From Oculina patagonica (taxonomy: Eukaryota), in the NCBI RefSeq assembly GCF_052425735.1, contig NC_135768.1:6820001-6884000 (forward strand): a stretch of 64,000 bases of DNA. The letters are read 5' to 3'. The notes beneath the pieces were generated by a model. It saw only the letters and a list, made by a program, of their open reading frames with translations, was not told where the DNA came from and made no database searches. How positions within the stretch are numbered: position 1 is the stretch's first letter; every line of letters begins with the position of its first letter. Below are positions 1 through 64,000 of this stretch, in pieces. The translations under genes and the position numbers were made by a program.

Positions 1-882
1 CAGATTTTCATCTACTTCCAACAGCAGTTGTTCCTCCAGCACCCTTCTTCCGTGGCTCGTCAAACTTGTGTCGTGAAAAGAACCGAAAATAAAATCGCCT
101 TTGATAACTTCACAGGCTCGCTTCAATTGATGCAAAAGATGAGCTTCATACAGAACTGGATCATTGGTGTAAACAGTCATAGTCCAATGAACATATTTAA
201 CTCTTGGTGACAGTACACCAAAGCTGACCGATCTTGGGACGCTACCATCGCTACATTTCTCGACAGCGAAGTAGAAATCGTGTTCTTGTTGCATGTAATC
301 GATATTTGATCCTAGAGGCTCGATTGGAAAATTATCCAAGATGATGACATTGTCTGGGAACAACGTCTGCGCCACAGGCCGAGAGAAAATGACATCGCAA
401 AGATATTGTTTAGTGCAAGCTTCAATCTGAATGGAATTGTTAATTGCAGAAAACCGATGCGAGTTAAAAGTCTTCTTTTCAACATAACATCGTAGAATAT
501 CCAACTGCACAAGTTTCGTTTGAGACGGATAACTTCCTAGTCGAGGTGTGAATCGCTCTCGATTTGCTTTCGGGTAGCGTCTACGTATCATCTCATACAT
601 GGCTTGCAGTAGGCTCTTAGAAACACCTCGACCGCGAAACTCCGGTAAAGTACGCCCTGCTCGACGGATTACTGTTCTTCCGTCGTCGACAATAGAACAT
701 GCAGCCAAACCCACGAGTTTCTCGCCAAAATAAGCAAGCATAACATCCATCTTGTCCATCTTCATCCACGCATGATATCTAAATGGAAGATAGTCGTCTC
801 CTTCGTACATCCCTTCTGACAATTTCAGGATCTCGTCGAAGTCATTCGGTGTAGCGAGGCGAATTGTAAGCTCCAGGTTCAT
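1..882 (-). CDS. Histidine N-acetyltransferase/NAT16-like GNAT, copy 1 (3' end runs off window)
   Basis: ATG at 882; MNLELTIRLATPNDFDEILKLSEG..DYLPFRYHAW; closest to the copy at 60278; has TTG where that copy has TAA. Confidence 0.8.
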   Translation of the reverse strand, partial: MNLELTIRLATPNDFDEILKLSEGMYEGDDYLPFRYHAWMKMDKMDVMLAYFGEKLVGLAACSIVDDGRTVIRRAGRTLPEFRGRGVSKSLLQAMYEMIRRRYPKANRERFTPRLGSYPSQTKLVQLDILRCYVEKKTFNSHRFSAINNSIQIEACTKQYLCDVIFSRPVAQTLFPDNVIILDNFPIEPLGSNIDYMQQEHDFYFAVEKCSDGSVPRSVSFGVLSPRVKYVHWTMTVYTNDPVLYEAHLLHQLKRACEVIKGDFIFGSFHDTSLTSHGRRVLEEQLLLEVDENL

Positions 883-1429
883 CGTAAAATGTTCTCGTCT
901 CGACTTTTCAATTTTTCTTTCTCATCAAAACAGTCCTTGCTTGGATTTATAGCCTCCTACGCTGACATTCTTTGGGCTCGTCACGCGTTTCGTGACGAGC
1001 CCAAAGAACGTCTGTGATCATGAAGGAGCGCTGGCTACGCTTGGATGGATTTCGTGTGTACTGGTGTGACAAGATTATTGTCCGCCCGATAGAGTCATTC
1101 GTCACGCTCGTGTCTAGCTTTTTGTGCAGTTAGCTCGTAAACGCTGCTCTTACGCGACAATCCTGAGATATCATTCGACTGATCCACACATTGGAGTTTA
1201 AGACAGTTTTAAGGAAGCACGTCGAGTAAAAGTTAAGATGTACTTTATTCCATTATTCTATGTCTCGCCTGAAAGGTTATGTCCTTAGTTCACTCTAAAG
1301 CCATGAGATACGTTCTCTATGTAGACGTATTTGCGAGAAAATAAGAGTGACAAACACGAGAATGAAGTACTGCAACTTTATAACTCAAAAAGTAAACGAG
1401 GAAATGCTGACAAGGCTTGATAACGGCTA

Positions 1430-1708
1430 CAATCTTGGACAAAACTAGTTGACACATACGCATTTCACGCATTTTTCGCAAATGACTCGACTTGCAAGCG
1501 GGTTAAAATATCTTATCCCGCTCCCCCCCCTCCCCCCCCCCCCCTACTCAATGTTGTTTCTTGTGGTTTGCGGCTCGACAGGCTTTGTTTTAAAAACGCT
1601 AAAGCATAACCAACATTGAAATGGGGGGAAGGGGGGTTGGAAAACTGAACTCCGTTGGCTAAATAAGTGGAAATTTGCTAAGTGTTTCAACAGTTTTGTC
1701 CAAGATTG
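1430..1708. mobile_element. MITE, TA-flanked (Tc1/mariner-type)
   Basis: TIR caatcttggacaaaact / agttttgtccaagattg with TA on both sides. Confidence 0.6.
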
Positions 1709-1784
1709 TAGAAGAAGACCTCTGCTCGCTCGCTCGACTGAGCCCATGTTCTCTGTCACGTGACAATGTTTATGAGTCCCATAA

Positions 1785-2819
1785 GGGACGGACCATTAGA
1801 AAAGTGATAGGGGGGGGGGGTGGGGGATTTTCGGCTTGCACGAATTTTTTTTTACGCCCATTGCTTCTGCAGGAATTTTTTTTGCGGGTGTAACCCTCTG
1901 CTCGATTTTTTTTTCAGACAAATGTTTGATTTTTTTAGAGAAATACTAGTTTTTTTTTTTAGACCTGATACCATTAATTTTTACTTTATATCAAGCTTTT
2001 GACGAATGTTGCTTTGTTGATCATTTGCTAAATAGTTTAAATATTTCCCCAAAAATGTTGTTATTCATTGATTTATTCCTTTAGGCACTGCTCAATTAGT
2101 ATTGTGTGGTCGGTCGGAGCAATTGCAAAAGTGGCAGTTTGAGAGAGCCCACCCAAAGCTTTGATACGATCACAAGTCTTCTAGGGGGGTCCGGGGGCAC
2201 GCTCCCCCGGGAAATTTTTAAATTTGGGCCTTCTGAAATCGCTAGAAATACATCTAAAACTGCCCACGTCAAGCAACTTATTCAATTTCTACTGAAGAGT
2301 ACCACTGGGGATTTTATACCACTGATTGTTTTCTTCACCCTATGCACTTGTCAACAGAAATTTATAGCGAATGTCCTACAAATGTTTCAAAGTTTTTATA
2401 CAATAAACAAAAGGGAAGACCTGAAAGTGTATATAACCATCTGCGTATGGGAAGAAAAGGTTTGCTTGTAGGGAGGCCAGGTTGAATGTAATTTGCTTCA
2501 GTGAAACTAGAAGTTGAGCGCTGGAGACGCTTGTTTGTAGGGTGTTTGGGGGCATGCTCCCCAGGAAATTTTTGAAATTTCAAGGCTCGAAAATTCTATT
2601 TTCAACATTTTTCCTGATATATTTCGTCGAAAAGTCGATCTCATCAAGTGTAAAATGACGGGTGTTTTAAGTGCTTAATTAGAAACTTTTCTTTCTGCAT
2701 GAAAATTTTTTTTCCTTGCCTTCCCCTTTGCACGAATTTTTTTTCTTGGGATTTTGGCTTGCATGAATTTCTTTTTGTTTCCCCCCCCCCCCCCCATCAC
2801 TTTTCTAATGGTCCGTCCC
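1785..2819. mobile_element. Non-autonomous PIF/Harbinger-type element
   Basis: TIR gggacggaccattagaaaagtgat..G-run / C-run..atcacttttctaatggtccgtccc; TAA TSD at 1782-1784 and 2820-2822. Confidence 0.8.
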
Positions 2820-3260
2820 TAACTCCACTACATCTATACGGGTAGGGGTTGTTTCTGTACCTTTTCAATTCAGATAACTATAAACTGTAGGCTATCATCT
2901 TTACTGTATTCTTCTATTCCAAGCTGTAATAGGCCTTATCACGGTTTTCGACGCCATCTTGACGAGTAGGCAAAGCGGGTAGAAATTACAGTGTTTGTAT
3001 GGGACCCGGGGTATGAATCCGATGGCAAATATCTTCAGTGTTCAAAAAGTGAATTCTGGACAACGCATGAATTGCTAAGTTAAGATACTAGTTTTATTTG
3101 CCGAGTTTGAAGGATGCCGAGAGCTGGGCTAGAAAGCGTTCAGTTACGTTTTTTATTTCTCCATACATTTGTCTGTATTTTTTTCCGCATGTTTGACGCT
3201 GTTTGCGGCTGTTCTTTTATATAATTAATTCAATTCTTTTTTAACGTCAAAAAGATGACG

Positions 3261-4175
3261 TTACTGTAGAAACTTGTTTTCGTGCACCTCCACTGATATC
3301 TCTTCATCTAATTGCACCGGCAGCCGTTTTTGCAGCACTCTTCTCCCGTGGTCTGTCAAACTTTTGTCTTGAATAGCTCGGAAAACGAACTCGTCATCGA
3401 TAACTTCACAGGCTCGCTTGAATTGATACAAAAGATGAGCTTCGTACAGACATGGATCACTGGTGTAAACAGTCACAGACCAAACTGTACATTTAACTCT
3501 TGGTGACAATACACCGAAGCTGACCGATCGAGGAAAAGCACCATCGCTACATTTCTCGACAGCGAAATACAAGTCGCTTTCTTGCGGCAAGTAATCGATA
3601 TTTGATCGAACAGGTTCGACAGGAAATAGTTCCAGAAGGATAAAACTGTCTGAAAACAATTTCTGTGCCACAGGACTGGAGAAAATGACATCGCATATAT
3701 ATTCTTTAGTTCAAGCTTCAATCTGAATGGAACTATTAGTTGTAGAAAAGTGATGCGAGCGTAAAATGTTTTTTGCGTAAGATTTTAACATCTCCAACTG
3801 CACAAGTTTCGTTTCCGCAGGTAAACTCTGCAGACTTGTGAATCGTTCTCGACATACGCTTGGGTATTGTCTTCGTATGAACTCATTCATTGCTTGTGAT
3901 AGCTGGGTATAGACACCTTGCCCGCGAAACTTCGTTAAAGTACGTCCTGCTCGAAGGATTGCTGTCCTTCCATCGTCTACAGTGGAACACGCAAGCAAAC
4001 CCACAAGTTTCTCTCCATAATAAGCAAGCATAACATCCATCTTGTCCATCTTCATCCACGCATGGTATCTTAGTGGGAGATAATCAAGTCCATCGTATAT
4101 CCCTTCTGACAATTTTAAAATTTCGTCAAAGTCACTCGGTACAGCGAGCCGAAAAGTTAGCTCTAAGTTCATCAT
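3261..4175 (-). pseudogene. HISAT/NAT16-like GNAT, copy 2, with in-frame nonsense codon
   Basis: ORFs 3711-4175 and 3261-3671 share a frame; TGA at 3713-3711 replaces the Cys of EACTKEY seen in paralogs. Confidence 0.85.
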
Positions 4176-4206
4176 TGTTAAAGACGTCTTTAAGGCGCGG
4201 CGTTAC

Positions 4207-4290
4207 TTTTCCAATTTACTGTTTTCCGTCTCCTCTCTGAGCGGATGCAGAAACTGGCTGGTAATCCTCGTCGTGCTTGTTTTCGGACGT
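4207..4290 (-). pseudogene. 5' relic of the SAM methyltransferase gene
   Basis: Sequence and upstream flank (to ~4495) align with 42020-42300; start ATG mutated to ACG; truncated next to GNAT copy 2. Confidence 0.6.
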
Positions 4291-4642
4291 TTTTTGCGCT
4301 ATACAATGTAAACTCGATTTCTGAAACATGCAAGGGAAACGAAAATTGTTTCAAGAAATCGGGGTGTAAAATTGCATTGTTAAGGACTAATTGAAGTAAA
4401 ATCCTAGCGAAACAACCTTTGGAACTCTACTGAATTCATATTACCCAGCCATTTATATTCAATTTCCACAGCTCTTCAAGGTCAAAATTTACATAACAGC
4501 TGTTAAAGCCCGGCCAAACGCACGCAGCATCTCAACGCAACATATCCCAACAATGTTGGGTCATGTTGTAAGATGTTGTGAAGCAGCTGGCTAAACGCAC
4601 GCAACATTTAAACGCAACATATCGCTGGGGCGGATCCAGGGG

Positions 4643-4678
<36 letters not shown>

Positions 4679-5006
4679 AGAAAGAAACATTCTAACACGA
4701 GCGGTTTCTGACGAAAAAACATAAGTGAACGTAACACAATGCCAGTCTAAAATTTGTTTTATATTAGCGCTTCCTTCCATTGATGCGGGCACAAATGTAG
4801 ACATTGCTGTAGTCTCCGAGATTTATATGTCAGATATCCCAAGCCCACAGACTCTCGACATTGAATATGATCGTTGGATGAGAAAATGGCAATCAGAGAC
4901 GGACAAACCAGACGCGCTTCAACCTGCCTTACAGCTTCGAAGAAACACAATTTGTTTTTGTTCAAATGTTCCCTTAGGTTAACAAATGACAACTTTATTG
5001 ATTACA

Positions 5007-5460
5007 AGTAGTAATGTACTACACTCTGAGGCAAAAATTTTTGCCACAGAGATTTAGTACATACTACTTCCAACACTGGATTCGAATTTCGGGTTGAAAA
5101 TATGGATTCAAATTATGGGGCTGAAAATATGGATTCAAATTATGGGGTTAAAATATGGGGTTAAAACTGAACCAACACTGGATTCAAAAAAAATGGATTC
5201 GAATTATGGGAAACCGAGCGGAGCGTTTCATAAGCATTAAATAAAAATTTTAATGCTTATAGCAACTTATGATCAAATATAATTTAAAAAATTATATTTG
5301 TTCCTTAATAATTTATAGTCTGAGACAAGTCTGAAAACCATGCCTGGAAAAAACAAATGCTCTTATAGTTTAATTTTAAATTTTAGATCCAAACCCTGGA
5401 AACCATGCCTGGAAAAAACAAATGCTCTTATAGTTTAATTTCAAATTTTTGGAAACAGTG
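5007..5460 (+). repeat. Polinton left TIR
   Basis: Inverted match to ~39290-39769; internal tggattcaaa tandem units and repeated caaatgctcttatagttta boxes; inner boundary approximate. Confidence 0.85.
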
Positions 5461-5464
5461 CGTT

Positions 5465-6739
5465 TTATATTGTTTGTAAATCCTTCATAGGTATCCAGCT
5501 GTTAAATTCATCACTATACCCCTTCCATTTAACAAGAGCTTGTTTCTTTTTATAATCTCTCCGGACCACTTTATCAATTCTGAATACGTCCTGTTTTGCT
5601 TTTAATAATTCAGGTTCATAAAAACTTCCTTGTATGTCTTCATTATTGAGATCTTTCAATTTGTAAGTAATAGGATTAGTGTATTGTATCTTATCGATTG
5701 TAAAAATTTCTTCGGTCCAGTTTGGCGTGTACCCTTTATCGAAAATATTTCTTTTATACTTCGATATTCGAACCTTATCACCTATTTTGAATTTCAGTTT
5801 CGGTTTTGATGTTTCCATATCACCGTATAAATTGAAATATACTAAGCCTTCATTCTTTTTCCTCGATGCTTCTACGGGTGTCATTTTAATGCTTGAGTGT
5901 TTGGTATTATTATACTGTTTTAACAGTATAATAATACCAAACACTTTAACAGTAGGCAGCGTGGCCTAGTGGTAGGGCGCTGGACTTGTAATCCGGAGGT
6001 CCCGGGTTCAAATCCACCTCCCTGCCACTAGATGGATTTGTGTTTGGTGGTCCCAGATTCAAATTCTCCACGCTTTGTAAATAGCCAGCTGGTTAGCCTC
6101 CTGCCAGCTGGGATTTAACTAGTTTATGTTTGATTTATAATATTTGTTTATATATTTACAGTGTCCCCAATTAGCACAGCCGTGCTAAATACATTGACAC
6201 TTAAATAAAGTTATTTATTTATTTATTTATTACAGCTTGGGTAGCATATCGAGGTACGTCGTATTACCTTGAGCTGTAAATTGTTTCCACATTCGGGTTT
6301 TAATTGTCCTATTCCATCGTTCACAAACACTACTCTTCTCTTCGTTCTCGGTGGAGTATAGTGCTATACCATTCTTTTCCAAAAGCTCCTTCATATTTTT
6401 ATTGTAATACTCTTTCCCTTTATCAGTCCAAAGATATTGAGGTTTACGCCCCTCTTTGAATATGGTTTTGAATGCTTGAGTTACAGTTTCACCTTTTTTG
6501 TCTTTTAGAGGCACTATCCAACCATATTTACTGAAAACATCCAGTACCATGAGAAGATATCTGAATCCCTTGTTCCATCTACTGAACTGTTGCATTTCAA
6601 CCAAATCCGAACACCATATTTCGTCAATGTGATTCACAATAACACGCCGTCGAGTAAAGTTACGCTTTATTGGTTTGTGTAGTTCATTAGCTAATTTTTC
6701 TTGCCAGTTTACCCCACCCGACGGCTTTTTACGTTTTTT
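5465..6739 (-). pseudogene. Polinton RVE (c-integrase) with C-terminal chromodomain, split by a SINE
   Basis: LANELHKP, WCSDL, LWTDKGKEY, VCERWNRTIK (DDE triad), LVKWKGYSDEFNSW chromodomain; removing 5927-6235 restores MLPKLLKQYNNTKHS. Confidence 0.92.
5953..6231 (+). mobile_element. tRNA-derived SINE with Nin-like central domain
   Basis: A box tggcctagtgg, B box ggttcaaatcc, tRNA-like head with TGT anticodon loop, core ttgtaaatagccagctggttagcctcctgccagctgggatt, (TTAT)n tail. Confidence 0.85.
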
Positions 6740-7288
6740 GGCTTCTTTTTTTTTATACCCAATCCGATTTTTCTTTTACTAGCGATTAAAGCTTGTACAC
6801 CTGTTGTACCCCATGGACGATCTTTGAATGGTATTTTTGATATTCTCTTAAGCATAAGATCATCTGCCTTATGTTTATCAGCTAGTGATTTTGAATTACT
6901 GTAATCAATATCGTGCTGTTGACATATGCTATCAAGATTGTTTATTGGATCTCTATATTTAGGATCGTTAGAAGCTAATCGTTCTTTTAATTTGGTACCA
7001 GGACCACAATAATTGTACTTTTTACCTGTAGGTGTTCTCATGTGTAATTCTCCAAGTTTTGATAAGTGTTTTTGAATATCAAGAGCACCTCCTTTACAGT
7101 GCGACGCGCCTTACCGTGGCCACCCAACAAACTTTTTTACAAGTTAGCCAATCAGGTTGCACGATTATGATTGATGGCCACGCCTCCTTGCAAAGTTTCT
7201 AAAATATAATTTACAAAAGCGGGAAACGTTTTACGGAAGAGACGAAGATTTCAACTTCAATCTACTGATATAGTACATAATTTATTTT

Positions 7289-8509
7289 TTAAACATATCC
7301 GCAGTTGCGGAAATAGTTGTAAGAGTTAGCTGCTGAAATTGACAAAACACCCTCGGCTATAGCAATTTTGGTCTCTTCCATCGCTAACAGTTGACATCTC
7401 CGAAGGAATTCCTTTATTTGATGGAAACAATATTCGCATGTATTGAGATGTGGCGAGTACGGTGGCTGGTAAATAAGCTGAACACCATAGTCATTCAAAA
7501 GGTCTCTGAGAACTGGCTCAACAAAAAGGCCATGATGAAAGCCACAATTGTCCATAACGACGCAATCCCCGCGTTCAAGAACAACACTTCTGTCTGGTCG
7601 TTGTATTTCGACAGCGTCTTCAAAAAAGTTTAGCAATTCAAATCCATTCGACGGGCCGTCAATTATATTAAAATAGTCTACTCCAAGGGCAGAGTGGAGC
7701 AAGTTGATGGTGAAATTGGCGTTTGAAGCGTATCATTGAAACTCGATTGCTTTCTCACCAACTGTGGCGTTTCCGTAGCTACGATTTCCAGTAGTTTTTA
7801 TCACACTTGCCTCATCAAAAAAATGAATTTGGTTCGGTTGAAAAGTAGAAATGGCATTGAGATACTCATTTTGGCGGACGATGTTTTCAGGAGTATTGCT
7901 TTCTAACTGTGCAACCGAGAGCTTCTTCTTGCTCATGATCAAGTCACGTCTTAATCTTTTATTTATTTGAGAGGCGCTCGGCAAGTCGTCCGCGTCCACA
8001 ACTCCATCTAACAAGAGTCTTTCCTGGATTTCGGAAGCATGAATACTTGGTTTCATAACTTTCTCGACAGACACAAATTCTAGGACTTCAGTGGTAACTT
8101 TTGGCACCAAAAAACTAGTACGAGGAATTCGCGTTGAAATGTTTTTATCATCGTACTGTTCAAGGACGTTTTGGACGTAGCCCCGGCTTATTCGAAGCTC
8201 TGTTGCTATCTGCCGTTGGCTTAGACCTGTGTGTGCTAAGTCTAATACTCTTTCTCTAATGACATCAGGGTATGCTCGTCCTGAGTCGTAGCAACCGCCT
8301 TGTCTGTTTATGCGAAGTTGAACGTTCGCTGGAGAAAAAAAAATGACAAGTCAAGTTATTTACTTTCGCTTTTCGATAAAAATGAGACTACTCTCAGACC
8401 ATACGGCTACGTATCAAAAGTCAATGTAATTATGATTAAACTCGGTGTTAGCTTGTAATGGAACCCAGCGCTGGGAACTTAACTTACGAAGGTTATAATT
8501 TCTATCCAT
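7289..8509 (-). pseudogene. Paired-domain IS630/Tc1-like DDE transposase (exons 8509-8488 and 8328-7289), one nonsense codon
   Basis: GTAAGT..polypyrimidine-CAG phase-1 intron joins MDRNYNLP to NVQLRINRQGG (paired-like); FFDEAS, VMDNCGFH, PPYSPHLNTCE; TGA at 7735-7733. Confidence 0.85.
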
Positions 8510-9455
8510 CCTAGGGCTTGTTTACATCTTGTGTAGAATGGTGGAAATGCGACTTCAAACTTAAACTGACTGCACGAAATCAAAGTCACGTCAGTAGTGG
8601 ACGGGAAGAACATTTCGCGCCACTTTTTCTAGTACCGTTTTCCTGACTATGCAAAATATGCATGAAAAACTGACGTGGCAAAATTGAACGGCGTATTATT
8701 TTTCTTGTAGTTTCACTAAGGAGTTAGCCTGAGTATCAGGCTTTTCTAAAGGGGAAGGGAGAAAGGGTAGAAGCGCGAAAGGAATTAAGGAGTTTGTATG
8801 TTTTCCTTCAGGCCGAGAACCTGAATAAGCGATGTATAAAAAGATTAATTGAACCGCAACCCAGACTATACTAAAATAAACAGTGCAAAAACAGAAGCAA
8901 TTCAAAATACAAGAAAGTTGAGAAAAACGAAAACGATGGAAATGAGTTTGATTTTCGATAAAACGTGTATAGAATTTTACATGTACTTTGTCTACAACAG
9001 CAGACCTGTGTAAATAAACGATGGAATTGCAATTGCAAACGCGGAGACTAAAATGATCAAAACAAGACTATCGTGTTCTTGAAATAATAACTTTAATTTT
9101 ACTGCGGAGCGTAAATATCTACTAAACACAACTATTACATGTAAAATTGTAATCCTGTAATTGTAAAACTGTGCAAACGATAAAATGAAGTTCAAGAACA
9201 AACACTGGTAACGCAAGAAGCAAATTACATCTTGTTGATATTAAAACCATGACAAACGGTCGCAATCCTCATTCCATGTTCAATTCAGTATTTCTAAAAA
9301 TTCAACCGAAAAAAACGATTATTTTGTTCATAAACTGTACTGATGTGAGTCGTAAACTCGAAGTTCCTTCACTTCACAAGAATGTAGAAAACGTAACATG
9401 TACTAGGAATTTGCATATAAACATAACAACTCGAGTCAGAATTACAAAACATAAT

Positions 9456-10439
9456 TCACGGGAAAAAGGAACCTCCTGTGGAATTCTGAACGGAAGGTAC
9501 ACCAACAAAGTACCTTTGAGTGGGCAAATAAGAGGAAACTTTGGCGTGATAATATTGCTCTATTATCAACGGCAGTTGCCAATCACCTTCTTCCGGTTTC
9601 CATTTTGGGACTTCATTTCGCAGCGCTCGTTGCAACACCAGTAAATCCTTGTCTAGTTTCAAACGATCCGTGTATTTAGGCAAATTCTGCAAGCGCAGAC
9701 GATTACGCATAACTGAGAAAAAACTCGACTTGGATTTTTCTCTCGCTGCCGTAAAGTTCTCTAATTCACCCTTGTGCTTTTCATGTTGCTTCTGAAGATC
9801 TTTGAGTTCTGCCTGCAATGCTGATATTTTGTTTTTTATCTCCGGATGTTTTTCTCGGATTTTGCAGTTGCTGCTGCTCTCACAAGGCGCTGCTTTACAA
9901 GTTGTTTTGGTATGGCCAGTTTGATGGCATCTGTTGCAAATCCGTCCGCGTATGGCTGCTAAAGGAGTAAGTTTTTCTTGCTCACTCTTCAGTTTTTGTA
10001 ACTCATCCACGGCGCTGCTGATTTGCACCTCAAGAACGAGTAAATTTTCTTTCATTTCATTTGCCTTCCTATCTAGCGGCTTATTCTCCTGACCGTTAGC
10101 GCTCGTTGATGGCCCCGCGGTGCCTTCAGCACATGGCGTCGTTGACAACATATTCGAGTTTAAACCAGCAGCGCTGTTGAACCGCGTACAAAGTTCCACA
10201 GGTCTCAACGGCGTTCTTCTATTTTCCGGGTCGACGAGCGCCTTTATTTCGCTTTCTAAGATCCGTTTTTCTGCCAGCAAAAGTTTCTCGGGCGAAGGGA
10301 AAAACGCATCTACGTCCCCAGGACGAAGGTATCGAAGCGACTCCAAAGTGCTAAATCCACGACTTTCAAACTGCTCGCTACATTTCTCCAATTTTAATCC
10401 TCCCGGAAGGTTCTGTAGCCATTTAAATACTTCGCTCAT
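9456..10439 (-). CDS. Transposon passenger protein: SAM-like N-terminus, coiled coils, CCHC zinc knuckle
   Basis: VFKWLQNL..LEKCSEQFESRGFSTLESLRYL (SAM-like); CNRCHQTGHTKTTC (CX2CX4HX4C); intact 327 aa inside the TIRs. Confidence 0.7.
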   Translation of the reverse strand: MSEVFKWLQNLPGGLKLEKCSEQFESRGFSTLESLRYLRPGDVDAFFPSPEKLLLAEKRILESEIKALVDPENRRTPLRPVELCTRFNSAAGLNSNMLSTTPCAEGTAGPSTSANGQENKPLDRKANEMKENLLVLEVQISSAVDELQKLKSEQEKLTPLAAIRGRICNRCHQTGHTKTTCKAAPCESSSNCKIREKHPEIKNKISALQAELKDLQKQHEKHKGELENFTAAREKSKSSFFSVMRNRLRLQNLPKYTDRLKLDKDLLVLQRALRNEVPKWKPEEGDWQLPLIIEQYYHAKVSSYLPTQRYFVGVPSVQNSTGGSFFP

Positions 10440-10810
10440 CTTAAATCGCTTGCAGGTTTACGCAAGCAGAAAACTTCGCTAAGATTCGATAACTCAAACA
10501 GTGTCAACTTAATTGTTTATACTGAAGATTGTACATGTTTTCGTAAACACGAACTTTGCAAGGAGGCGTGGCCATCAATCATAATCGTGCAACCTGATTG
10601 GCTAACTTGTGAAAAAGTTTGTTGGGTGGCCACGGTAAGGCGCGTCGCACTGTAATAAATCTGCTTTTATTTTTTCTGCATATTTGACAAACTGATTTTT
10701 CCATAAGCCGACCATTTTTAGCTTTTACCTTTTTAGAGTTTATTGATTTGGTGTGTTTTTTACACGATAGACAATACGATTGACACATATATATATATAT
10801 TGATTAGATA

Positions 10811-11226
10811 TTAATCACAGTATGTGTTTCGCCATTTTTTGGATTTCTTATCCCAAATAGTAGCAGAGCATGAAGGATCTTGGTGTTCACTTGGAGATGT
10901 CCAGAATTTCTTTGAGAATAAACCATTCTTCTTATTAAAAGCCCCTTTAGCGATATTGCCCGACCAGTAACGTTTAAGCAAATCTTTATCGCCTCCGGTA
11001 GCACCCATGATAGCCGATGCTAAGTCTTGAGCCTGTTGAAACCCTGGAATCTTTTCGCCGATTTTTTTGTTGATCGTTTCACCAACACCACGACCAGTTT
11101 GTTTATTTTTCACAAAACGAGTTTTAGTTATACCACATTCCGAACAAGTACATTTCATCATAAGTCGCTCTCAGATCCTTCTTTACACAGAGTCTGTTTT
11201 TTCTGTTTTACACAATACGATTTCAT
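10811..11226 (-). pseudogene. Second Polinton zinc-ribbon small protein, frameshifted near 11165
   Basis: MKSYCVKQKK.. start at 11226 is out of frame with MMKCTCSECGITKTRFVK; paralogous to the PLA2 N-terminus. Confidence 0.6.
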
Positions 11227-11237
11227 ATATAATATGA

Positions 11238-11723
11238 TTACATATTTTTGAAATAATTGCTTATAAAACGTTCATTGTACAATGTGTCACTCATTGATAA
11301 GGGTTTCATTATATCATAAAAGCCTTTATCGTACACCAATGCTTGATGCAAGAAATACAATGCATAATACCCGCATAATATGCTCTGAATATGTTGATAT
11401 TGCGTTGTATTATAAAATATCTGTTTAATACCATCTTGTTCAGCCCGTTGTTTAAATTCATCGGGATATGGCATGCCAAATGAGTCGAAGTACCACAATG
11501 TTTCTTTCTTATGAGCAGGGACGCAACAAGTCCAATGAGTCCCGACACCTTCATAGCTGTCTAAATTTATGATACATGGACTATGCTTTTTAGGCATGTG
11601 TTCATCTCTGCTATATATTCCTTTAATATTGATTTTTAAATACTTACACCATCTCAGGAGATCAATGTTACTCAGAGGCTTTTTGACAAATGCAGGCTTT
11701 CTTACTTTCTTTTCGGTTTTAAA
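11238..11723 (-). CDS. Adenain-like cysteine maturation protease (no ATG for its conserved N-terminus)
   Basis: IINLD..GTHW, YFDSFG, QYQ..CGYY motifs; frame open upstream through KPLSNIDLLRW to the A-run at 11724-11734; first ATG at 11597. Confidence 0.9.
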   Translation of the reverse strand, partial: FKTEKKVRKPAFVKKPLSNIDLLRWCKYLKINIKGIYSRDEHMPKKHSPCIINLDSYEGVGTHWTCCVPAHKKETLWYFDSFGMPYPDEFKQRAEQDGIKQIFYNTTQYQHIQSILCGYYALYFLHQALVYDKGFYDIMKPLSMSDTLYNERFISNYFKNM

Positions 11724-12204
11724 TTTTTTTTTTTGGAAGCACTAATCCACCTGTTCTAAGAAATTTATCATATTCACCCCATGATCCTATTACTGGAGGA
11801 GATCTGTAAGATAATACATCTTTCTTACTTGGTAGTTTGATTTTACCACCGTTTTTTGATCTTTGTTTTCTAATGTTTGGTGATGGATAATAAGGGTATT
11901 CTATTTGCATTCCTGTACCTCCTTGATTATCAGGAGTGACTTGAATTCCTTTTCCAATCACCTTTCGAATTTTACTTATTTGTGTTTTAGATAAACTCAA
12001 TGTAATCCCTTTACCCTTACTTTTTAGTTTATTATACCGTGTTATTTGTCTTTCTGTAAGGTATAACTCAGTATTACCCTTCTTTTTGATCTGATTCTTG
12101 TTAATTAATAAACTGATTTCACTTGAATTTTTGATTGCTCTGGCTAGCTTTTTTATTTGACCTTCTGAAAGAGGAATATATGTTGAAATATATTTTGTGC
12201 TCAT
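11719..12204 (-). CDS. Basic Polinton core (pVII-like) protein
   Basis: Lys/Arg-rich; LSEGQIKKLARA start; several GxG/GG motifs; lies between MCP and protease. Confidence 0.65.
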   Translation of the reverse strand: MSTKYISTYIPLSEGQIKKLARAIKNSSEISLLINKNQIKKKGNTELYLTERQITRYNKLKSKGKGITLSLSKTQISKIRKVIGKGIQVTPDNQGGTGMQIEYPYYPSPNIRKQRSKNGGKIKLPSKKDVLSYRSPPVIGSWGEYDKFLRTGGLVLPKKKI

Positions 12205-13330
12205 AGTCTTGCTCTATATATAATAGTGTTAGATTAAATATTACGTAACAATAAATGTAAAATTTAATATGAATTAGATTTTTTCATATCATAATTTATA
12301 CCACAATAAGTTCATTCCCAATTTTATCAATTACGATTCTTTCCTCATAAAGAACTACAGCGTAAATCATATATTGGTCAGTAGCTTGTACATTCAATCG
12401 ATAATGAAACAATAACTGTTTTGGATCATCAGTAACCGATTCCTTATGATTTCTTAAATCGAAATAGATAACAGGAAATAATTCAGAATAATTTTGTAAA
12501 TTTAACTGAGTTCCTGTATTGTAGTCGTTGGTTCTGAATGCATATTCTTGAATGTCATTATATAATCTTGGTTTAAAATCACAATCATACTCTAGTTCTG
12601 GAGTAAAATATGAATTCCCAAGTTGCAATCGACAGGTAGATAATTTACATGCATCATCGCCCGAATTTACTTTAAAAGTATCAAAAATGAAGGGGTTTTC
12701 TAGTTCATTATTACTCTTGTTTCTTTGCAGATATACAAAAACATGTTTTGCATTTTTAATAGCTGGTGTAATTTGATATACCCCAGAAATAGCAGTTGTT
12801 GGTGATGAATGCTTAATAAACTCCCTTAAATATGTCCATTTTGATGCTGTTAAAAAGGTATTATTAACTAATTTTTGTCCAGCTGATGTAAAGTTCAAAC
12901 GTGGTAGCCATAACTGAAAATCTAGAACCACATATCGAGTTTCATCACCCGCAACACGATAAATGAACTCTCTGTCATCATTTAATGTTATATTTAGCTC
13001 GATTTGCATAGGGGGAAGCATTTTGTCGCGGAGTTCTTGAAAAAATGAAAAACGATTTAACGGAATGCTTGCGTATACGTCTTTTGATTGTGAACACAAT
13101 TCAGCTCTTTTAATTGCTCCTACTTTTGGGGCTTCTCTCATATCACCTGCTAATACTCTATCGTCGAGATACCAATTGAAATTAGTACCAATGGTGTTAG
13201 CATAGTCCTGCGAAAATTCAAGCAATCCTTTTATGAAAGAAATTTTATGTAGGTCATTACCATCGTACACTTTTTTACCTCCACTGGTTATCATTACGTG
13301 ATTGATCATACTGGTACTATCATTGATCGT

Positions 13331-16300
13331 TGTCATAAATTATGTAATTTAACTACGTCACAATGCGCGCGACATGTAATTAAATACAACAACAATAAAG
13401 AAAGAAGACGTTACGTTTACTCGTCTTATTTTGTCGTTACAACATTAACAGTTGTAACATTGGTGCCGGGACCAGCGCGGACAAGATATAATGAGCGAAG
13501 AAGAAATAAAGAAATGGAGATCCATCCGAGGAGCATACAAGGGACACTGCACCCAAGATTTCAAAAGAGCGGAAAAACTAATAACTTCGGAGACTCCAGA
13601 TCAAGCAGAATTGGAGGCGCTGGTGGACAGGCTCACGCGAAGAGCCGAAGAAATAGCACGCATGGATGCCAAAATCGTGATGTCCTTGGAGACAGAAGAG
13701 GACATACAACTAGACACAGAAACGGCGTTGTCGTTCCAAGACGACATATCATACTGGCAATTCAGAATCGGACGACTCCTTAGGACAAAACAAGACACGT
13801 CGGTGAGCCAATTCCATTATAGTAGTTTAAAACAAGAACCCGCCCCACGAATGCATATCAATTTACCTAAAATAAACATAAAATCATTCGGAGGAGACCC
13901 TCTTCAATGGTTCACATTCTGGGACAGCTTTAGCGCAGCTATTGATAAAAATCACGGACTAAGCGATATTGAAAAAATGAACTACTTAAATGGAATGCTT
14001 AAGGGAGAAGCGGCGCGCGCTATCTCTGGACTGCCACTGACTGAAGAAAATTATAAAAAAGCAATTGAGCTATTAAAGGAGCGCTTCGGCAAACCACAAA
14101 TTTTGACGAACGCTTACATGGAGTCCTTATCCAAGATCGACGCGCCATCAGCTGACACCAAAAATCTCAGAACATTTTACGACACCTGCGAGGCAAACAT
14201 TCGCGGTTTAGAGGCACTTGGAGTAAAAACAGAAACTTATGGAAGCTTATTGATTCCCATACTTCTAAAGAAAATACCCGAAGAAATTCGGTACTCAATA
14301 TTCAGAGCTGACCCTTCAGCGGACAGTTCCCTAGACAGATTGAGAATCGCCATGCGACAGGAAATCGAAACTCGCGAAAAGGGCCATATGTCGTCTCCAA
14401 AACCAACCACAGAGGACGAAGTGCTTGTGCCAACAGCTGGTGCTCTACTAACCGGTACACAACAACGACACAGAACTTACAACGCCACACAAAAGACACC
14501 TAGGCCTTGCACATACTGTGCAGGAACACATCGACCTGACAAGTGCGCCAAGATTAAAACAGTAGAGGAACGACGATCCTTACTTCAGAGCCAACAGCGC
14601 TGCCTTAACTGTCTTGGTCTCAACCACACAAAAATCCAATGTTTCTCAAAGGGGCGATGTATGAAATGTAAGAAAAAACACCACACTTCAATTTGTGATG
14701 AAAACCAAGAAAATACAACCCAAAACGCTTCTAGTCAACTAAAGGAAGACAAAGGGCCGAAGAATGATCACCTATCAGCGGATTCCGTGTCGAAGAACAG
14801 AACCCACATGGGAGCAACGCATGTACTCCCTTCTAAAGCTCATATCCTGATGCAATCCGCCGTTACGAAAATAAGTGGAAGCAATAAACAGTACTATCAA
14901 GCTCGCATCCTATTTGACACAGGATCACAAAGAACCTTTATCACTCAGGAGATGAAACACAAACTTAAACTAGGAACAATGAGAAGCGAACTTTTAGATG
15001 TGACGACATTCGGTACACTTCAAGGCAGGAGAAAAACATACGACCTTGTGGCACTGACATTGTCAACAGACGTAGAAGATATCAAAATAACAGCCCTAGT
15101 AACTCCAGTTATTTGTCCACCACTATCGGCTAAGGTGAAAAATTTACAGATACCGCCGGAATTACAAGGACTTAAACTTGCTGATCCTTCACATGCATCA
15201 GAAAATCTTAAAGTAGACATAATTATTGGCAACGACTATTACGGTCAACTGATCACCGGAAAAGTAATAAAAACCCAAAACGAAGCCTTAATCGCTATGG
15301 AAAGCAAATTTGGATGGCTTCTCTCAGGTCCCATTTACAAAGGGAAGAACAGTCAAAGCAATTTAACCACCCTATGTCAAAGGGTAGAAATCATGCCAGT
15401 AGAGGACGAAAAGCTCGACAATCTACTAACCAAGTTCTGGGAAATCAACCAAATACCAGAAGAAAACAAACAAGACGAAGAAATCATCAGAAAGTTTCAA
15501 GAAACTATCTGGTTTAACGAAGCAACCGGTAGATATAACGTAAAACTCCCATGGAAGCTAAACAAACACGATCTACCAGCAAATTACAATTTGAGCAAGA
15601 GCAGACTGAGCAGCTTACAAAACAGTCTAAACAGGAAAGACCCAGAACTTATAACGAAGTATAACGAACAACTCCTTGAACAACTTAACCTCGGGTTCAT
15701 AGAAAAAGTCCAAAACCTCGATCATCGCGAAGGTGTTTTACACTACATGCCACACTTCCCAGTTTTCAAATCAGAAAGCGCGACAACAAAAATGCGAATA
15801 GTTTATGACGCTTCTGCCAGAATGTCACCTAAATCACCGAGCCTCAATGATTGTCTACATACTGGGCCAAATCTGATGCAAGATTTAACAGGCATTCTCT
15901 TAAAATTCAGAACACACAAACAGGCCTTCTCTGCAGATATAGAAAAGGCCTTCTTACAGATCGAACTGAACTCCCTAGACAGAGACGCAACGAGATTCCT
16001 GTGGCTTAAAGATATCAATCAACCCGTTGACAGTAAAAACAACTTGGAGGCTTACAGATTTTGCCGAGTTCTATTTGGAGCGACACCCTCGCCCTTTCTG
16101 CTGAACGCAACAATACAATATCACCTAAGTCAAAAGGACGATTGGGTAGCACGGGACCTCATGAAGAACATGTATATGGATAACGTGATAACCGGAACTG
16201 ACTGCGATAATAAGTCCTTAGGATATTACTCATTATCGAAAAGGTACCTTCGAGAAGCAGGTATGAATCTACGCCAATGGACTTCTAACTCAGACGCTCT

Positions 16301-19097
16301 AAATCGCAAAGCACAAGAAGATCATATACAAGCAGCTCCAACAACAAAAATCTTGGGACTCACCTGGAATTCAACAAGTGACACGCTCTCACTTTCAATC
16401 GAGAAAATGATCAGAGAAAGAGATGCTATCACAAAAACAACAAAACGAACAACACTAAGCTTCGCATCAAAACTGTTTGACCCGCTCGGCTTCGTGGAAC
16501 CTATTACAGTAAAGGCAAAGATTATGCTTCAAGACCTGTGGAAACAAACCTTAAGTTGGGATGAACGTCTACCAGACGAACAAAAAGAACAGTGGCTAAA
16601 ATGGATTGATGATATCCACAATTTAACCTCAATTGAAGTACCCAGACAGTACTTCTTCGTAAACGTTACAAAAACTCAATTGCACATATTTTGTGACAGC
16701 AGTCAACAGGCTTACGGAGCGGTCGCTTACTTAAGAGGATTGTCAGCTGACAACGGAATACACACTGCATTCCTTATGGGTAAAACCAGAGTCGCACCCT
16801 TGAAAACGACGACACTACCACGACTAGAGCTATTAGCAGCACTCTTGGGAGCAAAACTATTCCAATACCTAAACAAAACCTTAGAGCTTGTAAACAGCAG
16901 TGAAGTTATATACTGGAGTGATTCACAAATTGTGTTATCTTGGTTATCTTCCAACAAACAACTAAAACAATTTGTTCGAACTCGAGTTCACAAGATACAA
17001 GAAATCACATCATCCCAAACTTGGAGGTTTTGCCCAACGTCTATGAACCCAGCTGACTTGATAACCCGTGGAGTAAGCACTATTACATTCAACGATAAGA
17101 AAAAACTATGGTTTGGGGGACCTCCATGGCTTAGCGAACCAGAGGAACAATGGCCTCCATATCCCCAAAATTTATTTCATGAAGCACTTCGAAGCTTACA
17201 AATGGAAATTGTCACAAACGTCGCAGATGATCCAAATATACTAAACATCATTGACATAACAAGATACAGCAACCTAATCCATCTACTCAGAGTCACTGCC
17301 CGCGTTATCAACTTCGCAAGAAAATGGAGAAAAAGAAAAGTATACAGTGAAACTTTTACAGCGAAAGAAATCGTGGAAGCCAGGAATGTCTTGCTGAAAG
17401 CTACTCAACATAAAATCTACAGACAAGAAATTTCATACCTGAAGAACAAAGACAAATCCAAACAACCTGCCATCATACGACAACTCGATCTTTATCTTGA
17501 CAATGAAGATATCATACGCTGTCGTGGTAGACTACAGTATACAGATCTGCCTCATGACACAAAATTTCCTATCCTCATACCAAAGGACAACTACTTAACT
17601 ACACTCATCGTCCATTCCATGCATAAGCAGGTAATGCATGGTGGAGTCCGAGAAACATTTACTCACATCAGACAAACATATTGGATACCTCAAGGTCGAC
17701 AACTCGTAAAAAGAATCATAACAAAATGCGTAACATGCAGAAAAGTGGAAGGACCACCCTTTCGCTCTGTACCCACACCACCGTTACCACAATCAAGAGT
17801 CCAACAATCCCAAGTATTTCAATTTACAGGGATCGATTACGCAGGACCTCTATATGTCCGCGACCAGACAAATCAAACCTCATCTAAAATGTACATATGT
17901 CTTTTCACATGTGCGGTAGTAAGAGCCATACACCTTGAATTAGTAGAAGATCAGACCACCGATGCTTTCCTTAGAGCATTCAGACGATTCATAAGCCGTC
18001 GAGGAGTTCCGGAGTGTATCATTTCAGACAATGCAAAAACTTTCAAAGCCGGAGCTCAAGAACTTCAAACAATCAAAACTCAAATTCTTGGAACAGGTTC
18101 ATCCCAACAGTTCCTCGCTCATCACAACATAACTTGGAAATTCATCACTGAAAGAGCTCCGTGGTGGGGAAGATTTTACGAGCGGCTTATTGGTCTAATG
18201 AAAAGACGTCTAAAGAAAACTCTGGGGAAAGCCTGCCTAAACATGATTGAACTAAACACAATACTTACTGAAGTAGAAGCAGTGCTAAACAGCCGACCCT
18301 TAACATACCCTTACACAGACATCAACGATGCCTCTCCTCTGACGCCATCACATTTCTTATGTGGATACCGTCTCCTAACATTACCAGACACGAATGCTAA
18401 AGAAAACGAAGCAGATCCAGACTATATTCCATCTGAGATGTCAACAAAAGCACTGATAAAAAGAGCTCAGTATCAGAAAACACTAATAAACGCCTTCTGG
18501 ACACAATGGAAAACTGAATATCTGACAAGTCTGCGAGAACATCACACTTGTCGAAAGAGAATAGAAAACAAAAAGACAGTTGCTATTGGAGATGTTGTTC
18601 TCATACACGATAGCACACCACGAAACCAATGGAAAATAGGTGTGGTAACTAGCCTACACACGGGGAAAGACGGACTCGCAAGATCTGTATCTCTAAGAGT
18701 ACCTTCTGGAAAGGAACTATCACGACCTATAGAGAAACTTTATCCGTTAGAGATGTCAGACATACCGACTAACAAAAACATAGAAAAAGCTCCTGAAAAT
18801 GATATACAACGTCCTCCTTTACGACTTGCCGCTCAGAAGGCAGCACAGAGAATCAAGGAACAAATAGAATAACCACTGATATTGAAGGAAACAATATAAG
18901 ACATTTCTTTTACTCTTTACACATGAATGTATACTATATTTTCAGCTTATGTTGTCGGCCCGGGAGAGTGTCATAAATTATGTAATTTAACTACGTCACA
19001 ATGCGCGCGACATGTAATTAAATACAACAACAATAAAGAAAGAAGACGTTACGTTTACTCGTCTTATTTTGTCGTTACAACATTAACAGTTGTAACA
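13331..19097 (+). mobile_element. BEL/Pao LTR retrotransposon 1, intact
   Basis: 129-bp LTRs 13331-13459 and 18969-19097, identical by eye, TG..CA; TSD ATCGT; PBS tggtgccgggacc (tRNA-His-like); purine tract before 3' LTR. Confidence 0.97.
13491..18872 (+). CDS. BEL/Pao Gag-Pol polyprotein
   Basis: Gag with three zinc knuckles, protease LFDTGS, RT ADIEKAF/YMDN, RNase H IFCDSS, integrase GIDYAGP/ISDNAKTF. Confidence 0.96.
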   Translation: MSEEEIKKWRSIRGAYKGHCTQDFKRAEKLITSETPDQAELEALVDRLTRRAEEIARMDAKIVMSLETEEDIQLDTETALSFQDDISYWQFRIGRLLRTKQDTSVSQFHYSSLKQEPAPRMHINLPKINIKSFGGDPLQWFTFWDSFSAAIDKNHGLSDIEKMNYLNGMLKGEAARAISGLPLTEENYKKAIELLKERFGKPQILTNAYMESLSKIDAPSADTKNLRTFYDTCEANIRGLEALGVKTETYGSLLIPILLKKIPEEIRYSIFRADPSADSSLDRLRIAMRQEIETREKGHMSSPKPTTEDEVLVPTAGALLTGTQQRHRTYNATQKTPRPCTYCAGTHRPDKCAKIKTVEERRSLLQSQQRCLNCLGLNHTKIQCFSKGRCMKCKKKHHTSICDENQENTTQNASSQLKEDKGPKNDHLSADSVSKNRTHMGATHVLPSKAHILMQSAVTKISGSNKQYYQARILFDTGSQRTFITQEMKHKLKLGTMRSELLDVTTFGTLQGRRKTYDLVALTLSTDVEDIKITALVTPVICPPLSAKVKNLQIPPELQGLKLADPSHASENLKVDIIIGNDYYGQLITGKVIKTQNEALIAMESKFGWLLSGPIYKGKNSQSNLTTLCQRVEIMPVEDEKLDNLLTKFWEINQIPEENKQDEEIIRKFQETIWFNEATGRYNVKLPWKLNKHDLPANYNLSKSRLSSLQNSLNRKDPELITKYNEQLLEQLNLGFIEKVQNLDHREGVLHYMPHFPVFKSESATTKMRIVYDASARMSPKSPSLNDCLHTGPNLMQDLTGILLKFRTHKQAFSADIEKAFLQIELNSLDRDATRFLWLKDINQPVDSKNNLEAYRFCRVLFGATPSPFLLNATIQYHLSQKDDWVARDLMKNMYMDNVITGTDCDNKSLGYYSLSKRYLREAGMNLRQWTSNSDALNRKAQEDHIQAAPTTKILGLTWNSTSDTLSLSIEKMIRERDAITKTTKRTTLSFASKLFDPLGFVEPITVKAKIMLQDLWKQTLSWDERLPDEQKEQWLKWIDDIHNLTSIEVPRQYFFVNVTKTQLHIFCDSSQQAYGAVAYLRGLSADNGIHTAFLMGKTRVAPLKTTTLPRLELLAALLGAKLFQYLNKTLELVNSSEVIYWSDSQIVLSWLSSNKQLKQFVRTRVHKIQEITSSQTWRFCPTSMNPADLITRGVSTITFNDKKKLWFGGPPWLSEPEEQWPPYPQNLFHEALRSLQMEIVTNVADDPNILNIIDITRYSNLIHLLRVTARVINFARKWRKRKVYSETFTAKEIVEARNVLLKATQHKIYRQEISYLKNKDKSKQPAIIRQLDLYLDNEDIIRCRGRLQYTDLPHDTKFPILIPKDNYLTTLIVHSMHKQVMHGGVRETFTHIRQTYWIPQGRQLVKRIITKCVTCRKVEGPPFRSVPTPPLPQSRVQQSQVFQFTGIDYAGPLYVRDQTNQTSSKMYICLFTCAVVRAIHLELVEDQTTDAFLRAFRRFISRRGVPECIISDNAKTFKAGAQELQTIKTQILGTGSSQQFLAHHNITWKFITERAPWWGRFYERLIGLMKRRLKKTLGKACLNMIELNTILTEVEAVLNSRPLTYPYTDINDASPLTPSHFLCGYRLLTLPDTNAKENEADPDYIPSEMSTKALIKRAQYQKTLINAFWTQWKTEYLTSLREHHTCRKRIENKKTVAIGDVVLIHDSTPRNQWKIGVVTSLHTGKDGLARSVSLRVPSGKELSRPIEKLYPLEMSDIPTNKNIEKAPENDIQRPPLRLAAQKAAQRIKEQIE

Positions 19098-19371
19098 ATC
19101 GTAGACGTTAATACTGGGGTTTGTAAATTATTGGCTACAATATTAGCTCCATCTGCCTTTTTTTGAAGTTTATATTTCACGATAATGTATCCATTATACC
19201 AATCAAACCAAGAAGAACGATCAGTCATATTGAATATATAGCCTGTTTTTTCCTGGTATAAGCCATTTGCCGGCTGAATAATAGGCGTAGATAAATTGAA
19301 CCTTAGATAATCTGTTTTTGCAACATTGTCTATGCTTCTAAAACTCATTATATATTATTAGTTTAGATAAT

Positions 19372-19617
19372 TTACTTCAACTGTGCTAATCGTTTCAAAA
19401 TAAGATCCCCAGCTTTTTCACTTCTATTTAACACGGTTTTTAAACTTTTCTTTTGTGCTTTGATTATTGGTGATTTATTGATATCTTTTACCATTTTTTT
19501 AGAATATTGTCCGATATTTGATAAATCATTAGTTATTAAACCTGATCCTTTATGACGATATTGATATAAACCTTTTTTAGGGTTATAAAATTTTGACCAT
19601 TCGTATACTCGATTCAT
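19372..19617 (-). CDS. Small basic Polinton virion-block protein
   Basis: 81 aa; KGSG motif; TCTA motif upstream; tightly packed between penton and MCP. Confidence 0.65.
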   Translation of the reverse strand: MNRVYEWSKFYNPKKGLYQYRHKGSGLITNDLSNIGQYSKKMVKDINKSPIIKAQKKSLKTVLNRSEKAGDLILKRLAQLK

Positions 19618-19636
19618 TTTATATTATTAGTTTAGA

Positions 19637-20407
19637 TTAATTCACCTCTTTGATAACGATATGAAACGCCGTATCGATTTCATTTAAATCAATGGGACGA
19701 TTATGCGAATCGGTTATGTACGGTCTAATTGAATCAATACTATTTTTATTTATTGGTGAAAATTTCAGGCGTTTAGGTTCAAGGGTGAAAGGGAATGATC
19801 TACGGATTCCTTGTGCTATTATACTAAAACAAAATAATACATCTCTTGATTCATCTGTTAAGGATCTACTGGTTAAATCAGTATGAATACATATCATATC
19901 AACGCTCCTCGTCAAATCGGGTATATGGTCACTGATATTACTTCCAGAAGTTAAATTTTTCTTATCAAAACCCAGAATCATATTGAAGTCTGATACAGAT
20001 AGATCCAGCTCATAATTTGGCTGTATGGTTATTATTGCTTTGAATAATGATAAATCAAACTTTACTTCAAATATATAATTATCATCATCGGATTTACCCA
20101 CTGCATTTTTTAAAAAAGTATCGATGTCACTATATGAATACATGCCATCTGGAAAAACGATATCTTTAAAACTTGTATCACTACCTGTTGTTTTTCGATA
20201 TCTTAATTTATTGTTACCGAATGATGCTGTCACGTTATACCAGCTATACGTCATACTGATTATTTCGTCCAACGCCATTTCATAATTTTTGTTTGGATCT
20301 AGGAATAAAGGCTGGTCAAGATAAATTGTAAAATCATGTGCTTTCTGATTATAATTATTGGCTTGTCTTTTCGCCCTGAATGAACTAAGTATTAAATGTT
20401 TCTCCAT
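19637..20407 (-). CDS. Minor capsid protein (penton, single jelly-roll)
   Basis: FTIYLDQPLFL..YEMALDEI; IHTDL; FSPINKNSIDSIRPYITDSHNRPIDLN, typical of Polinton penton. Confidence 0.85.
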   Translation of the reverse strand: MEKHLILSSFRAKRQANNYNQKAHDFTIYLDQPLFLDPNKNYEMALDEIISMTYSWYNVTASFGNNKLRYRKTTGSDTSFKDIVFPDGMYSYSDIDTFLKNAVGKSDDDNYIFEVKFDLSLFKAIITIQPNYELDLSVSDFNMILGFDKKNLTSGSNISDHIPDLTRSVDMICIHTDLTSRSLTDESRDVLFCFSIIAQGIRRSFPFTLEPKRLKFSPINKNSIDSIRPYITDSHNRPIDLNEIDTAFHIVIKEVN

Positions 20408-20419
20408 TATATGTTTAAT

Positions 20420-21442
20420 TTAGATAAAATAGTTGTTATAAATTTTTTCATATAGACGCTTTGTAATTCTTTTCATTCTTAACAGTTCATCCAATATTGT
20501 AATACCTTGGTTTTTTAATTCATAACTCGTATTTCCAGCGGATATGCTTCCACAAATTATATCCAATTTTTCAATAAGTTTTTCAGGGTCTCTGTAATAA
20601 ATAGCCTTATAATTATGGGCTAGACCACTACCTTCCCACTCATCTTCTTCTCTATCAGAATCAGGCGCTGTGTCCCTTCTCATACCCTCTATCTTATCAA
20701 ATAATGATTTCTCTATAGTTGGTTTTTTCTTATATTTAGTTTTACGGGGGGTCTTTTTTAATTTTTTTGATTTTTCCTGTAAATCCGAAGCTGAGAAAGG
20801 AACTTTTTTGTATTCCATCCTTTGCTTTTTTTGACTAGTTAGTAACAGCCGATCTTCAATTCTATTAATTTTTTTTGTAAAATCTTCAGATAGTCCCAAC
20901 AGCTCATCATATGACTTTCCTTCATATTTACCTGATTTGATAAAATCTTCACCACTTTTTGAGAGCTTCCCTAATAAAACGTTGACGCGACGTCTTTCTT
21001 CAGCTAGATATTTGCGTTCATTATCTAATTTCTTTTGATCAGCCTTTTTGATAGAGCTAGGTGTCCATTCTTTTCTCTTCCGTTCTATTGATGGTGGTGG
21101 TTCAAAATCGGGCATTTCATCTTCATCTTCATCTTCTGTTTGAGCTTCATCAATTGGTGGCGGTGGTTCAAAATCGGGTATTTCATCTTCATTCATATCT
21201 TCTGGTTCACTTGGATATTCTGGAAGAGGATCATCCTCTTTTACCCCTTTATTTTCTAACTTTTTAGTTGCTTCAATTTGAGTGTCGATACGAGATGTTA
21301 CTGGTTTAAACATTTTTATGAATTTGATTTGTCCTAATTCATCTGCCAATTTTGAAGACATTATTTGATTATTAATATTTTTGATTTGATTTTCAACTTC
21401 TTCTTTTTGTTCAGCAATTTTTTGCCAAGCTAATAAACTCAT
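20420..21442 (-). CDS. Polinton virion-block protein with proline-rich + WH2-central-acidic (WASP-like) region and C-terminal AGN domain
   Basis: PDFEPPPP and PDFEPPP; SASDLQEKSKKLKKT; SLFDKIEGMRR; DSDREEDEWE; then GSG and DPEKLIEKL..SISAGN..ILDEL domain common in Polintons. Confidence 0.75.
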   Translation of the reverse strand: MSLLAWQKIAEQKEEVENQIKNINNQIMSSKLADELGQIKFIKMFKPVTSRIDTQIEATKKLENKGVKEDDPLPEYPSEPEDMNEDEIPDFEPPPPIDEAQTEDEDEDEMPDFEPPPSIERKRKEWTPSSIKKADQKKLDNERKYLAEERRRVNVLLGKLSKSGEDFIKSGKYEGKSYDELLGLSEDFTKKINRIEDRLLLTSQKKQRMEYKKVPFSASDLQEKSKKLKKTPRKTKYKKKPTIEKSLFDKIEGMRRDTAPDSDREEDEWEGSGLAHNYKAIYYRDPEKLIEKLDIICGSISAGNTSYELKNQGITILDELLRMKRITKRLYEKIYNNYFI

Positions 21443-21470
21443 TTATATATATTAGTGTAGATTATTATCG

Positions 21471-21525
21471 GTCTTCCAGAAGTCTTTCATTAGTCTTTCA
21501 TCAGTCTTCCAGAAGTCTTTCATAT
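21471..21525 (+). repeat. Five 11-bp direct repeats in the divergent promoter region
   Basis: gtcttccagaa, gtctttcatta, gtctttcatca, gtcttccagaa, gtctttcatat. Confidence 0.85.
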
Positions 21526-21546
21526 TATATAATTAAATAATATAAT

Positions 21547-22182
21547 ATGAAGATACCAAATTATGACTGTAAAGACGAAATGGTCTCAAACTTTAGGCAA
21601 CTATACGATTTTATGCCAAATCAATGTTTTCGGATGCTGGTTTGCGGACCAAGTGGCTCGGGAAAGACTAATACACTCATGCATATGATATACAATCTAT
21701 TGTATTATGATAAAGTTTATCTATATGCTAAAAACTTAGACCAGTCCAAATACCAGAATCTTATGGATATGTTCAAGCCAATAAGTAATGAAGCTGGTTA
21801 TGATGTTATTGAAGCCAGTAATGACCAAATAATTCCTGTTTCTGATCTAAACGATGATAATCAAAAACTCGCGATATTCGACGATTTTGTTTGTGAAAAA
21901 AATCAAAAGCCTCTGATTGATTATTTCATAAGAGGAAGACACAAAAATTGCTCCGTCGTATATATATCCCAAAGCTACTTTAAAACACCAAAAGACATAA
22001 GATTAAACTGTTCACATTTCTCTATTTACGAATTCCCAAGTGCTAATGAGAGGGCTCTGATATGTCGTGAGAATAGTATTCCAAAAGAGCTATACGAGAA
22101 AGCAACTAAAGACCCATTTAGCTTTATATATATCGATAAGCCACGTAAATACGTGACCAAAAATTTCGATGAGAAGATTTAA
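21547..22182 (+). CDS. A32/FtsK-like genome packaging ATPase
   Basis: Walker A GPSGSGKT, Walker B LAIFDD, RGRHKN, SQSY..IRLN. Confidence 0.95.
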   Translation: MKIPNYDCKDEMVSNFRQLYDFMPNQCFRMLVCGPSGSGKTNTLMHMIYNLLYYDKVYLYAKNLDQSKYQNLMDMFKPISNEAGYDVIEASNDQIIPVSDLNDDNQKLAIFDDFVCEKNQKPLIDYFIRGRHKNCSVVYISQSYFKTPKDIRLNCSHFSIYEFPSANERALICRENSIPKELYEKATKDPFSFIYIDKPRKYVTKNFDEKI

Positions 22183-22759
22183 TCTAACATATTAAGAGAG
22201 AAAAATGGGATTCATTAACGATGAACATGAATTTATAACTACCAAATATTCTCAAAATATAAAAACTGGAAGACCCGGAATTGGTTTTAAACTGACAGCT
22301 TCTGGTGATTATGATATGGACAAGAAGAAAATATTCGGTCTAAAAACTCAGGATGACGTAGCCTTTGAATCTGATGATTATCCTGAGGATTTGGGTAGTG
22401 CTATTAATAAGAGATATCTAAAACAAAATTGTTTAACGAAAGCCAAAAATGGAATCGATTTTGATGCTAGACAAGGTAATATACACAATACAGAAAATTG
22501 GTATCCCGGTCTATACGGACCGACTAGTCTTGTATCGAAGCAATATGTTGACATGAGAGATACCGATCTTAAAACTGAATTCGACACCAAACTCACTAAT
22601 AAAGCAGACAAATCATGCACTGATAATACATATTTAACCAAAAATACCGGAGCTATTTTATCCAGCAGTATTCAGAGTAAGGCTTCGAAGGTATATGTAG
22701 ACAGTACTTTTCTAACTAAATCCGTTGGTAATGGCTTAGCTCAGAGCATACAAAATAGG

Positions 22760-25700
22760 TGTTGTAACAAGTTTTTAGTATAATATTTAGAAGATTTGTT
22801 TGTTTAAGTTTAAGCACGTTTTTAGTAACTTTATTGCCTTGCGAGCAGAAATTTGCATTTAGTGTTATAGCCACATCCTGTAACGAATATTAAATAGATA
22901 TGACTCAGCTTGTAAACAGATAAAGCAATCAATTGTTAGTGGTTTAGGGATCATTGTAATCGGATTATACTCGGTAATTATCAAAGAATAATTGTAGCCC
23001 ACGCTAAGGAAATTAGTATCAACCACAAGCGTTACGCGTTAGGAGCATAGTAAAGACCGCAGAGAAACAATAGTGAGCCGTAGCCAACTTAGGTTTGCGG
23101 CCGGACATACGTAGACAAGGCGTTTACGCCTAGTAATCATAAGATCTAGTGGATATTGTAATTTTAAGTCAGAACGATCGCTTAGAGCGACAAGATTGAT
23201 CAGAATGAATGTACGAATGCAGTTGCAATAAAGTGGAGAAAACGACAGATACAGTCCTGAGTGTTTGTTGAACCAGCCAGCGCGGGAGATTCCGCAAAAC
23301 GTGGTCCTTCGAGCCGGATAGATAGTTTGAAAGAATGTCGAACAAGAAAAAGAGAGCAGGCCATCGTGGATTCCTTAAGAAAGTCCTTGAAGACGTTGAC
23401 GCCTGTTTCGAGAACGAATTTGCCACTGTCAGAAAGTCTGAATTACAGAAATGGAAAGCCAGCCTGAAAGAACAACTTGACAATATTCTGCCGTTAGATG
23501 AGGAGATTCTGGCCGAGTTAGTTGCGGATGAAAAAGCGACTGAAGAGGAGATAGCGGAGGAGATCGAACGGAGTGGCCGATTGAAAGCGGACGCAACGCA
23601 AAGAGTGGCCGAAATCGAAGAAAGACTGGCCGAGCTCGCTGCCCCGCCATTCACGCCACCAGAACATCAGGAGAGTCCACCACCAAGCCCGAGTCATCTC
23701 ATCGATCACAGTCCGCCAAGTAGCCAACAAAAGACGGTACGAGTGAAACTTCCGAAACTAGAAGTGCGAAAGTTTAGTGGAAAACTTGGAGAATGGCAGG
23801 AGTTCTGGGACTCGTTTGAAAGTTCCATTCACTTGAACGATGGGCTTTCGAACGTGGACAAATTCTCATACCTGAGAAATTTGTTGCTAGAGCCAGCGAG
23901 ATCGGCAATTGGAGGATTCGCGCTGACGTCCGCTAATTACCAAGCAGCAGTAGAACTGCTAAAGAAACGATACGGTAAAAAGATCGCCGTTCAAAGAGCG
24001 CTTGTAAACGAACTGTTGAATGCGCGTCCCGTATTCAATGAGAGCGACACACCCAGACTGCGTAGCCTCCATGACTTCGCAGAAACCAAATATAGAGCGC
24101 TACAAGCCTTAAAAGTAGAAGAACAAAACTACTCGGAAATTGTCGTCCCAATGCTGCTGGAGAAGATCCCCGACTCCATTCGGCTGACTATCACGAGAGG
24201 GAAGGAGTATTTGGAGTGGTCATTGGGGGACATGCTGAACGCACTCCTGGTCGAAGTGGAACTGAGAGAGGACCAGTGTTCGACGCCGCGCCGAGTTGGG
24301 CCAAGCGATGGAAGAAAGGGGCCTCCAACCACAAGTGCGCTATTCACAAAGAAGGGAGATGATAGAAGATGTGCGTTTTGCCTCGGGAACCATCAACCGG
24401 AGGAATGTAAGAAAATCACAAACATGGACGAACGTAAGAAACTTTTATTTAAGTTTGGTAGATGCTTTAAGTGTATTCAACGGGGACATCGCGCCCGAGA
24501 TTGTCAAATTACTGTAAATTGCAAAATTTGTAAGGGTTTTCACAACACGTGTTTGTGTGACTCAAAATCGCAGCAAACCCGCGGGGGAGATTGTGGTCAA
24601 CCCACAGTCACGAGTAATCCGAATAGCATGCTTGTAGGTACGGAAAGTAGAATTGCGCTCCAAACTGCCCAAGCCTTAATTAAGGGGAGGGTACAGGGAA
24701 GGGTGAGAGTTTTATTTGATTCAGGAAGTCACAAATCATTCATAACAGTTAAGGCCGCGAGTGATTATGGCTTAGAAGTTGTAAGAAAGGAGTGGGTTAG
24801 CATTAATACGTTCGGGCATAAAGCCAAAGAAACGGGATTGAGGGAAGTCGTCCAGTTTGACATAATGCCTCTACAGGCCGATCGGGCGCTTAGGCTTGAA
24901 GCTTATGTTGTGCCGGAAATATCCAACATAACCAACGAGCACGTAGAGGTCGTCAAAAACGATTACCCGCACTTGCGTGATCTGTGGTTTTCAGACGTTT
25001 GTCAAACAAAGGAAGAACTCGTAATAGATTTGTTGATAGGATCGGATTACTTGTGGGAGTTTCAGAAGGGGAGAACAATACGGGGGGAGCCAGAAGAACC
25101 CGTAGCAGTAGAGACTGAGCTTGGATGGGTATTGTCGGGTCCCCTAAAAAGAAAAGATTCAGACAGTAGACAGGAAGTGTCAGTAAATTTCGTAGCACAG
25201 AACAGTGTAGCGATAGACAGAGATAGTTTAGAGAGCACAGTTAGAAAGTTGTGGGATTTAGAGAGTTTAGGAATCAAAGCAAGCGATGAGGTGCACGAAT
25301 CGTTCGAGAGTGATATTAACTTCATTGAAGGTAGGTATTCGGTTAAGTTGCCTTGGAAACAAGGTCACGACACCCTTCCCAGTAATTATGCAAACAGTTT
25401 GTCACGCATGAAAGGCCAAATTAAAAGATTAGGTAAGGAATCGGAAATACTTGAGGAGTACGATTCTATCATCAAAGAGCAATTAAATTCGGGTGTTATT
25501 GAAAAGGTGGCGGAATTAGAGGGGGCGGGCAAGGTTCATTATTTGCCTCATCAAGCTGTCATTCGCAAGGATGCGGAAACCACAAAGCTGAGAATAGTTT
25601 ATGATGCCTCTTCAAAAGAAGGTAAGAAAGGGACTTCGCTGAACGACTGTCTACATACCGGGCCATCTTTGAACCCCTTACTTTTTGATATACTTGTACG

Positions 25701-28700
25701 GTTCAGGGAAAATAGGGTCGCGCTTGTCGGTGACATCGAAAAAGCATTTTTGAATGTATCGGTAGATGTAAATGATCGCGATTGTTTGAGGTTCCTGTGG
25801 GTGGATGACGTGCGTGACAGCAAATCGAGCGTTACTGTGTATCGTTTTTGTCGAGTTGTTTTTGGATTGAATGCGTCACCCTTCCTGCTTAATGGAACAA
25901 TAAGGCATCACCTAGCAACCTTTGCAGAAGTCGATCCTGAATTTGTTAGAAAAATGGTCGAAAGTTTTTACGTAGACGATCTGGTTTCGGGTGAGAGCAC
26001 AACCGACAAGGCGTACAATCTGTACAGCAAAGCAAAGGTCAGAATGGCAAACGGAGGGTTCAATTTGCGAAAGTGGAAAACCAACTGCCCGAAGTTGAAA
26101 GAGAGAATCGGATCGATTGAGACGCCCACAACAAAACAGGAAATGGTGAGAAGACTAGAAGATGAAGAAACGTATGCGAAGTCAAAATTAGAATCCCAAG
26201 GGGGGACGAAGGGAGAAAAGGTTCTGGGTGTTATATGGAATTGTGAATCGGACACCTTCCACCTTAGCCTTGCGCATATCGCAGAAAAGGCGAAAGATCT
26301 AGAACCCACCAAGCGTAACGTTTTGAGCTTGTTAGCCAGCTTGTTCGATCCTTTGGGGCTAATTAGCCCAGTGACGGTTAGCATGAAGATTCTTTTTCAG
26401 GAAATTTGTAGTAGCGGGCTTGATTGGGACGAAACGTTGACAGGGGAAATTAATGGGCAATTGTGCAAATGGGTCAAAGATTTGTTGCAAACGAAGGAAA
26501 TTAAGGTCAGTAGGTGTCTGTATGAATCGAGTGAGAGTGTGACAGAGTGTTATTTACATGGATTTGGAGATGCGAGTAAGAGAGCGTACTGTGCAATGGT
26601 TTACCTCGTGTACCGTACGGCTGATGGTCAGGCCCATGCGAGCTTAGTTGCGAGTAAAACGAGAGTCGCCCCCTTAAAAGAACTCTCCATTCCACGTTTG
26701 GAATTGATGTCAGCGAGAATATTGGCACAATTGATGAACACGGTGTGTAACGCGTTACAGTCACAGGTTAAGGTAGATGGCGTGAGATTTTGGATGGACA
26801 GCAAAACAGCGCTCAGCTGGATCCAAAACAAAGGCGAATGGAAGCAGTTCGTACGACACAGAGTAGACGAGATCCTCAGGCTGACGAACAAGGAGGAATG
26901 GGCGTATTGTTCAACCTTGGAAAACCCGGCAGATCTTGGTTCGAGAGGAGTGCTAGCTTCCCAATTGGAAGAAGACGAACTTTGGTGGCGTGGTCCGCGA
27001 TGGTTGACAGGAAAGAAAGAAGATTGGCCAGTCACGAACGAGAATTTTCAAACTCCCGAGACCACATCCGAAGAGAAGAAGAGCACATCAGTAATGTTGG
27101 TCGAAACGAAAGAAGAGACCACAGCAGTGGTAATCGTGAATGATTACAGCAAGCTGCAAAGGTTAGTGTGTGTGACCGCTTGGGTGAGACGGTTCGTGAA
27201 CAATTTAAAGGCGAGTTTGAAGCGAAAGGAAATCATAAAGCGGACAGGTAGGTTGGAAGTGAGTGAGTTAATTGAGGCGGAGATCGAACTGATTAAGTTG
27301 GCCCAAAACGAATTGAAGAATCAAGGCAACTTCAAACAGCTGGTAAGTGAACTTGGCGTTGTAGAGCAAGAAGGGATTTTTAGATGCATGGGTAGGCTTG
27401 TTAATTCAGATTTAGAGTTTGATGCTAGAAGACCCATCATTCTACCAAGGAAGCATCACTTGACTAAGTTGATTATCCGAGATTGTCACGAGAGGGTACA
27501 CCACAATGGTGTGAGGGCTACATTAGCCGAATTACGATCGAAGTACTGGGTGCCAAGGGGCAGACAAGAAGTGAAGGGGGTCCTGAGCGAGTGTGTTACT
27601 TGTAAGAAACTTAAGGGAAAGCCGTACAGTTCCCCACCAACCGCCGCACTGCCAGAGTTTAGAGTCACGGAAGCCCCACCATTTTCGAAGGTAGGTGTCG
27701 ATTTTGCTGGGCCCCTCTACGTGAAGAGTAAGTCAGGAGAAATGGAGAAAGTTTATATTGCGTTGTTTTCGTGTTGCGTGACCAGAGCAGTTCACTTAGA
27801 ATTAGTAGAAGATTTGTCTGCCGCCGCGTTTAGACGTTGTTTGAGAAGATTCACTGCGAAAAATGGAATGCCTGCTCTCATTGTGTCGGACAACGCAAAA
27901 ACATTTCAAGCAACCGAGAAAGCCTTAAACGAGTTATTCAACCATCCAGAAGTTCGTGCAGAATTAGAGTATAGGAGGATAGAGTGGAAGTTTAATTTAG
28001 AAAGGGCACCCTGGTGGGGAGGATTTTTTGAAAGGATGGTTGCGAGTGTGAAAGATTGTTTAAGAAAGACATTAGGAAATGCCAGGCTGTCGTATGAGGA
28101 GCTATTAACAGTGCTCGCAGAAGTAGCGTGTACGCTAAACACAAGGCCGTTGACCTACGAGTACAGTGAAGTGGACGAGGAGGTGTTAACACCTTCTCAT
28201 TTGATCTATGGGCGAAGAATTAAATCAATCCCGGATGAGATTGTGGAACCAGATGATGTGGTAAGTGAGACGCAATGTTCCGCGAGGTTTAAATATCTAA
28301 GTACTCGGTTAGCTCACTTTTGGAACTGGTGGCGAAGGGAATATTTAGCAAATCTGCGAGAATTTCATAGGTGTCAGGTACGAAATCAGAATAGAACGAT
28401 AGAATTAGGAGATGTAGTTGTAGTGTACGACGAGGAAAAGAAAAGAGGGGAGTGGAAATTAGGAGTGGTAGAGAGCCTTGTGAAGGGTAAGGACAGTATA
28501 GTTAGAGGAGCCAACGTAAGGGTGGTTACGAAAGGGAAGCCAACACGCTTATCCAGGCCAGTGCAAAAATTATACCCCTTGGAAATAACAAGTAAGCGGG
28601 AGGGATTACCACAAACGGACTGCGTTGTGAAATCTGTAGAAACTCCCACAAGAACCGTCCCTCGGCGAAAAGCAGCGTTAGATTCTCGTTGGAAATCGCG

Positions 28701-29279
28701 CCTAATGCTTGACTCGTAGACGAGTCAAGGAGGGGAGAGTGTTGTAACAAGTTTTTAGTATAATATTTAGAAGATTTGTTTGTTTAAGTTTAAGCACGTT
28801 TTTAGTAACTTTATTGCCTTGCGAGCAGAAATTTGCATTTAGTGTTATAGCCACATCCTGTAACGAATATTAAATAGATATGACTCAGCTTGTAAACAGA
28901 TAAAGCAATCAATTGTTAGTGGTTTAGGGATCATTGTAATCGGATTATACTCGGTAATTATCAAAGAATAATTGTAGCCCACGCTAAGGAAATTAGTATC
29001 AACCACAAGCGTTACGCGTTAGGAGCATAGTAAAGACCGCAGAGAAACAATAGTGAGCCGTAGCCAACTTAGGTTTGCGGCCGGACATACGTAGACAAGG
29101 CGTTTACGCCTAGTAATCATAAGATCTAGTGGATATTGTAATTTTAAGTCAGAACGATCGCTTAGAGCGACAAGATTGATCAGAATGAATGTACGAATGC
29201 AGTTGCAATAAAGTGGAGAAAACGACAGATACAGTCCTGAGTGTTTGTTGAACCAGCCAGCGCGGGAGATTCCGCAAAA
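22760..29279 (+). mobile_element. BEL/Pao LTR retrotransposon 2, intact
   Basis: ~540-bp LTRs from 22760 and 28740, identical by eye; PBS tggtccttcgagccgg (tRNA-Tyr); PPT aaggaggggagag; TSD (AAA)ATAGG. Confidence 0.96.
23335..28719 (+). CDS. BEL/Pao Gag-Pol polyprotein
   Basis: Zinc knuckles, LFDSGS, GDIEKAF/YVDD, GFGDAS, GVDFAGP/VSDNAKTF. Confidence 0.96.
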   Translation: MSNKKKRAGHRGFLKKVLEDVDACFENEFATVRKSELQKWKASLKEQLDNILPLDEEILAELVADEKATEEEIAEEIERSGRLKADATQRVAEIEERLAELAAPPFTPPEHQESPPPSPSHLIDHSPPSSQQKTVRVKLPKLEVRKFSGKLGEWQEFWDSFESSIHLNDGLSNVDKFSYLRNLLLEPARSAIGGFALTSANYQAAVELLKKRYGKKIAVQRALVNELLNARPVFNESDTPRLRSLHDFAETKYRALQALKVEEQNYSEIVVPMLLEKIPDSIRLTITRGKEYLEWSLGDMLNALLVEVELREDQCSTPRRVGPSDGRKGPPTTSALFTKKGDDRRCAFCLGNHQPEECKKITNMDERKKLLFKFGRCFKCIQRGHRARDCQITVNCKICKGFHNTCLCDSKSQQTRGGDCGQPTVTSNPNSMLVGTESRIALQTAQALIKGRVQGRVRVLFDSGSHKSFITVKAASDYGLEVVRKEWVSINTFGHKAKETGLREVVQFDIMPLQADRALRLEAYVVPEISNITNEHVEVVKNDYPHLRDLWFSDVCQTKEELVIDLLIGSDYLWEFQKGRTIRGEPEEPVAVETELGWVLSGPLKRKDSDSRQEVSVNFVAQNSVAIDRDSLESTVRKLWDLESLGIKASDEVHESFESDINFIEGRYSVKLPWKQGHDTLPSNYANSLSRMKGQIKRLGKESEILEEYDSIIKEQLNSGVIEKVAELEGAGKVHYLPHQAVIRKDAETTKLRIVYDASSKEGKKGTSLNDCLHTGPSLNPLLFDILVRFRENRVALVGDIEKAFLNVSVDVNDRDCLRFLWVDDVRDSKSSVTVYRFCRVVFGLNASPFLLNGTIRHHLATFAEVDPEFVRKMVESFYVDDLVSGESTTDKAYNLYSKAKVRMANGGFNLRKWKTNCPKLKERIGSIETPTTKQEMVRRLEDEETYAKSKLESQGGTKGEKVLGVIWNCESDTFHLSLAHIAEKAKDLEPTKRNVLSLLASLFDPLGLISPVTVSMKILFQEICSSGLDWDETLTGEINGQLCKWVKDLLQTKEIKVSRCLYESSESVTECYLHGFGDASKRAYCAMVYLVYRTADGQAHASLVASKTRVAPLKELSIPRLELMSARILAQLMNTVCNALQSQVKVDGVRFWMDSKTALSWIQNKGEWKQFVRHRVDEILRLTNKEEWAYCSTLENPADLGSRGVLASQLEEDELWWRGPRWLTGKKEDWPVTNENFQTPETTSEEKKSTSVMLVETKEETTAVVIVNDYSKLQRLVCVTAWVRRFVNNLKASLKRKEIIKRTGRLEVSELIEAEIELIKLAQNELKNQGNFKQLVSELGVVEQEGIFRCMGRLVNSDLEFDARRPIILPRKHHLTKLIIRDCHERVHHNGVRATLAELRSKYWVPRGRQEVKGVLSECVTCKKLKGKPYSSPPTAALPEFRVTEAPPFSKVGVDFAGPLYVKSKSGEMEKVYIALFSCCVTRAVHLELVEDLSAAAFRRCLRRFTAKNGMPALIVSDNAKTFQATEKALNELFNHPEVRAELEYRRIEWKFNLERAPWWGGFFERMVASVKDCLRKTLGNARLSYEELLTVLAEVACTLNTRPLTYEYSEVDEEVLTPSHLIYGRRIKSIPDEIVEPDDVVSETQCSARFKYLSTRLAHFWNWWRREYLANLREFHRCQVRNQNRTIELGDVVVVYDEEKKRGEWKLGVVESLVKGKDSIVRGANVRVVTKGKPTRLSRPVQKLYPLEITSKREGLPQTDCVVKSVETPTRTVPRRKAALDSRWKSRLMLDS

Positions 29280-30778
29280 ATAGGCTCAATATTCACGGTA
29301 GTAACATGATGCAGGCAAATCTCCATATGGGTGGGTATAATATAACCCATCTAAAAAACCCAACCAATGATACAGACGCTGTAAACAAAAAATACATGCT
29401 TGATCATGTTGATAGCAGTCATATAACTTCCGTTGGTCAAGAAAACACGTTTGCCCATATAATGACCGATAGTATCAATCAATTAAGTGAGGAAGATGAT
29501 ATCGAGTTAGGCAGTTTAATCGATCATCCGAATTCATACCATAAGATCAATACGAAAGTTGTAGACAGTAAGCTGGTACTTGACAGCAATAAAGGCTACT
29601 ACTCAAGCAGATTAGGTATCAATGTATATAGTTTACCAATCAATCGATACACAATGGTTTTCGAGCTATTTTTTCCAGCTGAAATAGATCATGATAGTCT
29701 AGATATCGATATTGTTTCATCAATCGACAACATCGACAAATCAACTACGCGAGTTTATGATGGATATAGTCGAACAATAGCACAAATTAATAAATATCAA
29801 CAACATCCTAATAATTATCTCTATGTTGATATCGTTTTAAAGATGAAATCAGGGAACGCATATGTCCCAAAATTACAAACATATATCGTGATTTATGGAA
29901 TAAAAGGTTATCAGAGTAACGTTGATCCTAGGATATACGATCAGCTATATTATGTTGAAAATGATAGAATAGCTTTCAATGCATCAATTGATATGAAAAC
30001 AAAGGCTATTTATGGTATTAAACCAGCTACTACTAATGACCAAGCTGTTAATTATGAACAGTTAAAAAATTTTCGGGATAATTTGAAGTCTGATCTTGAA
30101 TTAAAAATGGATAAAAAAAGAAACATCAGCTATTACCATAAAATTTTTGAGTATTTTTATGATCTAACGGATCCATCTGAATTCATCATGGCAGATGCAA
30201 ACGGATCGATAATCCAGGGATTAAATAATGGTCTTGTGTTTTTCCAATCAAAAATGCTAGCAGATTTTGATCCAAAGAATGGGTTTTTTGGTGTTTTCGT
30301 AATAAATTTAAATGAAAATATCACTGAATCTAATGACTACACTATATATATATCATTCAAAAACAGCTATAAACTAGGTGATAATAAAAGAATTAAAATA
30401 GAATTAGGCAACGAGGGTAGCTTTCATTTCCCATGGATAAAAGTAGAGAATAATAAGTTAGCACTTGAATATGATTTAGATTCATATACAGAGCAAATCA
30501 GAGATGTTTATATAACTAAATTTTTAAACCTCTGGTATACTAAAATAGGTAATCAATTTAGAATCGCTGTTTGCAATAATGTTATGAGTATTGATCAAAC
30601 ATTTTCTGGGTTTAATATCAATACATCTAGCATTAAAATTTCTTCAGATTACTTTGTACAAAGAATCGGTTTTAGTAACACAGCAATGTCAGTGAATAGT
30701 AAAGAGTATCACAAAGTCATGTTTATAGACAAAGCTGAAGGAATTTTCTTTGAATAAATTTATCTAACTCACTATTAT

Positions 30779-30883
30779 ATGAAAACTCCAGATTTAATAC
30801 ATGAGATACTGAAAACTATTGAACGATTGATCCAAAATATAAGGAAATTGTATAACAGAATGAAAAATAGAAATAAAACATAG
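30779..30883 (+). CDS. 34-aa amphipathic basic peptide (below ORF-track cutoff)
   Basis: MKTPDLIHEILKTIERLIQNIRKLYNRMKNRNKT; fills the intergenic gap and has its own TCTA motif. Confidence 0.5.
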   Translation: MKTPDLIHEILKTIERLIQNIRKLYNRMKNRNKT

Positions 30884-30901
30884 TCTAACCATATAATATA
30901 T

Positions 30902-31390
30902 ATGCCGAAACAACGCAAAAATATATTCGAATGGAACCATATTAGTGACAAGTTAAATCAAGCGCAAATTCAAGAATTAAAAGAATACTACAGAGTATAC
31001 CATAAGAAGTGTTGGTGTTATAAAAAAGCTACAAAAAGCTTTAGAAGGCTGAAATTAATAGGCAATTCGCTGGCTATTTTATTCGCTTCAGGAGGCATAG
31101 TATCGTCCATTTCAACTGGTGGTATCAGCCTGATTGCAATCAGCACGGGAGCTTTATTGATACAAGGCTGGCTTCAGCATCAGAATCTCGATTTAAAAAT
31201 TCAAAATGGAATTTTTGCTTATCAAAGCTATCAGCATTTGCTTAATACAATAAAATTCATGTTAAGAACAGGGGAATATGAACTATCCAATATCTTTTTA
31301 ATGATGAAAACTACTGACGACTACATATGCGATACCGGTCCAATAATCGATCGGTATCTGCTCAAGTATGATGATAAATTTACCAAATAA
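30902..31390 (+). CDS. Polinton membrane protein (hydrophobic hairpin)
   Basis: Gly/Ala-rich hydrophobic stretch LIGNSLAILFASGGIVSSISTGGISLIAISTGALLI; TCTA motif upstream. Confidence 0.7.
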   Translation: MPKQRKNIFEWNHISDKLNQAQIQELKEYYRVYHKKCWCYKKATKSFRRLKLIGNSLAILFASGGIVSSISTGGISLIAISTGALLIQGWLQHQNLDLKIQNGIFAYQSYQHLLNTIKFMLRTGEYELSNIFLMMKTTDDYICDTGPIIDRYLLKYDDKFTK

Positions 31391-31934
31391 TCCGTGCGAT
31401 CTGGGCCGATTTTAATGCTAAAATCTCACCCCAATACCGATCATTAAAAGCTCGCGTTTTTTTTGATTTAGTAACACAGATGAAATTGTATGGGATACCG
31501 AGCATTTTAAACAGCTGTCTTATAATATATTTCGTTGAGATCATCCTCTTTCTTCTTTTATTTATAGATGGAAGAATAGTATCGATCTCATGAAACACTT
31601 TGTAAATCTTATCGCGCTGATTATGAGACAATTGAACTCCATTTTTAATACATAAATCGTTTAAAACATTCTCAATGTGGTATTTACGATGATAGATGCT
31701 TTTACGCCATATCTTGTGTCTGTTCTCGTAAAAATCAAAATACTCGCTAACATATTCATAATTCTGAGCCCCGCAATTTCGACATACTGTTGAATAGGCA
31801 TCTTCTAAAATATCCTGTTTATCACAGCAATGGTCAACAAAATTATCTCCTGCATATAATAACTCATTGCAAAAAATACAAGAACCCTCACCCATTATTT
31901 TTAAATCGCTATGTATCTGTGTATCACAAAACAT
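31380..31934 (-). CDS. Poxvirus/NCLDV late transcription factor VLTF3 (A2)-like protein
   Basis: Zn-ribbon CRNCG; YHRKYH; F..I..RRKRMIS..YII..LFKMLG; KSKKT..NDRYWGEI pattern recalls VLTF3; ATG at 31934. Confidence 0.7.
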   Translation of the reverse strand: MFCDTQIHSDLKIMGEGSCIFCNELLYAGDNFVDHCCDKQDILEDAYSTVCRNCGAQNYEYVSEYFDFYENRHKIWRKSIYHRKYHIENVLNDLCIKNGVQLSHNQRDKIYKVFHEIDTILPSINKRRKRMISTKYIIRQLFKMLGIPYNFICVTKSKKTRAFNDRYWGEILALKSAQIARIIW

Positions 31935-32464
31935 CTCATATATAAATATATTTATATAAAGATGGTTCAAGGCAATAGAATTAAGTTATATCGTCTAAAA
32001 TGCAATTATGGAAACACTCGTAATTGAATACGCAACGCATATATTTCGTCCTTTTTCGGAAAATCCCAGCTAAATTCACGATACAATAACCAATTTTATC
32101 AACACTTTGTTAAGGTCGTTTTCGCTCACAACCATCGCAGACTTCGGCATCGAATAAACTTTTTGAGTAAATTTTACTCAAAAAGTTTATAATAAAAAAA
32201 ATTCTTACTCATGACCTTGAAAAGTAATGATGACTCATTTTCCTGGGAGATCCCCTATAGTTGATTGGCAGAGTAATACAGCTTCACAAAAATATTTCAC
32301 AAAATGAATAACGTTTCACAAAAATATTTCACAATTGTGAATCAAAATATGTAGTTTTCGATTGGCTAAAAAATCATATGAAGAAGCATTTTAAATATTA
32401 ATCATTTCAAAACCGTTGGGGATCCAGCCCTGATTTGCATAGACTGAATAAATATGTATTTATA

Positions 32465-32758
32465 TCACAAACATTGCTTCTGAGAAGACACATGCTGATC
32501 CTTACGAGGTCTTCCACGTCGCCGTTTCAGTTGTGTATGTTCAATCTGGTCTTCAAGTATACACTCTAAACATATATGATTTTTGTCTTCATTTGATATT
32601 TCAGATCTGCTGTTATGGTCTGAAGATAGCATTTTAATAATACTAATATTAGCGTCAAGGATGCTCTGAATACACCACATTTTATTAATGAAAACTATAT
32701 CATTCGAGCTTTCATCAGCTTCTGGTTGGTGTTTGATATTTAATGTAATATCACTCAT
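32465..32758 (-). CDS. Small protein with AT-hook
   Basis: KRRRGRPRK near the C-terminus; ATG at 32758 in an AT-rich context. Confidence 0.5.
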   Translation of the reverse strand: MSDITLNIKHQPEADESSNDIVFINKMWCIQSILDANISIIKMLSSDHNSRSEISNEDKNHICLECILEDQIEHTQLKRRRGRPRKDQHVSSQKQCL

Positions 32759-32922
32759 TCTATATATATTAATAAAGAAAATAATTATCTGTTTATATCT
32801 ATCACTTAAACGCATTATAAAAAACATATAAAGAGATGAATCTATATTATATTGAATTACACAGTATAATATACGCTGTTATCGCTGTTTTGACAGCCAA
32901 AAATATGCTTGTTTCTGGCTAT

Positions 32923-33675
32923 CTATTTGCAGTTCTGTCTGTGATTATACTTCGATGGGTTTCTCATTGATTTATTGCATTTTGGGCAAGTAAACTCCTT
33001 CTGTCGCCATCTATCTAATGCTTCCTTTCGACGTTCCTTTTTGTCTTCAGGTGAAACCTTTTTCGGTCGAATATTGGCTGATTTGATGCAATCATCAGGC
33101 ATGTCTTCTTTGTTTACATATTCAAATTTATATCTTTCTCCGTCCTTTTTCGAGATACCGCTATGGCAGTTATTCAGGTTTGAACAGACCATTTGCACAA
33201 TACCTACATTGATTCCAAGATGCTTTTCTACTACATACATACTGTTGAAATACAATTCTTCTTTCGTTCTTTGGTTGATAGCCTTGATATATCGTCGGTT
33301 CTTACAATTGTTTTTAACAAATGTATAATCACGCGTTTTTGCGCTCTTCATACAATTCTCCTGCTGACTCATCAATTGCAAGTTACACAATCGATTGTCA
33401 GTCTTGTCATTATTAATATTATCAATCACCATTCCATCTGGTATTATATCGTTGAAACATTCCCATACAAATCTATGAACCTGGTAGCATTTGTGGCCTG
33501 ATTGACCATGTTTTCTAACACTACAACTCATATAACCGCTATGATTCTTGGTCCCCTTATGAGGCGGTGCTCTCTTAAAAATATGTATAATATTCCCTTC
33601 AATATCAGCTCCGTAAAGATCATACATTGGGTGAATATAGTATTCAATATCATTAATTCTCATTGTCATTATCAT
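32923..33675 (-). CDS. HNH homing-endonuclease-like protein with NUMOD-like region and C-terminal zinc finger
   Basis: VHRFVWECF..VIDNINNDKTDNRLCNL; CPKC..H..C. Confidence 0.8.
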   Translation of the reverse strand: MIMTMRINDIEYYIHPMYDLYGADIEGNIIHIFKRAPPHKGTKNHSGYMSCSVRKHGQSGHKCYQVHRFVWECFNDIIPDGMVIDNINNDKTDNRLCNLQLMSQQENCMKSAKTRDYTFVKNNCKNRRYIKAINQRTKEELYFNSMYVVEKHLGINVGIVQMVCSNLNNCHSGISKKDGERYKFEYVNKEDMPDDCIKSANIRPKKVSPEDKKERRKEALDRWRQKEFTCPKCNKSMRNPSKYNHRQNCK

Positions 33676-33772
33676 ATTAATTTAAGTAAGTACCAAACGT
33701 TTAAGTACTTTATGAGAAATATTTTTTAAAAAGCTACTTATAGGATTGATGATATATATATAATAAACAAAA

Positions 33773-36700
33773 ATGGAAAATTTTATCTCACCCAATATTA
33801 GTATGAACGAATCTGAGCTCAATAAACTATCTAAAACCGACCTCATAAAACTGATATTATCGCTAAAAGCCGACCAACCAAGGATATACAAACCACGACC
33901 TCCAAAAGCAACCCCACGACGAAACGTTAAACAAAGGGTTCAAGATTATGAAGCCAATATAATATTACCACCTCCTGAATTTAGGGATAATTTCATACCA
34001 ATAGCTAAGCCAAGAACTAAGGTCTCAAATGAATTTAATTTCGATGACAGTCTATTTGATACAACATCCAATGACCAACCTTTATTCAAAATAACTGAAA
34101 TCGGAAGTAAATTAAATAAAAAATTCAATTCTTTTACCAATGAATTCAAGGTAAATGTTCGGAAAAATTTCATAGGTAATAAAAATGAGATTTTCAGTGT
34201 ATTTGAAAAATTGTTTGAAATGACGTTAAAAAAAAGGCAGTTAAAAGGTAATGATAGAATCAGATTGATAATTTCAAACGATCAATTAACCCATCCTATA
34301 TCAACAAGAATGTTAAAAGTTTCTGATTTCAAGTTAAATCAACTTTCAGATATAATCAACACATTGGAGTACAAAGCAATAGATTTAGAAAAATGTAAAA
34401 TTATTGTTCAATCTGTTAAAATACCGGCAGGGCAAGCTCGTTTATATTTATCAAAACAAACAGTGAATAAAAAGCAATGCATTATCACAATAAAAAATAA
34501 TGACACAATTTGTTTAGCCAGGGCGGTTGTAACAGCTTATGCTAATCTAAAAAAGGAGAATTACACCAAAACTCAGTTGAAAGATGGTTTCAATAAAAGC
34601 CGAAAACTACAAGAAATTCAAGCCAAAGAACTTCATAATAATGCTAATGTTGAAATTAACGATTATGGGCATTGTCTTGAAGATGTCAATACCTTCGCTA
34701 AATATTTAGATATTGAGATAAATATCATAGATTCTGAACAGTTCAATGAGATTATATATACAGCTAATAATGGTAAAACAGACAAAATTTATTTATTCAA
34801 ATCACGAAATCATTTTGATGTCATAAAATCGATGACAGCCTTTTTAGATGTAGCATATTACTGTCATTCTTGCAAAAAAGCTTATACGAGACGTGATAAA
34901 CACAAATGCCCCCAAAAATGTCTATCTTGTTTCAAATATTTTCCAGATGGTAATAAATGTAATGGAAAAGACATTAGATGTAATAAGTGCAATCGTGTTT
35001 TTCATGGTAATAGTTGTTTTAAAAACCATACTAGTAAGCGATCGAAAAAAGATAGTGATGATTCAGTATGTAGCAGTGTAGCAAAATGTTTAAAATGCAA
35101 TCAAATCATTCTAAAACCATATATTAAAATACATAAATGCGGTTTCAAAATGTGTAATAATTGTAATAGCTATTGCGAAAGTAAACATAAATGTTTCATG
35201 AAAAAGATCAAGTGTAAGGGTGGAAATTGTACAATAGATAACGAAAAACCTTGCAGATTAAATAAAAGCATTCCTAAAAAAGATTATTGTTACCCATGCA
35301 AAACGTATAATGAAAAATATTTATTTTTCGATTTTGAATGTACACAAAACACTCAAATACACCACGTCAATTTAGCTATCTGTCATGATTTCAATGGTAA
35401 TGAATCAATCTTCAATGATATCAACAGTTTTTGTAATGGTATTCTTAATGAAAAATATAAAGGATATACACTTTTGGCTCATAATAGTAAAGGGTATGAC
35501 AGTCATTTTATACTAAAATGGTGTATTGATAATGGTTTTAAACCTTACTGTATTTACAATGGTGCAAAAATAATGATGATGGAAATAGCACAGTTAAGGA
35601 TCAAAATAATCGACAGCTTAAATTTTATTCAGCAACCCTTATCATCGTTTCCTAAAACTTTTGGTTTAAGCCAGCTTAAAAAAGGTTACTTTCCACATTA
35701 TTTTAACAAACTGTGTAATCAAAACTATATTGGTAATATGCCTGCAAAAAAACATTATGGGTTTAATCAAATGAAAACACAAGATAGAGAGAAATTTTTA
35801 CAATGGTTTAATGAGCGTGTTAATGAAAATTATGTTTTCGATTTCAAAAAAGAAATAATTGAATACTGTAGGTCAGATGTTGATATATTAAGAAGATGTA
35901 TGTTAAAATTCAGGCAAGATTTCATGAATCAAGAAAATATCGATCCACTAAAATACATTACAATAGCCGGTGTTTGTATGGCTATTTATAGAGGGAATTA
36001 TATGCCAAAAAATACCATAGCTGTGGTTGATAATGTTGTTCAAACAGAAAACCATAGTGCAGTCAGTATTGCATGGCTTGATTACATAAGTAAGAAAAAT
36101 AAAATTAAAATTCAACATACCTTGGAAGGGGGTGAAAAAGTTATCAATTGTCTCAATAACAAATTAAAAGTCGATGGTTTTTGTGAGTCCGCAAATAGTG
36201 TTTATGAATTCCAAGGTTGCTTCTGGCATGGATGCCCAGATTGTTACAAACCTGATGTAATCAATAATAAGAATCAATGCGATATGGGTACTTTATATAA
36301 TAAAACACAAATAAAAAATAACAAAATAACGAGTGCTGGTTACAGCCTCATTGAGATGTGGGAATGCAAGTTGAAAAATGACAAAAGTTTTCAAAAATAT
36401 TATAAAAATGATTGGAATAGAGAAGTAACGACTTCTCTAAACCCTAGAGATGCTTTTTTCGGCGGACGGACAAACGCTGTAAAACTTCTGTATAAATTCA
36501 AAGAAGGTGAATATGGTAAGTATCTTGATTTCACCTCCTTATACCCGACTGTCCAGTTCTACAAAAAATATCCCATTGGTCATCCTGAAAAAATTATATC
36601 GCCAGAAAAATACGATAAGAAATGGTATGGATTCATAAAATGTAAAATTTCAGCACCAAGTGGGTTATACCATGCTGTTTTACCTCAGAAAATCAAATGT

Positions 36701-37768
36701 GAAAAGGCTGAAAAATTGATGTTTCCTCTGTGTATATCATGTGCTAAAACAAAGCAACAAGAAAAATGCCAACATAGTGAAAGTGAGCGAGCATTTATAG
36801 GCACATGGACAACCGATGAGGTCAATAAAGCCATTGAAAAAGGTTATAATATCATAAAAATATATGAAGTATGGCATTTTGAGAAGTCATCCGACGATCT
36901 ATTCAAAGGATACATTAAAAAATTCATGAAACTAAAACTTGAATCAACAAAATATAATTTCAAAAATGACAAAGAAGAAATGATATTCAGAAATAAAGTC
37001 AAAACAAATTTAGACATTGAATTAGGTGAATTAAATGAAAATTCAGGTTTACGTGCTATTGCTAAGATGTGTTTGAATAGTCTTTGGGGTAAATTTGGAC
37101 AACGAAATAATATGAATCAGTGTAAATACGTTACTGATATAAATGAATTTTATCAATTAGTTCTCGATGATACCATTGACAATTTGAATATCAATTTCAT
37201 AAATGAAGAAATGGTACAGATGAGTTACGCTTATAAGGACCAGTTTGTTGATAATTCCTACAATACCAATATCTTTATAGCCTGTTTTACGACAAGCAGT
37301 GCACGGTTAATGTTGTATGAAAAACTAGACTATTTAGATAAACAGGTATTATATTTTGATACAGATAGTATTGTGTATATTGAATCCCAAAATAGTAAGG
37401 TAATAGAAACTGGTAACATGTTAGGTGAATTAACAGATGAGTTAGACGGTGATGTTATAAAAGGTACCTTCGTTTCAGGAGGACCAAAGAATTATAGTTT
37501 CATATATGGCGATAATAAACAGAAATGTGTTATTAAAGGATTTTCCCTTAATCATGAAAATTCTCAGATACTAAATCACGCAAATATGATTAAGATGGTA
37601 AAGGGCGATATCAAAGAACTCACATTAGTAAATGAAAATAAGATAACAAGACAGAGTAAACAAATTGTTAACAAATATGAGGAAAAGGTATACAGTTTTG
37701 GATACGATAAGCGTGCAATAAAATATATAGATGAAACCTGTATAGATACAATACCATATGGTTATTAA
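33773..37768 (+). CDS. Protein-primed family B DNA polymerase with OTU-like and Cys-rich N-terminus and Vsr-like nuclease insert
   Basis: Exo FFDFE, AHNSKGYD, YCRSDV; Pol DFTSLYP, KMCLNSLWGKFG, YFDTDS; insert VDGF..YEFQGCFWHGC; NDTICLARA..HFDVI. Confidence 0.97.
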   Translation: MENFISPNISMNESELNKLSKTDLIKLILSLKADQPRIYKPRPPKATPRRNVKQRVQDYEANIILPPPEFRDNFIPIAKPRTKVSNEFNFDDSLFDTTSNDQPLFKITEIGSKLNKKFNSFTNEFKVNVRKNFIGNKNEIFSVFEKLFEMTLKKRQLKGNDRIRLIISNDQLTHPISTRMLKVSDFKLNQLSDIINTLEYKAIDLEKCKIIVQSVKIPAGQARLYLSKQTVNKKQCIITIKNNDTICLARAVVTAYANLKKENYTKTQLKDGFNKSRKLQEIQAKELHNNANVEINDYGHCLEDVNTFAKYLDIEINIIDSEQFNEIIYTANNGKTDKIYLFKSRNHFDVIKSMTAFLDVAYYCHSCKKAYTRRDKHKCPQKCLSCFKYFPDGNKCNGKDIRCNKCNRVFHGNSCFKNHTSKRSKKDSDDSVCSSVAKCLKCNQIILKPYIKIHKCGFKMCNNCNSYCESKHKCFMKKIKCKGGNCTIDNEKPCRLNKSIPKKDYCYPCKTYNEKYLFFDFECTQNTQIHHVNLAICHDFNGNESIFNDINSFCNGILNEKYKGYTLLAHNSKGYDSHFILKWCIDNGFKPYCIYNGAKIMMMEIAQLRIKIIDSLNFIQQPLSSFPKTFGLSQLKKGYFPHYFNKLCNQNYIGNMPAKKHYGFNQMKTQDREKFLQWFNERVNENYVFDFKKEIIEYCRSDVDILRRCMLKFRQDFMNQENIDPLKYITIAGVCMAIYRGNYMPKNTIAVVDNVVQTENHSAVSIAWLDYISKKNKIKIQHTLEGGEKVINCLNNKLKVDGFCESANSVYEFQGCFWHGCPDCYKPDVINNKNQCDMGTLYNKTQIKNNKITSAGYSLIEMWECKLKNDKSFQKYYKNDWNREVTTSLNPRDAFFGGRTNAVKLLYKFKEGEYGKYLDFTSLYPTVQFYKKYPIGHPEKIISPEKYDKKWYGFIKCKISAPSGLYHAVLPQKIKCEKAEKLMFPLCISCAKTKQQEKCQHSESERAFIGTWTTDEVNKAIEKGYNIIKIYEVWHFEKSSDDLFKGYIKKFMKLKLESTKYNFKNDKEEMIFRNKVKTNLDIELGELNENSGLRAIAKMCLNSLWGKFGQRNNMNQCKYVTDINEFYQLVLDDTIDNLNINFINEEMVQMSYAYKDQFVDNSYNTNIFIACFTTSSARLMLYEKLDYLDKQVLYFDTDSIVYIESQNSKVIETGNMLGELTDELDGDVIKGTFVSGGPKNYSFIYGDNKQKCVIKGFSLNHENSQILNHANMIKMVKGDIKELTLVNENKITRQSKQIVNKYEEKVYSFGYDKRAIKYIDETCIDTIPYGY

Positions 37769-37797
37769 AAGATAAAAATTTTATACAGTATATTTAT

Positions 37798-38736
37798 ATG
37801 AAAATCGTTTTGCTTGGTCACGTAGATCATGGAAAAAGCACATTAGGGGGTAATCTCATATACAACTCCAATACTATCAATAAACGGGATATTGATAAAA
37901 TCAAAAAGCAGGCCGATCAACTCAAAATGTCAAAGCAATGGTTAGCACATATCTTAGACGAGGATGATAATGAAAGGTTGAAAGGAAAGACGTATTCCTT
38001 CAATATAGTTCAATTAGAGTATCAGGGTAATATTTTTGAAATCATCGATGTACCAGGTCATAAAGAACTAGTTAATGAGATGATATATGGAAGTTCACGA
38101 GCAGATCTAGCGGTATTGGTTATATCTATACGTAAGGGTGAATATGAAGCTGGCCTTTTAGGTCAATCTTTAGAACATATTATGATTGCTCGTGGAATGG
38201 GGTTAAAATCTCTGGTTATTGCTCTTAATAAAATGGACACAATTAATTGGGATTTTGATGAATACAACCGTGTTGTTACTGATTTAACTAGAAAGATTAA
38301 AAGATTCCGTTTCAAACATATCATTTTTGTACCTATATCAGCATTCCGTGGAGACAACGTTATAAAGCGATATAACAACCCATTGGTTAAATATTCATTA
38401 ATCGAGGCTATAAACACTATTATTATAATACCTCGCGAGACTAAGTTGATTAAACCAAATGATAATAAGATAAATAGTCGTTTTCTCTTCTATCATATCG
38501 AGAACCTAATCACTACGGGTTATGTTTGTAAATTACATACTAATATTAAATTATATGATGCAGAGTTTGTTAAAATACATAACAGTAAGCTGCCATTTGT
38601 GACTCAGAATAATTCTAAAGGGAAACTAATAAATGTCGTTTTAAAATTAAATACTAATGATGCAATTAATGCTAATGTTATCTTGAGAGATGGAAATAAA
38701 ACGATTGCCATAGGCATTTTAGAATATGATGATTAA
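37798..38736 (+). CDS. eRF3-type (eEF1A/HBS1 family) translational GTPase, G domain + domain III only
   Basis: G1 GHVDHGKS, G2 ERLKGKT, G3 DVPG, G4 NKMD, G5 SAF; ends LRDGNKTIAIG; intronless, AT-rich, inside the TIRs. Confidence 0.88.
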   Translation: MKIVLLGHVDHGKSTLGGNLIYNSNTINKRDIDKIKKQADQLKMSKQWLAHILDEDDNERLKGKTYSFNIVQLEYQGNIFEIIDVPGHKELVNEMIYGSSRADLAVLVISIRKGEYEAGLLGQSLEHIMIARGMGLKSLVIALNKMDTINWDFDEYNRVVTDLTRKIKRFRFKHIIFVPISAFRGDNVIKRYNNPLVKYSLIEAINTIIIIPRETKLIKPNDNKINSRFLFYHIENLITTGYVCKLHTNIKLYDAEFVKIHNSKLPFVTQNNSKGKLINVVLKLNTNDAINANVILRDGNKTIAIGILEYDD

Positions 38737-38784
38737 ACGCACAAAATTCATATAAAAAAAATATTATTTTCTATTATATATATA

Positions 38785-39042
38785 ATGGAAATACCAATAC
38801 CCACGGAGCAAATAAAGAATGGAAATAAGATTATTTTTATTAAAAAATCCACATATAAGGGATGGCCTGATTATGATATAAAAAAGCATTCAAGAACTTT
38901 AATTAATGTGTCTAAGGATGATGAACTCGAATACATTATGATAAAGCGTAAAAAATTTCTCATTATACTTGATAATGAGATAAGCAATAATCAAAATTTT
39001 GAACCTGAGCTTACTGAGGCAACAAAAGATATTAATAACTAA
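38785..39042 (+). CDS. Small hypothetical Polinton protein
   Basis: 85 aa; TCTA and TATATA upstream of ATG. Confidence 0.5.
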   Translation: MEIPIPTEQIKNGNKIIFIKKSTYKGWPDYDIKKHSRTLINVSKDDELEYIMIKRKKFLIILDNEISNNQNFEPELTEATKDINN

Positions 39043-39289
39043 TATGATTTCAAGATTTTTCAATTAAACTATAAGAGCATTTGATTTTCATTATGTCAAT
39101 GAGGTTTGTTTTAAACGCACTAATATGCAATATTTTAAATTAAACTATAAGAGCATTTGTTTTTTCAAGGCTTGGTTTTACAGATTTGTTTTTCCTATTT
39201 TGTCTAATGAAATCTTTAGATTTCATTAATCATAAAAGAAAATTCTGCTCCGCTTGGAATCCGAGATTTGGTTCTGAGATTTAAAATTT

Positions 39290-39769
39290 AACTATAAGAG
39301 CATTTGTTTTTTCCAGGCTTGTTTTTGATCACATGGTTGAATCAAGGTTTCATTTAAACGCACTGTATTCAAAAATTTTAAAAAGAGTATAAGAAGTTTT
39401 TTCCACGCTTGGTTTTCAGATTTGTCTCAGATTATAAATTATTAAGGAACAAATATAATTTTTTAAATTATATTTGATCATAAGTTTCTATAAGCATTAA
39501 AATTTTTATTTAATGCTTATGAAACGCTCCGCTCGGTTTCCCATAATTCGAATCCATTTTTTTGAATCCATTTTTTAAATCCATTTTTTGAATCCATTTT
39601 TTGAATCCATTTTTTCACCCCCATAATTTGAATCCATTTTTTGAATCCATATTTCATCCCCATAATTTGAATCCATTTTTTGAATCCATTTTTGAATCCA
39701 GTGTTGGAAGTAGTATGTACTAAATCTCTGTGGCAAAAATTTTGCCTCAGAGTATAGTACATTACTACT
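39290..39769 (-). repeat. Polinton right TIR
   Basis: Inverted copy of the left end with a different number of tandem gaatccatttt units; inner boundary approximate. Confidence 0.85.
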
Positions 39770-40967
39770 ATTACACATTCTGTCTATCTACATGCTCGTG
39801 ATCCACAAATCTTTCCGAACATCCACCTGTTGTTGCGAATTGCAGGTATAATTCCGCACCGAGAGACTCTCTGGCCTGACTTTAATGAGTATTCATTATG
39901 AAAAGCCTGTCGATTACGATGCTATAGTTCCGAAATTAGCCGAACAACAACCTCGTAGAATGTTACTCGTTAATCCCATTTTTGAGGAATCTTAAGCGTG
40001 ACTTTTTAGAACACATTAAATAGCGAAGACAAATATATTACAGTGATTTTAGTTTCATTTTGTAGGTGTCAGTTGATTATTACGTAGTCCTTGTTTAATA
40101 AAATAGCTTTAAAAATACATGGTTTGTTGAGGTATTAAACTGTCCACAATCCTCCTTCAAAACGCTGGAAATCGCATTTCCGAGGACTTAAATTTCAAAA
40201 TTTCCCGGGGGAGCATGGTCCCGGACCCCCGCAGATGGGCCCGCCTTCGGCGGTCCATTTGTTCAAACCCCCCTTCTCGAAATCCTGGATCCGCCCCAGA
40301 TATCGCAATATTGTTGTGCACAACATGTTGCACGCGTTTGGCCACCCTGTCGCGATATGTTGCAGAATGTTAGTGGCGCAAATCGAACTAGTGCGCATGT
40401 TCCAACGCAACAATGTTGCAGGAACGTGGCAAAACGAGGACAACATCATGCAACATCCAAAAATGTTGCAAGATGTTGGGAGAAAAATTTGACTATTTTC
40501 AAACTTGGTCCAGCATCATCCAACACGTTGCAACAGCAACGAGGTGGCCAAACGATTGCAACATGCTGTGCGCAACAATGTTGGGATACGTTGCGTTGAA
40601 ATGTTGCGTGCGTTTGGCCGGGCCTTTATACTCAACTGATGATAAACAAAGCGAAGGGGGGGGGGGGGGGGCAGATATGTGTCATTTTCTCTGTTTTTAA
40701 ATGGCTCGTATTCGTTTAGACATTGCCGTCTTTGGTATTTTTTCACTGCTACCGCGATTAGGTCAAGGAACAACTTTTAGCACATATTTGTGAATAAAGT
40801 GAGGCGAGACGGTTTTGCGTCGAAATACGTTGCCATGATAGCGTTAAAAGAAGATTTAATATATTTTTGTTTAATCACCATAACAAACATTTTTACAAAT
40901 TTCTAAAAATATGTGTTTTCTGGATTCACAGCTATGTTATTTATTTATAAACTTAAGGTGGTATTAT

Positions 40968-41090
40968 CTTGCTGCAAGTAATCGATATTTGATCGAACAG
41001 GTTCGACAGGAAATAGTTCCAGAAGGATAAAACTGTCTGAAAACAAGTCACTCGATGTACCGAGGCGAAAAGTTAGCTCTAAGTTCATTA
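40968..41090 (-). pseudogene. Internally deleted HISAT-like relic
   Basis: Two short segments match copy 2 (3578-3658 and 4128-4175), joined directly. Confidence 0.65.
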
Positions 41091-41324
41091 TTGATTATTG
41101 AGTCACTTATTGATCCGTCATCATTCTTTCTCTTTGAATTATTGATTGGTTAATATATGCATTGGTTGAAAATTTTTCAAACTTATGCAAACAACAAAAA
41201 TGATTATTGGCGACCAGTCATGCATGTGGACACTGAGTTACAAAAATAGAAACTCGAATTGTGCAACATAGTATTTAGCACTCGGTCGATATTCGAAATA
41301 AACAGAGCTAGCCTAGAATTGTCC

Positions 41325-42101
41325 CTAGACGGCAGGTTTAGCTGCAATTAATGTGCTACGGATGTGACCTTTGGAGCAAATTGTGAACGTCGCGTCCTCT
41401 TTGCTCGCATACTGGCTGCAAAATCGTGTTAACCTTTCTTCGGACGCTAGCCTCGGGTCAAATGCGCCATGTGTAGTTGCCTGTAGTAATGAGCAAAGAC
41501 TCTCACAATTTTCGAATTCACGATCAATTTTCTCGTAGTAACTCTCCACAATGTCAAATCCAGCCGCTATGCACATCTCGTCAACTTCCGATCTAGATTT
41601 TAAGTGATACATGTTTAGAATACGCTCCAAATTTTCGGGATTAAGCTCACGAAATGCATGGTTCATTAGAGAGGGCACGCGGTCAACAAAATGGAAAACA
41701 ATTTTCCCGTTTGGTTTAAGACTGCTAAACATGTTCTTAAAGGCCTCTTCTTTCTCCGGAATCCAGTGAAGCACATGATTTGCAAAAACGATGTCGTATA
41801 TCGCCGAACCCATTCCAGGAAAGTTGGCAGCGCTTCCTTCGACAAACGTGAGGTTTTTGACTCCCTTGTGAGATTCCAGGGCCACTTTAATTCGATCGAT
41901 ATCAGGATCAACACCCACAACTTTGCCATCTTGTCCTACAAGCCCAGCAAGATAGGCGGACAACTCACCAGTACCACAACCTAAATCCAAGATGGCGTCT
42001 CCAAGACACGTTGTAACTTTTTCAATCAATTGTTTCCCGTCTCCTCTTTGAACGGATGCAGAAACTCGCTGGTAATCCGCGGCGGGCTTGTTGTCGGACA
42101 T
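41325..42101 (-). CDS. Class I SAM-dependent small-molecule methyltransferase
   Basis: ILDLGCGTG, VVGVDPD, YDIVFANHVLHWI, LKPNG. Confidence 0.9.
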   Translation of the reverse strand: MSDNKPAADYQRVSASVQRGDGKQLIEKVTTCLGDAILDLGCGTGELSAYLAGLVGQDGKVVGVDPDIDRIKVALESHKGVKNLTFVEGSAANFPGMGSAIYDIVFANHVLHWIPEKEEAFKNMFSSLKPNGKIVFHFVDRVPSLMNHAFRELNPENLERILNMYHLKSRSEVDEMCIAAGFDIVESYYEKIDREFENCESLCSLLQATTHGAFDPRLASEERLTRFCSQYASKEDATFTICSKGHIRSTLIAAKPAV

Positions 42102-42788
42102 TATTGGGCTACACAGTGTAAACTCTATTTCTCAAACCTCCTAGGGAAACGAAAACTCGTTCGAGACATCGGATAGTTATCGGACGGCTCGAAAAATTGG
42201 CTGGTTCGAGAAACTGGGACTTCACGGAATTCACAATATCCAGCCCAGTTAATATTCAGGTACAAAAACTGCCCCTGTGGTCGTCAAAATTTACATAAAA
42301 GCTCAGATATTCAACGGACCATAAACGAAGCGATAAGGGAGATTGTATCGCTTTCGCGTTCTTTAAAATGACTCATCGTTTAGACATTTTCTTTTTGGAC
42401 ATTTTATCGCAACTACACCAATAATGTCGAGGAATAACTTTTAGCACATATTTGCGTATCATTTTTATCTATGAATAAACAAATTGAGGATGCTTTGTGT
42501 CAAAATACGTTGCCATGATAAAGTCAAAAGAGGTTTTCATATATTTTTGTCTAATCAACATAACAAATGTTTTTACAAATTTCACACATTTTAGGTGGCT
42601 CTGAGCTTATCTGAACACACACATTGCTAATCTATCTATAACGGAAGTTACGATCATATCATGTATTAATTAAACCTTCTAACCAAAATGTTTAAACACG
42701 CTCTAATTTGATCAGTGCTTATCAAGAAGATGCTAGTATTTTTTAACACAGAGAAGGTGTATCGATCGGTGATAGGGCAGGCTAGTCC

Positions 42789-43721
42789 ATGATGAACCTA
42801 GAGCTCACTTTCCGCCTCGCTAGGCTGAATGACTTCGACGAGATACTGAAACTGTCAGAAGGAATCTACGATGGACACGACTATCTTCCATTTAGATACC
42901 ATACTTGGATGAAGATGGAAAATGTTGCTGTTATGCTTGCATATTATGGAGAGAAACTTGTTGGTTTGGCTGCGTGTTCTGTTGTCGATGATGGAAGGAC
43001 GTGGATTGCGCGAGCAGGACGCACTTTGAAGGAGTTTCGCGGCCAAGGTGTACTTAAAGGAATACTTCAAGCGATAAGGAATCAGGTCGTTCGTAGACAT
43101 TTCCCAAACGTTTACCGACAACTATCAGCGAAGGAGAGAGTTAATCCATCGCTAAGAAAAATTGCGCACCAAGATGTTTTGAGCTTTCCTGTAGTAAAGG
43201 GATCTTTACGCTCGCGTCAGTACTACGCCACAGCTAATTCCGTTCAGATTAATGCATGCAGTAAGGAGTACCTCTGCGATGTTGTTTTTTCTACAACTGT
43301 AGCACAGAAACTGTTTCCAGATAACATCATTCTTGTGGAAAAAATCCCTATTGAGCCTTTACGATCGAACATCGATTTCTTAACGACGGAAAACGATGTG
43401 TACTTCGCTGTCGAGAAATGTATCGATGGTGCTTTACCCAGATCAGTAAGTTTTGGTTTATTATCTCCCAGAGTGAAAATGGTACATTGGTCTGTGACTG
43501 TTTACACCAGTGATCTAGTCCTGTACGAAGCTCATCTTTTGCATCAATTGAAGCGAGCCTGTGAAGTTATCAAAGACGATTTTATTTTCAATTCTTTTCA
43601 TGACAAAAGTTTGACAAAACATGGTAGACGAGTGTTAAAGGAAAAGCTGCAGGTAGAATTTGAAGAAGAGCTACCCGTGAACTTGTACGAAGAAGATGTG
43701 ATGCAGCAAAGTCACCTTTAG
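42789..43721 (+). CDS. HISAT/NAT16-like GNAT, intact, C-terminal SHL
   Basis: 310 aa; GNAT motif A AGRTLKEFRGQG; ends QQSHL. Confidence 0.85.
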   Translation: MMNLELTFRLARLNDFDEILKLSEGIYDGHDYLPFRYHTWMKMENVAVMLAYYGEKLVGLAACSVVDDGRTWIARAGRTLKEFRGQGVLKGILQAIRNQVVRRHFPNVYRQLSAKERVNPSLRKIAHQDVLSFPVVKGSLRSRQYYATANSVQINACSKEYLCDVVFSTTVAQKLFPDNIILVEKIPIEPLRSNIDFLTTENDVYFAVEKCIDGALPRSVSFGLLSPRVKMVHWSVTVYTSDLVLYEAHLLHQLKRACEVIKDDFIFNSFHDKSLTKHGRRVLKEKLQVEFEEELPVNLYEEDVMQQSHL

Positions 43722-44408
43722 TCAGGGCCGTAACCAGACCTTTGGCATAGATATGGCAAGATGCTGCTAGAAGGTTCTGGTTACAAGCACTCCAGAAATT
43801 TGAAAATCTAGAAGCACTGAAACTGTTTCTTGAACATTTTTCATGAGGCATTTCTTTAAATAAAAAAAGAAAACTTGTTCAACTGGGGATTGTTTTCCCC
43901 AACGTAAACATATTTTGTTTTATATTATGGGTTAAAATCTAGACAAGGCAAGTGCGTCGTCTTGGCTCTTGCTAGTTACGGCCCTGCCTTTAGTTCTGAT
44001 TGGACTTACCTTAGGCAATGGGTACCATTATACCCAACTCGACGACAAAATATGTACATAATTGTGTGTAACGTTATGAATTCCAAAGTTCATTTTATCC
44101 ATCACTGCTTAAAGGAATCCAACAGTGTTATAACAATAATACCTCATTTTCTTCAGAATCAGTCATATAATCCATATAAACCAATAAAATTGCACAGTTC
44201 GCTACCATTTAGCAGTAAATCGACTTCAAACAACGCACTTTTACGGCTTCCGATCGCAAGTGGCCGCCATCTTTGAATCACGCAATGAGTTGTGGGATTG
44301 ATGACGTTTCACGGCTCCCGGCCCCTGACTGAAATCTGAGCTGTCATCCTTTTGACCAACCGTTCCGTCGTTGGCTTTCTACATTCGTGTACGTTTTTGC
44401 CGAAAACA

Positions 44409-46884
44409 ATGGCTCAAATTATCCCATTTCAGCTGGAACCGGAATATTCGTCTGACGAGGAACGTCCAAAAAATATCGTAGAAGAAGAAGAAGAAGTTTT
44501 ATTCCCAGAATCAGGCGACTTAAGGTTAGGAAATTCGTCGTGGTGCATTTGCACAAATTGCAGCGAGATGGCTTCCGAAAAGGAATGCGTTTGCTGCAAG
44601 GAGATGAAAAACATTTATCTCATGACGGAAGGTAAGTGAAAGACGTTATGAAGCATGTCATGTGTAAAGATCGATGTCTAGTTCTAAATTTACGGAACTC
44701 TGACAGTAATCAACAAGAGCAACGAATGGCTTTGATTTATAAACAAACAAAGATAGCTTTATGCCTGTTTCATATGCTTCATTTACGGTTATTTTCTTGT
44801 TATTCTTTACAAAACGTTCGTTTCCTTGAGATAACTGGTCTAAATGCATCCACTGCTCAACGATTGAAATTGTTTTAAAAGGATGATCAAAAGTTTTTAA
44901 ATCGATTTAATAGTATACAGCCTTCGTTTTATCTGGACTTACATGCAAACTTCAAATTAATATAGAAAAATATTTAATATTATTTTTTTTTTGGATTAGC
45001 TTTTTTGTTGCATTTTGTTTACATGTATTTTTTTAAATTCAGGTCTTCACTGTGTAACACAACACGAAAATTGTACCGCCGTTTGTCTCAATCGGGATGT
45101 CCTTTGGACTGCATTGGCAAGCATTCATGACAGGGAAAATTCTGCTCTACCAAACCGCAAGAATGTTTCCAACAGGTTTATTAAATTGAAGCATTCATTA
45201 CTTTACATACTTGGGAATTTACTAATTTTCGCTAAGCCATGTATTTTCAACGAGTTCATCAAAAAACTTAAGTGGAAGCTTGAAATTGAAAAGTCTGTTA
45301 AAAGGTAGTATTGTAAACTATAACTCTTACTGCTTTAATGTATAAAACAAAACAATCTTGTTGTTTTCTCCTCAAGTAATGTGTTTTACCTAACGAATTT
45401 AAGAGGAAATCCGCCAGGACTTCGAGTAGTTATTGGACAAAATTATGTACCAAAACTATTTACACCTGATTGCAAGCTTTTGTGTTACTGCTTCAAATAT
45501 CTTATCGAAAGAAATCTTTTCTAACAACACCACACATCGAAAACACATTTTGAAGTTCCGCTGAATTCCACTGAATCGCTTAAAAGATGTAAGCTTTTGC
45601 CCATAGCTTGTGAACTTTAAATATCATTTTCTCAAACTCTGATAAGAAATTGTTGTACCAGAATCATTTCCACCTTATTGCAAACTTTTTTGTTACTGCT
45701 TCAAATATCTTATCAAAAGAAATCTTTTCTAACAACACCACACATCGAAAACACATTTTGAAGTTCCGCTGAATTCCACTGAATCGCTTAAGACGAATTT
45801 ACAAAATGGCTACACGTGAGATTTTGCCCATACCTTGTGAACTTTGAAATTCATTTTCTCAGACTCTGATAAGAAATTGTTGTTGGTGTTATCACGGATA
45901 ATTACTTACATCTTTACCTTTTATTAAGGGTAGGAAATAACGCAATAGGATTTAAATTATTCTGGAAATTGATTTTTGTCCAACTTTAATAAATATTACT
46001 CGACTTCCTAGTGGATTCCGTCTTAATATGATGAAACGCTGTAATCTCTCTTAGTGAGATCTGGGCCTATCGTATTTTAGTTAAGTATTAAAATTTAAGA
46101 TAAAAAAAAAAAAAAAATTCATAACAGTAGTGTCGTTAACTACAATTGTAAATGTATATAGGTTATTTTTTCTGTTAAGTATTATGTTAAATTAAGTTAG
46201 TTTTAGTTTAAGTTAGTTAGTTTTTGCTGTCAATAAAGTTGTGTTGACTAAAAAAAAAAAAAAAAATACTTGGGAATTTACAATAAACTTAGTTGTTGCG
46301 GTCGATCGAGTGTGTTTGTCTTTGTTTATTAAGTATAATTTAATGAAATTTTCTTTCCCAATTTGAGAATGTTAAATAAATATTGTTTGGAAATACTGCC
46401 ATTACAACTGAATTCAGATGGGACTACCCATTTCAGAAGTTCATTCTGTGTGAAATGTTTTTTTAAGTTACTATTTTTATGAATATGAGTCGTTCACAAA
46501 TTGTAGTGTCTGATACCCAAACTATGGTATTCCATATCTTTGAAACTTGGTCAATTGGAGTTATTTACAACACTATAAGAGTGCGAAAGCACTACACTTA
46601 AATATTTATACAATCAACAGTGTTAAGGCATGAAGATTTCTCTTTCGTTTAGGTGTTTTCGATATGCTGCATATCGCCAGTTTACCTGGTGGGCTCATGG
46701 TTGGCTCGGGAAAAAAATCCACCGAGTGATCCCAGCCTGTGTAGTTACCCGCATACGTGCTGTTTTTCCAGAGCCTGATGGTGTTTATGTCGGCTACAAG
46801 GAAGGTGATGATGACGATGACGAAAACCACGACAGTGAAATACAACAGGCATGGAGAGACTTTATCCATTTGTGTGAAGTTTAA
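44409..46884 (+). CDS. KolX / P2X7 cytoplasmic-ballast-like protein (exons 44409-44631, 45043-45175, 46653-46884)
   Basis: [48 protein letters not shown]; GT-AG introns keep frame. Confidence 0.85.
45447..45880 (+). repeat. ~210-230-bp tandem duplication in KolX intron 2
   Basis: ttactgcttcaaatatcttatc..gaattccactgaatcgctta occurs at ~45485 and ~45693. Confidence 0.75.
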
Positions 46885-47495
46885 AATTTTTTAAAAGCCA
46901 GTGAGACCTTTTTGCAGTTTTTGTTAATACATGTTCTGGTAAGATATACACATCAGAGCTACTTTACATAAGAACAAAAAGATAACCTTATTCCTACTTA
47001 TTTTCTCCAGTACTAAATTTTGCAACTCGCGATTTCAAAATAATTCTGAAGTTTAATTTGCATGAAAAAACATTGTGCAAAATTTAAGCATACCAAAGTT
47101 AAAACCATATTATAATATGTATCAAAACAGTAAACATTTTAATGTTTGAAACTGCAACTATTTACCTATTTTTTTTTTTTGTCTTCTTTCCAACAAACAC
47201 CCTTTTTCTGATTACTGTTTTCTTCAGCTTGTAATTTGGCCTAAATGTCTTTAATACAGTCAACTGCAGGCTCATTGTAGTTACATTGAACCATTGTTTG
47301 TCCAGTAGTCCCTTTGAAGTCCTTGAAGACTGAGCCATAAAACACTACTGATAAATTCATGAATTTTAGTACAGTTTTGTTCTAATTTATATTTCTTGAA
47401 ATCATGAAAATAATTGCTTGCAAAATTTGGCTTCCAGATTTTTTGAAAAATTACGTGGGTAAAAATAAGTCAGAATAAGGTTTCATTTTCTTTAA

Positions 47496-49063
47496 CCCAT
47501 TGACGCCTGAAGGTTTTACGCACGCACCCACCCCTAAATACCTGGCTATTTTACTGCATTGTACGCAAACGCACGAGTGGAAAAAATAAACCATATGCGC
47601 AGTTAATTCAGACAAACCATTAGTTTCTAAAGTAAACTTTTATTCAAACTAGACATGTTGAAATACCAATTTATGACTAAAAGAGATTCCCAGCATTGAT
47701 AAATTGATCACAAACGAAATTACAAGATAGAGATAAAATTTTATTCACCTCCGCGCGTAATTTTGGAGCTCGCAAAAACACGTAGACTTTGTACAAATTC
47801 TTAAGAAAAATCGTAAAATAGTCGGGTAAAAGATAGGTTTTTAATCTGTTCAACTGACACTGTCATTAATTCAATAACACTGAGCTCTTTTCTCGGTGCA
47901 GAAAAGCAGTAATTCGAGATGATAAAATTATCTTCAAATCACGGCGGCGTGAAAAAGCATAAACAACGCTTACAAAATTACAGAATTCCGACCACTAACT
48001 TAACACTAGCACCGCTTTCTACGCGTTCCTTTAATTTTAATGTTAATAAACATACTCCTTTGTATATTCTGAAGCACTGTTGTAATTTTCTAAAGCGATA
48101 GACATAATTCAAAACAAAGCGGAGCTAAACAATGAAGAAGCAAGTCTCCCAAAAAATAGGTGTCAGATAACAACACGTGCGCAACAAATCTGTTCGCCTT
48201 CAAAAGCCTAAAATTCCGCACTCAAAATTGATAAATGACAAAAACTTGAAAGAAACTTTGTTTAGAATTTGTTTTCAGTTAGGATGAAGCCAAGAAATGT
48301 GTTCACAACCGTCAAAATATCGAAATTTTTCGAGCCGTGCTGTATTGCACGGCAGAATTAATTATCCACATGTTCATGTCGGAGGCGAAGTTTTAATTTT
48401 AGCAGACGGCTTTTGGAGTCAATTGTACACTAAATGGATCTACCGATCCTTCAAAAAATTACATTCAAATTCGAAGCAATAACAGTACATTACCATTTCG
48501 TTCTCAGAAGTCTTGAGAAGCTGCATTTAGGCCGTGTTCAAGCCCGTGATTTGAATTCAAAACTCACTTGTAAGCGCCATTACGGCATGTCTTCGCGGCC
48601 GTGAAAGGAAAGATGAATCCTTCTTCAACAAGGTTTTAGCACTCTGTACTCCATGGTTTTCCGTTTTAGGGCCACTTAAATATTCTATAGTGTTTCTTCT
48701 TTCCTTTTTAAGTCTCAAAGATGGTATTTTTTGTGTTCAGAATCAAAAACAAGGCCTTGGAAGTTTGTAAATACGCGCCGCCCGGCGCCATGATTTTCTT
48801 GTACATTTTCAACGCACGGAATAAGACAAAAAACCTTCTTTCTAGGACCCCAAGAGTTCCCTAAAAATATGCGCAGAAAGCAGATTCTGATTGGTTTATT
48901 TGCCCTTATTATCTGTAGAACAATAGGAGAACCAAAAAGTCTCCAGCGAGGGATGGAAAGGGCATTTGTCACGATGCGGTTTTTACGGGCGCTTACGGGC
49001 GGCACAGGCATTTTAGGGGTGGTTTTCGCACGGGCGGTTACGGGCGGCACAGGCGCCAATGGG
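47496..49063. mobile_element. Non-autonomous piggyBac-like element nested in the Kolobok
   Basis: TTAA|cccattgacgcctg ... caggcgccaatggg|TTAA, with subterminal repeats. Confidence 0.8.
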
Positions 49064-49345
49064 TTAAAAAAAACTTTACCACTTTTTAGCTGTGTGGTTA
49101 TGGTGCACTTGCAATGTTTGGAGAGCACTCAAGAAGCTAGAGTTGCTCTTGGCTATCACCTGGAACAACTCTTGTGCTCCCTTTATGCTCTTCAAACTTC
49201 CGACTTTCACCATAACTCGATAGTGCATACCAAAGCATGAACCAATTTGATATCAGGTTCCTAGTAATAATACATTCTAATACATTATTTGACATGTATT
49301 CCTACACAAAAAAATGAAAGCTAAAGCTGCAAGGTCAACTGGTTT

Positions 49346-52300
49346 TTAAAAGCGTGACATTTCAAGGCGCCTGGCAATGATCTCTTCTCTTGGTGGTCTA
49401 CTTTCTGGTGCCATAACATGTGTTCGATCAAGCTCACAGTGTACATTCACCTGGTCATCATTTCTAGCCAAAGTAAAAATGTCATCTAGCATCTCTAGTT
49501 GATAACTGAATGATTTACTTTCTGGAACAGGTTCTGCTCCAAAACGCTTTGTGACTTTGTTCCAAGAAATTTTGAATCTTGGCTCTCCTTTGTGGTCACC
49601 TTCCTTAATTGTTGCCTGTTATGTAATAAAATACACTTACATCAATTGATATTTATACAAGCTTTTAAATTCATTTTTTAATGTAAAACAAGTCAGTATC
49701 AGGGTTCAAAAGCCTGTGCAGACTGCTGTTAGTCTATGGTTTCTAAGTATACAGCTAATAACATGAACTTGAAAAAATATTTTTTTTTTGTTGAATTGTA
49801 ATTTGTATCATATGGGCACCTCTATGGGAATTTGTAACATTCTATTTTATCAAAAGCTGCATGCCTCAGAACCCATTGGGTGGGTCTTGTTATAACAAGT
49901 GTGGGGTTTTCAGATTATAAGAGGATAAATAATGACATGGATACCAATAGAGCAGTTTTCAGTTGAGTGTCATAAAGCTAAAACCAAATGATAACTCTGA
50001 CCAATCACAAAGAACAGAGACAATCCAGACAATCAATCAAAACTCAAAGCAGTACATGTAGGTGCCACAAAGTGATAGAAAGCTTGCATAAGTTAGACGA
50101 AATTGGTTTTGGTATTAACTCAGATTGGAAGTGGCACAATTTTTAAACCTATCACCTAGCATAGCAAATTTATATAAAACTAAAAAAATGTTGTCATGCA
50201 CTTAGCTTCATATCTCTAGGAGATAAAATTTATATTACTTCTGACACTCAAGTAAAAACCACTCTATGCCTTTTTTCATGTTGACTGACCTGTGGTCTGT
50301 TAACATTCTTGTTATGGTCCAGAGCAGCCAGCATTGTGCCCTTACTCATGCACTCATGAGTAAAGTGCATCTGTTTTGGCAGGTATTTGAGGTACATAGA
50401 GTGGTATACCTCAAGCAGTGTTGTGTGTACACACTTCGTCAGATGTTCCATGTCCTTAAGTAGCCTCTTGTCTTTAACGACTTCAACAAGGGCATTGTGC
50501 GCAGCTGATCCTGGGGTTAGCCATTTTTTCCTGTGGAAGGCCTCAGGTGTGTACGGTTCATGTGCACACTTGTGGTAGTGCTGGTTGCCAGGCCACTCAT
50601 GTCTGTTTGTGACATGATGGATCACTGAACACCACTTCTCTTTTAGAAGCTCTGGGTTTCCTTCACAAGTAGTTGCGCTCCACCAAAGATGGTTAATTAT
50701 TGATGGTATCCATGGTTTCAGCTCGCCACATCCTCTTTTGTTTGCTGCACTTCCCAGTTTCTTTGATATAGATTTAGCCAAATGCCATGGGTCATACTGG
50801 TGGTCCTTGTCTGGGTGGTTGACTCTCATCTCCTTGCTTATTTGGGAATGGCGGTCAGTTGATATCACACACACCTCAATTCCTTGACTTTCAACTGTAA
50901 ATAGGGCATCTTGAAATCCCTTAATTTCCATAACATTGGAATTTGCTACTTGACCAACACTTACAACTTTAAAATCAACAACTTTATGGGATTGAAAGTC
51001 GATGAATGTATAAGTGCAGTACTTTGCACTATGGCCTGGGGAATCACATCGCCCATCTCCAATTAACATATTGTTTTCTCTTGACCGTAAATTCCGAATA
51101 ACACTTGCCTGCTCTTCTTCCCAAGCTTTTTCAATAACTGGGAAAACATACTTTTTCCTTAACACGTAGTATGAAGATTCACTAATCGATTTCAGATTTA
51201 AGCAATGAGCAAATCTTTCGAATTTTGCAAAGTGGATCCCACTAAAAAAAATCGCTGTAGTGAGTGCCACATTCCCTTCACCTTTAGGGCCATGCAGGGA
51301 GGGGTTGTGACTGCCACTTGTAAGAACAGCCATTCAGGCATGTCAGATGTACTGAAAGTTGTGATCCCTCATTTTGAACCTCGTTTCTAGTAATTGTTGG
51401 GGACCCACAGTTTGGACAAAACCGATAAAGCTCTTTCAGATTATCCTCGTACACAATAAATGTCCGTTGTCTGTTTATAACAACTTCTACTGCTGAACTT
51501 TGGGAAAGCCCGTCTTCAGAACAATCACTGGGATAATATTCAGATTGGCTGGCAGTTGCAGTTTCAGTACACTGAGAATCGACATGTTCCTCAACTTGTT
51601 GAGCCACTGTTGAAACATCCTGAAAGTCGTCACTACATGTTTTAGTTCCAGATTCGATTGTTGTGTTTTCTTTTTCGTTAATTGTTCTCGACGGCCGATC
51701 TTGAGGCTTTTTGGAACAATACGGATGGTCAACCATAACATCTTCGACTACATCCTCTGGGAACTGAACGGAGACCTCACACGTACCTACGGTCTGGCTG
51801 GTTTCGACGCCAATGTCAACTTGGATGCCAATGTCAACTGATGGGGACATGTCTGTTTGCGTACTCACTTCTTTCGATAGTAAAGCTAATGATTTCGCTT
51901 CGACTTTAATATCATCGGAGTTCTTTGACGGAGCGTTTTCTTCAGAATTCGAAGCCAGTGCCTCTTCAATTGTCTGAAAAGTGAGTATTGAAATTGTCAT
52001 TGTTTTTTTTATCCCCCCAAATTAGTAACACTAATTATCTAAAAGTATGAACCATGTAGTAAAAGTCGTGTACCTGCTGTCGTTGTCGTCGAGCTGCACG
52101 TTGCTCACTTATTATTCGTGGTTTTTTTGCCTGCTTGTGTGAAAAAATTGTTGGCACTGCATCTTCCTTTAACTTTCTCTTCCACCGACAGTGGCCAATT
52201 AAGTTTTCTTGAAGACGGACTGTGTCATCAAACGCATCAGGACGAAAATGGTGAGAACACAATCTCGGATCTTTAGGCAAAGTGGTTCGCTTGACAGCAA

Positions 52301-52412
52301 TAATCCACTTTTTTCTTAATTTTTCATTCCTGGGAAAACTGTGGAGCGTTGAACTTGAGCCACTCCTGTTTTTTGTCGAAAAATTACACCCAAAAGCGCA
52401 ACAACTCGGCAT
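49346..52412 (-). pseudogene. Kolobok THAP + DDE transposase (exons ~52412-52075, 51973-~50290, 49615-49346), +1 frameshift at ~51302
   Basis: THAP MPSCCAFGC..LHSFP..LCSHHF..AVPTIF; GDGRCDSPGHSAKY, STDRH, YDPWH, TTLLEVYH; extra C in a C4 run. Confidence 0.85.
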
Positions 52413-52972
52413 TTTTTTTCTTGTTTACATCTTTAAACTTCGCGCGTAGCTTTAAACTTCGCGGGGAGCCGTGAAACGTCATCAATCCCACAACTCATTG
52501 CGTGATTCAAAGATGGCGGCCACTTGCGATCGGAAGCCGTAAAAGTGCGTTGTTTGAAGTCGATTTACTGCTAAATGGTAGCGAACTGTGCAATTTTATA
52601 GGATTATATGGATTATATGACTGATTCTGAAGAAAATGAGGTATTATTGTTATAACACTGTTGGATTCCTTTAAGAGCAGTAATGAAGAGAGCAATTGTT
52701 CATGAGAGCATCACAATTTTAGGTGATATAGATTTTGTTGTAAAACAAATAGTTTCAGAAACGAATGACTTACATGGTTATTGCGTTAGGGACACAGTTT
52801 ATCAGTGAAATCAAGTGAAGACGTGTCCAAGAATTTTGTGAAACTATGCATGAAACATGGAGAACAACAGTAGAGAAGGAGCAAAAGGCGATTGGCAGTA
52901 AAATTGTAAATAAGGCAGAGTATCTTGGAGGAGTACAAATTCTGGCCCTTTTCTCCATAAGAAGAGAAGGAA

Positions 52973-52984
52973 ATGATGATGATA

Positions 52985-53041
<57 letters not shown>

Positions 53042-53058
53042 GTGTGATGATGATGATG
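52973..53058 (+). repeat. (GAT)n microsatellite
   Basis: About 25 near-perfect GAT units. Confidence 0.95.
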
Positions 53059-54568
53059 CTACAAATCAAAGGAGTTCATTTAGCAAAGTGATCTTTACTG
53101 TTTGGCAGTTAGCTCAGAAGAACCTTTTGAGTATCGAAGTTAAGAATGTATTTCAACGATTAATAAAATAAATTGTATTATTGAGAACCAAAACGGAACC
53201 TTTGCTAGTCATGGTTTTGATCAGTTGTTACAGTACCCGCAAAACAGACTTGTAAAGTCATGATCAAAAATGTCGAAAATGATGTCTCGAAGAAATACAA
53301 ATTATCTAAAGTTTTGACAATTGTGTTATGTCAGAAAGAGCATATCGTGTGAGTTAGCCCAGTGGAACGTCTTAAACAGGCTAGCATATCATGCTTGGTA
53401 ATACTAGTGAAGTTTCATATGCCCTCTGAGCGAACGAACGATTTAATTTGAAACTATCAACCCCTCATGGCCACACAACTAAAGCCTAGTTTACACGAGC
53501 AATTTTTATGTGGCAATTTCTATTTGCTCGAGTAGACAAATTCATTTGTTGACAATTCAGTTGGCGTGTAAGCTTTCATGTGACAAATAAAAGTTGTCAC
53601 ATACGAAAATTGCTCGTTTAGACGACTCGTCACACAAAATGTGGCAAATATTGCGTCATCATATGTGGTCCCTAATCCCCCAAACTCTCACTGGGCACTG
53701 TGCGCGCGTATCTCTGTGCGTATCTCTGCTGTCCAAAATCATCACTGGCGCACTAAACATTGGACTGCTGTCAAATAATTGTTGTGTCATATACACGATA
53801 AATATATTTGTCACACCCGGCTTAACTACGAACTTTGAATGACAACAATTGCACAACGAGGTATGTATAACGTCACTCCATTGATACTTATGACAGATTA
53901 CAATTGCATAATACGCAAGTGAACAGCACGTGAAGTGAGAAGACGCTATTAGTTTGACTGAGAAAAACCACTAGAGTCAAAAGGCGAATCAAATATTGAG
54001 CCGACTTCCTGCCAGTACGCTGGATCATAATTCTGACATTCTAGGATCAATGGTGGGAGTCTAGAGACTGTTTAGAGTAGTCGTCAACAAAGTTGACTTG
54101 TTACAGCGAGCGCGGCCTAGAAACCTCTAGAATTAACTTTTCTGTTGATCAGTAAAAGCCCTCTAGGCAAGAAGCTGGTATTTTATTGTCTTCAAGTTAT
54201 GACAAATGACATAAAAGACCCAGCATGTTAGTTGAGCAATGACAATTTTTGAGCTCACTTTTTATCTCCTAGAAAGATTGACTATTGTGGTAAACAATAT
54301 TAAAAAACCAAGATTGTAAACTGTTTATAATTTGGGTTGACAAAGCCCTTTTTGGGAGATCAATAAACGTTAAGTGTAGTCATGCATTTAACGGCTACTA
54401 TTAAACGCAATGAACTTGAACGGAAAGAAAGAGCGCGATTGTGACGTAGTCACGGCACTGCAGAGCTAAAAGCATTGCTCAGTGCTTAGCCAGAAGAATG
54501 CCGTGTTTTAAAGATTAGAAATTTTTTTAAAGAAAAACAAAGTCAACGATTTAACAAGCGAACCAATA

Positions 54569-55513
54569 ATGGACCTTGAGCTGACTTTCCGCCTCGCTAG
54601 ACCGAATGACTTTGACGAGGTTCTGAAATTGTCAGAAGGAATTTACGATGGACACGACTATCTTCCATTTAGATACCATACGTGGATAAAGATGGAAAAT
54701 GTTGCTGTTATGCTTGCTTACAATGGAGAGAAACTTGTGGGTTTGCTTCTGCGTACTGTTGTTGACGATGGAAAGACAGTTATCGGTCGAGCTGGCCGTA
54801 CATTACGGGAGCTTCGCGGTCAAGGCATTAATAAGCGGCTGTTTCAAGCGGTTGATGCGTTTATACGTAACCGTTACCCAAACGCTTCTCGACAACGATT
54901 CATAACTTTAAAGAGTTATGACAGTTATCCTACGCTAACAAAACTTACACAGATGGATTTTTTGAGCTCTTACGCAAAACAGAAGGTTGTACGCTCTCAT
55001 TCCTTTTCTACAACTAATGATTTCATTCAGATTGAAGCTTGCACTAAAGAATACTTATGCGATGTTATTTTCTCGAGCCCTCAGGCGAAGAAATTGTTCC
55101 CAGATAATGTCATCATCTTCGATTTTTTCCCAATGGAGCCTCTGCGATCAAATATCGATTACTGGCAGCAAGAAAACGAGTTGTTCTTTGCTGTCGAGAA
55201 ATGTAGTGATGGTGCTTTTCCAAGATCGATCAGCTTCGGTGTGTTGTCACCAAGAGTAAAATGTGATCATTGGTCTGTGACTGTTTACACCAGTGATCCA
55301 GTTTTGCACGAAGCTCATCTTTTGCATCAATTGAAGCGAGCCTGCGAAGTTGTTAAAGGAGATTTCAGTTTTGACACGCTTCAAGATAAAAGTTTAACAA
55401 ACTTCGGGAGAAGTGTGTTGCAGAAACGATTGCAGCTGGAATTAGATGAAGAAATGTCTGAAATGTCAGTGAAACTGTACGAAGCGCGGTTCCTTCAGCA
55501 AAGTCATCTTTAA
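54569..55513 (+). CDS. HISAT/NAT16-like GNAT, intact, C-terminal SHL
   Basis: 314-aa paralog; ends QQSHL. Confidence 0.85.
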   Translation: MDLELTFRLARPNDFDEVLKLSEGIYDGHDYLPFRYHTWIKMENVAVMLAYNGEKLVGLLLRTVVDDGKTVIGRAGRTLRELRGQGINKRLFQAVDAFIRNRYPNASRQRFITLKSYDSYPTLTKLTQMDFLSSYAKQKVVRSHSFSTTNDFIQIEACTKEYLCDVIFSSPQAKKLFPDNVIIFDFFPMEPLRSNIDYWQQENELFFAVEKCSDGAFPRSISFGVLSPRVKCDHWSVTVYTSDPVLHEAHLLHQLKRACEVVKGDFSFDTLQDKSLTNFGRSVLQKRLQLELDEEMSEMSVKLYEARFLQQSHL

Positions 55514-56445
55514 ATGACAATTAGCCATTATTATCGACATGGTCAAAATGTATTTAGAATGCTTACAGGGCGATTGGAGCTCACTGAAGTTGTTATTTTG
55601 AAGACAAAGGACATGAAAGACCCAACCAGTTTCTCGCTGATTCCAAGCGAGATCATGCCCCCTCCCCCCCCCCCTCCCCTTCCCGGGGAAACCACCGGGC
55701 ATTTGACTTTTTTCAAAATGGCTCATCAAATTCCCCACTATGTGGACCAGTTGCACGGTCAAACTGTCTACCGGTCGGGGCTGAAATGTCATTGTGAGTT
55801 GGATTTTCTGGTTAACACTAGGTCTAAATGAACACTCACGCCTTCTACATCAGCCAATTTTAATAGGAAAAGATACGTTTAACCTAATTTACGTTAACGT
55901 AACCAAATGATACTTAATTACTTCACGTGTTTGAGGTCGTTAGCGTTCTAAAGTTTTAACAATTTTGCCAACGGTCAAATGTTCGACCATCCGGGCTTCT
56001 GTTCCCCAGCTAATTCCAGCTATTCGGCTAGCGCCGACCAAATTTGGTAGAAATTCCAATTATTGGATCGCAACCGTCCAATATCAAAAATTATTAGATC
56101 GCAACCTCGTTCCCAAGAACCGCTGACGTCACGCGACTGAAAGGCTTTGCTGCCGAGCAGGTTGAAAGCGCGAAATGGCCGCTAGATTTGAGCATTACGA
56201 AGAGGTAAAATTTAAAGTTATTAGAAGACAAGGAAAGTCAAAACACGGAAAAAGCAACGAAGGGGAGTCGATCGATTTTGAATTCATTTTGCACATTTGG
56301 AGCTCTGGAAATATTTTGAATGAATAATAAAACAATTATTGAATTCGGCTTTCGTAAGAATTATGCAGATCTCGGAGGGTGGATAACACCCTTCTCGATC
56401 TGCATAATTCTTCATATCATACTCAGCCTCATCCAATAATTGCTA

Positions 56446-56756
56446 AATATTAAGATACAGAGTAAATATAACTCGAGTTTCACGCGCTAAGCGATCATCA
56501 GACTGAGTGTCTGAAAAACTCTGCATCTTATCCGCTTGCGATGTTTCGCTCCTCAACAAGCAGAAATCTGAGCTGGTCACTAAATAGTCGTCATGAGAAC
56601 AAGTTCTCTACAACGTCCAATTAGATGAGGCGCCAATCCAACCGTTCTTAAATTTGAAATTTTAAGTTATAACGGAAGCTTTTTTATTTTAACACTCAGT
56701 CTGATGATCGCTTAGTGCGTGAAACTCGAGTTATATTTACTCTTTATCTTCATATT
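56446..56756 (+). mobile_element. Penelope-like 3' remnant with inverted pseudo-LTR arms
   Basis: ~65-bp inverted arms (56446-56510, 56692-56756) containing CTGATGA..GAAA; degenerate SELVTK..RHENKF ORF end between them. Confidence 0.6.
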
Positions 56757-56961
56757 TGAATAAGTCTACAATAAACTGGAACTTAAATCACGACTAAGGA
56801 TGTTGTTGTTGAATTTTAATATTTGAATATATATATTTATATTTATAGACTACAAGCCGATAAACTGAAGACTTCATCTGCTTTTAAAGTGCTCAGTGGT
56901 AAAACCCGAGCTGTAATAACATAGATTTATGGAGTCGTACTATAAATTCAAAACCATTTAT

Positions 56962-57007
56962 TCGCTACTCTGAGTTTCAAGCCTCATGCGAGGCAATCAT
57001 CAGGCGA
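56962..57007 (-). ncRNA. Minimal type I hammerhead ribozyme
   Basis: tcgc-CTGATGA-ttgcctc(gcat)gaggctt-GAAA-ctc(a)gag-TA-gcga; core and helices I-III present; GUA cleavage site. Confidence 0.85.
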
Positions 57008-57059
57008 CTGCAAGAGAAAAACGATTACATGTAAAGATATACAAATTTGAAAATAGGGA

Positions 57060-57435
57060 ATCGAAGTCAGTTCGTTTCTATGATTAATTGTTGACATTTC
57101 TGGTTTGCAAATTATAAAATATTTCTCACAAAGACACAGATTACATTTTTTGTTGATATTAGAATACGATCGTGCTAGCCTTATTTTCCGCCATCTAATC
57201 TCGTAGTTGATTTTCGGTCCTTTAGACTCCATACATACTTGCTGAGCCCTGTTGCATTTTTGTACCGTTCGTTTCTGAAAGAGCATGTATGTTTTCGGTA
57301 CCGTTCTTTAAATGTCGAGTCACAAACAACGATGTAGGTCTCCTTCGAGTGAGGGGTGATGACCTCTGCTTGGTAAATAATGTTCCGCTCTTTACAATTT
57401 CCTTCAAGTGGACAAGAGTTCTTATTTCGGCAATT
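57060..57435 (-). pseudogene. Penelope-like GIY-YIG endonuclease remnant
   Basis: [34 protein letters not shown], then frameshifted [12 protein letters not shown]. Confidence 0.8.
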
Positions 57436-57853
57436 AGGAAAAAAGACCAGAAATTGAACTCCTCCAAGATACTCTGCCTTATTTATAATTCTTCTGCCAG
57501 TCGCCTTTCGCTCCTTTTGTTCTTCATGCTTCATGAATAGTTTCAAAAAATTCTTGGACACGTCTTCATTTCATTTCACTGACAAGCCATGACCCAAGCG
57601 CAATAACCATGTAAGTCACTCGTTTCTCATACTATTTGTTTCAATTGTAGATTATTTTACAACAAAATCCATATTACCTAGAAGTTATCTTTTTACAATG
57701 TTATGCTCTCATGAACAATTGCTCGCTCCATCACTGCTCTCAAGCAGTGATAGATAAAATGAACCTTAGAATTCTCGATAACGTTACACACAATTATGTA
57801 CATATTTTCTTCGAGTTGGGTATAATGGTCCCCGTCTCCTAAGGTAATCAAAA

Positions 57854-58789
57854 CTAGAGGTGACTTTGTTGCACTACATATTTTTCGTAAAAGTTCACGG
57901 GTAGCTCTTCTTCAAATTCTACCTGCAGCTTTTCCTTTATCACTCGCCTTCCATGGTTTGTCAAGCTTTTGTCGTGAAAAGAATGGAAAATAAAATCGCC
58001 TTTGATAACTTCACAGGCTCTCTTCAATTGATGCAAAAGATGAGCTTCATACAGGACTGGATCACTGGTGTAAACAGTCACAGACCAATGTACTATTTTC
58101 ACTCTGGGAGACAATACACCAAAACGTACTGATCTAGGTAAAGCACCATCGATACATTTCTCGACAGCGAAGTACACATCGTTTTCCGCCGTCAAGAAAT
58201 CGATGTTCGATCGTATAGGCTCAATAGGGATTAATTCCACGATAATGAAGTTATCTGGAAACAGTTTTTGTGCTACAGGTGGAGAAAGGACAGTGTCACA
58301 CAGGTACTCCTTAGTGCATGCATTGATCTGAACGGAATTATTTATGACGTGGAACTGACACGAGCGTAAAGTCCCCTTCAATACGGGAAAGCTCAAAACA
58401 TCTTGGTGTGCAATTTTTCTTAGCGATGGATCTGAAACTCTCTCCCTCGCTGCTAGCTTTCGGTAAACGTTTGGAAAATGTCTACGAATGACCTGATTCT
58501 TTATCGCTTGCCGCATTCCTTTTATTACACCTTGGCCACGAAACTCCTTCAAAGTGCGTCCTGCTCGCCCAAGCCATGTCCTTCCATCGTCGACAACAGT
58601 ACATACAGCCAAACCAACAAGTTTCTCTCCATAATAAGCGAGCATAACAGCAACATTTTTCATCTTCATCCACGTATGGTACCTAAATGGAAGATAGTCG
58701 TGTCCATCGTAAATTCCTTCTGACAATTTCAGGATCTCGTCGAAGTCATTCGGCCTAGCGAGGCGGAAAGTCAGCTCTAGGTTCATCAT
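57854..58789 (-). CDS. HISAT/NAT16-like GNAT, intact, C-terminal SHL (inverted duplicate of 42789 copy)
   Basis: 311 aa; flanks also match ~42600-42790 and ~44000-44110/52671-52960. Confidence 0.85.
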   Translation of the reverse strand: MMNLELTFRLARPNDFDEILKLSEGIYDGHDYLPFRYHTWMKMKNVAVMLAYYGEKLVGLAVCTVVDDGRTWLGRAGRTLKEFRGQGVIKGMRQAIKNQVIRRHFPNVYRKLAARERVSDPSLRKIAHQDVLSFPVLKGTLRSCQFHVINNSVQINACTKEYLCDTVLSPPVAQKLFPDNFIIVELIPIEPIRSNIDFLTAENDVYFAVEKCIDGALPRSVRFGVLSPRVKIVHWSVTVYTSDPVLYEAHLLHQLKRACEVIKGDFIFHSFHDKSLTNHGRRVIKEKLQVEFEEELPVNFYEKYVVQQSHL

Positions 58790-59084
58790 GGACTCGCCTG
58801 CCGAATCACCGATCGATACACCTTCTTTGTCTTAAAGATACTAGCATCTTCTTGAGTAACACTGATCAAATTAGAGAGTGTGATTTTTAACATTTTGGTT
58901 AAAAGGTTAAATAATATATGATCGGAACTTCCGTAATAGATAGCTTAGCAATGGGTGTGTTCAGATAAGCTCTGAATGCCTATTATGTATTGAGTGGTTC
59001 ATATTTTGTGACTCCTTGTAAGCGACAACATCAATGCATTTACCGCCGCGTGACGAATGACGTAACTCTACCGGGCGGACAATA

Positions 59085-59580
59085 CAGTCGAAGCTCTCTT
59101 AACGGACACTCTCGTAAGCGGACAGCTCTACTTACGGCCGCCTTGTTTGAAACCCCGTTTTAACTCCCATACAAACTCTGTATTTTTACATTCTCGTAAG
59201 CGGACATTCCTGTAAGCGGCCGCGGACACTTTCAGAGATTACGACCTTGACTTTTTCTTTGTTTTTTAAGCTCCCGTAAACGGACACCCCAAAGAAAATC
59301 CTATTAACAACCTCTGTATTTTGTTTTTATCAATCAACTTCACATCACTGTTCGTCACAATGATTTAACAGTAATTACAGTAGTGTACCATATTTCAGTG
59401 CTTGTTTTGTCGTCATCTACCTCCGTCTGGCTATTGTTAGCTGGCAAGCTCCCGTAAGCGGCCATCTATCCCCTACACCTCTAGTGGCCGCTTACGAGAA
59501 CCATTCTCGTAAGCGGCCAGCTCCAGTTACGGACACTTATTTCGCGTCCCGAGGGTGTCCGCTTACGAGAGCTTCGACTG
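59085..59580. mobile_element. Tc1/mariner (pogo-like) MITE
   Basis: TA|cagtcgaagctctc..ggacac ... gtgtccgcttacgagagcttcgactg|TA, with internal taagcgg repeats. Confidence 0.85.
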
Positions 59581-60277
59581 TATCTTGTCACACCAGTACA
59601 CACGAAATTCATCAAAGCGTAGTTTTCTTCGCAGACGTTCTTTGCGCTCGTCACGCGTTTCGTGACTAGCCCAAAAAACGTCTGCCTAGGAGGCTAATCT
59701 AAAGTTGAATCAAATCAACGCAAATTTTTGTTTCTACCTTCTTAATGCAGAAAGCGCGCCAAATTATGATCAAATTGCTGTGCATCATGATTCGGACTGC
59801 GGCTACAGAACAGTTGCTCTGGCCTTTACCGATCTTTCCTTTCATTTGGATTATCTTGGCGAGGGCTCTTTTCCCAAATTACGGAAATATTCGGTCGAAA
59901 ACCGCTTGAATTCGTATTCATGGCTAGACAGTTATAATGTGAAGCGCACAATTTTTTAAGGATCACTGAACTGATTGACACTTTTGGCACAAGAAAAACA
60001 AATTTTGTTTGTTGTTCGTAAAAAGTCCTGCGTTGAGGCAGGACGACGGCTCCTTTGAAGATTTGTCTCCGTGGACAAGTTTTTGTCTTCGTTGGGACAA
60101 GTAGGTCGCACTTGGCGTGGTCAACTGATGACAGGAATCTGACAGTTTTATTGGTTATCAAAATAAACTTGTCCCGATTTTGTCCCAAGTGCGACCCGGG
60201 CCTAAGCGAGGGTTGTTTTGATGAAAAAAGGAACTCTAGCGAAAAAGGAAATTGAAAAGTCGAGACGAGAAAATTGA

Positions 60278-61219
60278 ATGATGAACCTGGAGCTTACAAT
60301 TCGCCTCGCTAGGCCTAGTGACTTTGACGAGATCCTGAAATTGTCAGAAGGGATCTACGATGGACACGACTATCTTCCATTTAGATACCATGCGTGGATG
60401 AAGATGGACAAGATGGATGTTATGCTTGCTTATTTTGGCGAGAAACTCGTGGGTTTGGCTGCCTGTTCTATTGTCGACGACGGAAGAACAGTAATCCGTC
60501 GAGCAGGGCGTATTTTACCGGAGTTTCGCGGTCGAGGTGTTTCTAGGAGCCTACTGAAAGCCATGTATGAGATGATACGTAGACGCTACCCGAAAGCAAA
60601 TCGAGAGCGATTCACAACACGACTAGGGAATTATCGTGCGACGAAACTTGTGCAGTTGGATATTCTACGATGTTATGTTGAAAAGAAGACTTTTAACTCG
60701 TATCGGTTTTCTGCAATTAACAATTCCATTCAGATTGAAGCTTGCACTAAAGAATATCTATGCGATGTCATTTTCTCTCGGCCTGTGGCGCAGACGTAAT
60801 TCCCAGACAATGTCATCATCTTGGATTTTTTCCCAATTGAGCCCCTAGGGTCAAATATCGATCACATGCAGCAAGAACACGATTTGTACTTTGCTGTCGA
60901 GAAATGTAGCAATGATGATTTCCCAAGATCGGTCAGCTTTGGTGTATTGTCGCCGAGAGTAACAACTGTGTATTGGAATGCCACTATTTACACCAGTGAT
61001 CCAGTCCTGTATGAAGCTCATCTTTTGCATCAATTCAAGCGAGCCTGCGAGGTTATCAAAGACGATTTTATTTTCGGTTGTTATCACGACAAAAGCTTGA
61101 CGAGCTACGGAAGAAGAGTGCTGGAGGAACAACTGCTATTGGAAGTAGATGAAAATCTGTCTAAACCAGCAGCAAAACTGTACGAAAGCAAGAAGTTTCT
61201 TCAGCAAAGTCATCTTTAA
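60278..61219 (+). pseudogene. HISAT/NAT16-like GNAT with nonsense codon
   Basis: TAA at 60797-60799 where copy 1 has TTG; frame continues to QQSHL. Confidence 0.85.
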
Positions 61220-62888
61220 ATGTAAACAGGAACCGATGAGGGGTCAAAAGTGTACTGCACGTTCACGGCAGCGGCTTTTGAATAATTGTTCAGTTTTGAT
61301 AAGTATATGACTTATATTTGAACTTACGAAGGGTTTGTACGCGAAATGCTTTATGGCGCAACAACACTTGTCTTTCGCTTTTGCGGTGAGTTACTTGAAT
61401 TCCGACCTTATAACACTGCAAATTTCTTTGAAAAAAAAATGAAAAAAAAAAATATTGTGTATCGAAGTAAAGTTGTCCGATGTAAAGAAGGTCGATAAAA
61501 CGGAAGAGTTTAACCAAATTCAATTTATATTGAACCCACTGCGCTTGCTACACGTTGTTAATTGAAAACAGTGACTGCTTTAATGCAGACCCGTGGGGAG
61601 GGGAGGGGGCGTTTGCGTTCGCCTCCCCCCCCCACCCCCAACTCCACGAGCGTGGAAGTCCACCTAATCAGTGCCAACGCAATGAGGGCTTTGAAACAAT
61701 ACGCTGTGCATGTTTACACATATCGTTTTCGTTGACAAATACAGCATCAATCAATCGAAGGTCCGCCATATGTAGTTTTGTTTTGTGATACATTTTGGAC
61801 TTTTACAATAACGATTTGACGTAAAATTATTACAGTAAAGTTACCTTTATGTGTCTGCCTTCCATTTCTATGCTGTATAAATTGTAAGTGACGATAAGAT
61901 TTTTTCATGGCTACTGTAAAAAATCTTAATAAAATAATGAATTATATGTATTAAAGTTTCTTTTTTTAAAAAAATAAAAACGTTTGCAGAAATATGCATA
62001 ATTATAAATAAATTACTTTCTTTTGGCAACCTGTTTTCCAATCAAACTGGCTTCAACGGCGCACGCAATGCTGTCTACATTATAACATAGCTTGAAGAGC
62101 AAGCCGCGCAATTACATTCAGTTTGCGTAAGCGTGCACCATAATCCAATAGTGCACGTTTATTGCGTGAGCAAATCACTTCGCTAGAATTTTTTTCTCCG
62201 GCGAGTGGCCCGAGTTTGAGCGGGGAATAACCATTTTAAAAAACAATTGGTTCATGCTTTTCGCTGTGCACTACTATCCAGTTAAGAAGAAGCTAGAGTT
62301 GCTCTCGGCTATTGCCTCGAGCAACTCTTAAGCGCTTCTTTCTGTTCGTGCCCTGTTAACTTCCCGCGTGCACCATAACATATCAATAGTGCACGCTAAT
62401 GCATGAACTAATTGTTAACTGGAAACATTTTGTGAAAATGTCAATACAATAGTAGAGCTGTATGTTTCCCATTTTGTGCTTATGGAATTAGCATTATTTC
62501 ATTATGCCACAGTTACTACAAACAAGTAAGTTCGTATTATTGAGATTACAGTAATGAAAAATATATGAGTAAGTTTGTGCAATTAAAATCAAGGCGCACT
62601 AAAGCGCATCATCCGGCTTCCACACCTCTTTACACTGCGGAGAATCCGACATACCCGTACCCCTGCGTTTGCGAGGTATCTCGTCTTTTGATACCCTTCC
62701 TACTTTCAATTTGATAGCGCAACTACACGGCAAAAAACTACACGCCACGAGTGTGACGAATAACGTCACCGGCTTGACATAACATTATTGACCTATTATT
62801 CCGGGGTTATTATAACACGCGAAATCCAGCGAAAAAGTTGTATAGATGAGCATAAGAACTTGAAAAATCGGGAAGCTTGAATTAAGTG

Positions 62889-63818
62889 ATGAACATAGAG
62901 CTTACTTTTCGCCTTGCTACACCGAGTGACTTCGACGAAATCCTGAAATTGTCAGAAGGAATCTACGATGGACTCGATTATCTTCCATTTAGATATCATA
63001 AGTGGATGAACATGGATAATTTAGCTGTTATGCTTGCTTATTGTGGCGAGAAACTCGTGGGTTTGATTGCGTGTTCCATTGTTGATCAAGGAAGAACAGC
63101 ACTCAGTCGAGCAGCACGTACTTTGGCAGAGTTTCGCGGACGAGGTGTTTATAAACAGCTATCACAAGCAATGAATGATTTCATACGAAAGCAATACCCA
63201 AGTGTATGCCGAGAACGATTCGCCGTCACGGGTCTGAAGAGTTTACCTGCGGAAACGAAATTTGTTCAGTTGGAAATGTTGAAATGTTACGCTAAAAAGA
63301 AGACATTTCTCTCCCGTCACTTTTCTACAACAAATAATTCCATTCAGATTGAAGCTTGCACTAAAGAATACCTATGCGATGTTATTTTCTCTAGCCCTGT
63401 GGCACAGAAATTGTTTTCAGACAGTTTTATCCTTCTGGAACTATTTCCTGTCGAACCTGTTCGATCAAATATCGATTACTTGCAGCAAGAAATCGACTTG
63501 TATTTCGCTGTCGAGAAATGTAGCAATGGTGCTTTTCCTCGATCGGTCAGCTTCGGTGTATTGTCGCCAAGAGTTAAATGTACGATTTGGTCTGTGTCTG
63601 TTTACACCAGTGATCCAGTTCTGTACGAAGCTCACCTTTTGTATCAATTGAAGCGAGCCTGTGAAGTTATCAAGGGTGATTTTATTTTGTACTTGTTTCA
63701 AGACGATTGTTTGAAAAACTACGGGAAGAGAGTGCTGGAAGAATTGTTACGAGTGGAATTAGATGAAGAGTTGTCCAAAATGTCAGTGAAAGTCTATGAA
63801 AACAATTTTCTTCCGTAA
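62889..63818 (+). CDS. HISAT/NAT16-like GNAT, intact, lacks SHL tail
   Basis: Closest to copy 2; ends NNFLP*. Confidence 0.85.
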   Translation: MNIELTFRLATPSDFDEILKLSEGIYDGLDYLPFRYHKWMNMDNLAVMLAYCGEKLVGLIACSIVDQGRTALSRAARTLAEFRGRGVYKQLSQAMNDFIRKQYPSVCRERFAVTGLKSLPAETKFVQLEMLKCYAKKKTFLSRHFSTTNNSIQIEACTKEYLCDVIFSSPVAQKLFSDSFILLELFPVEPVRSNIDYLQQEIDLYFAVEKCSNGAFPRSVSFGVLSPRVKCTIWSVSVYTSDPVLYEAHLLYQLKRACEVIKGDFILYLFQDDCLKNYGKRVLEELLRVELDEELSKMSVKVYENNFLP

Positions 63819-64000
63819 TGTCAACTTTTAAGACGGAACTGTATTTTACTTTTTTGTTGATATTTTTTATTGTGACTGCGTGACAGCTTTCACGAGGTCG
63901 TGTCAAAAATTGTTGCTAGAATTTTACAGCAGTATGGCGGCCTACGCGTGCCATAGTGAAATTAGACATTATTTCTCGTTCTTTTTGCATTTTTTAACTT

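Follow-up and report, generated by a model that had tools for sequence, protein, structure and literature searches.

Whether the capsid genes of animal Polintons are transcribed independently or require a helper virus is an open question in the field. A Polinton in the 64,000-nucleotide stretch of Oculina patagonica DNA analyzed here (the window) bears on this question. The initial annotation took its TCTA motifs, late transcription factor, and translational GTPase as signs of an endogenous virus that is reactivated by, and possibly defends against, a giant virus (NCLDV). That the element is a Polinton in an animal genome was borne out by Wnt genes and by the named homologs of its major capsid protein (MCP), which come from stony corals.

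The Polinton occupies positions 5007 to 39769, as defined by terminal repeats and a 6-bp target duplication. Its terminal inverted repeats (left, 5007 to 5465, plus strand, with internal repeats of 13-bp period and of about 65 bp; right, 39045 to 39769, minus strand, with a 13-bp-period array) start with AGTAGT at 5007 and at 39769, and both are flanked by ATTACA (5001 to 5006 and 39770 to 39775, plus strand). Removal of four insertions leaves a net length of about 18,598 bp, in agreement with the approximately 18.6 kb first proposed, and the native segments are AT-rich as claimed (GC, 0.31 to 0.36, versus 0.39 to 0.42 in the flanks). The insertions are a tRNA-derived SINE with a (TTTA)n tail and a short inverted duplication (5927 to 6233, plus strand, bounds approximate), a Tc1/mariner-like DNA transposon with a TA duplication and DDE_3 and paired-box-like pieces (7095 to 10654), and two plus-strand BEL/Pao LTR retrotransposons, one at 13331 to 19097 (identical 129-bp LTRs, ATCGT duplication, 1793-aa open reading frame [ORF]) and the other at 22760 to 29279 (identical 540-bp LTRs, ATAGG duplication, 1794-aa ORF). 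The integrase, DUF5679-PLA2, MCP, and fiber genes are each interrupted by one of these nested transposons, and the window copy is therefore unable to build particles alone. It is a broken copy of a multicopy Polinton lineage in what is likely a coral genome. Close sister capsid genes are numerous in the genome, with at least 90 MCP matches of 86% or higher; in 81 of 90 the reading frame stays open over at least 427 aa. The element class and its VLTF3 are already described, VLTF3 having been published in coral Polintons.

Pfam matches within the Polinton are to pPolB, an rve integrase with a chromodomain, an A32 ATPase, PLA2, VLTF3, HNH, and an EF-Tu-type GTPase, and the Polinton hallmarks are present (terminal inverted repeats, 6-bp duplication, PF03175 PolB, PF00665 plus PF00385 integrase, and PF04665 ATPase). 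The minus strand carries a retroviral-type integrase with a C-terminal chromodomain (5465 to 6700; Pfam rve and Chromo), which is split by the SINE here and is a single ORF of 273 to 274 aa in sisters; a DUF5679-PLA2 gene identified by Pfam (6709 to 10788; TCTA at −20), which is split by the Tc1/mariner-like transposon and has both domains within one ORF in a sister; and a small conserved gene (10811 to 11226) whose ORF at 10811 to 11161 lacks the first 29 residues present in sisters (145 to 152 aa). The adjacent gene (11238 to 11740), which from its catalytic motifs, position, and size we take to encode an adenain-type cysteine protease, overlaps at an A-run the end of a gene for a 161-aa basic protein (11719 to 12204; TCTA at −29). 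These are followed on the same strand by the retrotransposon-split MCP gene (12296 to 19348; 427 aa in sisters; TCTA at −19), an 81-aa conserved gene (19372 to 19617; TCTA at −19), a likely penton gene assigned by position and size (19637 to 20407; TCTA at −17), and a 340-aa conserved Polinton gene (20420 to 21442; TCTA at −21). On the plus strand are the A32-type packaging ATPase (21547 to 22182), a likely fiber gene split by a retrotransposon (22205 to 30757; about 680 to 720 aa in sisters; weak tail-fiber match; TCTA at −22), and a 162-aa SLATT-like protein with two membrane helices, scoring below the Pfam cutoff (30902 to 31390; TCTA at −18). The VLTF3-family gene (31380 to 31934), a small conserved gene whose product has what is presumably an AT-hook-like end (32465 to 32827), and an HNH endonuclease gene (32923 to 33675) are on the minus strand, and the protein-primed DNA polymerase B (PolB) gene with an open 1331-aa frame (33773 to 37768), the GTPase gene (37798 to 38736), and an 85-aa cargo ORF that also adjoins the opposite end in two sisters (38785 to 39042) are on the plus strand. 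The MCP, penton, and protease could not be matched directly to Pfam or to PDB sequences: MCP and penton profiles matched no PDB sequences, and the penton and protease matched nothing in Pfam, PHROGs, or PDB. The MCP was named through homologs 28 to 32% alike that match PF21738 (2 of 7 aligned), which points indirectly to a double jelly-roll fold. Of the full entry and assembly kit first proposed, PLA2 and the ATPase were recovered by Pfam and the MCP through homologs, but the PLA2, MCP, and fiber genes are split, the penton and protease are likely assignments made apart from any library match, and no gene for a WCA protein was identifiable in the element.

The upstream regions divide the genes into two groups. 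TCTA lies within 35 nt of the start codon in 8/8 virion-module genes versus 1/7 others, with gene classes drawn after the motif had been noticed; it sits in AT-rich flanks, 17 to 29 nt before the eight virion genes. PolB, VLTF3, ATPase, GTPase, and HNH have no TCTA upstream. Shuffled sequences gave a mean of 1.07 of 8 genes with TCTA, and eight were reached in 0 of 20,000 shuffles. The TCTA-containing motif before virion genes is thus nonrandom. In both sequence and spacing the window motif agrees with the late promoter of CroV and ChlorV, a promoter described as common only to those two viruses (PMC13196603). The early motif of the same viruses, AAAATTGA, occurs once in the element, inside PolB, and no promoter of the element's genes contains it. 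A different motif, ACTTAAAG, was found upstream of PolB in 16/16 sister upstreams and in a variant form in the window. Searches of the open literature returned no report of promoter motifs in animal Polintons, and a search for a Polinton TCTA late promoter led only to the EMALE paper.

Comparison with sister lineages suggested that TCTA as such is not what the lineages conserve. Counts were made over distinct upstream sequences from lineages of the same genome, with motifs defined after looking and leaving out four loci from another, distant Polinton group whose genes could not be named. TCTA was present in 19/20 upstreams of the element's own lineage. In a second VLTF3-bearing lineage TCTA occurred in 3/10 (226 of 2,000 shuffles were as high) and RT[ACG]TAAC in 9/10 (0 of 2,000); in a third the values were 2/8 for TCTA and 7/8 for RT[ACG]TAA[ACT] (0 of 2,000), and in a fourth the motif was found in 2/3, not above chance. 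Upstream of MCP and penton in sister lineages, TGTA or TATA replaces TCTA. Because the sister VLTF3 lineages use ATGTAA or ATATAA at the place of TCTA, the common core is AT-N-TAA. Across three VLTF3 lineages the MCPs are only 28 to 47% alike, the VLTF3s are 61 to 78% alike to that of the window, and the PolBs are often 82 to 88% alike. The lineage in which VLTF3 was not detected had TCTA in 0/21 upstreams, RT[ACG]TAA[ACT] in 2/21, and a T-run in 10/21 (0 of 2,000); the association of motif with VLTF3 compares three related VLTF3 lineages with one lacking it. TATATA adjoins the start in all lineages.

The VLTF3-like factor was confirmed by a PF04947 match at 32.9 bits (cutoff, 25). It has a Cys-rich N-terminal half and a helical C-terminal half of cyclin/TFIIB type. 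In the viral fold search VLTF3s take the leading places, none at an E value under 0.001, and alignment of the C-terminal half with cyclins, TFIIB/TFB, and Brf gave Z scores of 6 to 7.4; values under 8 may reflect merely a common helical arrangement. Open VLTF3 frames occur in at least 67 places in the genome, and there are about 200 homolog clusters. No VLTF2 partner was identified. Mriyaviruses, which are thought to be nuclear, retain VLTF2 and VLTF3 and carry no RNA polymerase (PMC11253617). The gene-map legend for Tetraselmis elements, of which some strictly depend on a helper, also lists VLTF3, and VLTF3 is therefore no proof of autonomy. Judged from sequence, the signal upstream of the capsid genes is likely read by the element's own VLTF3.

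The GTPase (312 aa) has the G1 to G5 motifs with the catalytic His, followed by domain III; domain II is missing. The label "eRF3-like" was too specific for this EF1-family protein: the best solved-structure matches (archaeal EF1A, eRF3, eEF1A, and Hbs1) score similarly, the three domains of eRF3 are not all present, and its clade is separate from the eRF3-like rows of the tree, which we presumed to be such from G1 motifs or source names. Over the entire chain it superimposes with TM-scores of 0.80 to 0.87 on short GTPases of Terrestrivirus, Hyperionvirus, and Catovirus. Its closest non-Polinton relatives of known context are giant-virus proteins, although among tree rows P0002 to P0037 genomic context is known for P0031 only. 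In the tree, rows P0017 and P0018 form the group closest to the Polinton GTPases as their sisters. An alternative is that the gene came from the coral's eRF3, HBS1, or eEF1A and was shortened within the Polinton, its giant-virus likeness being due to convergence or AT-rich bias; several tree rows do have biased composition or long branches, and the tree has no host-animal row. We consider this very improbable, since full-length identity including domain III is 38 to 44% to proteins from giant-virus MAGs versus about 37 to 38% over short host exons, the identical loss of domain II is seen in the Terrestrivirus, Hyperionvirus, and Catovirus proteins (333 to 345 aa), and the two-domain family is supported at 100/99 apart from cellular paralogs. 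The GTPase was therefore likely taken from giant viruses, as far as such phylogenies can tell, and its nesting among their proteins implies that element and giant virus once shared a cell. It was found in seven near-full places and one fragment (19/19 candidates scored), compared with 90 or more MCP matches, and evolves under purifying selection in a dN/dS comparison that leaves out one pair with a frame offset (L005). A metagenome scan with the GTPase gave only cellular factors among the matches listed. No report of a GTPase in animal Polintons was found in the open literature, and a translation factor GTPase in a Polinton appears to be unreported in the literature searched.

The HNH gene has its Pfam match, but its profiles are of phage type and it occurs in only 3/21 VLTF3-bearing sister loci, and it was rejected as a giant-virus trait. 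A perfect hairpin does exist, but the longest one (5896 to 5945) consists of integrase coding DNA duplicated in inverted orientation where the SINE joins it, is absent from nine sister loci matching there, and was set aside as an insertion by-product. Another, a conserved 37-bp palindrome of opposed 13-bp units (32154 to 32190), lies about 220 nt upstream of VLTF3, away from gene ends; covariation support for an RNA stem there was rejected, as the changes favor neither strand consistently. The best stem at 18/18 gene ends was 5 to 11 bp, none longer, and the Sputnik-like rule of hairpin polyadenylation signals at gene ends does not apply here.

We hypothesize, with about an even chance of being right, that this is a nuclear Polinton whose own VLTF3 drives its late promoter and whose cargo dates from a past giant-virus coinfection. 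The lineage would likely run a two-stage gene program of its own inside the host nucleus and need no helper virus. Host RNA polymerase II would transcribe the early genes (PolB and its neighbors), which have a motif of the ACTTAAAG type, and VLTF3, with its cyclin/TFIIB-type fold, would activate the virion genes late by recognizing AT-N-TAA 12 to 30 nt upstream of them. As optional cargo, likely acquired from a giant virus that had infected the same cell, the two-domain GTPase would modulate translation or ribosome quality control. In the available part of one coral expression study, Polinton capsid genes formed an expression cluster of their own in control and stressed colonies, and no screen for giant-virus markers is reported (PMC11131425). 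Among 21 sequencing runs, none that contains the element is listed as RNA; contigs from X1, X3, X7, X8, and X10 span the element along with repeats of the host flank and the terminal repeats and may therefore be DNA, and none came from X15. In a rival scheme, which we regard as unlikely, host factors, namely, TBP on the adjoining TATATA plus a host DNA-binding protein, read an ordinary promoter specific to the lineage, VLTF3 has another role, and the element spreads mostly as a transposon. The TATATA shared by all lineages fits this scheme, as does the lineage without detected VLTF3, whose own virion-gene motif (T-run plus RTATA) means that a class-specific motif needs no VLTF3; MCP and VLTF3 queries also found no relative in IMG/VR viral contigs, in a pattern-limited search. 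However, the many open VLTF3 frames and homolog clusters, the open MCP frames in 81 of 90 sister matches, and the persistence of AT-N-TAA over capsid modules only 28 to 47% alike that share a common VLTF3 module argue against it.

A virophage lineage, in which a giant-virus RNA polymerase transcribes the late genes, possibly with VLTF3 as adaptor, and infection reactivates copies that may lower giant-virus yield, is in our view doubtful rather than implausible. The TCTA in AT-rich flanks resembles that of CroV late genes and type-4 EMALEs (PMC8547959, PMC5294985), the starts lie very near the motif as in compact cytoplasmic viruses, and the GTPase is nested among giant-virus proteins. Precedents exist in Gezel-14T, Tetraselmis PLVs, and insect PLVs within entomopoxvirus occlusion bodies (PMC11296320), and Mimiviridae-like genes lie within a Hydra assembly (PMC5294986). 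Yet TGTA or TATA stands before MCP and penton in sister lineages, PolB, VLTF3, ATPase, and GTPase lack TCTA whereas mavirus has the CroV motif on all genes (PMC6723459), and neither AAAATTGA promoters nor gene-end hairpins are present. Spread within the nucleus fits the 90 or more copies that sit in chromosomes with target duplication, only a minority of copies carry the GTPase or HNH, and the window copy is unable to make capsid, so the proposed NCLDV dependence, reactivation, and defense are not supported. A search of the genome for an endogenous NCLDV capsid matched nothing, as did its control, and so carries no weight either way. Its boldest form, a true virophage of a Mimiviridae-like coral virus with a CroV-type late promoter, a VLTF3 that steers the helper polymerase, a helper-derived GTPase lacking domain II, and about a hundred copies serving as an inducible antiviral reservoir, is less probable again. 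On the nuclear Polinton reading, AT-N-TAA travelling with VLTF3 would bear both on autonomy and on whether a TFIIB-like viral factor works with host polymerase II, and the GTPase would point to gene flow from giant viruses to an animal element.

Among known systems, the stony-coral polintoviruses (Polintoviricetes; Stephens et al. 2024, PMC11131425) and PLA2-bearing adintoviruses (Starrett et al. 2021, PMC8502044) share with the element its TIRs, pPolB, rve integrase, ATPase, MCP, PLA2, DUF5679, likely penton and protease, and, in a subset, VLTF3, at tens to hundreds of copies per genome. Neither a virion-gene promoter motif nor a translational GTPase is reported in the available text of the two papers, and "GTP" and "elongation factor" have no hits in the main text of PMC11131425. 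Gezel-14T, Tetraselmis Tsv-S2/S3, and the entomopoxvirus-associated PLVs (PMC11296320) are likewise small Polinton-like genomes tied to an NCLDV, and since the last occur in animals, a coral case would not be the first animal claim; helper-dependent PLVs differ in having been found together with their giant virus. Gezel-14T uses AAAATTGA, which is absent from the element's promoters, and illustrates that dependence on a helper can go together with another promoter class. Mriyaviruses (PMC11253617) resemble the element in having VLTF3 without any RNA polymerase and in their inferred nuclear transcription but have VLTF2 and an NCLDV-type MCP and lack pPolB and rve integrase. Short giant-virus EF1-family GTPases (Terrestrivirus A0A3G4ZN03, Hyperionvirus A0A3G5A9G5, and Catovirus A0A1V0SA87; 310 to 350 aa) likewise consist of a G domain and one beta-barrel. 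The available part of Zinoviev et al. 2019 (PMC6582330) describes eRF3-like activity for Marseillevirus and Lausannevirus proteins that keep two beta-barrels; the element's GTPase, known from sequence, has one and sits in an 18.6-kb element without eRF1. Mavirus and the type-4 EMALEs of Cafeteria (PMC8547959, PMC6723459) are, like the element, integrating, 15 to 20 kb long, equipped with pPolB and rve integrase, marked by TCTA in AT-rich flanks shortly upstream of start codons, and host to nested retrotransposons. EMALE types likewise differ in motif. The element departs from mavirus and Sputnik in its different PolB motif and in hairpins away from gene ends, and from mavirus in a motif whose third base varies between sister lineages, its own VLTF3, and a Polinton-type MCP. 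Mavirus bears its motif on all genes and has a proven helper in CroV, whereas the coral element, which has no known helper, bears it on the virion genes only.

The Polinton lies at positions 5007 to 39769 of the window, with inverted termini starting AGTAGT and ATTACA flanking both sides. It spans 34.8 kb against a net ~18.6 kb (18,598 by subtraction) because four elements are nested in it: a SINE within the integrase gene, a Tc1/mariner-like transposon (7095 to 10654) within the DUF5679-PLA2 gene, and two BEL/Pao retrotransposons, within the MCP gene (13331 to 19097) and the fibre gene (22760 to 29279). In both retrotransposons the two LTRs are identical and the frame is open (1,793 to 1,794 amino acids), and their insertion is therefore recent. 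Pfam matches covered pPolB, integrase, chromodomain, A32 ATPase, PLA2, VLTF3, HNH, and an EF-Tu-type G domain. The MCP was identified via homologs that match PF21738, the named ones coming from stony corals; two further genes are putatively penton and protease, from position and sequence motifs. With 87 Wnt matches in its genome the host is an animal, and the origin of the named MCP homologs makes a stony coral likely. The initial annotation had proposed a full entry and assembly kit; in this copy, integrase, DUF5679-PLA2, MCP, and fibre are each split by an insertion, and with these breaks the window copy alone would be unable to build capsids or integrate. Around the element lie clustered host genes (1 to 4200 and 42789 to 63818) that are intronless, histidine N-acetyltransferase-like, and ~310 amino acids long. 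The putative protease frame (11238 to 11760) remains open 5' of the first ATG, and at an A-run it overlaps the end of a 161-amino-acid gene; the overlap recurs in most sister copies in a shifted frame, with a fused ORF in one. Programmed frameshifting or polymerase slippage is possible at this site.

The initial annotation had suggested seeking uninterrupted sisters. In the host genome, at least 90 full-length MCP matches at 86% or more were found (117 of 325 candidates scored), and 81 of the 90 retain a stop-free open frame of at least 427 amino acids. There were also at least 67 VLTF3 matches (150 of 229 candidates scored) and at least 150 A32 matches. Sequence stretches taken around 35 places were compared. 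Lineage A is the window's own; lineages B and C have VLTF3 and MCPs ~46% and 28 to 31% alike to the window's, respectively; and lineage E is one decayed element with VLTF3. Lineage D has a different PolB, and VLTF3 was not detected in it by tblastn with the window protein, by profile on 4 of 7 loci, or as a Pfam row, some of the D loci being partial. One further, distant Polinton group was left unnamed. Modular exchange among the sisters is strong: the same PolB-VLTF3-SLATT block is joined to capsid modules 28 to 47% alike, and ATPase, protease, and PolB variants interchange within a single lineage.

The TCTA motif claimed at the outset is real. With AT-rich flanks, it stands 17 to 29 nt 5' of the start codon in all eight virion-module genes counted in the window (integrase, protease, and a shortened small gene, whose true starts are uncertain, were omitted) and before one of seven other genes; shuffled upstream regions carried it in a mean of 1.07 of 8, and none of 20,000 shuffles reached 8. 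For the sisters, patterns were picked after inspection, the sequences are related to one another, and the counts cover only ORFs whose first residues are typical of their family. TCTA occurs there in 19/20 distinct upstream sequences of lineage A, and in 3/10 of lineage B and 2/8 of lineage C, both at chance level. A wider pattern persists in B and C (10/10 and 7/8; 0/2,000 shuffles each), with ATGTAA before MCP and penton and ATATAA before other genes, and so the conserved core is AT-N-TAA. The motif was present in 2/3 sequences of lineage E, which is not significant, and lineage D gave TCTA in 0/21, the wider pattern in 2/21, and a T-run in 10/21. In this small sample, AT-N-TAA accompanies VLTF3. 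A further TCTAA, outside these statistics, lies 17 nt 5' of a ~34-codon ORF between the fibre and SLATT genes (30763 to 30885).

VLTF3 itself (31380 to 31934, minus strand) scores above the Pfam cutoff and has ~200 close homolog clusters, most on long ENA contigs. Its predicted model, reliable in the C-half only, aligns there to cyclins, the Rb pocket, TFIIB/TFB, and Brf at Z scores of 6 to 7.4, a level at which likeness may be mere common arrangement. Against viral models, the top match was a Tetraselmis virus protein (E 0.004), followed by VLTF3s of giant viruses (NCLDV) at E 0.03 or worse; the comparison thus gives no hint that the gene was recently acquired from an NCLDV. A conserved palindrome upstream of the gene (32154 to 32190) consists of two opposed 13-bp units, of which sisters carry one to three or more in tandem; the terminal arrays (39540 to 39700 and 5077 to 5166) likewise repeat every 13 bp, around a TTTTTGA core. 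A single DNA-binding protein may serve both the element ends and the VLTF3 upstream region.

The GTPase (37798 to 38736, plus strand; 312 amino acids) retains G1 to G5 and the catalytic His, and its predicted fold (pLDDT 89) joins a G domain to a single barrel. It had been called eRF3-like; a GTPase is indeed present, but EF1A and Hbs1 align just as eRF3 does, all passing over ~110 residues that correspond to domain II, which is absent. The nearest viral models are Terrestrivirus, Hyperionvirus, and Catovirus proteins of 333 to 345 amino acids, alike in fold (TM 0.80 to 0.87). The top two IMG/VR loci are giant-virus metagenome-assembled genomes (41 to 42% over the full length), and another IMG/VR locus is close to a family-B DNA polymerase. 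In a tree of 72 rows, after 31 redundant, short, or CysN-like rows were dropped and with no host-animal row, 15 Polinton-type rows formed a clade (100/99) within a two-domain family (100/99), with the metagenome-assembled rows outside that clade and cellular factors separate; this placement is limited by long branches, biased composition, and a genomic context known for a minority of rows. The gene occurs at seven near-full genome places plus one fragment, adjoining the terminal repeat where seen, with dN/dS of 0.22 and 0.17 against two sisters. It is best read as retained yet optional cargo of giant-virus origin, a putative translational GTPase. Both it and an 85-amino-acid ORF are found at either end of sister elements, next to the terminal repeat. 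One sister locus, L002 (G000:C1187), apparently rearranged and with repeated ends, has a 99% identical copy with an altered P-loop glycine. Two other supposed giant-virus-type traits fell away: the HNH nuclease matches phage profiles and is present in 3 of 21 VLTF3-bearing sister loci, and the perfect hairpin at 5896 to 5945 was rejected as a viral signal, being a by-product of insertion.

We favor, at about an even chance, a helper-independent nuclear program of gene expression, in which early genes would be read by host polymerase II and the element's own VLTF3 would then read AT-N-TAA. A candidate early motif, ACTTAAAG, lies 20 to 35 nt 5' of PolB in 16/16 sister upstreams, with a variant in the window (33730 to 33772); a related ACTTAA precedes HNH and, in the VLTF3-less lineage, stands between integrase and its neighbor. 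The element may be coupled to a giant virus, and the virophage interpretation of the initial annotation, with such a virus as helper, has two real observations behind it: the likeness of the motif to the late promoter of CroV/ChlorV, and the captured GTPase. However, the replication genes are without the motif, its sequence varies from TCTA among sisters, and no further helper signal was found in the element, AAAATTGA occurring once, within a gene, and no stem longer than 11 bp at any of 18 gene ends; we regard a helper as rather improbable. That the promoters are simply host-read seems unlikely to us as well.

The element belongs to a known class, the coral Polintons. According to the portions consulted of PMC11131425, whose supplements may list a GTPase, coral polintoviruses carry DUF5679 and VLTF3 and express their capsid genes. 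Further sources, also seen in part, were PMC8502044, PMC6582330, PMC11253617, PMC11296320, PMC13196603, PMC12945077, PMC5294986, PMC5294985, and PMC6723459 and the bioRxiv preprints 2026.06.19.733378, 2025.10.09.676808, 2026.10.13.758929, and 2022.07.28.501842. Within our coverage, which lay outside subscription journals, no paper on promoter motifs or translational GTPases in animal Polintons was found. New in this element are the giant-virus-type two-domain GTPase and a virion-gene motif tracking VLTF3, the TCTA form of which is common to the window element and, in the sections consulted of PMC8547959, type-4 EMALEs.
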